A stretch of DNA of 64,000 nucleotides. It comes from an uncultured virus (IMG/VR IMGVR_UViG_3300025154_000055). Its lineage: Duplodnaviria; Heunggongvirae; Uroviricota; Caudoviricetes. Below, piece after piece: positions 1 to 64,000 of this stretch. The notes below the pieces were generated by a model. That model ran no database searches. It was not told where the DNA came from and saw only the letters and a program-made list of their open reading frames with translations. The stretch lies in IMG/VR virus record IMGVR_UViG_3300025154_000055; one strand, 5' to 3'. Both the position numbers and the translations under genes were made by a program. Position 1 is the first letter of the stretch. Each line of letters opens with the position of its first letter.

Positions 1-2
1 CT

Positions 3-608
3 GGAAGCACCATAGTCGATTTACAGTATTCGTCTGACGGATTTACGTGGACGAGCCTGTTCCTATCCAACCCATTGCCAACCCTGACGCCATCCCAGGT
101 TTTAGCGAGTTTTCCGTCTGATAACACGATCATACCCATTAGTAATGTCATTCGGGCAAATATCACGTCGGCGGGGGATGGCGCAAAGTCCCTAAGCGTC
201 AATTTCCGTGGCGAATTTAATTCCATTACGAGCAGTAGCGGGTCTTCGTCCACGACTACCCAACGAGGACAAGCCATATTTACACAAGACCTGAACCTCA
301 ACTTAGCGGAGGGCGCGTTGCGTCTCAGGAACAGACTAGACCGGACTTTGACGATTCAGAGCGTGTCCGCAGAGGTAGGAACTGCCCCCGGTGGAGCGGG
401 CGTCGTAGTTGACATAAACAATAACGGCACTACAATATTTACAACGCAATCGAATCGTCCCACTATTGAATCTGGGGTAAATTTCGGAGAAACGACCGCG
501 ATTGATATTCCTCAGTGGTTCTCAGGGGATTACCTCACAATGGATATTGACCAAATAGGGATTTCTCCTGTGGGGAGTGATTTGGTGGTGACGGTGGTGT
601 ATCTATGA
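3..608 (+). CDS. virion structural/tail protein, 5'-partial
   Basis: Frame is open from the window start; Thr/Ser/Gly-rich beta-type sequence; overlaps the next tail-like gene. Confidence 0.6.
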   Translation, partial: GSTIVDLQYSSDGFTWTSLFLSNPLPTLTPSQVLASFPSDNTIIPISNVIRANITSAGDGAKSLSVNFRGEFNSITSSSGSSSTTTQRGQAIFTQDLNLNLAEGALRLRNRLDRTLTIQSVSAEVGTAPGGAGVVVDINNNGTTIFTTQSNRPTIESGVNFGETTAIDIPQWFSGDYLTMDIDQIGISPVGSDLVVTVVYL

Positions 609-1606
609 CAAGAATCGTAACAGATGGCGCGGAGATGGGCGATCTCACCATTTTTAATGGAGGATTTACCGCATCCGTCACCAACACGACTTCAAATCCT
701 TCTAGCGGATCACGATGTTATCGATTTGTTAATCCGTCTGGCACAATTAGCGTTCCCTCCAACTCTGAATATTTCGTAAGAACAAGAATTAGACCCGACT
801 CGATAGGCGTAAACAATTTACAAGTCCTTATCTGGCGCAATGGTACAACGACGCTTGGAAACATTATTGTTAATACCGCCAATAACATGGTTGTCACCGT
901 GACGGGTTCTTCTGGGTCATCTGCTGTAGCGGGCGTTCCATCAGCGCAATATTCTTTATTCGAGACTCACGTCAAAATCGCCAATACTGGCGGAGTGATC
1001 GAGTGCGCCATAGATGGAGTTCCTATTTTTGGGTTTACGGGCGACACACAACCCGCATCTCTGACCACGATAGATAACTTCCAATGGGGCGCAGCAGGTA
1101 CTATCCCATTCTACATGGATGATATTGCCATTAACGACACGGCGGGACTAAACGACAATACATGGTGTGGTGACGGCAGGGTTTTGCTGATGACGCCAGA
1201 TGCCGATGGTGACACGATTGAACTGACTCGTGGTGGAACAGACAGTGGTGCGAACTGGTCGCAGGTCGATGAAATTCCGCCCAATAATGATACGGACTAT
1301 GTGTATTCCACGGGGTCAGGGCAATATGACCTGTATCAGTTTACAAGTGGATCGTTGATTGTTCCCGCCGACTCAACCATTGCGAGAGTTTGGGTGGAAG
1401 CAAGGTCGCGTGAAACCGCCGCTGATGGTGACTCTATCCAGTTGGGCATCAAGTCGGGCGGGACGGAAAACTGGTCATCCGATATTGCCGTGACGACTGC
1501 CTACAACCGCTACGTGGGAACTGATATGTTGGTTAATCCTGTTTCGGCAACGACTTGGACAATCTCTGATTTAGACGCCCTACAAGCGGGTGTTAAGGTA
1601 GTCTAA
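605..1606 (+). CDS. putative virion/tail-associated protein
   Basis: 333 aa, Thr/Gly/Asp-rich, coupled to neighbours in a tail module. Confidence 0.6.
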   Translation: MTRIVTDGAEMGDLTIFNGGFTASVTNTTSNPSSGSRCYRFVNPSGTISVPSNSEYFVRTRIRPDSIGVNNLQVLIWRNGTTTLGNIIVNTANNMVVTVTGSSGSSAVAGVPSAQYSLFETHVKIANTGGVIECAIDGVPIFGFTGDTQPASLTTIDNFQWGAAGTIPFYMDDIAINDTAGLNDNTWCGDGRVLLMTPDADGDTIELTRGGTDSGANWSQVDEIPPNNDTDYVYSTGSGQYDLYQFTSGSLIVPADSTIARVWVEARSRETAADGDSIQLGIKSGGTENWSSDIAVTTAYNRYVGTDMLVNPVSATTWTISDLDALQAGVKVV

Positions 1607-1809
1607 TGTCTGAGCGCAGAACGACCGCCATATCGGTAGGTGTTGAACAGCGTCTTCCCAAAGATCGCAGAACGACCGCTTTATCAGTCGGAGTGGAACG
1701 GAGAGACGTTAAAGAACGCAGAATTTCATCCATTGCCGTAATGGTCGAAATCGGCGGCGGGCAACTTGTTTTAGGACATGCTGGGCCACGGATTCAGATG
1801 ATGGTCTAG
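1606..1809 (+). CDS. small protein with three internal RRTTA(I/L)SVGVE-like repeats
   Basis: TAATG overlap with upstream gene; repeats visible in translation. Confidence 0.6.
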   Translation: MSERRTTAISVGVEQRLPKDRRTTALSVGVERRDVKERRISSIAVMVEIGGGQLVLGHAGPRIQMMV

Positions 1810-1817
1810 GAATAATT

Positions 1818-3830
1818 ATGATACACAATGGCGTAGTAGTGGGGAAACCCCTAGTCTCATATAATGACACCAAGTCAAACATCATCGCCCTGTCGGGGTT
1901 GATTGAGGGCATGACCGCCTACGCGACCGACTCTGATGAGTTGGGTACATTTAACGGGTCGTCTTGGTATTGGATTCCCGTCACGTCGGGTAGCTACGTT
2001 CCGATTGTCCACGACATTAACGGGGCTTATCACAATGGATTCCCACTATCGTCCGCGAACGGGGGAACTGGTGTTGCCAATTCGTTCACCCTCGCCATAT
2101 CGGGCAATTCGACCATCAACGGCTCGCTGGTCGGTAACATCAGCGGCGGCGGACTGGTGGATTTTGTGCTTGCCACAGACTCATTAACGATCAGCGGCGA
2201 CGTTGGTTTTGGCCCGTCGTCGTTATTTGGCAACGATCTATTCTTGCAAGACATCAACAATGGGACTATATATCGACAGGAAATCGGCAAGACGTTCATC
2301 GTAAATAATACACTGACGATTTCCGGCGTGGATGGATCAACTCTCACGATACCCGCGACCGGCACTGCTGCGCTGTTGGGCGTAGCGAATGTATTTACAG
2401 CCGTTCAAAAGATCAATGTCAATAATGCTCTGGCGTTGCTTGTCGAGCAAGATGGTGTCAAAGATAATACCTTTATAGTCGATACCGCCAACGCCAGAGT
2501 AGGCGTCAACGGCGTACCCGGCTATGCATTTGATGTGCACATTAGTGCGCCAACGTTCCCAAATACGACCGTCGCGCAATTCATCAACGACAACACTAGC
2601 GACGGCAACATGAATGTCGTGTTCTCCGGTTATTCGTCTAATACCAATCTGGCGTTTGGCACACAACGGGCCGGAGCGTATTTCGTCCTGTTCAACAAAA
2701 ACAACACAAACGGCAATTACACCGGTTTCACTTTTTGGAATGCAACAGGCGGTCAGAGTGCGTCAATCCTCGGCATCAATGTAACGCAAGGCGGCGCGGG
2801 TGTTGCGGAGGGCGCTCTATCATTCAATACACGCAATACCGCGCTTAATCTGCATGAGTCTATGCGGATCGACAAGGACGGTAATGTCGGCATAAATATT
2901 GCAGTGCCGACAAGCCGCTTACACGTCGTTGGATCAGCTGACGCTGTACAGACCTTGATCGTCGGCCATACCACGCAAACGGCGACAGTCGCCAGCATCG
3001 CCCGCGCAGACACGGCGGGTACTGGTGTTAGACCTGTGCTGTCACTTGATTTCAGCGGAAGCGGCGCGGACAACAACGGCGGATCGATACCGCTACTCGG
3101 ACGCAATAGCACCACGGCAGGCGCGGCGATTGCTCGGATTGCGTGGTCATTGCCGACAGCGGCGGTAGGATCGTATAAGGGACGATTTGTACTCTATGCG
3201 TCTGATGCTGGAGGCGAGCGCGAGATCATGCGAGGCGAGGCCAGCGGAACCGCGCCTATGCTGTCATTCTACGGTGTTTCGGCTGTCGTTCAGCAAGCAA
3301 ACAATACCGCAATCGATACTCTGTTATCTAATCTAGGGTTGCGCGCTACTGGTGGCGAATCGTTCTTCGATACTCGCCTCATGTTGCCGATGGGCGAAAT
3401 CAGTTATTTCGATCTGACCGGCACGACTGTTGCCATCGCGGCTCAATCTGACGGTAGCACGAATATGGTTAAGGCAGCGCCAGCTACTACGCTCAACAAT
3501 GACAAGGATTTCGATAATGGCGGAGCAAACGATGGACGACTAAGGTATACTGGCGCGACTACGCGGACGTTTCACGTAGCCTGTACGATCTCAATCGCGC
3601 CTGATGCGGCCAATGACACTTTTGTATGTGGAATTTCCAAGAGTGGAACGGTTGTAGCAGCGTCCAAAGTTTTGCTTCAGGCCACGACTATGGCGGGCAT
3701 CCGCAGTACTGCACTGCACGTTATGGTGTCATTGGCAACTAACGACTACCTAGAACTGTACATTGGAAATATAACAGATGCAGACGATTGTACGGTGCAT
3801 TCGCTAAATATATTTGCAATGGGAATGTAG
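1818..3830 (+). CDS. tail fibre / receptor-binding protein
   Basis: 670 aa; MRIDKDGNVGIN...PTSRLHVVG fibre repeat; C-terminal C1q/TNF-like head ending ...DYLELYIGN...; AGGA RBS. Confidence 0.7.
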   Translation: MIHNGVVVGKPLVSYNDTKSNIIALSGLIEGMTAYATDSDELGTFNGSSWYWIPVTSGSYVPIVHDINGAYHNGFPLSSANGGTGVANSFTLAISGNSTINGSLVGNISGGGLVDFVLATDSLTISGDVGFGPSSLFGNDLFLQDINNGTIYRQEIGKTFIVNNTLTISGVDGSTLTIPATGTAALLGVANVFTAVQKINVNNALALLVEQDGVKDNTFIVDTANARVGVNGVPGYAFDVHISAPTFPNTTVAQFINDNTSDGNMNVVFSGYSSNTNLAFGTQRAGAYFVLFNKNNTNGNYTGFTFWNATGGQSASILGINVTQGGAGVAEGALSFNTRNTALNLHESMRIDKDGNVGINIAVPTSRLHVVGSADAVQTLIVGHTTQTATVASIARADTAGTGVRPVLSLDFSGSGADNNGGSIPLLGRNSTTAGAAIARIAWSLPTAAVGSYKGRFVLYASDAGGEREIMRGEASGTAPMLSFYGVSAVVQQANNTAIDTLLSNLGLRATGGESFFDTRLMLPMGEISYFDLTGTTVAIAAQSDGSTNMVKAAPATTLNNDKDFDNGGANDGRLRYTGATTRTFHVACTISIAPDAANDTFVCGISKSGTVVAASKVLLQATTMAGIRSTALHVMVSLATNDYLELYIGNITDADDCTVHSLNIFAMGM

Positions 3831-3841
3831 GAGGATCGAAG

Positions 3842-4018
3842 ATGAATGATATAGACGAAGCGCGGGCAATGATCGAGGAAGAGAAGCAACAGCGGGCTGT
3901 GGCTTGCGTGACTGAGATTGACGCGACACTCAAGCGGCACAACTGCCAGATCGTCACGCGCCCGATCATTGACGATCAGGGGCGTATTGTGGCGACCGCA
4001 CAAATCGTCGCGCTATAA
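3842..4018 (+). CDS. hypothetical protein (possible fibre chaperone)
   Basis: GGAGG RBS before ATG 3842. Confidence 0.55.
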   Translation: MNDIDEARAMIEEEKQQRAVACVTEIDATLKRHNCQIVTRPIIDDQGRIVATAQIVAL

Positions 4019-4034
4019 TCTAGGCAGGTGTGCC

Positions 4035-4442
4035 ATGCTTAAAAGGATGGGGCGCAGTATCATTTGCGCAGAAACTCGTCCGCTGGAAATCGCCGTAAGC
4101 GTTCAATCAATGTTCTGGGGCGTTCTACTTGTAATGCCGTCCAGTACCTTTGATACGTCTCGCGTGTACTCTGTCATGGCGGTTCTCGCGGATGAATCTG
4201 TATGGGGCGTCATTGCGCTAGTAGTTGGACTTGCCCAACTCGTTATGGCGCACGTGAACAGGCGCGATTGGCGAGGATATATCTCAGTTGTAGCATTGCT
4301 ATTCTGGGGATTTATTGACACTGCGTTCTGGTTGAGCGGAGTTCCTTCTACGGGATCGACGGTCTATCTGGTGACGTGTTTAATGCTGATGTGGTCGATT
4401 ATTAGTCTATACGTTCCGATCCCGAAAAGGAATTGTCCATGA
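4035..4442 (+). CDS. multi-pass membrane protein (holin-like)
   Basis: About 4 hydrophobic segments; lies between tail and lysin genes. Confidence 0.55.
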   Translation: MLKRMGRSIICAETRPLEIAVSVQSMFWGVLLVMPSSTFDTSRVYSVMAVLADESVWGVIALVVGLAQLVMAHVNRRDWRGYISVVALLFWGFIDTAFWLSGVPSTGSTVYLVTCLMLMWSIISLYVPIPKRNCP

Positions 4443-4876
4443 AACCAGAAGAAATCGCGCTTCTGTCAATTGTTGTGTCTGGAATAATGTCTGCGCTAAC
4501 ATTAGTCGTCGGCAGGTTTTTGAGCAGGCGAGTAGATGTTGCGGGCGCTAAATCTCAAGAGGGAGATGCGTCTGTTGCGCTATCTAATGCCGCCCGTATT
4601 CAGATTGAGACGTACAATAAAGAAGTTATCTTGCCTATGAAGCAAGAGATGGAAGAAATCAGGGCAGAGAATCGCGCAATGGAAAATGAGTTGAACGACG
4701 AGAAGGACAAGAACAGAAGACGCATAGCGGGACTAGAAGATGAGATAGCGAGAATTAAAAACGAACTCCGTCGCGCAAACGACGCAATAGAATACTTGGT
4801 CGGAGCGACAAAAGATACGCATCCCAATGAGGTGGAAACAGCTTATAAAATCCTCAATGGACAGTTGCATATGTAG
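4439..4876 (+). CDS. single-TM coiled-coil protein (lysis module)
   Basis: N-terminal TM helix then heptad-rich region; ATGA overlap. Confidence 0.55.
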   Translation: MKPEEIALLSIVVSGIMSALTLVVGRFLSRRVDVAGAKSQEGDASVALSNAARIQIETYNKEVILPMKQEMEEIRAENRAMENELNDEKDKNRRRIAGLEDEIARIKNELRRANDAIEYLVGATKDTHPNEVETAYKILNGQLHM

Positions 4877-4996
4877 GAGATCGTGATTCCCCAAAAAGAC
4901 AGTAGGATTAACGGAATGGAATTCGATGATCTAGTAGAAATACTAAAATTCTACCTCTTGATAAAATGTGTGGTATAATTGTTTCAGGAGGCGGTA

Positions 4997-5698
4997 ATGA
5001 GGACAATATATCTAACTCAGGGAATCTCTTGCGTAGTTGACGACTCCAACTACGAATCTCTATCTATGTATAAGTGGTGTGCGGCAAGGTGCGGAAAGAA
5101 GTTTTACGCGCTTAGAAGGGTGGGCGGACATGCCGTCTATATGCATAGATTTATTATGGGCGACATACCGAATGACACGACCGTTGATCATATCAATGGA
5201 ATAAGCACTGACAACAGAAGAGAGAATCTAAGATTAGCCACGCGACGAGAGAACTCGCTGAATAAGAAACTAATTGACAATATCACAGGGTTTAAGGGGG
5301 TTAAGAAGTCTCTCAAAAATTCTACTCCATCTTGGACTGCAAGAATAAAAGTAAACGGGAAAGAGATTCATCTTGGGAGTTACAGGACGCCGACCGATGC
5401 GGCTATCGCCTACGACGCAGCCGCAAGAAAATATTTTGGAGAATTCTCTGTAACCAATTTCCAACAAAAGATCGACCCGCCTAATAGACTATTATATGTG
5501 AACAATTCATCTGGATACAGAGGGGTTGCGTTTAATGAAAAATGCAATAAATGGTCTGCGGTAATAAAATCAAACAAAGTTACCATATATTTAGGGCTAC
5601 ACGCTACAGCAGAGAGTGCCGCGAGATCATATGATGCGGCGGCCATTAAGTATCATGGCGATGCGGCTAGACTAAATTTTGATACACGAAATGGCTGA
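4997..5698 (+). CDS. HNH homing endonuclease with two AP2 DNA-binding domains
   Basis: YMHRFI...VDHINGISTDNRRENL HNH motif; two FKGV/YRGV...AA.AYD.AA AP2 repeats; AT-rich; CAGGAGG RBS. Confidence 0.9.
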   Translation: MRTIYLTQGISCVVDDSNYESLSMYKWCAARCGKKFYALRRVGGHAVYMHRFIMGDIPNDTTVDHINGISTDNRRENLRLATRRENSLNKKLIDNITGFKGVKKSLKNSTPSWTARIKVNGKEIHLGSYRTPTDAAIAYDAAARKYFGEFSVTNFQQKIDPPNRLLYVNNSSGYRGVAFNEKCNKWSAVIKSNKVTIYLGLHATAESAARSYDAAAIKYHGDAARLNFDTRNG

Positions 5699-5749
5699 TT
5701 CTTTATCTCGCGTTTCGGCAAGAATCTGTTTTTGAAAATTTGGAGAATT

Positions 5750-8203
5750 ATGAAAACATTTTTGGGTGTTCATTATCCGCCCGTTGGTATGCGAAACGGG
5801 ATCGGATCGTTCTTTTCTGCGGGAGCGGCTGGAGTCGTGACGTTCGAGTGCGGATTCCCGACGCAGTCTAATCAATTCTATGCCACGCGCTTTAAGGCAA
5901 ATGGAGAGGATAACCCACCTAATTTCTACACCGACCCATTGCAGGCGGCGCGAGATCATTTCTATGGGCAACAGACAAAGTGGACGCAAAATCCGGGCGC
6001 GAAAGCACGTCTGTCTAATAACGAACTAGACATTGAGACACCGTGGCACGCCTCGCAACAACTGATCTTCAATATGGAATTCATGCGGCTTTGCGAGACG
6101 GTTGGAGAGTTTGCGGGAATCTGTAATTATGCAGGCGGAAATCCGAGCGATAATCAACTCTTGGACGGATCGCCGTGTTCTTTAGAAGACCGATGGCGTC
6201 CATTGCTCCCCGCTATTAAATATGCGGGCGAACACGGACACTATGTTGTCCTGCATATTCATCAGCAAGACAAGGGGAACATGGAGTCCGAGAGTGGGCA
6301 ACAAATCTCGCTCCGTCACAGACGATCTATTGCCTATTGGCTAAATAACGCGGCACATCCAGAATGTGTCATCACTAAGCCGCCTCGCATTATCTTTAAT
6401 GAGGTGAGCAATGGCGTGGGCGGAGTAGAACCGAACGAGGATCAATACTTTACTTCTGTTACGTGGCTAGACCAGTACATGCGGACTGACCCGTATAACT
6501 CTCTTTATACCGTTCTAGGACTCTATCAAGCTGGCGCGGCAGAACCCATCACCGAATCGATGTACAATCGACTTGCAGCGTACATTCAGGCACAGCCCGA
6601 CATTGTGATTAACCCTCTTCCGGTAGATGACCCACAATCTCCGCCTCTGAACATCATTGTTACTGAAAACCTTATCCCGCAAGACACCACACAAGAAGAA
6701 CTAGCCTATGTACAGGCGCAGACGTTTAAGCAGGACGTGCTGTGGTCTGCCGATACCGCTAAGTTCCTTGTGCAAAACGCTCTCCCCGGAAGCAAGGTGA
6801 TTGTGTGGGAACCGAGTCGATGGACGCAAGGGGATATTATTGTCTATCTCGGCGTACCAACTGAAATCAAACATTTCCCCGGAACGCCACAACCGGAACC
6901 CATTCGACTATCGAATCCCGTTCCATCTATACCGTTTCGGGTAACATCCGAATTCGATACTCCGCGAAACTACGCCAACGGCAAACATGAGGGATTAGAC
7001 CTAGACGGGTACAATGACGCTACGGGGCAAACCGTTCCTGTTGTGGCGTGTGCTGATGGTGTCGTAACCACAGTAAATAACACTGTAGTCGCTAATAGCT
7101 ATGGAAAGTATGTCATTGTAGACCATCAGAACTGGTATAAGACGTGGTATTGTCATCTCTCACTTATCACGGTTGTGGTGGGGCAGTCCGTCACTATGGG
7201 TCAACAAATAGGTATCACGGGCGCATCGGGCACTTCTGCTATCCACCTGCACTTAAATCTACAGCATATCGGACACGGATTGTCTGGATATTACATTCCA
7301 GACGTGGTAGACCCTTTGCCGTACATTGACTATGATGAAACTCCCACGCCTACACCAGTGGTTGATACTTATTTCGGTCTGGGATACGGGAATCAGTACG
7401 AGATTCCGCAATCTCATGCTGACCTATACGGAACGGCATTCTCGTCTCAACACAATCCGGCGTTCCTGTTTCTCACCTTGCCCGACTACGGCGCAATGAC
7501 GAGGACGATTCAGAAGATAAAGTCCAAGACGCATAGCGCCTTCCTGATGGCGAGGATGTTCTTTAGTGTGGGGAATACGCCCTTCAGTCCGCAAAACTTT
7601 GTAGACTACTCCCATAACGGCACATCGGCAGCATACGCGAGTGGCATACGCGATTTCCAGCCCGGAAACGAATGGAATATCGAAGGCATGAATATCAACT
7701 GGACTAATGGCGTTCAGTTTGGAAATTGGCTAAAGGAAGTGATTACCATTCTGAAGGGGCGCTATCCTGACGCGAGATTCTGGTATCCGGCATTATCCCC
7801 GAACGCAAGTGCTCCACAGTTCTTTATCGAATCACTTATCACGGGCGTTGGCGCTATGCTACATGGATACTGCTATCACGATTACTTCTGGACTGAATCG
7901 GGCGGACAATATAACATGGTAGATGAGACGGGTGGTTTACAGCACAAGAAACTCCAAAGACTACTCCCCGCCTCGGAACAGGGTAAACCAACGTCCATTA
8001 CAGAGTTTTCGTGTAATACCCCATCAGTCCAGAATTCCGATAAGGGCAGGATGTATAAACGATACCGCGACCTACTAAAGCAAAATGGAGTCCACTCTGC
8101 GTTCTCGTTTGTACTGAACTGGAGTCCAGATAACAATAAAGAGAACTGGGCGAACTCTAATGGCGGAAGTACGGGTATCTATGAGGGGTTTTTGTCGGCA
8201 TGA
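5750..8203 (+). CDS. multi-domain endolysin: M23 peptidase between two glycoside-hydrolase-like domains
   Basis: M23 motifs HEGLD, YCHL, HLH; GH-like GNEWN and ITEF in the C-terminal part; NNE and IFNE in the N-terminal part. Confidence 0.75.
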   Translation: MKTFLGVHYPPVGMRNGIGSFFSAGAAGVVTFECGFPTQSNQFYATRFKANGEDNPPNFYTDPLQAARDHFYGQQTKWTQNPGAKARLSNNELDIETPWHASQQLIFNMEFMRLCETVGEFAGICNYAGGNPSDNQLLDGSPCSLEDRWRPLLPAIKYAGEHGHYVVLHIHQQDKGNMESESGQQISLRHRRSIAYWLNNAAHPECVITKPPRIIFNEVSNGVGGVEPNEDQYFTSVTWLDQYMRTDPYNSLYTVLGLYQAGAAEPITESMYNRLAAYIQAQPDIVINPLPVDDPQSPPLNIIVTENLIPQDTTQEELAYVQAQTFKQDVLWSADTAKFLVQNALPGSKVIVWEPSRWTQGDIIVYLGVPTEIKHFPGTPQPEPIRLSNPVPSIPFRVTSEFDTPRNYANGKHEGLDLDGYNDATGQTVPVVACADGVVTTVNNTVVANSYGKYVIVDHQNWYKTWYCHLSLITVVVGQSVTMGQQIGITGASGTSAIHLHLNLQHIGHGLSGYYIPDVVDPLPYIDYDETPTPTPVVDTYFGLGYGNQYEIPQSHADLYGTAFSSQHNPAFLFLTLPDYGAMTRTIQKIKSKTHSAFLMARMFFSVGNTPFSPQNFVDYSHNGTSAAYASGIRDFQPGNEWNIEGMNINWTNGVQFGNWLKEVITILKGRYPDARFWYPALSPNASAPQFFIESLITGVGAMLHGYCYHDYFWTESGGQYNMVDETGGLQHKKLQRLLPASEQGKPTSITEFSCNTPSVQNSDKGRMYKRYRDLLKQNGVHSAFSFVLNWSPDNNKENWANSNGGSTGIYEGFLSA

Positions 8204-8204
8204 A

Positions 8205-8231
8205 AATCTCTCTAAGGATAGGTTGACATAA
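8205..8231 (+). repeat. 27-bp junction motif copy
   Basis: AATCTCTCTA AGGATA GGTTGACATAA; between lysin stop and next ATG. Confidence 0.85.
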
Positions 8232-8232
8232 T

Positions 8233-8325
8233 ATGTGGAACTTGCTTATTGGTGCTGTTCTTGGTATACTTTCAGTAGTGGGCGCGTTCTTCCTGTGGGT
8301 TTGGAAGAAGTTGCAGGAAATGTAA
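8233..8325 (+). CDS. 30-aa single-TM peptide (MWNLLIGAVLGILSVVGAFFLWVWKKLQEM)
   Basis: Below the ORF-track cutoff; hydrophobic helix plus basic tail; starts right after a 27-bp motif copy. Confidence 0.45.
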   Translation: MWNLLIGAVLGILSVVGAFFLWVWKKLQEM

Positions 8326-8441
8326 CGTGTTATTTGTCGCGTTTGTTGCGGGGGTTGTAGTTGGAATTGCCGCGGGCATACTGGCGTGCGTACTGTACGC
8401 TATATCTCAGATTAAGAATCTAAAACTCTAAGGAGCAGAAA

Positions 8442-8645
8442 ATGACTAAGGATCAGTGGGTGATGGTATTAACGTTCGTGGCGTCGTTGATTTCTTTGGC
8501 AGCATCGACTTTGGCGCTTCCTCCGACCGTAACGCCGTATTTGGTGTTTGCGGTGGGTGTTATCAATTTGGCTCTGGCGGTGTTCTTTGGCGTGAATAAG
8601 CCGGTTGCCGCTTCGTTCAAGGCGGGTGCTGAATCTGTGAAATAA
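8442..8645 (+). CDS. two-TM holin-like protein
   Basis: AAGGAG RBS; two TM helices; downstream of lysin. Confidence 0.6.
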   Translation: MTKDQWVMVLTFVASLISLAASTLALPPTVTPYLVFAVGVINLALAVFFGVNKPVAASFKAGAESVK

Positions 8646-8794
8646 CCCATGAGGGACTACGCGAGAAGTCTAAACAACAGAAAGCGTAGAGACAAGCAAT
8701 TCCAGAAAGCGCACCAAGGGCGGAAAATTCTCTCTGGTCGCAAGAACCGAGTGTCTAAAGGATAATACCGATAGGCACTTTTGGAGTTAGAGAA

Positions 8795-9229
8795 GTGCAT
8801 TTACAAGAAGACGGATGGTCTTGTGGAGCTATATCTTTATCCAACGCATTGCACCTTATGGGCTTGGATATTTCTGTTGACGACGCGAAACGAATTGCGC
8901 GCACCAACCGAAAGATGGGCACGACTCGTTCTGGACTCATTCGCGGGATTAACAATTCTGGGTTCAGGGCAACTCCCTATCATACTCGAAATCCAGATAA
9001 CGCATGGAAGTGGCTAAGGCGACATACGCCAGATTCGGCTATCATCGCCCTTGTCGATAACCAAGAGCACTGGGTAGTATTCTCTAAGGCGATTGCAGAT
9101 AAAATCATCCTGATTGATGGTTCTCCGAATGACGGCGATAATGGCGTGTCTGTGGTAGATAAACAAAGTGCCTTGAGTCGAATGAGCTACTCAGGGCACT
9201 TCTATGCGATTAGGGTGTCTAAGTTTTAA
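8795..9229 (+). CDS. C39-like cysteine peptidase
   Basis: Q-x5-CG (QEDGWSCG), HWVV and LID catalytic pattern. Confidence 0.7.
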   Translation: MHLQEDGWSCGAISLSNALHLMGLDISVDDAKRIARTNRKMGTTRSGLIRGINNSGFRATPYHTRNPDNAWKWLRRHTPDSAIIALVDNQEHWVVFSKAIADKIILIDGSPNDGDNGVSVVDKQSALSRMSYSGHFYAIRVSKF

Positions 9230-9483
9230 GAGGTTTTTACCTTTACATCTTTACCCGTTGAATTTGCCGCAACATACGCTTTTCTCGCTTCTTGGCATAC
9301 CTTGAGTAAAAATTTCAATTCCGTCTCTGTGAGATACAAATCGTCTTCTGGAGAGTCAATCTTGGCAAATACCACTGGTTTCCCCAAGTCTCCAGACGCA
9401 TTCACAACACCGTACAACTCGCCACTTTCATCTCCGAATCGGTAAACCACTTCATCCAACCATGCGTTCATTTTCATTTTCCT

Positions 9484-10275
9484 TTATGATTTTCCGTCCG
9501 CCAAGTGAGCAAACTTCTGGCTCAGTTTCCGCAAATACAACCGCTGAACATCCTTCGGCATGGCCTTTTCAAGCAACACGACTGACGAGTACGGCGTTTC
9601 GCCTTCTGAGTCCTCCGCGCCGACCTCCACGTTGAATGTTCTGAACTCAACCCCAACCGGAATGGGCGCTTCCCACAAGGCGTTCACTTTCAGGTTCTTT
9701 ACCTTGAGGTCTCCCCGAATGGTATCCGAAGCGTCCCTGCTAGACGGCATATCCGCCAGCATATTCAGGTAGTCCCCCGTCTTCTCCACGCCTAACAAAC
9801 CGAAGTTCTTACCTTCGACAACGTTCACGTCCTTACCAGTACCGATGAACTGCGATCCGTCTTCCGCATGAACATCAATCACTCCGGCGTCCTTGAGCTT
9901 AGAGACACTATCTGGAGCAACAGACGCCAACATAAACGCCCGATCCTCCGTCAGTCCCTCCGCTAATGCTGCTGCAATGGTGGTGTAAATCTTTCTCCAT
10001 GACGAGTACGCCATGATCTGAACCCCGCCCGACTTCATCGTACCCAGCCAGTCCATAAGGGGTTGATCGTGATCCATGTCGGGTTGATCGTGACGGTTCT
10101 TGAACGGTTTGTATAGTCCTTTAGTGACGACGTTCCATGTGGCGCGAATCTGACGAACACGAGCGTTTACTTTGTCCTCTTGTGCCTCTAGGATCACTTG
10201 TTCTTGTTCGAGGAGTTGTGCATACCACTCACTTTCTAGTTCCGCTTCTTCTCTCGTGATGACTTCCTGATCCAT
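9484..10275 (-). CDS. hypothetical protein
   Basis: 263-aa ORF with AAGGA RBS. Confidence 0.7.
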   Translation of the reverse strand: MDQEVITREEAELESEWYAQLLEQEQVILEAQEDKVNARVRQIRATWNVVTKGLYKPFKNRHDQPDMDHDQPLMDWLGTMKSGGVQIMAYSSWRKIYTTIAAALAEGLTEDRAFMLASVAPDSVSKLKDAGVIDVHAEDGSQFIGTGKDVNVVEGKNFGLLGVEKTGDYLNMLADMPSSRDASDTIRGDLKVKNLKVNALWEAPIPVGVEFRTFNVEVGAEDSEGETPYSSVVLLEKAMPKDVQRLYLRKLSQKFAHLADGKS

Positions 10276-10331
10276 GATAGTCCTTAATAAAAGGCGAGGT
10301 AAGATTTCTCCTGCCCCGCCCGTGCCTAATC

Positions 10332-11672
10332 CTACCCCAACTTCACCAATTCCGCGAGTTGCTTAGTGTTGTCTGCCGTGATAACGCCCGTCTTGACGAA
10401 GTTCAACGCGCTGACGATCTTCTCTTTCTGAGTGGCGTCCAAGTCGTCAAACTTCGCTACCACGAAGGACGCGAACGCTACTTTGTCCAAGTCTACCCCG
10501 AACGTCTCGATAGCACCATCACCGCTGGTGGTAGCGGTCGCCGTAACAGAGTCCTCAATTACGGCAGACTTCGCGGGTTCCGCTGGCGGTTCTGGCAACG
10601 GAAGTTGTGCAGGTTTCTCAGCGTACCACCGTTGATCGTCGCCCTCCCCACGGCAATGTGTAATCAACGCCTTCGCCTTCTCCCACGACATATCTTGCAG
10701 ACGATCTAACTTAAAGTGGGTGCGTAGATGATTCTTGAGATGTGCTGGAGCGGAGATGACTTTATCTTTCCCGACAAACCGATCCATGATATTATTGATG
10801 GTCGGAATGTCAATCAAATCCTTTGATGGTTTTGATTTCCCTCCGAACCACTCAATCATCTCGATCTTCGCTTCTGGATCAGACGTAAGAGTATCAGTTC
10901 CGGTCTCCAGCGATCCATCGGGCGTTTCTACCGTCTTTGGTGGCTCAGGGCTATTTTCTACTTTAGGAGATTCAGGAACACCCGACTTCAACCAATCCCG
11001 CAACGGCTCAAAAAACTTAACATCGGGCTTGGTGCAAACCAAGTCTGCCATAAAGTCACAGCGCGATTTGCTGACGACAATATTGTGATCCACGTCCATG
11101 TCGGCAACGATAGTGAACTCGTACTCTGTGCCCGCACGCTGAACGGGAGCGAGTCCAATCTTCTTGACATACGCCTTGCCGTTGGAGTCTTTGCCCTGTT
11201 CGTACTCCATCTTGCTCCGCATCGTGGCGATAACGTGGCACTTGCTTTGAAGCATAGTATCCACTAGCTTGCGGTGAATAGGAGTCACATCGCGCCATGC
11301 CGTATAACTGTTCTCAACGCGCTGGCGCTTAGTCGCCTGTTCGTGAAGTTCCAGCACGCCGCCTTCGCCCTCCCACGCATGAGATAGGCTATCAATGACG
11401 ATAACGGAGTATCCCAAAGATTCGGCCAAGTTGATTGCCTCGATGTACAGGCGAGGGTCGAACTTATTCAACTCTACCACGTCGAAGTCGAACTTGTCAG
11501 AGTACAAACTTGCCGATCCGCGCTCTGTGTCGATAACGGCAATCTTCCCACCGTCTGCCAGCACATTAGCGGCGATCAGGGCGGTATACGTCTTACCCGC
11601 TCCCGCTGGCCCGTCAATAGCGATACGCGCCTTGATCTGATGCTTTGTCGCCTTAACAAATTGTAGTGCCAT
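10332..11672 (-). CDS. AAA-family ATPase (Sak4/AAA_24-like recombination protein)
   Basis: Walker A GPAGAGKT, IAVIDTE, VIVIDSLSHAW, G.EYEFT signature. Confidence 0.85.
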   Translation of the reverse strand: MALQFVKATKHQIKARIAIDGPAGAGKTYTALIAANVLADGGKIAVIDTERGSASLYSDKFDFDVVELNKFDPRLYIEAINLAESLGYSVIVIDSLSHAWEGEGGVLELHEQATKRQRVENSYTAWRDVTPIHRKLVDTMLQSKCHVIATMRSKMEYEQGKDSNGKAYVKKIGLAPVQRAGTEYEFTIVADMDVDHNIVVSKSRCDFMADLVCTKPDVKFFEPLRDWLKSGVPESPKVENSPEPPKTVETPDGSLETGTDTLTSDPEAKIEMIEWFGGKSKPSKDLIDIPTINNIMDRFVGKDKVISAPAHLKNHLRTHFKLDRLQDMSWEKAKALITHCRGEGDDQRWYAEKPAQLPLPEPPAEPAKSAVIEDSVTATATTSGDGAIETFGVDLDKVAFASFVVAKFDDLDATQKEKIVSALNFVKTGVITADNTKQLAELVKLG

Positions 11673-11694
11673 GTTCTCCATATCTCCTTTGATA

Positions 11695-12330
11695 TTAGTC
11701 CTGAACCCGTTCAATCATCACGGGTGTCAATCCCCGATCCAGATACGCTTCGATTTCTGCGTCCGTCTCGTTGCCGTCACAGATTACCTCGACCCTATCT
11801 GGACGGAAGGCGCGAAAGATACCCGGTTTGAATTGTGGCTCTTCGCCGTCCTCAACAGGTACAGCAATGCAATCTTTGTGCGCCAACCACAACCAATCAG
11901 TTCCAATCTTGAATCCCCTCGGAATGTGGTCGTGTGGAATACGGCGACTGATTCCTAAGTGGTTCGCTTCGTCATCAAACTCTTTGGGAGATTCGTAGTG
12001 CCGTCCACCAATCCAGAGTAATCCAACATGATCCATCTTGGATAGGCGACTCATTGTGCAAGTAGGGCAGAGTCCGCCATCGGGGTTATTACCGCAACGA
12101 ATCTCATTCCAGTCAAACAGTCGTGACGGGTCAATCCATGTAAATCCGCGAGATGGCTTAATTCCGCATTTCAGTCCCAATGCGGCACAAGCTGGACAGG
12201 GCTTTAATTCCAACGGCAATACCCCACAAGAAATGCCGGGGCCATCGAATCGGAAGTAAAGCGCACCTTTTGTCTGTCGCCATCCACAACCGCGCTTATG
12301 GTCTTGAACAATTTGGATACTTGGGTGCAT
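11695..12330 (-). CDS. Cys-rich phage hypothetical protein
   Basis: KRGCGWR and CPAC/CPTC motifs; AAGGAG RBS. Confidence 0.7.
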   Translation of the reverse strand: MHPSIQIVQDHKRGCGWRQTKGALYFRFDGPGISCGVLPLELKPCPACAALGLKCGIKPSRGFTWIDPSRLFDWNEIRCGNNPDGGLCPTCTMSRLSKMDHVGLLWIGGRHYESPKEFDDEANHLGISRRIPHDHIPRGFKIGTDWLWLAHKDCIAVPVEDGEEPQFKPGIFRAFRPDRVEVICDGNETDAEIEAYLDRGLTPVMIERVQD

Positions 12331-12406
12331 TGTTCTCCTTTGCGACGTTCCTTAGTCTTTCGTTCATTATACCGCACCGAGGGACACTAAAACAATAGCA
12401 CCTTAG

Positions 12407-12433
12407 TACCTATCTGACGATAGGTTTACATAA
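12407..12433 (+). repeat. 27-bp junction motif copy
   Basis: TACCTATCTG ACGATA GGTTTACATAA; 2 bp from helicase stop. Confidence 0.8.
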
Positions 12434-12435
12434 TG

Positions 12436-13740
12436 TTAGAGTTCGATCATGCGAGATTGCGATGGGGCGTTGTATATCCCACTGTCAAAATTATACTGCA
12501 TCTGCCATCGTTCACCGAGGGAGTTTCCGTGGCGATTCTTGGTGCGCTTGATATTCACAATACCGTGTTGGGTATAGTCGCGCCATCCCAAGAAGCACCA
12601 GTCTGAGGCGTTCTGGTACGCGGTAGACCCGAATAGCATCACGGACTGTAACTTATCGGGCTTGTTACTCTTGAGAACTTTCTGGTGTTCCTCGCTCATG
12701 TTGCCCGGTGCATACATGAGTAGGTTGAACTCTAGGCAAGTATCACGAAATGCGTCCGCTTTCATTTCGTGCGCTTTGTTCTCTGACATCTTAGATGTCC
12801 ACGCGGGAGCGGCGACGCCATTCAGGGAGTCCATGATAGCGAGTTGCGGTTTCTCCCAGTACAGAATCTTCCGCATCAGTTCAAACGAGTTTACGCTGAT
12901 ACCTTTGTGTTCTCTAACAGATGATGGAGCGTAAATAGTGAGTCGGTCGTCCATCATTTGCTTCAGGTGCTCGTCTGTCTCGTCCCCTAAATACATTCCC
13001 TTTAAGGCATTAAAGATTGTTCCAGCATAGATAGACCGAACAATCTCGTTTGACATGATGACTACTTTATCCGTGCTGTACGCCAACGAGTAGGCGGCGA
13101 GTGTGTTAGCTAACGACGTTTTCCCGTGTCCGGTGGGCATACTAGCGATTGCCAGTCCATAAGCAGGTTTTCCGCCACTCTCTTGCGTGTTACTCCGAGA
13201 GAACATCTTGTCCAGCACATTGTTGTTCCCCCATTTCCCGCGCATTGACATCGTGGGTTCGTCCAAGTGTTTAGAGGGAGTAGCATCGTACTCTACTCCA
13301 CTGTGAGAAATCATGGCAATCTTACCACCGAGAACATCCAAGTGTTGCGATACCTTTTGAGGTTCCTTGACAACACTTTCTCTGTAATAAGATATAGACT
13401 CATCGGCGCGGCGGCGGATACTGTCCGACTTGATATTCCTGATAAGACTTGCTACGTCCACCTTTTCAGAGGACTTGGCGCTTACCCAAATCGTCACAAT
13501 CTCTGACACTTCCTCTGCTGTAAATGCGCCTAGTTCTGCGTCACGATACAACAGGATAGAGCTGGCACTAATGGGCGCATCTAAGATAGATAACTCCGCT
13601 ACTGCGCTAACGAATTTCTTGGCCGTATTGGATATAAACCAATTCAGCCCCATGTCCGATTGCGGACTCATGAGGTAACGTGGAACAGAAACGGTGTCCT
13701 GGGCGACAGCTTCTACCAGTAATCTCTCGTAATCTAGCAT
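12436..13740 (-). CDS. DnaB-like (SF4) replicative helicase
   Basis: PTGHGKT Walker A, IMSNE, AIMDS Walker B, KNRHG arginine finger. Confidence 0.75.
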   Translation of the reverse strand: MLDYERLLVEAVAQDTVSVPRYLMSPQSDMGLNWFISNTAKKFVSAVAELSILDAPISASSILLYRDAELGAFTAEEVSEIVTIWVSAKSSEKVDVASLIRNIKSDSIRRRADESISYYRESVVKEPQKVSQHLDVLGGKIAMISHSGVEYDATPSKHLDEPTMSMRGKWGNNNVLDKMFSRSNTQESGGKPAYGLAIASMPTGHGKTSLANTLAAYSLAYSTDKVVIMSNEIVRSIYAGTIFNALKGMYLGDETDEHLKQMMDDRLTIYAPSSVREHKGISVNSFELMRKILYWEKPQLAIMDSLNGVAAPAWTSKMSENKAHEMKADAFRDTCLEFNLLMYAPGNMSEEHQKVLKSNKPDKLQSVMLFGSTAYQNASDWCFLGWRDYTQHGIVNIKRTKNRHGNSLGERWQMQYNFDSGIYNAPSQSRMIEL

Positions 13741-14212
13741 AGACGAATCCTTCAGGGGAACAAAAATAGTGGTGTCATTATTATAGCACCACTATAGACG
13801 ACCGCAATAGTACGCGAGTCACTTCACTGCAATGCGCGTCTCTCCCTCGCACGTATCACAGAAGTAAACATCGTATTTCGCGTCACCTTTTGTCAGGCGA
13901 ACGCCATACACCGCAATCCCGCGACAGTGTTGACACGGGACTGTTACGGGAATCTTGTCCACGGGCGCAGTCGCTACAGGTTCGGTTTGTACTGCTGTCT
14001 TACCGGTAGATGTGGGGGCGTAATGTTTCTTCATGTAGTTTTTATTCCTTGTGTTTATTTTTCGTTTGGATACTTCCCGTTTATGAACGCGCTACGTTTA
14101 TACAGAAGGCGAATTGGGATGTTGATATGCAACCACAATACCGTCCGATATAGTCTCTCGTGGTTCACAAGCCTGGCAGACAGTATCGTTAAAAGCCTAT
14201 CCAACCACGTCA

Positions 14213-14656
14213 TTATTCCTCCACAAGTCCTAACTCTTTCGCTTCTGAGTACGTCATGCGGGAGTTATCGCTTTTAGAAATCTCTGACGGCCATGAATAA
14301 CGCCACTTGCGCTTCCTCAACCACGCGGCGTTTTGTCGCACCCAGTCATCGAATTCTGCCGTGAACACTACGGGCGGCATGGACTCTGCCATGTGCGCTG
14401 ACCACTGAACCAAGTATGCGGGCGATCCTTTGAGTACCGTGGTGATCCGCGCCTGATCTATCGGGAAGTCCTCTCGTGTCCGTATCCACTCCCAGCACGA
14501 TACCACGTCGTCATCATCATACCCCAACTTCTCAGCATCAGGACGGACTTCTTTCAGTTCCTTCATGACGCGCTTAATGTTGGCGTCTGTGATGTTGTCC
14601 ATCAGACTGGCGACGTAAGCAGCGCGTTCCCATGAGGGGTTAATCTTGCGGGGCAT
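14213..14656 (-). CDS. hypothetical protein
   Basis: 147-aa ORF with GAGG RBS in a minus-strand operon. Confidence 0.6.
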   Translation of the reverse strand: MPRKINPSWERAAYVASLMDNITDANIKRVMKELKEVRPDAEKLGYDDDDVVSCWEWIRTREDFPIDQARITTVLKGSPAYLVQWSAHMAESMPPVVFTAEFDDWVRQNAAWLRKRKWRYSWPSEISKSDNSRMTYSEAKELGLVEE

Positions 14657-14907
14657 TTACCGCCTCAAGAGTAACAGAAATACCGTCGTAAATCTTAATC
14701 CAAACTTCCGTCTGGCCGTAGATTCTAACAACAACCTCTTCGTTATTCTCGTCGGTGTCTTCAACAACGACACCGTGCAATCCATCCCAATCTACCTTGT
14801 CTCCCGCCTTAAATGCCGTGTATGCCATCGGCGTTCTCCTTAATGACTTCTCTGTTATACGATCATCTTACCATGAGTCGCCACGAGTGTATATGGCACA
14901 TTGGTAC

Positions 14908-14934
14908 TAGGTCTCACGCGGGAAGTTGACATAA
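14908..14934 (+). repeat. 27-bp junction motif copy (degenerate left box)
   Basis: TAGGTCTCAC GCGGGA AGTTGACATAA; near HNH stop. Confidence 0.65.
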
Positions 14935-14950
14935 CTATACCTTGATAGAT

Positions 14951-15532
14951 TTAGTTCTCTGGCGATTGCCGATTATGCAAAGACGAGAATTTATCTTTAT
15001 GTAGGGCGTAATGTTCTGTTATCGCTTCAACCCATGCTATAAATTCTTCGTATTTCATTTTGCTTTTTGCTCCGTTACAAACCTTACAGCATGGGACAAC
15101 ATTTTCGACAGAATAGTCCCCATTGCTGTCTATTCTATCTAATCCACTGTATATATAGTCTATGTTGCCGGACGCGCCCTTTTTAGCCGCTTTATATACG
15201 TTCTTTGGCGGCGAACCACAATAGAAACAATCTCGCTGGGTTAAATTTAGAAAGTCGTCTTCAGATATTTTTAGTTCGTGATTTCTGTTTTTTGCATTTT
15301 GATTGTATTGATTATATAGTTGCTTAAACGCGGCGTAATATTTTGGTTTTCCGTGTATGCACCCGCAACTATGTATTGACCCGTTTCGGAGATTGCATCC
15401 GTCTGCAATTCTGATATTTCCACAATCACATCTATAGTACCATCTTACATTCCCGCCTCCGTCATCTGGCGCAACTCCAATAACAACCAATTTCCCATAC
15501 CTGTTTCCAATTTCGTCTTTTCGCCTTGTCAT
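14951..15532 (-). CDS. HNH endonuclease (homing type)
   Basis: IGNRYGKLVV...CDCG N-terminus; CFYCG...GLDRIDSNGDYSVENVVPCCKVCN; AT-rich; own TTGACT-16-TATACT promoter at 15550-15577. Confidence 0.85.
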   Translation of the reverse strand: MTRRKDEIGNRYGKLVVIGVAPDDGGGNVRWYYRCDCGNIRIADGCNLRNGSIHSCGCIHGKPKYYAAFKQLYNQYNQNAKNRNHELKISEDDFLNLTQRDCFYCGSPPKNVYKAAKKGASGNIDYIYSGLDRIDSNGDYSVENVVPCCKVCNGAKSKMKYEEFIAWVEAITEHYALHKDKFSSLHNRQSPEN

Positions 15533-15578
15533 GGTATACTCCAATAAAGAGTATACCACCCATTATCAGTAAGTCAAT

Positions 15579-16547
15579 CTATTTACCATACAAGAGGTTT
15601 ATCGCCTTGATACTCACTCTGGCGTTACCGATTCGACTCTCGGCCATCGGGCGAATGACAACCCCCTCGCGCTGTTTTCCGTTCGGGTACAATCCCTCGG
15701 CATAGCGACGGATTGCCTCGTCACTGGTGAAGTCGAACGTCTTATCCCAGTCCACAATGTCTACCATCGGGATACCGTATTTCTGGCAGAGGTCTCGGAC
15801 GGTCTGTCCGTTTAGGTATTCATGCGCCGCAATGTCGTACAGATTGAACACACGGCAGTCAACCCCTTTAATGCCCATTGGGTTGCCCTGAATACCCTCG
15901 CCAATCGTTTCAAACTGGATAGCGACACCATCTGGCAATACTTCCGCCAACTTGTATCGCTTCGCCAGTTGCCAGATAGCGTTGTTGTAAGTCTCTTTCA
16001 GTTCCAAGTTCCGAGAACAGCATCCGAAGTGACCATCCAACTTGTAGACGGTCGCGCTACTTCCATCTGCTTTAACGGTGATGTAAACCTGCTTGCCCCG
16101 CAACCATTCAACCATTTCAGGAACGCTCTGAAAGTTGGGTTCGTCTGTCTTGGGCATCAGGTGGGTCGGGAAGTTTCCGTACACCTGTCCGGCGAGATTG
16201 GCGGGCAGAGGTTTTTCGTACTTCTTGACGCCACGGACTTCCGAAATGTCATCGCCCACTTCACCTGTAACGGTCAACGGCAGAATCAAAACCTCACTCG
16301 GAACTCCACCGAACCGTGCCATACGGACGATATACTTCCGAGACTGCATAAAGTCGAATTCTGGCGTGGCGGGGAGTAGCGCGTCTTGCAGAAATATCTC
16401 GCACAAACTTCCGACTTGGAACTCGTCAATCTTTACCACGCCTTGCCACTTCCCGGCATTGCCTACTACGACCGTAGCGGCAACAATCTTATCGCGCCCA
16501 TCAATGGGGCGAATGTCTGTAATCTTTCCAATGTGTGCTAGTCCCAT
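15579..16547 (-). CDS. ATP-dependent RNA ligase (Rnl2/DRB0094-like)
   Basis: KTDE, motif I KADGSS, CSRN, IQFE.IG.GIQGN, REGVV, C-terminal K.I. Confidence 0.85.
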   Translation of the reverse strand: MGLAHIGKITDIRPIDGRDKIVAATVVVGNAGKWQGVVKIDEFQVGSLCEIFLQDALLPATPEFDFMQSRKYIVRMARFGGVPSEVLILPLTVTGEVGDDISEVRGVKKYEKPLPANLAGQVYGNFPTHLMPKTDEPNFQSVPEMVEWLRGKQVYITVKADGSSATVYKLDGHFGCCSRNLELKETYNNAIWQLAKRYKLAEVLPDGVAIQFETIGEGIQGNPMGIKGVDCRVFNLYDIAAHEYLNGQTVRDLCQKYGIPMVDIVDWDKTFDFTSDEAIRRYAEGLYPNGKQREGVVIRPMAESRIGNARVSIKAINLLYGK

Positions 16548-16552
16548 ACATC

Positions 16553-19500
16553 CTACGTATCAAAGAACCATTTTTCAGATTCTTTCCACATGATATAACG
16601 AGAGACAGCGCCATTTTTCTTTGTGGACAAAGCGTATCCATGATCGGCACAAAATGAAACTACACCGCCAATAGATGATCCGACTCCACCAAAACAATCC
16701 TCGAACTGAGCAATATCCCCCTCGAATACATCGCCACCGTCAACGATGATTGTCACTTGTTCTATGTCTTCCATAGTTCTCCTTAAAAAGGTGGTTTCGA
16801 GTAATCATCTTTATAGAGTATCGGCAGTTCCCATTTCTGCAAGGGAATCACGTCAATCCACCCGTCAATGGTAATTGTCACGGGATGCAGAAAGGTATTA
16901 GACGAGTAATTGGCAGACGACTCATACGCCCCGTAAAGCATCCACAATCCATCAATACGCATCCAAGTGTTGCACAGGTAACTTCGCCCACTGTGCGAGA
17001 TGACCCTGTATTTCAGGTAGTGCGCGTCGTGCTTGTCGGGGTCTGTATCAGTAGAGATATGGTCGCGGTCTTCATCGTCAGTCATTGTGTCCCCTTACGG
17101 TTTGTTTATCAGCACTACGGGGTAGTATCCCCGCTCAATCCAATAGTACAACCGCTCTCCGTCTTCTGGAGTCAATGTAACGGTTGCGTCAAACAGAGAT
17201 TGCTCTGGGAATATCTCGCTATCGTCCCCCTCCGAGTCGTCTACTCTCGTTAGGTTACTGTCTACCCAACGCTCCACCACAAGGCGAACGGGGATTTTCA
17301 CAAGTTGAAAAGTCATTTCATCACCCCCGTTTACAGAGTATAGCAGAACATTCCTTGAATGGGTATAGTTATTGTGTACTAGGCGACTTGACTTCGTTCG
17401 CAACCATGACGAAGTAATTGTAGAACGCCATCAGGTGTATCTCAAAGAGTGAGCGTTCTAGGTGTTTCTTCTTCCTAGCGGAAGTGAGTTTTTCGGAAAC
17501 CGTCTTCTCGTCATAGTCGCCCGTCTGGTTGAGAAAGGCGACCACATCTTTGAGGATTTCCGGGTTAATTGCCTTCATTTCGACACCTTCTGACCGTACT
17601 TTTGGCGAGCTTTGGCGAGTGCTTTAATCATGGGTTCGGGGTCTACGTCTGTACACCAAAATTTGTAGGGCGAATCTTGCCCGATACCGTAATCGCAAGG
17701 ATGACCCAAGACCTTGAACAGGGGACATTCCTCACAGGCGGCGAATCGTGACTCTTCGGAAGAACCGTCGTCGTCTTTCATGTACTTGACACATAGGGCA
17801 CACGATACGCTATCAACGTAAAAGTTGTCAAATACATCGGCCCAAATCTCGTCATACGTTTTCGTCAATCCGTACCTGTCTAGGACCTTCTCTCGCAACC
17901 CGCGCCACTTCCTCAGCGAATGCCCAATCGGGTCTTGACGCGCCTCTTTGCTGTTCGCGGGTGTCGGGTAATACTTCGCCAGCCAGTCTTTGAGTGTCAG
18001 TTCTGCCTTCATGATGACTCCTATCCAAGACTCTGCCGAGTAAAGCAGAGAAGCTAATACTGAATCGTGTGTCCTGTTATTCCTACAAGAGTGCAATGTC
18101 AGACTCTTGAATTATCCTTCAGTGTTGTCAACGGCACAAGTATACAGCGCGACATAACGAGTTTCCTGACTTTTGCCTGACATTATGCTGACGTTTGAAG
18201 CATGGCGACCACTGCGCGCTCTATCCTGTCTAGTTTCTTGTCCATGTCGTATAGAATCGCCACTTGGACGTTGACCATGCTTGCAATCGCTAATTCGTAC
18301 TGTTTCGCCTTAATCGCGTCATTGAAGTTGCGAACCGAGTCTTGGACAATGCTAGAAAGTTCTTCGTTCATTGTGTCTCCTTATCCAATTCCGTACTGTC
18401 CCGCCTCTTCTTGAGCCAGTTCCAGGTCGTTCGTAGACCCACTGGCTATAGCGTCCTCATCTTCATGTCCCTCTTCAAATACGCGCCACAGGAACACGGT
18501 GATACGCGATGTAATGAGTTTTGGCGTGATGGTGGTAGTCATATTCTCTTAACCTCACAGTCAACCGTGATGCAAATCGCTGTTTCCATTCCGTCGTATA
18601 TACATGGGTCTCCTACAACCATATGACCATCTTCTGTTCCCGTTTTATGATATTCAAACATGGTGATAGATTTCTCGAAGTCTTCTCTATCAAAATGACT
18701 GCCAGAATATCCTTTTGCGTCAGAGAACTTGGAATCGCACATAACTCTAACGCGGTGTTTTGGGAAGAAGTTGTGCGCGTTTTTTGCAATCCACTCCACT
18801 TGAGTAGAATAGTCTCCAGACAAACATTTTGGCAGAGGGGTTTTGTACCCAAGAAACGCTCGAATAACTGATGTGGCACTTGCAACGCACTTGTCGTCTC
18901 CCTTAACTAAAACGCCCATTTGATACTCCTTAATGACTGAACTGTACTTATTCTACCAGAACGTAACACCCGTTCCAAGTGTCGAATAAGTACAGTCTGG
19001 CATGACTTCCCCGTGTACCTCTATAGCCGGAACTTCACATAACTAAATGCTTGCTCTAATGGGAAGTGCCACTGCTCTGTATCCTTATCGTGCGCCTCTA
19101 CCCAAATCCCGTCAGGTCGCACAATCACATCGCCCTGTAGTCCACTGTAAATCGTGAAGTCGCGTCCTGTAAATACATTCACTACCAGACTCCTTTTAAC
19201 GCCTCTAAGATACTCAGAATGAATTGTCCCTTTGCCGTCCAGCAATACCCTTGTTTAAGCTCATTCACCGTCTGGTGCAGATACGCCGCCTTAAAGTGCA
19301 GATTGAACGTATCACCTACGTATCCGTGCGCTTGTAAAAAGGCGGCGCGAACGGCACGATCCGCCATGAGTGGGTATCCGTGTAAGTCACCACCGGGCAT
19401 GAAGCGCGGCCCGTATTCTGAGATGGTGCGCTCCTGATCTACCGTGAACTCTAGGCAGGGAGGCGGGCTTCCGCTAGGCGGTGTCGTGGCGAACATGGAC

Positions 19501-21362
19501 GCAATCAGCAACGCACAGACGAATACGAGAGCGGGCGCAACGATGATCCTGCTTACAAGGGTCACGATTTCGACTCCTTGATCGATGACTCAATCTTTTC
19601 GATCTCGTCATTGTATCGCTTAACTTCATTCATTAGACCGTTTATTTTGGCATGTAAAATGACGACCATTGCTTCTAGTGCGTCGCTTTTGCTGTCGTAG
19701 ACGCGAATGCCGCTCTTCTTGATGATCTGGCTATAGTGTTCCTTGTTTCCGTAAACCCCCTCCACGGATGCAACGGTCAGGGACTTATCAGACTCCTTAA
19801 TGACTTGAATTTTTTCGATGTACGATCCAAACTGCCCTTTGTTTCCAACGACGAATTTAACCGTGGTTGCTTCGTCGTTAATGCCCAGTCTGCGCTTTAC
19901 CTCGCGGGCATGAACTCCGCACCACTGGTATCCGCCGATTTCTTCAACTGGATTGTTCCCGCACTGGTGAAATCCTACGCTACGTCCGCCATCCGCAACA
20001 GATCGAGAGCACTGAGTACGATCAAGTCCATTCTGGAATGCAAGATTGCGATTCGGACTGTATACCAGATAGTCGATTTCCGTCTTGTCGGTCATACTTC
20101 CTCCTTCAGCGCATCTGCCAGTTCTACGGGCAACTGGAACATCTCAGGCGTCACGCCAATCTCTGCGCCGTAATCCTTGACCCACTTCTCCAATTCGTCC
20201 AACTTGCGCTGTAGACCGACGCGAACGTTATTGCGACGGTATTTCGCGTTCGCCTCTTTTTGGACAATCTCAGCGTCCTTAATCTTCGTGGCAACGTCTG
20301 TCCGACCCATGCGCTTCAAGATGCCCGCCAGGGTAAGTACACCCGTGCGACGTGGCGTTGTGGAGTACCGACCGACCTTCTTCGTCCACACGGCGTCAAT
20401 CTGCACCCCAAGTTCCGCCCCGACCTTATAGTGGGCGATGTATTTCTTCTTGAGATAGAAATGCGTTTCTGGGTGCATAGCGGGCTTAGTTTTTCGATAC
20501 ACCCGTTCCCGTTCAATGTAAGCGCTGTACTCTGGACTCTTAGCGCCCGGATATTCCCCGACAACAGACTCCTCGTTGTCCTCCCACGCCTTACCCGCCA
20601 CGGGATCGTCATACTCATACACAGAATTGTCTTCAAGTTCGTACCGAGTGTCTCCACTTTTCAGGGCAACTGCTACAAGGTCTTCAATGGTGTTCAGGAC
20701 TGGAATGTCTTTCATGTTCGTTCTCCTTTAGGACTGTATCTTGATACTATCTTACCACGCCCCGTAAAGAGGTGGTAGTAACGAATGTCATGGATTGGGG
20801 GCGATAACCATCCCGCGCTTTGCCGTTCCGCGTTTAACGTCACTGGGGCGACCACTACCGAACCACGCATCAGCGCGACTTCGCTTATCTCCGTTCATTT
20901 CGTACAGGGGGATTAGGTCGTCATCGTTCCCAGAGTATAAGTCGTAACGATTCTCCTTAATGATTGTCTATGGTGTTATTCTATCATGCCAGAATGAGGC
21001 GCTCAAGTGACTTTCGCAACCTTTTGGGCATGACGTTCATCTTATTCGTGTTCGGGATTATACTTTCCGAATCCGCACTCGTCATAACCCTCTTCTTCAG
21101 AATCCCACCACTCACACCGACCATCTGCCCAACTTCCACAGGTGGACTCTTCGCAATCTACCGTCTTGGCGTCTTGAATTTCCCTGTACAATTCTGTCCA
21201 CGGAGACCCACTGTAATAGTGAAGCGTAATCTCGTGACTACCGTTAAAGTTCTTCCCGAACGGAGCCTCGACCTTCACAGTAATGCCCTTACCCTCTCGG
21301 TTTTCAGTAATAGACATTCCTAGAGATTGCGCCAGTTGATAAGTTTGCTTTTTAGACGCCAT
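16553..21362 (-). other. block of about 12 small hypothetical phage genes
   Basis: Tightly packed minus-strand ORFs with RBSs, e.g. 16553-16774, 16783-17085, 18183-18371, 18539-18919, 19182-19565, 19562-20095, 20092-20715, 21042-21362. Confidence 0.7.
19016..19042 (+). repeat. 27-bp junction motif copy
   Basis: TACCTCTATA GCCGGA ACTTCACATAA; contains the stop of the 19021 gene. Confidence 0.75.
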
Positions 21363-21455
21363 GTTGCCTCCGCTTTCTGAGTATATCTCATTCTACATCA
21401 TTCTCGTTCGTCAGTCGCGTGTCAAATGTCACTTATTCCACATGACGTTCATCCC

Positions 21456-21482
21456 GACCTCTATACCGATTACTTTACATAA
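21456..21482 (+). repeat. 27-bp junction motif copy
   Basis: GACCTCTATA CCGATT ACTTTACATAA; abuts stop at 21483. Confidence 0.85.
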
Positions 21483-22099
21483 CTAACGTCGATTTGGGTC
21501 GCGCAATAGCGCCTCATTCAACTTATTCCGTGCGCCAATGGGCAGACCAAGATTGCGGATTTTAGTCATCTTGTCGGGATGTACGGAATACACAGCGCGA
21601 TCCCCGTTCTGCTTGATCCATTCCGTGACCAACTTCTCACAGATAGACGGCGCAACCTTTGTGGTCACTTTACAGAACATCTCAATCTCGAAACGGCGCA
21701 GGTCGGTTTGACTCGCCCATCGCGTCCATAGTCGGTCAACGTCCTCTAAAGTAGAGAACTTCAATGCCATCTTGAACACATCTGACACGTCGCAGGATGA
21801 TAGATTGCATTGCTTCTGCCACTCTCGCATGAGGTGGTCTACTGCGCTTGCGGGTTCTGACTCTTTCAGCGCCTCAATTTGCTTGAGAACGTACCCGCTC
21901 AGGTCGTGACTCTCTGCCCACCGCTTCCAGACTTCCACTTTGGCAGGTTCGGGGGCATCTTCTAACGCCTCAATAACACCGACCATCGTCACGGTCTGAA
22001 TCTTGCTCATGAGTTGCGGCCACATCTTAGCGCGGTATTCCGTTGGCATCCTGTTAAAGATTGTCCACCACTGCGCGTATCGTGCGTTCTGGTTCTGCA

Positions 22100-23056
22100 T
22101 TAGTACCCTTCCTGTGGCGTGAGTTTGACTTCCCAATTCATGTGATTATACGCAGGCAGTGACAGTACACGCCCTGCCGTAGTGCGTTCAATCATTCCAA
22201 GATGCAGTAACCACGGCTCTACCACACTCTCAATAGTATCGCGCTCCTCATTCATCATGGAGGCAATCGCATCGACGCCACGCGGTCCACCATTAGCGCG
22301 TTCAAATAAGACGGTCAGATATTCGCGGTCTTGCTCAGTCAGTCCCTTACCGTCAATCTTGAGGGCGTTCAGCGCGTCACTGGCGACCTTACCCGTGATA
22401 GTCGTCTCCATCACCGATCCGTAGTCCACAACGCGCCGTAGCAGTTTTAGCGCCATTCTAGGAGTACCCCGCCCACGTCCGGCGACGACTTCAAGTGCCT
22501 CTGGCGTAATGTCGTACCCCATCTCGACCGACTCATTACCAAGAATCTTGGCGAGGTCTGGCGTCTTGTAGTACCGAATTTGGTACACATTTCCGAAACG
22601 CGCCCGCAAGGGGTCGGCAACCCGCGCCAACAAGGTCGTCGCGCCTACCACCGTGAAAGAGGGCAGGGGGATGCGATACGTAGCAGGAAACAGGTCGCCA
22701 AACGTCACGTCTACTACCTTGTCCTCCATAGCAAGGTATAGCGTCTCGCTCGGCTTTGCCCCTAGTCTGTGAATCTCGTCTATGAAAACAACGTCACCGT
22801 CTTTCGCTTGCATAAGCAATCCAAGTAAGTCCTGTACCGAACCAATTGCGGGGGCATTTGTCGCCAACATATTCACGCCCATCTCTTTTGCCACTAAGAG
22901 GGCTACGCTGCTTTTGCCAACACCCGGCGTGCCGTACAACAGAATGTGGTCAATCACGCCCTTGCGCTTCTTGGCGGCGTCGATGGTCACGCGCAAGTTG
23001 CTTACAAGGTCGGGTTGACCGATGAAGTTATCCAGAGAAGTCGGGCGATTAGTCAT
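22100..23056 (-). CDS. ruvB: Holliday junction branch migration helicase RuvB
   Basis: RP..LD.FIGQ, DHILLYGTPGVGKS, FIDEIHRL, LY.AMED, GATT, RGTPR, T.E.V.EP.L...G...RT..GR. Confidence 0.93.
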   Translation of the reverse strand: MTNRPTSLDNFIGQPDLVSNLRVTIDAAKKRKGVIDHILLYGTPGVGKSSVALLVAKEMGVNMLATNAPAIGSVQDLLGLLMQAKDGDVVFIDEIHRLGAKPSETLYLAMEDKVVDVTFGDLFPATYRIPLPSFTVVGATTLLARVADPLRARFGNVYQIRYYKTPDLAKILGNESVEMGYDITPEALEVVAGRGRGTPRMALKLLRRVVDYGSVMETTITGKVASDALNALKIDGKGLTEQDREYLTVLFERANGGPRGVDAIASMMNEERDTIESVVEPWLLHLGMIERTTAGRVLSLPAYNHMNWEVKLTPQEGY

Positions 23057-24005
23057 TATTCCTCAATATCCAAAAACTTAACCAGACCCGCCAGTAATGT
23101 ATTGACGTGTCCTAAGTCCCCGATATGATCCCACCCGACTTGTGCCAAGTCCACGTCATGCCCCTTCTTGGCGAATCCGTCAAGCATCTTTAGCAGTCGG
23201 CGAGTATCAATCAGGCGCGCGGCGTAGGTTTGAATTGCCTGAGTTTTGCCGTACTGCGCGAGATTAGATAAATTCTTGTCGGTAATCATGTCAGGTATCC
23301 TTTTGAGAGTTGTTCCTGTGTCATCTTGGTGTTGACTTTGTGCCAACCGGGACTAATCTTGCGAATCGCCTTAAAGTCACCGTCTAGTCTCCACATCCCC
23401 CAAACCCACCCAACAGGCGCAATAACTCTGTTAAACTTAACCATGCCATCAGGAGACACCCATGCGTAGTGGTAAACACGCTCGTGTAACTTCTGGCGAT
23501 AGAGTGTCCACATTATAACCACCACCGTTCCTGTGCCTCTTTTAGCATGGCGTCAACTGCATCGCGCAAGTCGTAATCGTAGCAGGGCAGTACGCCTTTA
23601 TCCTCAATAGCGGATACCGCGAACCATTCCCCATCAAAGGTGATTTTGATACCCAAAGTCGCCAACTTCTCTAATTGTGCCAACATGCTACGCCTCCCAC
23701 TTTGACGTGCTTCCCGTGAAATAGTATCCGTCACCACCGCCAGCGGGATACTCCGCCTTTGTGTAATATCGGTAATAGTCCCAATAGTAATCTCCAACAC
23801 TATTGCGCTTGTGGACTGCGACAAGTCCCGCGAACGTCTGCCTGTAGGACTTGACGCCCTTCGCTTTGAGAAGTTCTGGAATGGTTGCGTAGTGTACTTG
23901 TGCCATGTTGTATCTCCTTTGTCACTGTATATCCAATTTTACATCAGGAGGGAGTCACTGGGTAGTAACGAATGTCACTCGATGTGTAGATGGATGTCAC
24001 TAGAG

Positions 24006-24037
24006 TTGTCCACAGGTTATCCACAATTTTATCCACA
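24006..24037 (+). promoter_or_regulatory. three phased DnaA boxes
   Basis: TTGTCCACA 24006, TTATCCACA 24017, TTATCCACA 24029; 11-12 bp period. Confidence 0.8.
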
Positions 24038-24039
24038 GG

Positions 24040-24558
24040 TTATCTCGATTTCACGAAAATCATTCCACGATCCGCTAAGGCGTGATGCGTAGGGCAAAGA
24101 ACCGAGAGATTCGATATGGCGTTGCTGTTGTCTATCTTCCGCCCTAATATATGATGAATCTCTAGCACGTCGTCTCTTCCGCATCCCGGTATGGCGCACT
24201 TGTAGTTGTACGTCTCGTACACTTTTCTGTATGCGTCACTAAGCGGGAAAATACTACCAGATACATCTATAGATGGATTTACCTCTCCGTTTTTTGTGAA
24301 TATAAATCCGCTCCCCATGTCCATTTCGTCTGGAGTAGCAGACTTAAAATAGTACATCACTGTTGTATGATCTCTTTTGAGAAATCTTGAGATTTCAGAT
24401 ATGGACGATCCGTACTTCTTACACGCTATTGCAAAAACAACTCTTGCCGAAACTGGTCTCTTATCTCTCGACAAAGACAAAACCCAATCTCGGCTAACGT
24501 CCATTTTTGAACAGACAAACTCCATCGCTTCTTCCATCGTGTTATTCATGTTATCCAC
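24040..24558 (-). CDS. DnaA domain-IV-like HTH fused to HNH nuclease
   Basis: AR......K..G.S..EI.R...RDHTTVMY signature, then KCAIPGCG...LEIHHI......N...NL..LCP.HH. Confidence 0.75.
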   Translation of the reverse strand: MDNMNNTMEEAMEFVCSKMDVSRDWVLSLSRDKRPVSARVVFAIACKKYGSSISEISRFLKRDHTTVMYYFKSATPDEMDMGSGFIFTKNGEVNPSIDVSGSIFPLSDAYRKVYETYNYKCAIPGCGRDDVLEIHHILGRKIDNSNAISNLSVLCPTHHALADRGMIFVKSR

Positions 24559-24606
24559 CTATGTATAAGATATACACATTGTAGTGGATAATTAGAGATA
24601 TGTCAA
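24551..24606 (-). promoter_or_regulatory. sigma70 promoter TTGACA-17-TACAAT overlapped by two DnaA-box-like sites
   Basis: -35 at 24601-24606, -10 at 24578-24583; boxes at 24551-24559 and 24583-24591, one mismatch each. Confidence 0.7.
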
Positions 24607-26147
24607 CTACTACTATCGACCGACTTTTTAGAACCACAACCCAAGTAGTACAGGTAAGTGGCAATAACGGTAATCTCAAATGGCGTCATCTCGGTATTGT
24701 CTTTGTTCATGGCGCTCATCAGTGTGTTTAGAACAACGCCAGAGGTCAGAACGAATGGTTTGTTTACCTCTTGAATCACTTCAAGAGCACTTTCAAAGGC
24801 GTCATTGTCTACAGTTTTCATGCTACACCTCCTTAAAGTCCTGAAACGCCCACTCTACCCACGCTTCGTACATCGACTGCCGCGCCACGGGGTCTGAGGG
24901 CATGTCTACGCCCTGTTCACGATACCACGCCTCTGCGTGTTGCGCTAAAGTCATCGAATCGGCGTTCATAGGTTATTCACCAGAACGGTATTCTTGTAGT
25001 CACGCTTGCGCTTGCCTTCTAAATATCCCTTCTTAAAGACGCAAGCATCAAACCGATCCGCCATGAGCTGACGCAACTCGATACCGTCCCATTCTTTAGG
25101 GATTCTGCCTTCGTCAACGTCGGCGTACAGTTCCGCCAGGACGTTCTTACCCAAATCTCTCACGAATGCCTTTTGCTCTTTAGCGTTCATGTCGTTCTCC
25201 TTCGTGTGTGATACTGCTATGATACAACACTCTCAGACTGCGCCATAGTGACGGAAGTCATGACTTTCGGGTGACACTCTTCTCGATCTGATCTCCAAGC
25301 ATGAATAGAAACGCGCCAAGCATGTTGAATAGGAGCATAATAGCGCCCGTGATACCGCTCATATTTGCGTCCCATACTGGAGAAACGATAATCATCAGGG
25401 ACAGTCCTAGTTTCTCGTAAATGTTCATTCCGTCACCGTCCTTTCATATCCCGCCATCTCACCAGCGCGATTCTCCAGGAGGGTGAAATCCTCTTGAGAT
25501 AACACCTTGCGGCAGTTCCCGTCGATATTCCTGAGCATGTGGAACAGAACGGAACCGGCACTAAATCGGCAAGTCGGGCGATCAAAACTGGCGTGGTAGT
25601 CCTTAACGCTATCCACAATGGAGCAATCTTTTGCAATCAGACGGGCGTCCACTAAGTACCGATTGTCGTCTACGCGCCCGTTCCGACGAATCTGAAATGA
25701 ATAACCACGGGGCAGGGGGTATTTCATGATTCTTTGTCCTCGTCTTTCGGGTATTCCGGGGTAGAACTACCGCAATAAGTGCAGCAATACCCCTGAACGG
25801 TCGGAGCGCCACACTTTTTACAGGCATAGATATGCGGTGCAAAGTTGCGCGCAAGGCGATCCCATTCCTCGGTATACGATTTGATCGGGTAAACTTTTTC
25901 TGTCATATCGCGCCTCCGTTTTCAATCTTGTTTCATTCTACACCCGATCCGTACTGGAAACGAGTGGAGAATGTCATGTGTTCTATGGATGAATGTCACT
26001 ATCCCAACCACGGCCCATGACTACCCGATCCGCCCTTGTCCTTTGGGGGTTTGTGAGTAGGGGCAGTGAGGATTTGATACAACACCCACGGGATAAACCA
26101 GATAGGCGATGTGAGAATCAGAAAAAGTGTTCGCATGTATCCCTCCG

Positions 26148-26174
26148 AACCTCTCTAGCGGCAGGTTTACATAA
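26148..26174 (+). repeat. 27-bp junction motif copy
   Basis: AACCTCTCTA GCGGCA GGTTTACATAA; 2 bp from stop at 26177. Confidence 0.85.
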
Positions 26175-29165
26175 TGTCAGTCGGGGCTATAGTGTGCCTT
26201 GACGTATTCTGAGACTTGTTCGGGCGTAATCTCGACGTGCTCCGAGAAATTATCTACAATTTCATACTGCGTCTCAACAATAGCGGACTGCATACGCTCT
26301 TCTGGCGTATCACCCTCAACCAATCCGGCGTTTACCACATAATCTAGCGCCGTCCATAATGGCGAGGGGTTGCGTCGTTCTGGGTCAATGTTGTAGGCAT
26401 ACATGTTCTATTCCTTAAAGGCGTTCTCAAACGCACTTCCTACTTTTTGTGCATCCCGCTTACCATTAGAATACATGGCGATAAGTGATCCGCGAATGAC
26501 GTTCACTGCGCCGTGAATATCGCCTTTAAGGGCAACCATCATGGCCGCTTCTGTGAGAGTTTTGATCTCTTCGCTTCGATTCTTGGGTACACATTCAAAA
26601 TCCTCTTGCGGTACTGCCAAAATAATCTCTTGTGCGCTCTGTGCCGTGTCCATGTCCGTCTCCTTGAATGTGATATGCTACCATTGTACCCGTTCTGGCG
26701 ATCCCGTAACAGTGATGAGTGTCACGTTTTTGGCATGACACCCATCACGTTCCGAATCAGGCGACTACATCTGCCAAGAATTCATCTTCAAAGTATCCCG
26801 TATCGATATTTTCCTCCCAGTCCGGTGAATCGCTCAAATCCTCGTCGCTGAATTGGGGCAAGGGGACGATAATACTGCGCGGGTGCATGTACAGATTGCC
26901 GATGCTATTATCCCAAAGCACGCGCCAAGTACCGTCATCGAAAATCTCAACCGAGTAGCCCGATCCGCCCCATCCAGCTTTTGTGGCAGATACGATACCC
27001 TTTGCAAAATCGAGCGAATTCACAAACTTTTTTGCCGTGTCCAAGTATGTCATTTCAATTCCTCCGAGAGAGATTTACCCTTGCGGGCTATCCCCTGATC
27101 GGGATTCTGAGATTATGATACCACTTCCGCCCCTACCGTAACAGTGTCAGATGTCACGGGTTAGGGCGATGAATGTCACTTTGCCATACGTTCGCCTATC
27201 ATAAACTTGACCCATCGTGCCGCCTGGACAATCGACTTGAAGTTGGCGATGTTTTCACCGTCCGCGTAAACTCCGTGAGTGTACCCATCTGCCGCCATGT
27301 CAGCATTGCCAATCTTTTCTGGCGGAGGGGCGATGGTATACGCAGGTTGATTGAAAGTCGGGTGCTGGTACAGGACGCGCTTAGTCTGAACGTCCATAAT
27401 CTTGACGATGCAATCATCCAGCACTGCGCCGCCGCCCAAACTGCGACTATTGGCAATCATCAGAGGGATTTGGTACTTGCCCGTACTGCGTCCAATCGCG
27501 CCGATGGTATTGTACTCGTCACCCCAACACTTTCCGGTGACTTTATCGCCATAAAAGACACGCAACCGACGATCCGCGTGATAATATCGGTCAAGCACGG
27601 CGACCACATCATCGGGGGTATTGACGCTGTAGCTGATACCTGTCAGTGTGCTTTTCTTGTAATCGGTCATTGTGTGTTCTCCTTGTGAAGTTATACTGCT
27701 ATCATACTACTTTGCGGGGGTGTTTCGTAGTGTCAAATGTCGCTCTTTCGGGGTGCTATCTGTCATGTTGCGAATCTCTTGCGCCATCTCGATAGACTTC
27801 ATCGCGCCCCACCACCAGCGGGTAGGCGACTTGCGCGTACTACCATCGGGGGCAACAAATCCGCCATGCCAATCTGCCCGCCATCCCGCATCAAAAGCGG
27901 CATAGATTAGGTCCCCAAGATTCTGGTGAGGTTCGGAAGTGGTGACGATAGCGATTGCCACTTTTAGGTCTACGGCAATATGACCCTTGCCAGCACTTTC
28001 AAGAATAGCACAATCCTCATTACATCGCCGCGTCGTTTCGCTTGACGGTTCGCACAGCCACGTTTGCGCGTCACTGTTTCGCATCGCGGCCATTAGAGCA
28101 AACTTGCGGGGTGCTGAAAAGTTGACACTGCGCTTCATGGGTTGCCTCTTGTGTGAAGTGATACCGCTATCTTATCATGCCCTGACCTCTGGCGATACTG
28201 AGGATCGTCATGTTTCGGGGGTGACGTTTGTCACGTCCACAGTTGCCGTACAATCTGGCGATACTCAACCGCGATAGGCATATCCTGTAATGCCTCTGGC
28301 GTCACGCCCTTGTATGCCTTACTGCGCGTCTCAGCCTCAATCTCGCGTGCTCTGGCGATCAACTTATCCCGTGCCTCTTCTCGGTCTCGTCTGGCGTATT
28401 CCTCAGCATTATGGCGACGATTGCACGCCTCACAATGCACGGGGTATGATCCGCCTAAAGCATCCGCCCGAACAACCCATTTGAACCCCTTACCGCCACA
28501 CTCCGCGCAATCATCAAATGCGGTATAGCGTTCTCGATCACGTCGCCATGAGGGGCAATGGGGCGGGTACTCTTTGAGCTTAGCGCTATCGGGGTAGACT
28601 TCGATAATCGTTACTTCAGCGTTTTGGCAGGAGTAGCACAAACCCGTATAAGTGCCCATGTACAATTCTGCGGGGCGATCATATGATGGGTCATCTGCCG
28701 TGCCGTGATTCGTGCCGCCTAGTACCGCACTGCATTGTTTGCAGAAATGAACGGGGTAAAATCCAGAAAAGCGTGTCATTTTGCCCACCCTCCGAACGGT
28801 CGCGCCAATCGCTTGACCAGGCGAACGTTATACCCTACGCTTTTCAACTCTGCGATCAGGTCTTGCGCCTCTTGTGATTCTAGGTCGGCGGGTTTTGTCC
28901 CCTGATAATACTCTAAACTTGCCTCAGCATGTTGTCCGACATGGGCGTAACACATCACCATTCCGGGATTAACAAACGCATCGGGCAGAAACGCCTCAAC
29001 ACCCGTTGCCCCGTCTTTGTCACGATACTGACGAATAATCACACGATCCATGTTTTGTGCGTTCATGTTTGCGCCTCTTTCCTGAAGATGATTACAGTAT
29101 ACCCGACTTGCGAGGGTGAATCGAGTGTCAAATGTCACTCTAAAACGCGATGAATGTAATGTTGC

Positions 29166-29446
29166 CAGATTGGGTGCTTTTGGTGGGGGGTTATCAATTG
29201 TCAAATTATACGCTCTGCGTTGTCTAGTCCGCATCGCCTCAGACTGCTGCCACCTAACCCCAGTGCCTTTACGGAGCGTTCCTAGACAGAGCGCTTGGCC
29301 GACTTTCACGCACCTTCTGGGGGATTATGACAGGATACTCCCTCCCCAAAAACACCCAATCCGTTTACTAAGATAATCATCCGAGTGTATCCCGTCCTTC
29401 GTGTTCACTCTATCGGGTTTTATCGAAGAGACGATTATCTTTGTGT
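29166..29446 (-). ncRNA. structured non-coding RNA, raiA-motif-like core
   Basis: Own promoter (-10 at 29453-29458), several long-range complementary segments, no credible ORF. Confidence 0.6.
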
Positions 29447-30693
29447 GATTATATTGTATTACAAATGCAGTATATCATCTAGTGCCAAATGTCACCCTGA
29501 TCCGCGATGAATGTCACGACTTGCAATAGTCCTCAGTGCGAATAGTGTAATAGGGCAGGGCGTTACCCTCGATATAATGCACAATGCCCTTTACCATTCC
29601 AGTCTTATTGTACCCCTCTGCGATGCGTTCCGCGCTGAAGTAGTCCGTTGCCTAAAAATAGGTGTAAATCTCGTCGTCTGTCATCTTTCCAGACCAGAAA
29701 ATCAGACCGTATCGGTGTAGTGATTCGCTCATTCTGTTACCTCCAAGTCTTGAGGGTCATAATCTGGCATAACACGGATCGGCGTGTTGCGATTCTTGCG
29801 GATACTGGCGCGTACTACATTTTCAGGCACGGGAACGGTCAACCTATCGCACAAATGACGACATAGCGCCTCAGTACAACCCCGTGGTAGGGTTGTCGCC
29901 TTAATTGCCCCACAAGCACGGTATAATGCCCCGTTCCGAGCTGATACGCTTGCGCCCTCTGGTATCTGGCGAATAGAGGCGATCAAGTCCTCTTTAATAG
30001 GAGAGGGCAGGGGGATGGTTTGCAGTCGGGCGAGTACACGGTCAATCATTTTATGCCTCTTTCGGTTTGCGCGTACCACAATCGAACAATGTTCCAACCG
30101 CCACATGCCCATATTCGCCCTCTAACGCTTTTTGACTCGCCTCTGCGCTATCTTTGGCGAGAATGATTTTTGACTTTTCGTACAGGGTGTAATATTCTTG
30201 ACTCGTCAGGATGACAATATACCATTTCATGCTGTGCCTCACTTCTGGCGGGGACTATAGCGATCCCCGTTTAGGGTCTTGGGGTTGATTGCCCCGCTCT
30301 GGCGATTGACGATCAAAAAGTCGTTGCCATTATACGGGCGTAGGGCGTACTTATCATGCCAACGTCGCGCAAGGTCGGCCATGTGTGATTTGCCATGTCT
30401 GGCGACAGTTGCCCTACCGCCTAGCGATCCCGATTCGCGTTTAGTCACTGCGCTACCACCCCTTGATCGCCCGCTCAATTTTCGCCTTGACGGTATACGT
30501 TTCGCCACTGAAGCAATGATAACCGTTCGGCATGTTCGCCTTAAAGTTATCATCGGGCCAGAATTCGCCATACTTGCGCTGTAATGCTTTGATGCAGTGC
30601 CATCGCCCGATCTTCACCCCGTCAAGGTAAAAATCGCACGCCTCAACCGTTCCGAAACTGCTATCATACATTGCGCCATGTGTTACCATTTAT

Positions 30694-30720
30694 CACCTCT
30701 CTAGCGATAACTTAACATAA
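30694..30720 (+). repeat. 27-bp junction motif copy
   Basis: CACCTCTCTA GCGATA ACTTAACATAA; abuts stop at 30721. Confidence 0.85.
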
Positions 30721-32180
30721 CTAATTATCGCTATTGCGTTTCATGGTCAACCGCTCGATCTTCGCCGCTTGCGCCTGGTCTAGCGCCACTGACGCCCGCT
30801 CTAATGTTTCGGTGTCCCATGTGTCAATGTTGGGGTCAATACCAGCGTTCACTAAAGCTGATACCTCTTCATTGTGAGACAGGCGATACAAAAACTGTGA
30901 TTGCTCAAAAGTCATGGCGATCCTCTTTTGTGGTAGGGGGCTAGTCTGGCGACATTGCCCCCGATGGTTGTCTACTTATTGACGATCTGGACTTGATCCC
31001 CGAACAGCTCTAGCATATCCGCTTCAAACTCTGCCATAAGAGCGGTCAAGCGGGCGATCAATTTCGCCTTTAGCTCTTCGCGGGGCAAACTCAGCTCTTC
31101 ATCGGACGCATTGGGCCAGACTGCGGTTCGGCGGGCCGCTTCAAGGTCTCGATCTTTCCCCTCGCCAATGCGGTACAGTGGTCGCCATTCTAAGCGCGGG
31201 GCGACTTCTGGCGCGTTTTCGCCATCGGCGTTATGCTCTAGAATGAAGAGCGGGACTGTTTCAGATTCTCGGTACTTGTCGCCCGTGGGCGTGCTAGAGA
31301 TTTTAACACCCTCCGCATTGACGGCGACCAGTTCCCAGCGGGGCAACTTAGTGCGACCATTGACGATCTGGCGTTTCTCTCCTGCGCGCAGTCCGTTATA
31401 ATCGCAATCGCCCGCGTGGTATAGCGTGTTCGCCAAGTAGTGCATCGGGCCACTACCGACGTTTACCAAATGCCACTTAACATACTTCGCCAAGTGGGGG
31501 AAATTGGCGGTAATGGCGTCATGGTCGCATCCGCCGCCGTCGTCAACCCATTGACCCTTGCCGTGTTTGTCCGCGTATCGGTCAACCGTTGCGCTAAAAT
31601 ACGCGCCCTGCCCCAAATCGTGCAAAACCATCTTGGCGACGACTTTATAAGCCTTGTTAAACGTATCGCCGGGGAGGACTTTTGAGCCCGTGAATTTAGC
31701 GATTGTCTTATCCATTTTGTGATCTCCTTGTGCGTTTGTCTATGATGACAGTATATCAGTTCTGGTGATGCGTCTCAAGTGACTTTCGTCATGTGATCCG
31801 GCGACGATTGTCACCCGTTGCGCGATTCTGCCAGGGCAATAAAACCCGCGTACTCTGGCGAATCAGGCGATACACCATACATGCAACCGTCAACACTACA
31901 CCACACGGCGCAACCCTCACGGCGCGGCATGGTGACGTGATAATAGCGCCTCAATTCGTCTATGCCCTCCTCAAGAGAGAATACAACGCCCTCCCAAGTG
32001 GTACGCTTTGCGCCCTCGTTTACTGCCCGCTTGAATGTTTCGATTAGTTCTGGCGTCATGGCGATTAGTCCTCTGGGTGGTTCTCTGCGCAATAGTTTTC
32101 TAGATCATTCGCCGCATCGAACGTTAAGATCATGCGGACGCCATCGATAAACGCTTGCGCCTAAGCACGCCCACATTTGC

Positions 32181-32207
32181 GACCTCTCTATGGGTAGGTT
32201 GGCATAA
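32181..32207 (+). repeat. 27-bp junction motif copy
   Basis: GACCTCTCTA TGGGTA GGTTGGCATAA; near stop at 32214. Confidence 0.8.
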
Positions 32208-34387
32208 CGTCAACTAAACTTCTTTCACATCCGACAAGGGCAAGCCGTAGCATGACCAGTTATCGCCTCTCACGTCACAATCTATCATCCCGTGACGTGT
32301 CATCACGCCCTCGCGGTATTCTGGCGGTACTCGATCGTGTACTTGCGCCAATGTGCGAGGGATGCGGGCGATCACTTTGACCTGTTTAGTTGTGGGCATG
32401 GTAGTCATTCCCTCTTCTCCCGTGTTTTGTCCGCGTGGTACTCTGCCGACCCTGCCACAAACCCCCTAGCAAAATCAACACCCCTAGATTCTACGCTTTC
32501 AGGAGACCACGCCCTAGCGACGTGCTCGACCCCAGCGATAACGGAGGGTAGGGGGTTTGCCTTGACTAGCTCAGCGGTATAACCTGCCCATTCGCCCCGC
32601 TCAAACTCCGCTACCTTGTCATATTGATCGGACATTATAAAACCCCCACTAACACGCTTAAGCACTTCACAAACGCCCGATCATACCCGATAGACCTCAG
32701 CGCATAGAGTACCGCTGATAATTCGCGCTTGGCCGCTTTGCGTGACGTTGCGCCTTTGGGCGTGTTGATTGATGACTGGTACTTGGCGACGATGTATCCC
32801 GCTAATTTTTCCATTATGCACACTCCTCGATCTTTTCACGCCGAACAATCATTTGATACGGGTACTCTGGCGCGTTCTGGCGATACGCCCTCAATTGTTC
32901 ACGCCCAGCCTTGCGGCTATCCTCTTCTACCACATCCTCCCACCCGTAACCGGAAGTATAATACCCTTGAATAACAAAAACGTCGCGCGTCTTGCGTTTG
33001 TATGCCATGTTATGACCTCACAGTGAATTGACCAACCGTGTTACCGTTTGCGTCGCGTAAATTGGCGACCTCACCGGAATGTATATCAACTTCATCCCGT
33101 TCTAACCTGGCAACGAGTACCCGCAAAATGCGCGCCGTTTCGCCGTTCATACTGCCTTGAAAGGCGTCATTGTCGGTGTTGATCGTGATTGTGATCCCCA
33201 TTGTATACCCCTTGCGTGATTGCTTAACTATAATAACTATACACCGATTGTGCCGTGCAGTCACGTGACATTGTACACGTTTCGGGCGTGACATATGTCA
33301 TGTTTAGAATAACTGGCGACAAGAACACGTTGCAGAATCGCACAACTTAGCGCCACCCTCGCGGGCAATCTCTAGCGCTTGTGCAATCGTCTCAATCTTG
33401 CGCCCGTGGTATGCTAGGCCGTCAGGTTGTACACGTCCTGCCATAACATCACTAGCGGTAGGCTTGCGCCCTTCAAGGCAGGTACTAGGCACACTGCCCA
33501 CAAATGAGAAGTTATACCCCTCCGCGTGCCCTTGCGGGTTTGCCATAATGTGAGTGATTTCACCAAAATTGAACATTGTTTTACCCCTTAATGGTATACT
33601 ACGATGATAACACGCGGGTACTTCTGGCGATAGTGACGATCATCACCCCCTTCAGGCGACAATCGTCATGCCTTGATCGGGCGTTTGTCTTTGTACTCGT
33701 CAAGCCAATGGCGGGCGATACCATCCGCCATCGGGCGGTATTTATAGTCCTGGTCACTCATCCGCCAACTATCCCGCCATGCCCACCAAAAGCCGTGACT
33801 GTCAGCATACCCGAACGATTCGCGGTATTGCTTGCCCGCTAACGTCAAGGCGATTGCGCCCACTTTATTGACGGTCATTAGACCAAAGTCGGCCAGTTCT
33901 GCCGCTAACACATCGATCAACCATTGCGGGATATGGTACGACTGCGCTTCATCCTTGCGCCCAGCACTGGTCAACCCACCCCACAACCGGATAAAAGCCG
34001 ACTGCAAGTCGTTCAAGGTAGGCTTGTCGCCCGATTCTAGCATCTTAGGCGAATCGTTGGGGGTGACATGGAACACTAACCCCAGGTCATGCCCACAGAA
34101 GATCACATGCTCAACACACACAAACCCATCGGGGAGCATAACCCGGTCGGCATTGTCGATTGGCCGATCATACATGCTCTGAGCGGGTACGGGTAACACC
34201 TTAACGGTCGGGTACTCGCGCATGTCCAAAAACACAAAATAATTCCGACTACCACCCTCCCAACTTGATCGCACGTCCAGCGGGCAGGTTTGCGTCACTA
34301 CGCGGTACTTTCGCCCGCTATAGTCCGGGTACGCAATTCGTGCTACACTCTTCATGAGTTCATCCGGCTTGACTGTGGTCATTGTGA

Positions 34388-34810
34388 TCACTCCTGATAA
34401 AACCCGGTTACGGGAATACCGTTATAATCAGTCTTGTCATCACGGTATAGATAGATTTTAACCATGTCCGCGCTACACTCGCGGGTTATAGCGTCTTGTA
34501 CCGAATCTACCGTTATACCCGTAGAGATCAGGTCATCCACAAACGCATAGGCGCTAAACTTCTCGCCATACTCTACACTATACATGCTATGAGTCCCGTC
34601 ATTTGGCTTGCGGACAATGATCAGCGGGAGACCAGTCGAAACCGCCAACGCCCCACCAATAACTGCCCCACTAATGCCCCGTACCGCTATGGCGTCAATC
34701 CTAACGCCCAACACCATATCAGACAGGATAGAATCACCAATCTTTCGGATAACCTCACGCATAACGGCAGGGTCAACACACGCTGACAACCAACTGGCAT
34801 GATGAGACAT
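34388..34810 (-). CDS. type I phosphoribosyltransferase
   Basis: PRPP-binding motif FVDDLISTGIT; IIVRK. Confidence 0.8.
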   Translation of the reverse strand: MSHHASWLSACVDPAVMREVIRKIGDSILSDMVLGVRIDAIAVRGISGAVIGGALAVSTGLPLIIVRKPNDGTHSMYSVEYGEKFSAYAFVDDLISTGITVDSVQDAITRECSADMVKIYLYRDDKTDYNGIPVTGFYQE

Positions 34811-35152
34811 TGTAGCCCCCTAAACTGACTTTGATGGTATAGTCAAGATTGACTATCCTCGCACACTTCCCTATAGAAGTGTTCCACGTGTTCCAATTGC
34901 GACAATCGACACTCTGTCGTTTAATAGACACCGTGTCTATTATCTCTCACTCTGCCGTGACCTTACTGCGCCTGTTGTGACGAGTGACTATTGTCCTCGT
35001 TTGGCGCGACGACTGTCACCCTGCCACATGCCCGCATCATTTCGTTTAGGTCAACATACCCGCCCGTAGCACCTAACCTCTGCCGTTCGCGGATGATGTC
35101 AAGGTAGGATCGCACGTTGTAGACGGGTTGATCGGTCGTGTTAGTGTTCATG

Positions 35153-35224
35153 TGGCAAGGGTAGGGATTGAACCTACCTTACACCTTGTTAGGCCGTCCC
35201 CTGGACGTTTTGTGTATCCCTGCC
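35153..35224 (-). ncRNA. tRNA-like element (acceptor stem and T arm, no canonical D/anticodon arms)
   Basis: GGCAGGG/CCTTGCC-A acceptor; GTAGG-TTCAATC-CCTAC T arm. Confidence 0.4.
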
Positions 35225-37210
35225 GTGGTTGGCACTGTATAGCCCGTGCCTCTCTGGTAGTCGTCTGTAGCGGTATAGTCGTGTCACCCCTTATGGTGTA
35301 GTCGTCGGGAACTGCCAATGGTTCTACTTGCACTGTACCGCTATGCCGCCAGGCGTCGTGCATTGAGCGTTATTCGTGCTACCACTGCCGCTATCTGGGG
35401 TGTAGCCCGCGAAGATTAAAGCACACAGGTAGATGCACCCTACCAGTAACGCTGCACTAATCACGTATCGCCAGAACCGAACAAACATCAGAACCGCTAC
35501 AACGCCGCAAACTAACAAAGTAGTGCTTTCCATGATAATCCCCTCTTGAGAGTGTACCCGGTCAACCCGACCGGGAGGTCGTGCTACGCTAGTCGTTGCG
35601 ATCGTGCCGAACAATAGAGACCGTCAAGGCGTCAAAGTTTGGCGTTCCATCACTGTTGCGCTTGCCGGGTAACACTGCCCCATCACGGCAAGTCACATAT
35701 GGCCGTGACCACTTAGCCGCCCGCGCCGTGAGGGTGTCAATCAACCCAGTTACCTGATCGGCTGACAGCGCCGCCGAACAATGATACATGGTTGATACCT
35801 TGCATTCAGTCCACACCGTGTACACCATGCCATAAGCGGGTGATTCGCCCAACTCTTGCACGTGGATTACACAATTTAACTCTGCCATGCCATCCCCTTA
35901 TCTAGTCGGCTTGTAACGACTATCGCCGCATTACCGCGCACATTCGATACCGTGTTATGGTCTAGGTGTGCGCGTTACTCTGCGTTTTTTGGCTTGAGTA
36001 ACACTGGGGTGAGCCAGTACCACGCTACTCGCATCGCCTAGAAACCTACTGCCCACCGTTCAGGTCGCGCCATCCCCTCTAGAGTTCTGCACTGCGTCAA
36101 CCGGGGCACTGCGCTTAGTTCGTGTGCGTCTTGTCTCTATGGCACAATGATACACCCACAAACCAAACGCCTATAGTGTCATATGTCATACGTTTGGGGT
36201 GACATTTGTCATGTGCGTTGTGCAATCATGGCATAACGTCCTCGCAGTGATAGGGATGGACGCGCCAGTACTCACCTCGCACGAGTGACCGGTGTCGCGT
36301 GAGCTGAGTACCCGCTCGTGTGGTGGTAGTGTGTCGTGCCAGTGCGGCAGCTACGGCAGGGTCAACCCTCGCTTGTCGCGGGAGTCGTCACGGGCGCGAG
36401 GAGGATGCTATCCCCCGCCCTATCTCCCCTAGTGCAAAAGACTTGACATAATCACGGACATGAGGTACACTTGTAATCACATTATAGGTGTAAATTTAGG
36501 TTTGCAGTGTGACACCCTCCTTTCGCCTTGCTGGTACTTTCGTCATGGGTGACTTTTGCGCTATTGCCTATCTCGTCTCTCCCGTGGTAAGATGCGGACA
36601 TGAAACTGACAAGCGCGACAGAACATAAACACTTCCCTAGAGGAGTAAAAGTGAACGGACGTTCGCATCGCGTAGCAAAAATCTGCCTATTGTCTCTCCG
36701 GGGAATTACTGCCAACAAGGGTTGCAGCGAGGATTCCGGGTTGCTCTAAAAATGCCTACAATCGCGTCAGGAAGCGCGTGGCGAGGCGTGAGGGGTAGAT
36801 TTTGGCAAAAAGGTATCTATCTACCGCCCTGCCCTATTACCTCTCTTGTGCGTTACTGCTTCTGAGAGGGGTAATCGTGCTACTTATTCACGCACGACAC
36901 GAGAGGGGTACGGCGGGGGGTATTAGTCGTGACGCCACAAGCTGAACTAGAGTCGTCTATACACGTTCCAGTCGAACACTATCTTCCTGTTGATGAAACT
37001 AAACGCTGGCGGCCAAAACAACAATAGTCTCCAGTCTGCCGTACCAACTTCAACTACTCCTGGTTCTGTTCTATGCCACATGATTTTCTTCATGTTCCTC
37101 AATGACGGTATCGTTCAGCCCATCGATAATACTCGTCCACGCTTGCGCCTCTTCTTCGGAGACGAGTTCGTAGTCATCGGTATCAGGGTTATAGACTCGC
37201 GTGTTTGTCA

Positions 37211-37237
37211 TTATGTTAAGTTTCCGCTAGAGAACAT
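37211..37237 (-). repeat. 27-bp junction motif copy
   Basis: ATGTTCTCTA GCGGAA ACTTAACATAA; supplies the MTase TAA stop. Confidence 0.8.
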
Positions 37238-37921
37238 CGGCATCTGCGTCGGGTAGGGAATGTTCGTCCACATTGCCTCGGTGGTTGTGTGCTTGCTACC
37301 GTGCATTTTTTTCAAAGGCACGAAGTCCATCCAGTCAGCTTTGGTGTTCTCGCAGACGATGACTTGTCCTTTCCTAGTCTTGCACCACTCCGCCAATTCT
37401 GAGAAGTCTAGCATCTTGCTACTCATGGGGTAGTGCTCCCCGCCGTACTGGTAGGGGCTGTCAATAAACCATGTTGCCTCAATGTTGGGTATCTCTCGAT
37501 AGTCGAGATTCGTTATCTTCCAGTGCTTAATGAGATGGTGATATTTAAGTAGGCGCTTTTTAGCCTGCCCTACGCTATCGCCCCAAACGGATTGACTCGA
37601 ATAGATATTGTGGGGCGTTGCCACTCCCCGAACAACCACGAACCCCAGCAGACGACGCATGTCATCCGATATGTCCATCTCCCGAATGTCGTCGCCCAAC
37701 TTCATTTCTGGAATAGACTCAATCTCTTCGGTGGTAATCCTCTGCAAGTATAACCATAGTCGGTAAATGTCAGGACTGAGGTCGTTTATCCACACCGACT
37801 TGTCTGGACACCTACGAAGAGAATAGTTCGCCGCGCCAGCAAACGGTTCAATCACGGTATCGTACATTGGTCGGGGGTAGTATTGTGCTACCTTGCTTTT
37901 CCCTCCGAAGTATGAAAACAT
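37211..37921 (-). CDS. D12-class DNA adenine methyltransferase
   Basis: FSYFGGKSK, IEPFAGAA, FIDSPY (DPPY variant). Confidence 0.85.
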   Translation of the reverse strand: MFSYFGGKSKVAQYYPRPMYDTVIEPFAGAANYSLRRCPDKSVWINDLSPDIYRLWLYLQRITTEEIESIPEMKLGDDIREMDISDDMRRLLGFVVVRGVATPHNIYSSQSVWGDSVGQAKKRLLKYHHLIKHWKITNLDYREIPNIEATWFIDSPYQYGGEHYPMSSKMLDFSELAEWCKTRKGQVIVCENTKADWMDFVPLKKMHGSKHTTTEAMWTNIPYPTQMPMFSSGNLT

Positions 37922-37947
37922 TATGTCAACCTACCGTGCGAGAGATT
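37921..37947 (-). repeat. 27-bp junction motif copy
   Basis: AATCTCTCGC ACGGTA GGTTGACATAA; last A is the A of the MTase ATG. Confidence 0.85.
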
Positions 37948-38960
37948 AGTAGTTCACCGAACACAGCAACCCTCTGCCGTTTGTCTCGATCCACTCTTGA
38001 ACAGTACGAGTCATCCTATCGCCGTCGTCGTTCCAGTTCATGATCGTGAAGTCCGTCCTGTCGTCAGGAATCTGTCGCCACTCACCTTCGGGGGTAGCAT
38101 CGTCGCCCACCAGTTCTACTTGCTTAGTGTAGCAATCTAGGGCAGACTCTCCAATGTACCAGTCGTTGTCGTCACAGTAAATGTGCATTATAGACTCCCC
38201 ATGCCCTCCCGACTATGCAACTTCAGTGGGCAGTTCACTGGCCCTTGAGACTGGCAGAACTCGTCTCGTTCTTGGAGTTGGTATACCAGAGCGTCGTAGT
38301 TCACCTTGAGGGTGTTCTTTTCTTGTATCAGACCCTCTATCTCAGGGGTAAGTCGCCTAATCTCGTCCCGAATCTCTACTGCCATATCATTCGTAGTTCG
38401 GGAGACTGCCTCAAGAAGAGTGATCCTAGCCAATGCCACATTCAGGGCATTCCTAGCATCACCTCCATTCTCTGCAATGTACTGGTCAATCTTAGTGGAT
38501 ACGGTCATATTACCACCTACTTCCATGATGATCTTCTACTACGACTTCTGCTATATCACTAGACGGGATCGCCGTTTCGGTATACCATTCGTCTTTAATG
38601 ATAGCGAACCCGCCCTCGTACCGGATACTCTTGGTATAACTACCACCCGACCGACCCTCGTGCATAAACCTCCGAATAGCACCGCTCTTCATTCTAACGA
38701 TGATGTTACTCATTATACCATCCTCGCTTCGGGGTACTTCGCCCTAGTCCTAGCCCGTACCATATATTGTTCTCGCAGCATACGTCTGTATACATCCGAG
38801 TGGGTATACGGGTTGTCACTATCGCTACCCCTGTCTGCTAGTTTCCGTGCCTTGTCAGCACCTACTACTACTTCTAGCATAAGGACATTGGCATGGGGTA
38901 CTATACGCCCCACCGTGCCGGTAGTATGCGCTGCTATCATGTCATTAAAGAATCGTGTCC

Positions 38961-39437
38961 TCATGGTACTCGCGCCTCTTGCCTGTCTATGCTACCATCT
39001 GGTTTCACGATGACGACTTCCTTACCCTTCTTCTGAGCGTAGTTGATGGTATACCATGTTCCCCCCCGGTAAGGATTACCCCCGTACCGTTCTACCACTT
39101 GGAACGTCTTAGCAGACTTAGGGCATCCTATCAGAATATCACATAGGTCTACTATCTCGTCATCTCGCTTCAGGAATCCCTTTCTGGGTTCCTCCCTGTA
39201 GTACCCCTGTAACTTCGCTTGGAAGGTGTCTACCTTTGGGGGGTGTCCTATGATATGGCACTGGGGGAGTACCTGTCGTACTATATCATGGAAGATGGCA
39301 TCTGCCCCTACGCACTCCCCGTGGTGTACCTCGGTAGGCTTAATCCACTTCAGGAGCTGTGCTACCGTCTGTTTTTGGGCGTCTGTGATACCATACCTGC
39401 TACCTGTAAATCCTACTATCCTACTTGTCATTCCCAT
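38961..39437 (-). CDS. SLOG/DprA-like nucleotide-binding protein
   Basis: IVGFTGSR, VHHG.C.GAD, RD.EIV, GGTW.TINYA. Confidence 0.7.
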   Translation of the reverse strand: MGMTSRIVGFTGSRYGITDAQKQTVAQLLKWIKPTEVHHGECVGADAIFHDIVRQVLPQCHIIGHPPKVDTFQAKLQGYYREEPRKGFLKRDDEIVDLCDILIGCPKSAKTFQVVERYGGNPYRGGTWYTINYAQKKGKEVVIVKPDGSIDRQEARVP

Positions 39438-40145
39438 TCCTCGTACCCGTAGTATATTAACATACCGCGTGGGTTCTTACTACTGCCACATCCACCAGTA
39501 TTACATGCTTTTCTCTCGCACCTAAAGCAATATACCCTCGGAACATCTACTATATTACCACAATCCGCACAAGTATGGTATGGTACTATGGTAGCACACG
39601 CCTTCTGTGCCATGCGTTGCACCTGTGCCATGAGTGCGCGATATTCCTCGGAGACTACCCTGGTACGTGCCATTACCGCTAGTCCATCTTCTGAAACGTA
39701 ACGCCTTGATACATGCCGTTGTTAAGTTGAATCTCCAGAATCGTCATCATCTCTTGTTGCGCCCTGACGAAGTTCCAGAACACGTTGTCCAATGGTGGCA
39801 GTCTGGAAATGACGTATGCCCAATAGGACACATCCTCTGGGTTATAATCACCGTCATGAGTCGAATCGAAGGCGCTCATTGAACTCATTAAAGAGACTTT
39901 CTTCCAGTTCATCCAGCGACACCGGTGTAACACCCTCGTCTGTGCCGTACTGAACGTCGATGATACCGCCAATCCATGTCACCAACTCTTGACGCTTTAG
40001 GATACCATCATCCAAGTCGATGACGCCCTCTTTATCCATCCAATCGACAACCGATTCTGCCGCTTTCTGTGCGTTTTCAGTCACTTGATTTTCCTCCAAA
40101 AAGGATAGATTTACCTGATATTATTCACGAAATCAGGTTATTTTA

Positions 40146-40703
40146 TCAGGATTCAAACAGGGAATTTTGGATAAATGGAACGTCCAATTTTCTCTCTGCC
40201 ATACAGATAGTGTCGTTGTGAACTCCGCCATGAGCGCAAAGCATGATCTCCAAAATCTCAAAACCGTGCTTCTTTCCCATTCCGTTTGTGCTCCATCCGA
40301 AAGATAACACCGTTGTTCCGTCAGAACACAACCTGGCTATTGCGCTTTTCCAGTCCGACCACGACTTTCCTTGTGTGTCCTGCATGGTAACTTTCCTACC
40401 AACGGACTGATATTGTTCCATTACTTGACGACTAGAGTACGGAGGGTCGAAAATAACAAGGTCTGGCGTTACTCCATCGGATAGCATTTTGTTTAGGAAA
40501 TCAAGCGCATCCATATGGTACTGCGCCGTCGTGTCTGGATTCAGGTCGTTCGTGTAAGTCGCCCACCCGTTATTTCGAGCAAACGGGTCTACGCTTACTT
40601 TAGATTGGCGCAGGTACTTCTTAACAAATTCAGCGATGGGCGCAACCTCAAAGGTATTGCTGTTGGGCATTGCCCATACGCGAGAAAACTTAATGTCTGC
40701 CAC
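40146..40703 (-). CDS. DNA adenine methyltransferase
   Basis: SVDPFAR and IFDPPYS motifs; GTG start after GAGGA. Confidence 0.8.
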   Translation of the reverse strand: MADIKFSRVWAMPNSNTFEVAPIAEFVKKYLRQSKVSVDPFARNNGWATYTNDLNPDTTAQYHMDALDFLNKMLSDGVTPDLVIFDPPYSSRQVMEQYQSVGRKVTMQDTQGKSWSDWKSAIARLCSDGTTVLSFGWSTNGMGKKHGFEILEIMLCAHGGVHNDTICMAERKLDVPFIQNSLFES

Positions 40704-40881
40704 TATTCCTCTACCTCTTCCGTCTCTGACTGACTCAAGTCCACCAATTCCACCTTCACTCCCCACACTCGACCGCAAACGTCACACTTATCCGTCTGGT
40801 GTCGGTCGATAATCAGGAGCGCAGTACCGCACTCGCAGGTAAACATCACGTCTACGACACAGTGGTTAATCGTCGCTTCGG

Positions 40882-41817
40882 TCATTCTGCCTCCTGTTTG
40901 GGGATAAAGGACAGTATCCATGCGATTACGTCTACTGTCCATCCGTTTCCAAGCGCATGATAGCGCCTGGTGTCACTAACGCAGCTTGTGTAAAATTCCG
41001 GCACTGTCTGTAATCTCTCACATTCGAGTGGCGTGAGTTTCCGCCACGTTTCTCCATCTTCTGTGATTTTGGGTTCCCGATGACCACCTCCCATTGTTGT
41101 AAGTGTTGGGGATTTCCCGTCTGGAGAATACACCCTCTTAATAATATCTTGCGCCTTAATGTCCGCCTCGCCAACTTGTATGCACTCCTTGACGAGTTGT
41201 CTTCTGGACTTACCGAAATAACTCTTTAGATTTCCGCCCTTAAAGTAATTGGCGTCTACGCAGTACGATTTTTCTCTATCAACTACTCTAGATTCAACAA
41301 TGTCTCTCAGAAAAAACCCTTTATCTTCTGGCAACCCAGATACGGGTATATTCGTCCAGTACCATCGTTTTCTGGATTGCGCCGAAACGAGTGAGGAGTT
41401 AATCTCCACGTAGTCAACACCCAGTCTGTCCGAAATGACTTTGGCGTGTTCTTTCTTCATTCTTACGTTTTCGAGCAAGAACCACTTCGGCTTGTATACG
41501 TCCAGAATGTCGGCAAACTCAAAGAACAACTTGCTTCTGGGGTCATCAAAATTCAACCCTAACCCAGAGAAGCTAAACCCCTGGCAGGGAGAACCGGCGA
41601 TGGCGAGGTCTATTTGGGGTAGATTCCACTCTCGCCACTTTGTCACGTCGCCCAGCTGAATCGTCTTGGGATAGTTCGCCGTCGTCACCTTAATGGCGTA
41701 CTTGTCAATTTCACTAGCGTAGTAGTTCTCAACAGGTATACCGGCGCGTTCTAGCGCAATCTGTCCGCAGCTAATCCCGTCGAAGGCACTCAAAATGTTC
41801 AATTGACCTCCAGCCAC
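40882..41817 (-). CDS. C5 cytosine DNA methyltransferase
   Basis: FDGISCG, GSPCQGFS, LLENV, Q.R.R.YW, ECERLQ, LGNGW. Confidence 0.93.
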   Translation of the reverse strand: MAGGQLNILSAFDGISCGQIALERAGIPVENYYASEIDKYAIKVTTANYPKTIQLGDVTKWREWNLPQIDLAIAGSPCQGFSFSGLGLNFDDPRSKLFFEFADILDVYKPKWFLLENVRMKKEHAKVISDRLGVDYVEINSSLVSAQSRKRWYWTNIPVSGLPEDKGFFLRDIVESRVVDREKSYCVDANYFKGGNLKSYFGKSRRQLVKECIQVGEADIKAQDIIKRVYSPDGKSPTLTTMGGGHREPKITEDGETWRKLTPLECERLQTVPEFYTSCVSDTRRYHALGNGWTVDVIAWILSFIPKQEAE

Positions 41818-43420
41818 TGCCTATCGTCCGTCAGTACTCGGAACACGCCGTCGCCTATGAACACCTTATCCCGCAATTCCATGCCCATGAGGGACTTACC
41901 CGGTTCTGACGACAGCACTTCGCGTATTTCCTTAAAGAGCATCGCCTTAGTCTTAGCGTCCACTTCCAGAATGATAGGCGATAGTCCCATCTTGACGACA
42001 CGGGTGTGTTCACGGGATATATCCATAAGGAGTGACATTAGAATGGAATCCACTCGTACTGGCACTTATCACTACAGCAGTCCGCCTTAACATCACCGTA
42101 GTCCCAAAATATCTTTCCACAAACGGGACACTCAATCTTACGGGGACGATTACTCCAACTAACCGTCAACCAGTATTTTAAGCATTCTAAAAAACTCATC
42201 TTAGCACGTTTCCTTTAATGGATGGCAGACTCTTTGCCACATGATCCAGTACGGCGCTCCACTCCGTTGCCCATTCAGACTCTCCCGTGGCGTCCAGGTC
42301 ATCGTACTTTTCGGCGAGAGAGTGGTACAGCGCCTCTTTCCAGTTGCCCTTGATTTGTTTGCTGTAGCACCACTGTTCAAAGTCCATTATTCCGCGTCCT
42401 TTTTGGGCGTCACAATGTAGATAGGCGGCAGTTCTTCTTTAAGGGAACTGTTCCGACTCTGGATAAACCACGCGAACAGTATCCCCAAAGAGAACGACAC
42501 GGCACTAAATCCCAAAACGAATAGAATCGCTACTTCAATGTGAATCATATCAATTTCCCTTCTTGCGTACCAAAACTCCCACGGCAACGGCAGCGCAGAA
42601 GGCCAACACATATGGCGTAAATGGATTGTACGCGCCACGAACTAAATCTGTTAATAACCACCCTAAAACAAAAAACACCACGAAAGTCATTGGCTAGCTC
42701 TCCTTTGAAGATTCGGGATACGCCCATTGCTCTTGCGGTAGATTCTTATCCCAACACGCCTTGTGAGCGCACCTAGACTTGTTATCAGAGCTGTATCCCG
42801 CATAAACAGCATGACGCACCTTAAAGTCGTCCATTGTTAGTAATTCCCCACAGATACGGAAGGATTCCCCCACATAGAACGTCATCACAAAGCCCATCAG
42901 CGGGCTGGGTTCGTAACTTTGAAGTTCTTCTTCGTTTTCACACATTCGCCACGTCCTCTAAATGAAAAGAATTACAATTTGCGCCATAACAATCAAAACG
43001 CGAATTCACAAAATGCTAGGGGCTATTAGAAATATCACTCCGAGCACAATCACTGCGGAAAATTTTAGGAACAATCCTCTTTTAGTCCACATGCGCCACG
43101 TCCTTTCTGTTGATAGTCCGATTACCCCGCACATCCAGACAAATCGTTATCTCCGCAACTTTCAACTGTAAATTCGTAATTTCCCCAATTAGATGCCCAC
43201 GTATCCCCCGAAATGCGGTGAGCGACATCTTCCATCCTGATTCCCTTATCGCACAACTTAGCATATGCCGCTTCCGCCTCATTTGGCTCGCCCACTAGGG
43301 ATAATGCAAACACTTTATTTGCGTCCATGTTTTCTCCTTTGAAGATTCTTCAATGATTATCGCACCAGACGACTCACGGCGCAATAGCACCAAAGTCCCA
43401 AACTGGAGATGGGCGCGTCA

Positions 43421-43447
43421 TTATGTAAAGTAATCTTTAGAGAGGTT
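43421..43447 (-). repeat. 27-bp junction motif copy
   Basis: AACCTCTCTA AAGATT ACTTTACATAA; at the strand switch. Confidence 0.85.
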
Positions 43448-43510
43448 CTGCGGTGGAGCAACTACTCTAATGGTATTGACTTTATGGAAAGTATTTGGTA
43501 TAATCGTTAT

Positions 43511-43720
43511 ATGAACACACAAGATGCAACAACTATCCGAGTGAGTAAGAAGACCCGCGATTTCATTATGAGGGTTTGTAATCTTAGAGGACAGACCGCT
43601 GATGAGTTCACGGCAGAGTTGATGTCGGAGTACGCTTCAGACATGGACGACGATTACGCCGTTAAACTTCTCAAAGAGGTTCGTTCTGAGTATGGATTGA
43701 CTGCTGTCCGTAAACACTGA
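43511..43720 (+). CDS. ribbon-helix-helix (CopG-like) regulator, probably leaderless
   Basis: TTIRVSKKTRD strand-helix pattern; TTGACT-17-TATAAT immediately upstream of ATG. Confidence 0.55.
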   Translation: MNTQDATTIRVSKKTRDFIMRVCNLRGQTADEFTAELMSEYASDMDDDYAVKLLKEVRSEYGLTAVRKH

Positions 43721-43846
43721 GCGCGAGACTGGATGGCGTCCAATTGTCTCGCGCTTCAATGGGGTGCGTAGCCTGCCTGACTCGCATCCCTATGGTATCA
43801 CGTTTCTGTTGCTTTTGCAATAGGACGACATAGGAATAAAGTACCA

Positions 43847-44647
43847 ATGAACCTTCCAGAAATAGAATACGCCTCAAGAGTCGAAGAAGAACACGCCGAA
43901 TCGTCATATGCAGAAACACAATCAGAGAAGAAAGAGAGTTGGCGATGGTGCGAGAAAATACTCCTCAATAGAATCTACGCAGACGGCACACGGTATAAGT
44001 TCCGACTGAAATGTGGAAACTCCCGACATTGCAGAAAGTGCAGAGAAGATATGATAGATAAAGTAGTCAAACAACTCAACTTTACCGTTCCTCTTTACTG
44101 TCACTACATAGATGATACCAGGGCGACTTGGGATAGTTGGCGCAAGTGGTTTATCAGGAATAGAACCGCATACGACGCCTACTGGAGATACCCCTTAAAG
44201 AATGGATGGTGTGTCGTTGTCAGTACGATAAACCGATACGGCAATGCGCCGATACTTTCAAGAGATGACGCTAGAGAAAAGGTATCTCAGTGGATAATGG
44301 AGCGTGGACTCCACGGGAACGTCAGCAGAAGTGAGGAATATAGCGAATGTTCGTCCTGTTATGTTCTGTGTCCTTCGAGACTAAAGAAGTGTCCAGAGTG
44401 CAATGGGGAGACATTTAAGAGAAAGAGTGATATTGTTCCCAGAAAAGAGCGCGTCGTCCTGTCCTCTATCAAAATGGATGAGCTGGCCCAAAGTAAGTTT
44501 GATGAAAGTATCGGCGCTATTGGCGGTAAGAACGCCCTGTGGGATATGGACAGAATCGCAGAAGAGGCGAATATCGCCGGAATGGACTTAGAGAATTATC
44601 TCAATAAACTAGCGCACGACGCCTTGATGCAATCCAAGAAAACATAA
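43847..44647 (+). CDS. Zn-finger protein, paralogue of 57297-57872
   Basis: CGNSRHCRKC and CSSC/CPEC; shares WR...VST...W.M...GNVS blocks with 57297 protein. Confidence 0.65.
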   Translation: MNLPEIEYASRVEEEHAESSYAETQSEKKESWRWCEKILLNRIYADGTRYKFRLKCGNSRHCRKCREDMIDKVVKQLNFTVPLYCHYIDDTRATWDSWRKWFIRNRTAYDAYWRYPLKNGWCVVVSTINRYGNAPILSRDDAREKVSQWIMERGLHGNVSRSEEYSECSSCYVLCPSRLKKCPECNGETFKRKSDIVPRKERVVLSSIKMDELAQSKFDESIGAIGGKNALWDMDRIAEEANIAGMDLENYLNKLAHDALMQSKKT

Positions 44648-44779
44648 TGTCCGAAGTTGTCCTTTCAGTATCTCTTCTATGGAAAACTTGGGACATGGAA
44701 TCTATTGGGACGCGCACATTACCAATATCCCATTGCCGTCTATGATTAGAAGGGGCATAATGACAGGAAAGGACGTGAC

Positions 44780-45574
44780 ATGGACATTGACTGTATCTAT
44801 AATGAAAATTGTTTAGACACGCTGGCGCGGATGCCGGACGGGTTTGTGGACTTAGTGGTGACGAGTCCGCCGTATGACAATCTCCGAAAATACAATGGGT
44901 ACTCGTTCGATTTTGAAGCGATTGCGCGAGGGTTATACCGCGTCACTAAGCAAGGCGGGGTAGTGGTTTGGGTCGTGGGAGATGCCACTGTAAACGGAAG
45001 CGAAACAGGTACGAGTTTTAGGCAGGCGCTTTTCTTTAAGGATATTGGATTCAATTTACACGATACCATGATTTATGAACAAGCGGGGACTGGCGCGAAG
45101 GGAAGTATTTATTCTTATTGGCAAGCGTTCGAGTATATGTTCATCCTTTCTAAAGGACGCCCGAAGTCAGTCAATCGCATTGAGGACGTTAAAAACAAAA
45201 CACTCGGCCTGATCCGATCAGGCCGATACCGAGAGGGCGGAAACGCCGAAAAGAACCACGCCACTAAAGAAACGGGGACTCGGACTAACATATGGAGGTA
45301 TTCCGTTGGGTTCGCTGATAATTCTGATAAGACTGGACACCCTGCCCCTTTTCCAGAACAACTAGCCCATGACCACATCATCTCATGGAGCAACGAGGGC
45401 GATCTCGTCTACGACCCCTTCATGGGAAGTGGCACTACCGCCAAAATGTCCTTTCTGAACAATCGTCACTGGATTGGTTCTGAGATTAGCGCAGAGTATT
45501 GTGAGATTGCCAATCAGCGTATTGCCACTGTCCGAGCGACAGAGTCCCGCCGTCCCGTACAGATGGCGCTATAG
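44780..45574 (+). CDS. N4/N6 DNA methyltransferase (beta class)
   Basis: VTSPPY, HPAPFP, DPFMGSGTT. Confidence 0.93.
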   Translation: MDIDCIYNENCLDTLARMPDGFVDLVVTSPPYDNLRKYNGYSFDFEAIARGLYRVTKQGGVVVWVVGDATVNGSETGTSFRQALFFKDIGFNLHDTMIYEQAGTGAKGSIYSYWQAFEYMFILSKGRPKSVNRIEDVKNKTLGLIRSGRYREGGNAEKNHATKETGTRTNIWRYSVGFADNSDKTGHPAPFPEQLAHDHIISWSNEGDLVYDPFMGSGTTAKMSFLNNRHWIGSEISAEYCEIANQRIATVRATESRRPVQMAL

Positions 45575-45646
45575 TACCCAATCCCCATATCCCCGCGTGA
45601 CGTTTTGGGGGTATAATGTGCGTATCACTTTCAAGGACGGACTAAC

Positions 45647-47896
45647 GTGAACCAATTTCAGAAGCGTGTACTCAAGACTCAGTGGCGGGAGAACTGCTAC
45701 ATTCTCATGTCTCCCAAGATACGGGATAGCGACCGTCCGATGGACATTGACAATATGGACTATGCCATGTCGTTCCTGTACCACAATTCCGAAACGGGGT
45801 ATGCCGCTGAGTGGGAACCGCGTTACGGGCCAATTCAGGTATGGCATCAGTGCTTGGAGAACAGTGAGGGCGCGAAGGAGCACTACTTCTTCGACTTTAC
45901 AGACAGCGAAGGTGGTAACTGGTCGCAGATGGCGGTAGAGCGCGAGGGATTGCATCGGTACTTCTTTGAGAGTGACTGGAACAGCATCTTTAATGTGCTG
46001 ATGTCGTGGACGGAGAGGTGATGCATGGACGGCAACGAGATTGTATCTAAGGCAATGGACGATTTCTCTCAATGGGAGAAGTCTGTATCTGAGACTATTT
46101 CAGAAGAGTTGGTGGGCGAATGGGACGCGATGTCGGTTGGGATGCGTACCTACTTGTACGGCGAGACTGACTCAGACCTACTAGAAGAAGTCAAGAAACT
46201 CAAAACTGAAGTGAGATTTCTTCTCATTGAGAGTATCCAGAAATCACGTGACAACAATGGATACAATCAGGGATGGCACGATGGTAAGGGTGACGCCTAC
46301 GGGTACATCCACGAGAAACTGGTAGCGCTTATCTCACAAAGTCAGTAGGAGATGCCATGAACCACGTTTTCGTTCACAAGGGCAAGCACTGTAGATACTA
46401 CTACAAGTTCGACGCGCCAGAAGACCAAGAGTACGCATGGTTGGAACATTTCAGGATAAACGACTCTGAGGGGTATTACGATGACGCAGAGAGTAGAGAA
46501 CTGGAGTTTGTAGAACTAGCGCGTACTGGTAACTGGAAGGCGGCGGAACGGATTGCCGAGCACCGTGGCGGGTACGAGTACGAGGGGTTCGACATTGAGC
46601 AGTTGTACGGACACGAGGACGGAGAATTAGCATGAAACTTCACATTAAAATTGTCCCGATTCAGACAGGCGGTACTTCTGATGGTCGCAAATATTACGAG
46701 CAATGTCTGGTCTACTCGAAATCAGACTATTCAGACTATTACCCTATGGGCGTAGTCCACATTGACACTTTCTGGGTTAAAGATGGAAATAACGAACTGT
46801 ACGCCAAGATCATTCAAGGGAGTACAGTGTTCGCTGATGCGGATATTGTGATTGACAAGGTTGTGGGGTGACGGGATGAAAGTACGAGAATTGATTAATA
46901 AGTTGCTTAAAGAGAATCCAGACGCCGATGTGATTATCCAGAAGGACTCTGAGGGCAATGGATACAGCCCGCTTCGAGATGTTGACGGCAAGTGCGTATA
47001 TATTCCAGAAACAGCCTATTCGGGTACGGCGTACGATACCCGATGGACGGCATATGATGCGAACATGGAAGAGTACGTGTGGCAGAGAGTCACCATGCTT
47101 CCGGGATGTGTTGTTCTGAGTCCGATGAACTAGGAGTGACGCCATGACCGCTAAAGACGATCTACTTCTCGGAAACGAATATCCCTACGACGCAAGTGAC
47201 GCATGGTGGAACGGCAAGCACGACGCGATTCCCCACGAGTCAGAATGGGCGTGGAGAGCCGCTAGAGGGATTATGAAAGCCTTGCGAGACAGGCGTGGGA
47301 TCAAGAATGAGTTGAACGTCTCGGAAGATATTCGGATTGAAATTGTGACCGCCATGGTGGAGATTATCCAAGAAGCGGCGAAAGACAAGGAGTTTCAGCA
47401 TGACAGACGTGATTGATCCTGAGTTTGACGAGGCGGTGTTGGTATTCGAGAACGCGGTTTTATCAGACTCATACGCAACGCCAAGATTTAACCACACTCA
47501 AGAATATGCAGATGCTTTAATGGCCCTGCATAAATACCTGCGCGACAAGGTTCTGGCGGAACGTCAACTATGTGCGAACATTGCCAGAACGGTTGGAGAT
47601 AAACATCACGAAAACCATCGATACGCAGAATGCGACTTTAGCGACACCTGCGGAGAGCGCATTGCAGATGCTATTCTGGAACAATAATGAAGTTCGACGC
47701 CCTGTACCCCCACGCCACGCTAGACGACCAGTATAACTTTGAGGGGTCATTCGTCTTTAAGGGTGACACCATAATGCCATGTCTCCGCTGCGGAGAAGAT
47801 ACCCTATGGATTGACGGTATCTTTATCGGGCATCTGTGCTCCGAGGAGTGCAACGGGGCAATGTGGGATGAATACTTTAGGGCATTGTCGAAGTAG
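45647..47896 (+). other. operon of 8 small hypothetical genes
   Basis: Coupled plus-strand ORFs downstream of TATAAT at 45612. Confidence 0.65.
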
Positions 47897-47907
47897 AGAC
47901 TACATCG

Positions 47908-47955
47908 CAAAAGGAACGCCCCGTGACCGATATGATCATGGGGCGTTTTTGTTTA
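47908..47955. terminator. probable bidirectional intrinsic terminator
   Basis: AACGCCCCGTGA...TCATGGGGCGTT stem with flanking A/T runs, between convergent genes. Confidence 0.7.
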
Positions 47956-47971
47956 GGCGCACGAGAGATTG

Positions 47972-48560
47972 TTAGCCGATTCTCGGAGGAACGGGTGTCG
48001 AGTATTGCGTCAAGGGACGCGGCCCGTCATCTTCTTTACAGACGAGACGCAGGTGAATGACGGTCTGACCGCTGTAGTCGTAGTCTAGCGGGGCGACAGA
48101 ACTGAAATACTGCCCGCTATGTCCAGATAGACCAGTTCCACCGGCAGATCGATAGTTGGTAGAACTTGTGGTGTACGTGTTGAAATCGATGCCTTTTGAT
48201 GTTCCGTAAGGCATAGCGCCCATCATCACAGGATAGTCATCTCCAGCGTAATCGGACGCCGCCCACGAAGCGCCACTGACTTGCTTCACGGGCTTAATGT
48301 CAACTTCTGGCGTAAAGGTCACTTTCAAAAGGCCCAGAGAAGCGTCATTCGATAACTGAGCTGAATGCGCCTCGGATGTTCCAATCTTGTAAAAGGTGAA
48401 CTTTCCATTGTCATTAGCAGGGCGTTCTAGCGTGATAGAATCGTGAGCGTTAATGCGCCACGTTCCTACCGTTTTCCCGTCCAGATCAACTTGTGCGTCA
48501 CATCGGAGATTGTTGCTATTGTGGAGTTTAATTCTGTACGTCTGTCCGTAGAGAGTTACG
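47972..48560 (-). pseudogene. protein-like reading frame lacking a canonical start in its 5' part
   Basis: Frame open from about 48661 to 47972; first ATG/GTG/TTG is at 48328, but protein-like sequence starts near 48560. Confidence 0.45.
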
Positions 48561-48711
48561 GTGTAGGTCTTGGTGTAGCAATGGGAGACGTTATAGTGGG
48601 TGTTGCCACAGGCGATGAGAGGGTTGGTGTAACCGTTGGCGTAACTGTTGGAGTGGGTGGATTACACCCGACTAGGAACACGGTAAGTAGTACAGCAAGT
48701 AATTTCTTCAT
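48556..48711 (-). CDS. 51-aa Pro/Thr-rich lipoprotein
   Basis: MKKLLAVLLTVFLVG-C lipobox followed by PT repeats; TAATG overlap with RNR stop. Confidence 0.7.
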   Translation of the reverse strand: MKKLLAVLLTVFLVGCNPPTPTVTPTVTPTLSSPVATPTITSPIATPRPTP

Positions 48712-51482
48712 TAGGACACCTCGCAGAATGAATATTCACAAGAATCACAGTGCGTACAACCACCCTCTTTGACGAGATTCCCACCGCACTCTGGACACCT
48801 CTTATCTTTGTTGATCTTCTTCGGGGACAGAACTTCTTGATTACGGCTTCCATTCCGATATACAGTCATACCCTTAACGCTACCCAAGTCATACGCCATC
48901 ATAAAAGCGCTTGCCACATCCTCTTTAGTGGCAGAGTTCGGGAAGTTAATCGTCTTGGACACCCCTGAGTTGACGTGATTCTGGACGACATTCTGCATCT
49001 GGACGTGCTCTTGCCACGTCACCTCAACCCCGCCGTTCCCCGTCACTGCACATCGGAAGTGTGGTTGGTGCGCCATCGGGTGATAAATCTTGTACGTCCC
49101 CGTCTTATCCTCACGCATGGTGAATTCTGAGAAGATGGGTTCAATTCCATTAGAACACCCAGCAATGAGCGAAATAGTACCCGTGGGCGCTATGGACGTG
49201 GTGGTGATGTTCCTACGCGGAACAGGAAGAGATAGACACGCCTCTGGAATACCCATCTCTCGCCCCATCTCTTCCGATTCCCTATCTGCCACATCTGAGA
49301 TGAACTTCATAACATCGCCAATAATAGACAAGGACTCTTCGCTTCCGTATGCAACGCCCATAGATAGTAATAGATCAGCCGCGCCCATCACACCCAGCCC
49401 GGTCGGACGATTGGACTTAACCCACTCGGCAATGTCTCTAGTCGGGAAGGTTCCAGCGTCAATTACAGCGTCCAAGAATCGGGCGGCGACCCTTACTGCT
49501 ATCTCCAATTTATTCCAGTCGATAATGCCAAACTCAACAAACTTCGATAAGTCTAAGCTGCCTAAGTTGCACACGCCGTTCTTCGGTAATGGCTGCTCTC
49601 CGCACCCTCTTTGTACATATCCGTCTGTAATCCAAGTGTCGGAACCATCGCAATATAAGTCATATACAGTTGTTAGTCCATATTCCTCTATGGATTTAAT
49701 TCTCGCTTTCCAAGTATTACCAGTTGTCATCCAGTATTTTCTAAGATCGACTAGCGTCTTGCCTTTCTCTGGGTTGATTTCTTCGATCCTAGTATGCTCT
49801 ATATAGTTAGAAATGCTGTCGCCGCTGATTCCAATGGTCATCTTTGCGTGATTTCTGACTATCTCCCTGTTGCCAAGCATATGAGACGACATATCGGTCG
49901 AGGTAGATATTCTTCCATGACACCCAATCATTAACAGGAGTCTTCTAATGTTTTGAGCGAGTTCCGGGCTTGTCGTATCCCATCTAATCTGAGGATGGTT
50001 CGACCTTAAATTTATATTCCCGTCAGTTGCCAATAGACCGTCTAAGATTCCGATTGCCTCTCTTATTGTTACGACCCTTTTGATGTCAAACGACTTATTG
50101 TAACTGTACCCAGTCTCCAGTCCAAGTTCACAGAGTAGTGTCTCTGGACTCCCGACGTACATAGACATGCTCTTAGATTTTTTATCCTTCCAGTCTAAGT
50201 TTGTGATACCAAATAAATTGTGAACATTTGAATTGTAGTCCACGTCGTCTTGATTGGACGCAATACTAATAACGCCACTATCGCCATTTATGTGCGTATA
50301 GCATCCGTCTCCTAATAGTATTCCAGACTTCAGTCCCCGAACATAGTCGTCGTCTGACCCCAAATTGGATAATGACGAGCGTCCCACTCTAACGTAATCC
50401 CCAACGGACAATTCATCCAGTCTATAGTCGGACAACCTCTTAGAGCTACTGCCGGATTTAATTGCATAATATCTGTGTGCAGATGTGACGTACTGGAACC
50501 CACCGTCGCTAAATGACACCTTAAACACTGGAATATCTTCGTGAGACTCAACCGATTTCACTTTCTCTGTGCCGAACACAGTTGATATATTATCCCCTAC
50601 CTTAATGTTCTCTACGGGGATGTATCCCGATGGAGTGTTTACTAGAGTTCCTGCCGAGACACACGGATTCGTCGCCTCAATCTTTTGTCCACTATATGTA
50701 TAAGGACTATCGTTCATTCTATCCAAGAAAATAATTCCAGGCTCACCATTGCTCCACGCACCATCAACAATCATGTCGAATAGTTCTCTCGCTCGAATTT
50801 CCGAATATCTCACACCCTTAAACTCAGTCCAGTAAGTGCCGTCAGACTTAACAAGTTCCATGAACTCAGCGTCCACCGCGACCGAGATATTGGTCGTGTG
50901 CATCCGACCTTCTTCTATCTTCGCCTTGATGAATTTGATAATATCGGGATGCTTGTAGTACATGACGCCCATCATAGCCATTTCACGGAATCCTGCTTGG
51001 GTCATCGCCTTCATGTCGTTACAAATCGTCTCAAAGAATTTCACCGGCCCGCCAGCATAACCGTGAGTAGACCCTGACACGAAGTCGTTCTCTGGCCTGA
51101 GATTACTCAGAGTCGTCCCGCACCCCCCGCCTTTCTTGGCGATAAGAGCGAACTCCAACTTTGTCTTGTAAATTTCCTCAATGGAGTCCTCGAACCCCAC
51201 TACGAAGCACGCCGACAGTCCGCCATTCTTCTTCCCAGAATTGACAAGGCAGGGACTATTCGGGATAAAGTATCGGTGTAACATCATATCATAGATAACG
51301 GGTTTCCACCACGCATCCTCTTTACAGACCCAATTGGTAACGCGAGACACCACATCCGACCACTGTGATTCTCCTACGTGATAGTAGCGTTTCTGTAAAA
51401 TATTGAGGGCCATATCGTCCAACGGGCGTACAGCATCGAACACAACAGACGACAAGTCCACGGATTGTAATTCCTTTAACAT
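48711..51482 (-). CDS. nrdJ: class II (B12-dependent) ribonucleotide reductase with intein
   Basis: FIPNSP.L.N, LSACFV, GEPG..F, NP|C-GEQ, CNLGS, IAPTGTIS, VSKTIN, C-terminal Zn ribbon. Confidence 0.92.
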   Translation of the reverse strand: MLKELQSVDLSSVVFDAVRPLDDMALNILQKRYYHVGESQWSDVVSRVTNWVCKEDAWWKPVIYDMMLHRYFIPNSPCLVNSGKKNGGLSACFVVGFEDSIEEIYKTKLEFALIAKKGGGCGTTLSNLRPENDFVSGSTHGYAGGPVKFFETICNDMKAMTQAGFREMAMMGVMYYKHPDIIKFIKAKIEEGRMHTTNISVAVDAEFMELVKSDGTYWTEFKGVRYSEIRARELFDMIVDGAWSNGEPGIIFLDRMNDSPYTYSGQKIEATNPCVSAGTLVNTPSGYIPVENIKVGDNISTVFGTEKVKSVESHEDIPVFKVSFSDGGFQYVTSAHRYYAIKSGSSSKRLSDYRLDELSVGDYVRVGRSSLSNLGSDDDYVRGLKSGILLGDGCYTHINGDSGVISIASNQDDVDYNSNVHNLFGITNLDWKDKKSKSMSMYVGSPETLLCELGLETGYSYNKSFDIKRVVTIREAIGILDGLLATDGNINLRSNHPQIRWDTTSPELAQNIRRLLLMIGCHGRISTSTDMSSHMLGNREIVRNHAKMTIGISGDSISNYIEHTRIEEINPEKGKTLVDLRKYWMTTGNTWKARIKSIEEYGLTTVYDLYCDGSDTWITDGYVQRGCGEQPLPKNGVCNLGSLDLSKFVEFGIIDWNKLEIAVRVAARFLDAVIDAGTFPTRDIAEWVKSNRPTGLGVMGAADLLLSMGVAYGSEESLSIIGDVMKFISDVADRESEEMGREMGIPEACLSLPVPRRNITTTSIAPTGTISLIAGCSNGIEPIFSEFTMREDKTGTYKIYHPMAHQPHFRCAVTGNGGVEVTWQEHVQMQNVVQNHVNSGVSKTINFPNSATKEDVASAFMMAYDLGSVKGMTVYRNGSRNQEVLSPKKINKDKRCPECGGNLVKEGGCTHCDSCEYSFCEVS
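49605..50663 (-). mobile_element. LAGLIDADG intein (353 aa) at the RNR active-site NPC
   Basis: Begins CVSAGTLV; block B TSAH; GILLGDG and DGLLATDG; block F VYDL; ends WITDGYVQRG before CGEQPL. Confidence 0.9.
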
Positions 51483-51577
51483 TTAGGGTTCTCCAGAGAA
51501 GGTTTTGGTGTAACAAAAAGGCGGAACACTCACTGTCCCGCCGAGGTATCTCAGAATACAACGGAAAAGTCTCTAAG

Positions 51578-51892
51578 TCAACTGCTTGACTTGATTTTTT
51601 GTTCTTCCAGAAGACAAACCATTATGAGCGAATAGTTTGCGAGGTCTAACAGTGTGTCCTCCAGTGCTTCACCAACTTGCTCATTAAGGGGGTTCTTTAG
51701 AAGGTTGCACGCCCGCTTGTACTTATCGGATAGACGCACCATGCACCCTAATGACGCAGATACCCCAAACTGTTCGCATAGTCTGAAATTGGCCCACGAA
51801 TCGGGGTTATCTACGCCAGAATATCCAGCGTTCTTCTTCTCGTGAATGTCGCGCATCTGCTGAGTGAGTTCAATAAACCGTTTAGAAATCAT
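51578..51892 (-). CDS. nucleotide-modification-associated domain protein (DUF1599/Nmad1-like)
   Basis: KKNAGYS...NF...RLSDK..R...EDTLLDLANY pattern. Confidence 0.7.
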   Translation of the reverse strand: MISKRFIELTQQMRDIHEKKNAGYSGVDNPDSWANFRLCEQFGVSASLGCMVRLSDKYKRACNLLKNPLNEQVGEALEDTLLDLANYSLIMVCLLEEQKIKSSS

Positions 51893-52458
51893 GTGTACAA
51901 CTCCTTGACGGACTCACAGAGGGCAATCACTTCTTCCCATGAGTCCACGCGCCAGTATTGTCGTCTCGACTTCGGGTCATTGACGCCCATGTTCCACGGC
52001 CTGTTCCACAGAATCATCTTGGCGCTTGTGTGTTCCAGAATGTCGTCTGCCACTTGAGGGCTGTCGTCAAGATACACATCACACAACGGTACAACTTTCG
52101 ACTTATCAGACATGCTATTAACGACTCGAAACTCGTCAAACCACAAGCACTGATGAATCAACCAATCTAGTCTGTCTTGAATAGCAGGTCTGGGTACGCT
52201 CGTGATAATGACAATATCGCCAATCTCGCGCAACCCAGAAACGCCATCATAGACGCCCGGATATGGTTCGCATTCCAAGAATAGCGGAACTAGCGCGTCT
52301 GTCCACAACCAGTCCCACTGTTCTTTAGCGACGGATTTCCAAATTGAACTCCACTCCGTAGATTCAGGAATATCCACACCGAATTCCTCTTTTAGAAGTC
52401 TGCGTGCGTTGGGTTCCCATTGCGCGAGTACGCCATCGACATCAAGTCCGATTCTCAT
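51889..52458 (-). CDS. HAD-family 5'(3')-deoxyribonucleotidase
   Basis: IGLDVDGVL, IITS, YLDDSP, PWN. Confidence 0.85.
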   Translation of the reverse strand: MRIGLDVDGVLAQWEPNARRLLKEEFGVDIPESTEWSSIWKSVAKEQWDWLWTDALVPLFLECEPYPGVYDGVSGLREIGDIVIITSVPRPAIQDRLDWLIHQCLWFDEFRVVNSMSDKSKVVPLCDVYLDDSPQVADDILEHTSAKMILWNRPWNMGVNDPKSRRQYWRVDSWEEVIALCESVKELYT

Positions 52459-52949
52459 TCTTCCGTCCTGTCTGCGTATGCTTTCGTAATACCACCACTC
52501 TTCCCGCGCTTTGTCTCATTTGTGGCAGTCACTTCTACCACGTCTCCAACATAGCACGGTACGACAACCGCCTGAGCGATAGCATCTCCCTTGCGGATTT
52601 CCACGATTCGGTCACTTTGATTCTTGACCAACACCTTGATCTCGCCACGGTACAGATAATCTACAATCCCAGCGCCCGTGTGGAGTGACATTTTTGCATC
52701 AAGTCCGCTCTTGGGCCATATCTGGAGGACAGACCTCCATCCCTTACAAAGCGGAACATTAGAACCGCCATACTGGGGATCGTCCATCTGAGGTAATTCT
52801 ACCAACTCTATCCCCGTGTCAATAACGCCTTGACTCCACGGATGAATTGTAACGCTCCATAATGCGTATAAGTCTACGCCAGCATCTCCTTCGTGGTGAC
52901 GTGTCGGGATAATGGAGTCTGGGTGAACCTTACGGACTGAGAATGACAT
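52455..52949 (-). CDS. dut: trimeric dUTPase
   Basis: DAGVDL, KSGL, GIVD..YRGEI, IAQ, RG..G motifs. Confidence 0.88.
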   Translation of the reverse strand: MSFSVRKVHPDSIIPTRHHEGDAGVDLYALWSVTIHPWSQGVIDTGIELVELPQMDDPQYGGSNVPLCKGWRSVLQIWPKSGLDAKMSLHTGAGIVDYLYRGEIKVLVKNQSDRIVEIRKGDAIAQAVVVPCYVGDVVEVTATNETKRGKSGGITKAYADRTEE

Positions 52950-53663
52950 GGTTTTCCTTTTGAGAGAATGGGCGTTGCCCGCCGTCCGCCCGCGCTTGCA
53001 GTTCTTCTCGTGTTATACTCGCGCATCAATAGAGGATATAGTCGCAGGTAGGCGCGACTTGATACATGCTAGAATGCCACTCTTCGGAATGCGCTCATAA
53101 TCTTTTCAGCAACCTCCTCTTGAATAGACGGGTGAAGAGAGTACAGAACGGGTTCAATATCCTTGAATAGTTCTCGTGCTACTACTGCGAAGTTCCCGCT
53201 ATTCTCGCCTTCCATTTCCATGTAAAACTCTTGGAACATCTCGTCAATCTTTGGCATTTTTACCTCCAGACGTGGGGTTCAGACAACTCGTACTTCGCCC
53301 TATTCCTCGCATACACCAACCCACCCCGATCCACTCTCAGGCGTCCCACGGTCGTGTCAAACGAGAGTCCGTCCTGAAACACACCCTCATGGAGTCCACA
53401 CTGAATGTCCAGAGCACTCAGTACCGCGCCTGCACTAAACACGTCAGCGGGGTCATGGATAACCGTGAACCGTTTTGCGCCATTGTTGCCACGTCCGCTA
53501 GGGGATCGACCTTTAAAGACTCGCTTGTGACCGTAGTTGGTAGTTGCCTTATTCATGGATACAGAATACCACAATCAGTCGATAGATTATATGGTACTAT
53601 CGTCCCGAATAAAAAGAACCGTGCCTCTATTGTCAATAACTCTGATAACACCGTACTCTTTAC

Positions 53664-53690
53664 TTATGTCAAGTTGCGCGTCGAGAGATT
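53664..53690 (-). repeat. 27-bp junction motif copy (inside ORF 53587-53817)
   Basis: AATCTCTCGA CGCGCA ACTTGACATAA. Confidence 0.75.
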
Positions 53691-53827
53691 TCGCGGCGTC
53701 TATGACGTACCCACGCGCCATTATTTCTGGGTTCTCTTTACCCGTTCTCAGGACTCCAATTAGAAGTCGTGCCAGTTTCTTCGCTATCATGTCCCGCTGT
53801 GTCGTTGTCAGTTCCATCGCTATATTC

Positions 53828-54892
53828 CTATAAGGTTTCTACTATCGGTGCTACGAGTTGCTTTTTGGGTACGCGACTCTTGGCGAACGCGCTACCCCGT
53901 ATCTGTGAGATAGACGCTGATAGACGCCATCCCTGATTCGGTTGGTTGGGGTGAACCCACTCAGCCCAATGCCCAGACAAGAGTGATTCCCGGATTTCGT
54001 CTCCCACCACAGGCAAGTCAACACCAGAACGAACAAGTCTCTTGCCCTTCCATGAACGCTCACTCGTACTCCAATCCTTGCTCTCAATACCATCCAAGAA
54101 CTCGTTTACCATCATCTCGAACGCTAAATCTTCTGTTCCGGGCTTGAAGGTGCGTCCAGCCGCAGGATTAGCAATAATGTGGTGTCCGAGAAGGGCGCGT
54201 TGAGGTTCTGGTTCGTCTTCCTCTACCGTGTACTCTCCATCAATAATACCCGCCTCTCGTCTACGCCAGTAATCTTCCAGCAGGAGCGATTGGATGGCAT
54301 ATTTAGAGTCCGAGTCGCGTAGAGAGTTTGTCAATTGATTGACGAAGAACCTCTTGAATGGTTTGTAGGCGACTAGCCAACCGACGACCGCACAGACCAA
54401 GAAGACGACATGCGCCTCTTGGTCTAGCGTCAGTGTGGCTTGGGGTACAATCACAGACACATAGAAATCGGTAATGAGTACCAGAATGACAAGGATAACG
54501 ACCCACGTCACGATAAACGCATACCGGCCCATATCGAAAACGATAGAATAGACATATCGCTGAACGAATCTAATGAGATAGAATCCTGATATTGGCAACG
54601 CACATAGCGTGATTATTCCAATTAAGAGCGACCAATCTGCGCGATCCACGATAAAGATTTTTGTCACGACGTAGATAGCGAACAAGAGACCAGCCGTCCC
54701 AACCGCGATGATAAACGATTGCTTAACAGGAATGACTATTTCGCTGGACGCACCGACCTGTTTATTTTCTCTTACACCAGGGCCACCAAATCCACCGCCC
54801 ATGAATCCCATCTTAGGGTTATCCTCCTCATCAGCGTTGTCCATTCCGGCAACGCCTCGATAGTCAATTTTATTACCGAATCTGACGCCCAT
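53828..54892 (-). CDS. membrane protein (about 4 TM)
   Basis: Hydrophobic segments followed by a soluble C-terminus. Confidence 0.65.
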   Translation of the reverse strand: MGVRFGNKIDYRGVAGMDNADEEDNPKMGFMGGGFGGPGVRENKQVGASSEIVIPVKQSFIIAVGTAGLLFAIYVVTKIFIVDRADWSLLIGIITLCALPISGFYLIRFVQRYVYSIVFDMGRYAFIVTWVVILVILVLITDFYVSVIVPQATLTLDQEAHVVFLVCAVVGWLVAYKPFKRFFVNQLTNSLRDSDSKYAIQSLLLEDYWRRREAGIIDGEYTVEEDEPEPQRALLGHHIIANPAAGRTFKPGTEDLAFEMMVNEFLDGIESKDWSTSERSWKGKRLVRSGVDLPVVGDEIRESLLSGHWAEWVHPNQPNQGWRLSASISQIRGSAFAKSRVPKKQLVAPIVETL

Positions 54893-54982
54893 TTAGATTC
54901 GTCTCAGATAGATTCTTTTTACAGGATTAACGGCAGTCAGACGACCGAATCTCTGTCCGGTCAAATCCTTAAATGACCCCAT
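54893..54982 (-). pseudogene. remnant of a homing endonuclease N-terminus (MGSFKDLTGQRFGRLTAV...)
   Basis: DLTGQRFGRLT motif, same family as the 14951 gene, stops after 29 aa. Confidence 0.6.
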
Positions 54983-55657
54983 TTTAGGCGCTTCTCCTTC
55001 GTCCGAGTTCTGCATACCCGGATCGCCTCTGTAATCGATAACATTCCCGTGCTTCTCGGACATTATCCACCAATTTGTCCCATTCCTTCAGCCCACTGTC
55101 GTCTTTCTAGGTTCGTCAGATAGTCGGGTAGAGTATCTCGCGCCTTAAACATACACTCCACCCGCTGTTCAACCGTCATTTGTGCTACGGCACGAACCCT
55201 GTCGCCCATATTCGGGAACCCATCCGAAGGCCACGGGGCGTTCATGGGGTCTAGTAGCGAATCCATCTCCGCTTCGTATCGGGCGATTCTGACCTTCCTG
55301 TCCTCTTCAAAAGTCTCAGTTCGCCTAGTTTCTTGAACTTCTGTAGGAGTTTCTATTCGTAGCACTCCCTTGAAGAACTCCTCGACCAGATTCACTTAGC
55401 GCCCCAACTTAAATCCATAGCACCAGCGCACCCCGCGTATTCGCTAACATCCTGATACCACGCCCTATAGTCTGAGTCCGACTTCTCTTTGACTACCTGT
55501 TTCACGAACGCTTCTACCGATTCATTCCCGATATGCGCCGACCGTAATGCGAATAGGGGCGTCTCATTGCCCCTGTTGTACTCTTTCTGCGCCCACTCTA
55601 TGTCCTTTTGAATCTGTCGAGCCGACACATTACTAACTTTCTGATTAGAGAAAATAG

Positions 55658-56608
55658 TCATTTAACACTCTCCTGATATTTCGACCACCAAGCATACCCA
55701 GTTTTCTTAGATGCCTTGAATACTTCCGACACCTGATTGCCATTCTTGGGTTTATTGCCATTCATAGTTTTCATTGCCTCAACGAACCCCTCAAACCCGT
55801 TCACCACGATACGAGTATCCGGCTCTGCCGTATAGACCTTAGCGTCCTCTGGTTTCGTCTCCACTAAATCGGGGCGTGGAGTCTGTCCGTGCATCGGTTC
55901 TGTCGGCAGTTGCAGAGAATAACCTACGGTTTCAGCGGGTTTCTCAATGAGATTATCGAACTCATCATAGACGCGCATATTACCCAATATTTTATTTGCG
56001 ATCTCTATGCGTTTCTTCAACTCGCCAATACTCTCAACGTCTCTGAATTCTTCTTTCCAGTTGCCTTCGGTCGAGTCTAGCGCGTCCACTGGTAGTTCTG
56101 GCGTGCGGGTAACACCATCCCATACGTTCTCGCCCTCTGTGTCTTTAACCTTGAACCTATCAGCATACGAAACGCCCGCAATGACGACAAACGCCGCCAC
56201 AGACGTTGCCACGACATACAGCGCGTTCCACCCCGCAAGAGACGACACGGGAACGTCCATTAAGGAAGCGTACAGGGGCGGAATCTGCACCATCGCAAGT
56301 ACGACGAGCGACACGAACCACACCGCGCCCAAGAAGAACTTATCCTTCCCATCTTTAGCGAGGTTGAACGCCCGCATAATCATCGCAGTCGCCCAAATCT
56401 CGACCACGGCAAACGAGATGGACAGTACAGCGCTGATGGCGTCCCACATCCACCCCATTGAGGCAATAATGCCCGCAAGGTTCGTCTTGTCAATCGGACT
56501 AAATGTGATGACCCATCGGGTGCTTGCGGTAAGCACTGCCGCCGTCTCTACGATAGCAGTTTCGTGACTTTTGAGTGTTTGAACAAGTGACTTCTTTTGT
56601 GGTGACAC
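55658..56608 (-). CDS. membrane protein
   Basis: Three to four TM segments and an acidic C-terminal region. Confidence 0.65.
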   Translation of the reverse strand: MSPQKKSLVQTLKSHETAIVETAAVLTASTRWVITFSPIDKTNLAGIIASMGWMWDAISAVLSISFAVVEIWATAMIMRAFNLAKDGKDKFFLGAVWFVSLVVLAMVQIPPLYASLMDVPVSSLAGWNALYVVATSVAAFVVIAGVSYADRFKVKDTEGENVWDGVTRTPELPVDALDSTEGNWKEEFRDVESIGELKKRIEIANKILGNMRVYDEFDNLIEKPAETVGYSLQLPTEPMHGQTPRPDLVETKPEDAKVYTAEPDTRIVVNGFEGFVEAMKTMNGNKPKNGNQVSEVFKASKKTGYAWWSKYQESVK

Positions 56609-56969
56609 GATACATTCTCCAAGTTAAATTTCCTAGTGCCACACCATTTCAGAATCGGGTGTGGAGTCGGTTTCGCTATACTGAATAGACCGAACGGCAC
56701 TCATTATTTCTTCGTCGCTTCCATCGCCAGAATAGATTATCTTCCCATTCTGGACAACATCAAAATCGTACCCGTATCGCCATGCGTCTTCATTCCAGAG
56801 TTTCTTTTGGGGGACACGAATGACCGAAATGTTCTTGGGCACGATACCCTCCAGTGAGATTGGTTATGTACAATAATACTACTTTATGTGCGTTTCCGAA
56901 ATGGGAGATATGTCCTACCGTACCAAAGTACCATTTGCTTTATTAGACATAATGATGTAAAATAACATT

Positions 56970-57167
56970 ATGGAAGATAAAAAATTCATCACCGTTAAGA
57001 TACTCGTCAGTAGCAAAAAGAGTATTGGACACATTATGGCAGAAACAGGCGAGGGGTTGTCGGATGTGGTCGAAAGACTCGTCCAGACTGAGCTTGCTAA
57101 AATATCTCCGCAAGTGTCCAAGACGCTGAAAGAAGCGCGGACAGAGTATGCCGCAAAAAGTGAATGA
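56970..57167 (+). CDS. ribbon-helix-helix (CopG-like) regulator, probably leaderless
   Basis: FITVKI strand then two helices; TAAAAT at 56958-56963 just before ATG. Confidence 0.5.
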   Translation: MEDKKFITVKILVSSKKSIGHIMAETGEGLSDVVERLVQTELAKISPQVSKTLKEARTEYAAKSE

Positions 57168-57296
57168 GGCGACCGCTATAGTCGCCCCATTCTAATCTTC
57201 GCACACTGGGGAGTGGCGAATGCTCTCGACAAAGACATTTTACCACACTCCAAGCGGAAATTCAAATAGTACCATATACCTATAGGAGATTGGTGA

Positions 57297-57872
57297 ATGT
57301 CACTGGAGTTGTGCCAAACTGCCGTTATGGTTCACAAACGGCGAAAAGACGGATTAGTGGTTGCGAGAATTATGTACTGCCATAGACGAGATTGCGAATC
57401 CTGCCAGACCAGAAAAGCAAATAAGTATCTTGAAGTATTCAAGAGCTGTCCCGTTTTGTATTACAGGGTAGTTCCGACTAAGGACGTTAGGACTATTTTG
57501 GATAAGGTTCGTGCAAAAGGCGGGTTTTTCTGGCGATGCAATCTCAGAGGGAATGCCACTGCAATAGTATCCACAGTTGAATTGACTCGAAAGTGGATTC
57601 CGTTCCCTTATGGAAATGACTACGGCGACGATTCATTCCTGATAATGTTCGGATGGTTGATGAAACAAGTTGGGAATGTATCAATGACTCGTTCTGGAAC
57701 TTCCTCAAAGAAAACGATAGACGAGTACGACCAGTACATCGTCAAGAATAAAGATATGTCCGACATGAAAGAACTTCTGACGCACAATGGATACAAACAC
57801 ATTAAAGGCGGACTGTATGCCCCGACTGACTCTGCGGACTGGGACTCTGTTATAGGGAATTGTGTGTTGTAA
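57297..57872 (+). CDS. Zn-finger protein, paralogue of 43847-44647
   Basis: CHRRDCESC; shared blocks; AGGAG RBS. Confidence 0.65.
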   Translation: MSLELCQTAVMVHKRRKDGLVVARIMYCHRRDCESCQTRKANKYLEVFKSCPVLYYRVVPTKDVRTILDKVRAKGGFFWRCNLRGNATAIVSTVELTRKWIPFPYGNDYGDDSFLIMFGWLMKQVGNVSMTRSGTSSKKTIDEYDQYIVKNKDMSDMKELLTHNGYKHIKGGLYAPTDSADWDSVIGNCVL

Positions 57873-57943
57873 ATTATGACGTGCTAGATACGCTATGAGT
57901 TCTTCTTTTGAAGTCAAAGCGTAATAAATACGGGAGAATTTAC

Positions 57944-58390
57944 ATGACTGGTTTTGGAGCAATGTTTAGTAGCGTCAAGCAGGACTGGATAACCCCAGAT
58001 GAAATATTCGACCCTCTTAACGATGAATTTCACTTCACGCTGGATGTTTCGGCATCACCAGAGAATACAAGATGCCACGATTTCTTTTCGGAGGGGGATG
58101 ATGGACTCACGAAAGACTGGAACGGTTCCTGTTGGATGAATCCACCTTTCAACAAGAAGTCTCAGTGGATTAAGAAAGCGTACCAAGAGTCTCTAAAAGG
58201 CGCTACGGTCGCATGTCTTATTCCGGCGAGGACAAACACGAACTGGTTCCACGACTATTGTCTGAGATACGGAGAAGTTAGATTTATTCGGGGGCGTCCG
58301 AAGTTCAAAGGCGCTAAACACGGGCTTCCGCAACCTTTGGCGATTGTCGTTTTTAGACCGCCAAATCTAAATCAAATTGTCTCAACATAA
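57944..58390 (+). CDS. phage N6-adenine methyltransferase
   Basis: DWITP, FTLDV, WMNPPF, LIPARTNT.WFH. Confidence 0.88.
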   Translation: MTGFGAMFSSVKQDWITPDEIFDPLNDEFHFTLDVSASPENTRCHDFFSEGDDGLTKDWNGSCWMNPPFNKKSQWIKKAYQESLKGATVACLIPARTNTNWFHDYCLRYGEVRFIRGRPKFKGAKHGLPQPLAIVVFRPPNLNQIVST

Positions 58391-58402
58391 AGGACGGACG
58401 TG

Positions 58403-59069
58403 ATGGCAGTAATAATCGAAATTAGACAGGCAGAAGGTGGAGACGACTCAAAGATGCTCGTGAACGACCAATGCTCGCTGTACTGTAAGGCGGCATTGCG
58501 GAGGTCGCTTTGAGGTGGATATATTAGAGCAACGGTCTGGATACACTGTTATGCGCGTGTCTGGTGACGGCGAGAATATCTTCTTGAATGAGTTTGGCGG
58601 TCATAGATGGCAGAGAGTACCACCTAACGAGGCGCACGGCAGAGTTCATACTAGCACCGTTACCGTTGCTACATTCAGGGAACCCTCAGAGTCCGAACTA
58701 TCCATTAAAGAAAGTGACTTGCAGTGGAAGATGACTCGCGGGAGCGGGCCGGGTGGACAGAACAGGAACAAAGTGGAGACGGAAGTCGTTGTGACTCATG
58801 TTCCAACGCAAACGACCGTTAGATGCGGAACAGAGCGTTCTCAATTTAGGAACAGACAACTTGCGCTAGGTCTATTGCGTGCCAGAATCTTTTCGACAGA
58901 ACAGACTAAAGCGACTTCTGAAATTAACGCAAACAGGAAACAACAGGTCGGTTCTGGAATGCGTGGGGATAAGCGAAGAACGATACGGATGAAGGACGGA
59001 ATTGTGACTGACCATGTTTTAGAGAGAAAGATGCCACTACAGAGATACCTTAGCGGAGAGATGTTTTAG
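58403..59069 (+). CDS. RF1-like peptide chain release factor expressed by a +1 programmed frameshift at 58508-58513
   Basis: ORF1 MAVIIEIRQAEGGDDSK... ends GGAGGTCG-CTT-TGA; +1 frame has HRWQRVPPNE..GRVHTS, GPGGQ, ERSQ..N. Confidence 0.88.
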
Positions 59070-59606
59070 GCGTCCACCTATTACTAAAGTCTCATTGCCC
59101 CTACAGTGTCCTTAGTGCTAAGATAGGGTTATACTGTACACAGGAGTACGAGATGACCGAAGAGTCGAGAGTTATGCACGACGTAAAGTTTATACGGTAC
59201 GATTTCACACAAAACCCGATTATTTCAGATGAGCGTATTGTGCGTTTCGATTTTCCGAAAGTGACGGACGAGAACATTGGAGAGTACGAGTCTGCCATGT
59301 GGGATGCGCTATTCAAGTTGCCGGGAACGGGCGTAACTGGACATTTCTCCTCCTGGATTATGGTGCAATAATGCGTAGACGAGACGAAGCGCCACGTCAG
59401 GTGGAGATGACGGAGTGGATGGAGGAATCATGAGAAAACAACTACCGATTAACGGCGAGAAGCGCATTGTTCGCAAGTTCTCCCTGTTCCCGATTACGTG
59501 TAACTCTCAAGAGTGGGCGTGGATGGAGTGGGTGAATGTGGAGCAGATGTATTATGGCGGAATTTGGATTCCAGAAGAATGGCACAATATACGCTTCGTG
59601 GACGGG

Positions 59607-59633
59607 AATCTCTCTAAGGATAGGTTGACATAA
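59607..59633 (+). repeat. 27-bp junction motif copy, identical to 8205-8231
   Basis: AATCTCTCTA AGGATA GGTTGACATAA; TAA stop overlaps the next ATG. Confidence 0.85.
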
Positions 59634-60355
59634 TGACGCACGCAGTCGCCTACACGCCCATGTCGTTTTTCGGGAATCATGTCACGAACATGAGTATTTC
59701 CGTAAATAACGCCTATCCGAGTTTCGTGAACTGGGGTGGGGACTTTCACGTCAATCCCATCGGACAATTTGAATACACCATTGACGTATCGTTCATTGTA
59801 GACCGAGAGACGAACGTCTTCGACTCCTTCATGGGTGGAATATTCACCATCTCCAGGATAGGGGATAGTCACATCTGCAAGTATTGTGGAGCGATGGTGA
59901 AGGCGGGGTGCATCTCTTGTCATCGGTGTGCTGGGGATCAGACGCAAGTCGTTAAGGATAGTCGGTATCACAAACTCATTCGAGCAATGGCGTCTGACTT
60001 GAGGATGAACTGGCGGGAAGATAGGACACCCGAAGTGTTCCTACAGATGAAACTCATTGGGGGATTCCACTATGATGAGGGCATGGCGCGTAACCCGTCC
60101 TCTCTCTTTAATGGGTGGTCTACCACTCACGAGACAGATGGATGGATATGCAAGTATTGCAACAGCGTTATTAAGGGAGAAACACTGGACTGCCCGAACT
60201 GTGGCAGTGGGCGTGTCCCCTTTACGGACTTAAAGAAGATGCGAATGAGATGCCTGTACTGTGGAAAACCCGTTAATGGAAACACGGTCTGTAGCGGATG
60301 TGGGGCAACAGACAACGGGTACTCCATGTGGCAACCACGGCTGGACTGGAATTAG
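59633..60355 (+). CDS. multiple zinc-ribbon protein
   Basis: Six CxxC motifs. Confidence 0.65.
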   Translation: MTHAVAYTPMSFFGNHVTNMSISVNNAYPSFVNWGGDFHVNPIGQFEYTIDVSFIVDRETNVFDSFMGGIFTISRIGDSHICKYCGAMVKAGCISCHRCAGDQTQVVKDSRYHKLIRAMASDLRMNWREDRTPEVFLQMKLIGGFHYDEGMARNPSSLFNGWSTTHETDGWICKYCNSVIKGETLDCPNCGSGRVPFTDLKKMRMRCLYCGKPVNGNTVCSGCGATDNGYSMWQPRLDWN

Positions 60356-60748
60356 GAGGAGGGATGAAAACATACACCGTGTCTGAAATCATAGAACAAC
60401 TCCAAAAGATGCCACAAGACGCTATTGTGGTTTACCAAGTTCCATATGAGTCTCATATCTATGGTATTGATTTAGTAGGAGAGAAATCAGTGGTAAAACT
60501 TGTCGAGACGCATTATATATATAGCGGCGACTGCTATGAGGAAGACAAAAATGGCAATATTACTGGAGTGAGACTATTATGAAGCGCATAGCAGTATGGG
60601 TTGGAAACGGGGCCATCGGCGTTGCAGCAGACGAGGATTTAGAAGTTGCATTTATTGATAGGGACGGCGAACGCATTGAGGTCGTCACTGCCAATTCGGA
60701 TTTGCTGAATAAGCGATTTAATGAGTGTTCCCAAGAACCGGAGGACGT

Positions 60749-61135
60749 ATGACTAACGAAGAGGTAGACGCACTAGAGTCAGGGCGAGAACTGGACGCGC
60801 TTATTCATGATGTAGTCATGGCGGGATGGACTACACACTTAACTCCAGAGGAGACTATAATTGCCATAGAGCATGACATGATTCCCTATTACAGCACCAA
60901 TATCTCAGACGCATGGCGCGTGGTGGAGGTGTTCAGGCGGGGATGGAGCAATCATGCCGCTGCCACTATAAACCTTGCAGTAACCGAGGACGACATTGAC
61001 GGAGAAGATTGCTACTGCGATATGGGGTCTCCTGATTTGCGCGACCATCACGGAACAGGGAAACAGATGCCAGAGGCGATCTGCAAGTGCGCCTTAAAGA
61101 TAGCGAACCATGTCCAGAACATTCCGCCGCAATAA
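60749..61135 (+). CDS. phage ABA-sandwich-domain-like protein
   Basis: GRELDALI...PYYSTNISDAWRVVE...AICKCAL. Confidence 0.6.
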   Translation: MTNEEVDALESGRELDALIHDVVMAGWTTHLTPEETIIAIEHDMIPYYSTNISDAWRVVEVFRRGWSNHAAATINLAVTEDDIDGEDCYCDMGSPDLRDHHGTGKQMPEAICKCALKIANHVQNIPPQ

Positions 61136-61504
61136 GAGAACTAACCGAAAGACCGAGCGAGATAACTGGTATCGCAAGGGTGCTCACGGGGCATGGAGTT
61201 GTGGGAACCATCACGGATGCGAGTGGTGCAAGAGTAACAGACTACACAGCGCGGCACTGAGGAAACTGGCGGCACAGAGACAGATGGAGGAAATGTCGGA
61301 ATGAGAACAATATCCATTCACCTAAGCGATAGTCCGTATACTAAAGATTGCCGGGGCGACTTACTCGTTTCAAAGAGTAACGAACCACAAAGACACAGCG
61401 GATTCTTTCTATCACAAGAGGACGCCGATGGACTTATAGAAGCGGTAGAGGGATATATTGATTCGCACAAACTGAACCTGTATAGAACGAAACTGGAGCA
61501 ATGA

Positions 61505-62038
61505 ATGTCTAATTGGGTGATTGGGGTTGATCCAAGCTCAAGCATTAAATCTGCAAGCAATGCTATCGGATGGGTTATTTTCAAGGATGGAGAACTAGAA
61601 TCCTTTGGGGAATTAGCACCAGACCCGCTAGAAGGGTTCTATCGCGTTCGCCAATGGCTAAAAAACAGATTCAAAATGATTTCCGTGAGAGACGCGAAAC
61701 CAGAAGTGACCGTAGCGGTTGAGAGCGTTTTTCTGGGACAAAATCCGAATGTGTTCTATAACTTAACGAGAGTAAAGGCGTTTATAGAAGTCATCACTCT
61801 TGAGAACGCTCACTCCTACAGAGAAGTTTCCGCCCTACAGTCATTTCAGGCAATCACTGGTCTAAAACAATATCCGCTCAAGAATCCAGACGACCCGAAG
61901 AGCGGACGAGCAAAAACGCGGAAGCCCGCTATTCAAAGCGCCGTCAAAGAGAAATACCCCGAATTATCTGATGAGGGAGAGCATATTAGCGATGCGTGCG
62001 CCATTGCGGTGTCTATTATTAAAGGGAATCGTCCATGA
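61505..62038 (+). CDS. RuvC-like Holliday junction resolvase
   Basis: VIGVDPS, VAVESVF, K..IQ..V, SDA.AIA acidic catalytic pattern. Confidence 0.75.
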   Translation: MSNWVIGVDPSSSIKSASNAIGWVIFKDGELESFGELAPDPLEGFYRVRQWLKNRFKMISVRDAKPEVTVAVESVFLGQNPNVFYNLTRVKAFIEVITLENAHSYREVSALQSFQAITGLKQYPLKNPDDPKSGRAKTRKPAIQSAVKEKYPELSDEGEHISDACAIAVSIIKGNRP

Positions 62039-62432
62039 TTGAACAACGCACCGATTGTGTAGACTGCCTATTACACCTCGCGTCCAACTTCTATGTCATT
62101 AAAGAAGCGTGTGCCAGTGTTGGGATAGAGCACGGTCTGTCTACTGACGAGGAACTGGCTATATACGTGTCCTGGTATCACGCGAACGGACACCAATCTG
62201 GTATGAAAAAGACCCTACCGTAATGATAGGGTCTTACCACGTTCTCCAGTTTACCTCGCCCTCAACTCCCAGTTGTCCACGATACGGATTGCCCACCACG
62301 CGCCCCTGTTTCCACGCCCTGCGCCGTGCTTTAGAGAGACGACGCTTCCAGTATCGCCCCGTACCCACTCCGGGCCACACTTCTGAGAAGGACGGGACGT
62401 GACCGTGACGAAAACGAATGGTGTCGGACATG

Positions 62433-62459
62433 AACCTCCCGTGCGGTTACTTTACATAA
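62433..62459 (+). repeat. 27-bp junction motif copy
   Basis: AACCTCCCGT GCGGTT ACTTTACATAA; abuts HNH stop at 62460. Confidence 0.8.
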
Positions 62460-62981
62460 CTAGATTTCTATATACTTCTTCCAAGATTCCGGCCAATCTC
62501 CGCTGACGATAATGTAACTCGTGCGTGGCGTTTTGGCGATAAAATCTGGAAAGTAGAATCTCATTCCGCTGTCTTCGAGACTTCGATTGGATTTGCGCCG
62601 ATTGCACTTAGGGCAGGCCGCGCAAGTATTAGACCACTGAGAGGCGCGAATACCACGACGGATACATTCTTCGCGCGAGATAATGTGGTCAATCGTCCCG
62701 GTAGTTCTATCCAAATCACAGCCACAATACTGGCACTTCCAGTGGTCTCGTGTGAATACAGCGCGTCGGCTCCAGACCGCCTTTTTACGGGGCACATTTA
62801 CGAACCTGCGTAGCCTTAGCACACTGGGAAAATCTAAGGTCAACGAGGGAGACCGGAGTTTCCTGTCCGGCACGCTTTCTAGCATATCCACTTTATCGCC
62901 AAATATCAGGGATAGCGCACGCTGTAAACTGATAGCGCGAAGTGCTTCACCGTTGGCGTTCAACAAAAGTACGGCAGTCAC
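62460..62981 (-). CDS. HNH endonuclease
   Basis: VLLLNA, PSVLRL, RD.W.CQYCG, TIDHI, W.N...AC..CN..K. Confidence 0.88.
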   Translation of the reverse strand: MTAVLLLNANGEALRAISLQRALSLIFGDKVDMLESVPDRKLRSPSLTLDFPSVLRLRRFVNVPRKKAVWSRRAVFTRDHWKCQYCGCDLDRTTGTIDHIISREECIRRGIRASQWSNTCAACPKCNRRKSNRSLEDSGMRFYFPDFIAKTPRTSYIIVSGDWPESWKKYIEI

Positions 62982-63007
62982 GATATATTCCTTTCAAACA
63001 GTGTGAG

Positions 63008-63079
63008 TACCCGACGAGAATATTGAGTTCTCAACCTCGAATTTAGGAAATTCGCGCTCTATCTTTGAGCTAGTCGGGC
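63008..63079 (-). tRNA. tRNA-Arg(CCT)
   Basis: Cloverleaf; anticodon loop TT-CCT-AA; atypical T loop CTCAATA. Confidence 0.75.
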
Positions 63080-63085
63080 ATATAG

Positions 63086-63157
63086 AGACGCCTGTCGGAA
63101 TTGAGCCGACGTATACAGGGTTGCGGCCTGTCACCTAATCCACTCGGTCAAGGCGTC
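63086..63157 (-). tRNA. tRNA-Cys(GCA)
   Basis: Cloverleaf; loop CC-GCA-AC; U discriminator. Confidence 0.75.
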
Positions 63158-63407
63158 ATTTCTATGAGACGTTTTGCGCTTCTGTGGTCGTCTACGTCCG
63201 TCCACTTTCTCGCTATTACCGATCACTTTATGCGCCTTACACATCTGGCATCGGGCGCTGAATCGTCGGCAGACCTTCTTGTCGTAGTTAGCCATGACGA
63301 CTATCCTACAGACAGAGCGAATACGAACGTCCCGCACGCTACGATGGCGAGTATTCCAACAAAACACGCCAAAAATAATTCGTTCATTGGGTTTCTGTTT
63401 TCCATAG

Positions 63408-63480
63408 CACTCCGGTCACGATTTGAACGTGAGTAAACGGTTTCAGAGACCGTTGCACTGGGCCACTGTGCTACCAGAGT
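63408..63480 (-). tRNA. tRNA-Gln(CTG)
   Basis: Cloverleaf; ACGGT-CTCTGAA-ACCGT. Confidence 0.75.
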
Positions 63481-63483
63481 ATG

Positions 63484-63558
63484 TCGCCCAGCTCCGAGTC
63501 GAACGGAGGTGCAACCGTATCCCTGCGCCACTTATAAGATGGTTGGGCATACTGGGCG
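63484..63558 (-). tRNA. atypical tRNA-like RNA, possible TAT (Ile) anticodon, no D stem
   Basis: Perfect acceptor CGCCCAG/CTGGGCG and T arm CTCCG-TTCGACT-CGGAG; CCAT-CTTATAA-GTGG. Confidence 0.45.
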
Positions 63559-63648
63559 TCTTGATGCCAATCTTCGTCATGTGCCACGCGGGGGATTGAC
63601 CCTCGCCACGCTACTGAGACGTGTTAAGTCCCCTGTAAGGGAATCGTG

Positions 63649-63720
63649 TGCCGCCCGTGGCGCTTGAATCCACGTCTACCGATTTTCACCCGGTCGCTAA
63701 ACCATCTCAGCTAGGGCGGC
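63649..63720 (-). tRNA. tRNA-Phe(GAA)
   Basis: Cloverleaf; ACCGG-GTGAAAA-TCGGT. Confidence 0.75.
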
Positions 63721-63723
63721 GTT

Positions 63724-63796
63724 TAGGCGATGGCTGAGTTGAACAGCCTTCTGAGAGGTGTAGGCTCCCCGTGATAGACCCTTCTACTAATCGCCT
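63724..63796 (-). tRNA. tRNA-Val(TAC)
   Basis: AGGCGAT/ATCGCCT acceptor; GGGAG-CCTACAC-CTCTC; TTCAACT T loop. Confidence 0.65.
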
Positions 63797-63939
63797 GTTT
63801 GCTATGTATCGCGGATTCCGCCACGACACTAACGGGATAGCGTCCCGCACCATTTGTCTTCCGAAGACGCATCACGGAGTCGAACCGATTCCCGTCTTAC
63901 CAAACCTCGGTGAGCGAGACAGAATCGAACTGTCTTTCG

Positions 63940-64000
63940 TGGAACTACGGGAACTCGAATCCCGATTCCGATCTTGAGGGGATCGTTACCTGTCCAATTA
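63940..64000 (-). tRNA. tRNA-Glu(CTC), 5' end beyond the window
   Basis: CGATC-CCCTCAA-GATCG; CGGGA-TTCGAGT-TCCCG. Confidence 0.65.

Follow-up and report, generated by a model that had tools for sequence, protein, structure and literature searches.

A 27-bp site at gene ends

The window, the whole stretch of DNA analysed here, is 64 kb from an uncultured groundwater virus with a genome of at least 121 kb. It holds 14 full copies of a 27-bp site composed of a box (AAYCTCTC), a 6-bp spacer and an arm (RSTTNACATAA). The same 14 copies had been listed in a first-pass annotation made from the letters alone, and every coordinate and strand was found again. The sites and nearby features are as follows.

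407: arm-only copy, inside an ORF
8205..8231, + strand: full site; same 28 bp as at 59607
12407..12433, + strand: full site after the stop of a DnaB-like helicase gene; promoter-like block 11 bp away; kept in relative L069
14908..14934, + strand: full site after an HNH gene; missing in a relative along with block 14843-16777
19016..19042, + strand: full site, overlaps the end of a gene; relative L058 has a decayed copy at the same place
21456..21482, + strand: full site; kept in relative L058/L055
23286..23312, - strand: decayed site at an ATGA gene overlap (16.9 bits in a relative)
26148..26174, + strand: full site; of this region a relative's contig retains just 26139-26177, with flanks replaced on both sides
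30694..30720, + strand: full site; identical in L044, with a break 7 bp beyond its box end
32181..32207, + strand: full site; L083 has a copy that decayed in place
35232..36995, no strand: mostly non-coding stretch; contigs here are about twice as deep as those on either side
36441..36451, + strand: lone arm, more probably the -35 in a promoter-like TTGACA-17-TACACT; absent from a relative
37211..37237, - strand: full site supplying the stop of a methyltransferase gene; kept in L046/L083
37921..37947, - strand: full site supplying the start codon of that methyltransferase gene; kept in L046/L083
43421..43447, - strand: full site, divergent junction; retained though flanks on both sides diverge
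53664..53690, - strand: full site inside ORF 53587-53817; break versus a relative exactly at the ACATAA edge
59607..59633, + strand: full site; a relative has extra genes on either side and no second site
62433..62459, + strand: full site at an HNH gene's stop codon

A position weight matrix built from the 14 copies scored them at 28-39 bits each (19.8-37.1 bits when each copy was left out in turn), and 60 Markov shuffles reached at most 18.2 bits. After the full sites, the next-best match in the window was the decayed copy at 23286, with 11.5 bits. The arm in the form RSTTDACATAA occurs 14 times, 12 times within full sites and twice alone (407 and 36441). The computed expectation is 0.43, in keeping with the earlier estimate of less than one chance match of the 11-bp arm, and 14 matches were reached in none of 100 shuffles. 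The annotation had counted 36441 as an arm-only copy; the sequence is present, but is more likely the -35 noted above. An annotated gene end lies within 20 bp of 12 of the 14 sites (P = 2e-7), and the previously reported thirteen boundary copies are obtained once site 19016, which overlaps the end of ORF 19021-19245, is counted. The ORF that holds site 53664 is 78% conserved over its first 58 residues in a relative.

Three related phages provided 22 further sites, 36 in all with the window, after duplicate contigs (L080, L055, L046 repeats, L050, L057) had been left out. Several other features first read from the window were confirmed. Conservation after ACATAA fades within 3 bases, no XerC-like arm lies across the 6-bp core at any of the 36 sites, and the sites run both with and against transcription, including in the all-plus structural block of relative L049. 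The spacer is partly conserved (G13 in 32/36 sites). Spacing is more even than that of random junctions (CV 0.56 vs 0.86, P = 0.03), with a mean density of one site per about 4.5 kb of phage DNA. Promoter-like blocks adjoin about half of the sites, which bears out the claim that several copies abut a promoter/operator block. A reading of the sites themselves as promoters was rejected: one of the 36 has a -10 score above 5 bits, and the mean equals background. Rfam returned no family at the sites.

Site conservation and gene turnover

The sites are under selection. Across 9 orthologous pairs, 8/135 changes were found at consensus positions versus 25/108 at variable ones, a comparison that is partly circular. 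Some sites persist while the flanks on both sides change, and the arm has decayed in a relative's site from which 8 spacer bases are missing. Outside this group, pattern scans of IMG/VR gave 4 and 6 single matches, on unrelated contigs; no site was present in 30/30 loci of Sak4 relatives, and single-protein scans with RuvB, helicase and capsid found nothing. Isolate phages yielded neither a close relative nor a site, and on chromosomes the full box-plus-arm motif occurs at chance level.

The first-pass annotation had interpreted the copies as attachment sites, or the scars of them, in a system akin to integrons or pdif modules that moves gene cassettes with a Xer-like recombinase. We counted the genes gained or lost when the window is set against a close relative, dropping HSPs below 50 bp and net changes below 100 bp. 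None of the 24 events had a site at each of its two ends, and just 4 of the 48 event ends fell within 15 bp of a site. Breaks at the ACATAA edge, which the annotation had proposed as a check, came to a single exact fit, inside the ORF at site 53664, and two more within 3 bp (26148 and 59607). Inserts neighbouring sites carry no second site, sites decay in place in relatives (19016 in L058, 32181 in L083), and one site-bearing block was lost via a shared ribosome-binding sequence. Site 30694 moves together with its arm-side flank, which counts against crossover at the ACATAA edge. The sites also separate structural genes whose order persists in distant, motif-free phages, and direct copies frame essential genes. 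A search for the predicted tyrosine recombinase gave no recombinase or integrase in the window or the relatives' contigs, the window being 64 kb of a genome of at least 121 kb.

The sites likewise differ in form from those of known cassette systems. Integron attC is a single-strand hairpin with paired arms, whereas 25 non-orthologous phage sites showed no shared fold and no pairing covariation; a hairpin reading was rejected, a weak pseudo-dyad about position 10.5 being unconvincing. The XerD arm sequence is common to the phage sites and to dif, pdif/xrs and IMEX attP (PMC5357621, 10.1101/2022.12.17.520857), but in the portions of these sources available to us dif and pdif have XerC and XerD 11-bp arms around a 6-8 bp centre, whereas the phage sites have neither a XerC arm nor such a shared core. 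In the same portions pdif modules are mobile, whereas the phage site pairs are mostly direct, not inverted, and show no module mobility. A cassette system would accommodate the arm identity, the exact break at 53664 with its two near fits, and the two direct copies that exactly frame the methyltransferase gene, but given the turnover data, the site structure and a host-type XerD that often has no catalysis (see below), it is largely refuted and very improbable.

The sites could instead resemble PeSLs, boundary repeats whose main role would be to supply short homology for Sak4/Rad52-driven module exchange. Identical copies do occur at unrelated places (8205 = 59607; 43421 = L051 = L058), phage SSAPs are present, and some sites have breaks near both edges. 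As far as the accessible text of PMC2839356 describes them, the PeSL cassettes of T4-type phages are, like the phage sites, dispersed repeats near gene turnover; they combine a promoter with a stem-loop and mediate exchange, whereas the phage sites have no -10 box, hairpin or excess of breaks. This explanation is improbable: few event ends lie near sites, none of 15 listed contig joints (of 33) is a site-to-site joint, and the conservation is position-specific, which points to protein binding.

The arm and XerD in Chloroflexota

The arm is the exact reverse complement of the XerD arms in the dif rows for Geobacter and Moorella (PMC3025954 supplement 2), down to the same variable position. This match supports the earlier identification of the arm as a XerD-arm sequence, and host polarity and the co-occurrence of XerD, described below, add to it. 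The box and positions 13-17 have no counterpart on host chromosomes. The outer box also occurs at one dif site (L087), which was put down to chance, as 1/11 dif sites of that order has the box, and chromosomal box-plus-arm matches in two Chloroflexota (L085, L088) were single copies in which the box is the Shine-Dalgarno sequence of ordinary genes.

Twelve of 14 taxon-named relatives of the phage RuvB are from Chloroflexota, at an identity of just 45-48%, which makes this the likely host phylum. Both taxon-named matches (2/2) of a release factor-like phage protein are from Polyangia, and the clamp of a relative was uninformative on the host.

Twelve Chloroflexota chromosomes were tested. In 9 of the 12, which are not independent genomes, the arm is replichore-polarised and converges on one point (G263 24/24, G274 19/19, G320 17/19, G037 30/30, G151 42/45, G080 23/23, G442 43/44, G434 24/25, and G344 19/19 among those listed, of 21). 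The convergence point is opposite dnaA in G263, G274 and G320 and roughly opposite in G344. A control of the same composition that retained TTNACA was unpolarised, and this control was also rare in 4/5 genomes. Polarised chromosomes carry 19-45 arm copies each, and the density on the phage is about 25 times the chromosomal one. KOPS and AIMS (PMC3384302, PMC5993296) are similarly replichore-polarised and terminus-converging, but are given in the passages available as about 8 bp long and read by FtsK, whereas the Chloroflexota motif is a 10-11 bp XerD arm.

A XerD with an (L/M)TRQG recognition helix was found in 9/9 polarised genomes versus 0/3 unpolarised ones, and it is catalytically decayed in at least 6 of the 9; the XerD proteins of G037, G151 and G080 end before the catalytic tyrosine. 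The three unpolarised genomes (one of Anaerolineae) have neither arm polarity nor such a XerD, and the same holds for the named Anaerolineaceae genome G001, so that the real phage host could be of that kind. Among 91 Anaerolineae genomes the arm is enriched in 32, with 0/6 among those having no XerD-like match (association over the 91 genomes, P = 0.09). Since 16/85 genomes with a XerD-like match have two or fewer arm copies, XerD is not sufficient for arm abundance. Two draft Firmicutes genomes and two others showed no arm excess over the control. SMC was not found in 4/9 polarised genomes and FtsK-gamma not in 2, and thus no one motor explains the host pattern.

Possible role of the phage sites

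We give an even chance to the explanation that the sites are non-recombining docking sites for host XerD together with a second, probably phage-made protein, either XDS-like or acting as polar XerD roadblocks. A host XerD-type protein would bind the 11-bp arm on double-stranded phage DNA, and no strand exchange would follow. In many Chloroflexota, XerD would mark both chromosome arms with terminus-pointing half-sites, its catalysis often lost. The box, 6 bp outside the arm, would lie where DNA motors meet XerD, at its outer face, and would be bound by the second protein, most likely made by the phage. With sites placed between genes at intervals of about 4.5 kb, phage DNA may thus be coated with XerD and handled like terminus DNA, so that host motors that track along DNA, such as SMC-type loop extruders and FtsK-type translocases, would be stopped or unloaded on it. 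Alternatively, the benefit to the phage may come from drawing XerD off the chromosome.

Two described systems come close to this arrangement. In the accounts available to us of the XDS of Bacillus subtilis, XerD unloads Smc-ScpAB (Karaboja 2021 via PMC11840125, PMC10945525, PMC11894783), and XDS arrays inhibit SMC translocation (the same three sources). XDS resemble the phage sites in being dif-like XerD half-sites in several dispersed copies, with no XerC arm, used without recombination. As described there, they are chromosomal, lie in the terminus and unload SMC, whereas the phage sites recur along the phage with an extra box at fixed spacing, and some polarised Chloroflexota genomes show no SMC. 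In what is accessible of PMC2800217, half-site-bound XerD acts from its outer face as a polar roadblock to FtsK, with a single XerD arm, no XerC and no cleavage, as proposed for the phage sites, and the Chloroflexota half-sites present that same face to a motor running from origin to terminus. That roadblock was studied in vitro on an engineered half-site with no second box, whereas the phage sites are natural and dispersed.

A more far-reaching version of the docking explanation, which we consider unlikely, is that the sites are a phage counter-measure, in which a host half-site joined to a box for the phage's own protein would let catalytically dead XerD strip or stall SMC extruders (condensin or defence SMCs) and translocases, many Chloroflexota having turned the XerD recombinase into a replichore-wide polar roadblock. 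To our knowledge, a single chromosome system is known to use XerD sites without recombination. The literature covered, from which subscription papers are mostly absent, gave no description of phage XerD sites or of polarised half-sites in Chloroflexota. Phage interference with SMC complexes is described, in the part available of PMC7617805, for the protein mimic T7 gp5.9; if the docking explanation is true, recruitment of XerD via dozens of sites on phage DNA would be a new route to it. Natural XerDs that have the recognition helix and no catalytic tyrosine offer a direct test of the non-recombination role of XerD.

The sites might also be operators of a phage-encoded regulator that reads all 27 bp and silences or insulates transcription units in the manner of stoperators, the likeness to XerD being incidental or derived from a -35. 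The bipartite, asymmetric shape, the phage-only occurrence of the full motif and the neighbouring promoter-like blocks fit such operators, as do the short intergenic gaps and the overlap with start and stop codons, known for stoperators from the accessible sections of PMC9283540. The stoperators of cluster A mycobacteriophages (PMC9283540) and the 21-nt repeats of T1-like phages (PMC11447400) are, in the text available, many asymmetric intergenic sites like those of the phage, but they are 13 or 21 bp long, have no XerD arm and follow transcription, and stoperators fail when reversed; the phage sites do not follow transcription. No immunity repressor such as stoperator phages have, and no integrase, was seen in the 64 kb available, and operators would leave the identity of the arm with a polar signal of the host unexplained. 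We regard this explanation as rather unlikely. As to the protein that would bind the box, be it a regulator or a partner of XerD, none was identified: atlas searches of two conserved phage proteins of no known function gave no family, and none of 30 proteins emerged as a DNA-binding candidate from a relaxed Pfam scan.

Twelve of the 14 window sites point toward 35232..36995, and all 14 fit two orientation switch points (P = 0.011). This polarity follows the rule seen on host chromosomes, and together with the doubling of depth at the convergence point it would suit polar replication or translocation signals of the phage's own (a fork trap or KOPS-like), set around an origin at roughly 54-59 kb, with an end or terminus at roughly 33-37 kb. 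Such signals are an improbable explanation, as orientation alternates in the relatives' structural block (L049, L073) and the arms would be very unequal; they may also be an aspect of docking rather than separate. Polarity among the phage sites is incomplete (+ - + - in L049), which counts against docking as well. The doubled depth at 35232..36995 is a weak hint of a possible terminal repeat.

The site array in the phage and its relatives

All 14 copies of the 27-bp site (box AAYCTCTC, 6-bp spacer, arm RSTTNACATAA) reported in the first-pass annotation were found at their positions in the window, and sites are named here by their start coordinates. Leave-one-out PWM scores were 19.8–37.1 bits, with a maximum of 18.2 bits in 60 shuffles. 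The arm had been estimated to occur less than once by chance; 14 copies were observed against 0.43 expected in the window. Placement at gene boundaries was also borne out, 12 of 14 sites having an annotated gene end no more than 20 bp away (P 2e-7); 19016 overlaps another gene end, and 53664 lies inside a conserved ORF. The sites are spaced more evenly than random gene junctions (CV 0.56 vs 0.86, P 0.03), and their density is 0.22 per kb compared with about 0.009 on chromosomes. The phage site array is real.

A metagenome pattern scan returned 44 loci. These comprised fragments of the close relative phage B (about 70–95% match to the window), L049, a structural block of another relative (81–97% like L073 and L084), and L052, L056 and L074, from one more distant phage; all other loci were single background matches. 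The window and its relatives together carry 36 sites, of which 25 are non-orthologous. In the profile of these sites, positions 2–8 (AYCTCTC), 13–20 and 22–27 form conserved patches, and the TT and CATAA of the arm are almost invariant. The L049 block also carries a ferritin-like gene among its head genes (L049:3739-4269), with a pair of facing sites directly upstream.

Behind TTNACA, only one of the 36 sites has a −10 box above 5 bits. As first noted, site orientation is free of gene direction: L049 has its genes on the plus strand throughout, and its four sites read + − + −. No common fold or pairing covariation was found in the sites. Judged by its sequence, the site is a double-strand protein-binding site.

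All 14 window sites are compatible with two orientation switch points (P 0.011), converging on 33–37 kb, a rule that L049 violates. Contig depth doubles there in two possible source runs: contigs identical to the window at 35232-36995 are about twice as deep as flanking ones, which weakly hints at a direct terminal repeat.

Sites and gene gain or loss

The first-pass annotation had proposed an integron- or pdif-like gene-cassette system served by a Xer-like recombinase, with breakpoints at the ACATAA edge. Among 24 gains, losses or replacements of at least 100 bp between the window and B (whose contigs were selected for containing a site), none had a site at both bounds, and only 4 of 48 event ends were within 15 bp of one. 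In favour of the proposal, the break at 53664 falls exactly on the ACATAA edge, inside the ORF, two further breaks are within 3 bp, and one methyltransferase gene is exactly framed by two direct copies; this gene, however, stays in place in B. In a relative, extra genes next to 53664, and others to the left and right of 59607, come with no second site. The block with 14908 is absent from B, the crossover lying 65 bp away from that site in a common ribosome-binding sequence. B has an identical copy of site 30694, which moves together with its arm-side flank, and all that one contig of a relative retains is 26139-26177, covering the site plus a few bases. Site 19016 has decayed in place: in B the promoter, gene and box are retained, 8 spacer bases are missing and the arm carries three changes. 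Site 32181 decayed likewise; its counterpart (L083:1064-1109) contains a perfect inverted repeat of 12 bp whose centre lies in the arm.

Of 33 joints, the 15 shown include none that connects two sites, in contigs that drop rare variants. The L049 sites separate structural genes whose order is the same in two distant phages (capsid 39–42% identical), both of which lack the site and any PF00589 match. A tyrosine recombinase turned up neither among the 99 proteins of the window and 69 of its relatives nor in a six-frame scan with a residue pattern. The cassette reading fails.

The arm on Chloroflexota chromosomes and its likely binder

The likeness to a XerD arm was upheld: Geobacter and Moorella dif arms from supplement 2 of PMC3025954, reverse-complemented, equal the phage arms at 53664, at 21456/43421/62433 and at 30694/37211. 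As previously described, no XerC arm lies opposite. The outer box does not belong to dif: it is present at 1 of 11 dif sites.

Taxon-named RuvB relatives were Chloroflexota in 12 of 14 cases (45–48% identity); the other phage proteins compared gave no confirmation of this host assignment. During the search for the host dif, the arm emerged as a chromosome-wide polar signal, its ACATAA ends pointing to one convergence point in bacterial genomes G263 (24/24), G274 (19/19), G320 (17/19, relative to dnaA), G037 (30/30), G151 (42/45), G080 (23/23), G442 (43/44), G434 (24/25) and G344 (all 19 copies listed of 21). These counts come from position lists; the statistical test used slightly lower ones for G151 and G434. 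G049 is also among the polarised genomes (loci L216-L295 across them). A same-composition control keeping TTNACA gave 2–7 copies in four genomes and 44, in mixed orientation, in a fifth. The arm was unpolarised in G121, G290 and G468, with counts at or below control, and the single copy in a Myxococcota-type genome is its dif. The box was seen at none of 84 host half-sites read; box plus arm occurred once each in 3 of 151 Anaerolineae genomes (vs 4 control matches), and at seven places, one copy each, among all species genomes.

The convergence point is opposite dnaA in G263, G274 and G320, and not in G037 and G151, whose probable terminus is marked by symmetric 11-6-11 sites. Such sites occur at the polarity switch (L196, L210, L213, L276:7670, L306:2505, L314:1264), adjoin a single tyrosine recombinase gene in G080 and G151, and are candidates for a single-recombinase dif of Chloroflexota. 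Several more ACATAA-N6-TTATGT palindromes occur in G263, G274 and G320 (L196-L215), many of them close to the switch point; the control gave no match.

A XerD orthologue with an (L/M)TRQG helix was present in all 9 polarised genomes with copy counts above and was not found in the three unpolarised ones (P 0.005 over 12 genomes, kinship ignored). XerD of G037, G151 and G080 stops short of the catalytic tyrosine; its top match among solved structures is E. coli XerD. The first catalytic arginine, the lysine and the histidine are altered in XerD of G263, G274 and G320, and XerD of G344 is intact. The residue roles are those usual in the family. Orthologues with decayed catalysis and a kept recognition helix are at L300-L303, L319 and L320. 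Of 91 Anaerolineae genomes, 85 had a XerD-like match; the arm was enriched in 32 of these and in 0 of the 6 lacking a match (P 0.09), and 16 of the 85 had at most two copies. XerD therefore seems needed, not sufficient. The phage could have a host of either type, polarised or unpolarised.

Proposed docking, known systems and phage content

We give roughly even credence to the phage sites being docking sites for host XerD and a second, probably phage-made protein. Host XerD would dock on the arm, with the second protein beside it; host DNA motors could thereby be halted or unloaded, or XerD be drawn away from the chromosome. The chief alternative, a phage regulator that recognises the full site, is in our view less likely. 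According to PMC2800217, XerD alone binds a half-site well, its outer face blocking FtsK with no cleavage. PMC11840125, PMC10945525 and PMC11894783 describe B. subtilis XerD unloading SMC at dif-like XDS sites, arrays of which halt SMC movement. Host half-sites present the XerD outer face to a motor arriving from the origin, and the phage box is at a fixed distance on the arm's outer side. Searches of the 9 polarised genomes turned up no SMC in 4 and no FtsK-gamma in 2.

The phage site would resemble XDS in mode of working, given the XerD binding we infer, and differs in location. The features tested set it apart from attC and, as the cited sources describe them, from dif and pdif (PMC5357621, 10.1101/2022.12.17.520857), PeSL (PMC2839356) and stoperators (PMC9283540; compare PMC11447400); related literature includes PMC7617805 and PMC12479847. 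The literature searched contained no description of a phage-wide XerD half-site array, nor, for Chloroflexota, of decayed XerD or polarised half-sites. The replichore-polarised arm and catalytically decayed XerD in many Chloroflexota deserve their own study.

The window is part of a large phage encoding tail genes, Sak4, a DnaB-like helicase, RNA ligase, several methyltransferases, HNH genes, tRNAs and the following:

22100-23056, RuvB
48711-51482, ribonucleotide reductase carrying Hint and LAGLIDADG domain matches, likely an intein
58515-59069, release-factor-like protein
61505-62038, RuvC

Groundwater runs contain window sequence. A 121-kb contig on record carries one window protein, so at least about half of the phage genome lies outside the window. 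Sak4 (10332-11714) shares its C-terminal half with L069:286-1608, where the N-terminal part is Rad52-like (Mgm101). A DnaA C-terminal helix-turn-helix is fused to an HNH domain at 24040-24558. A TGTCA-type motif, repeated at 29120-29157, 29477-29514, about 21425 and about 36200, sits upstream of promoter-like sites in the leftward small-gene region and is probably an operator or early-promoter element. A Twister-P5 ribozyme (35905-35984, minus strand, 50.1 bits) lies directly upstream of ORF 35589-35888.
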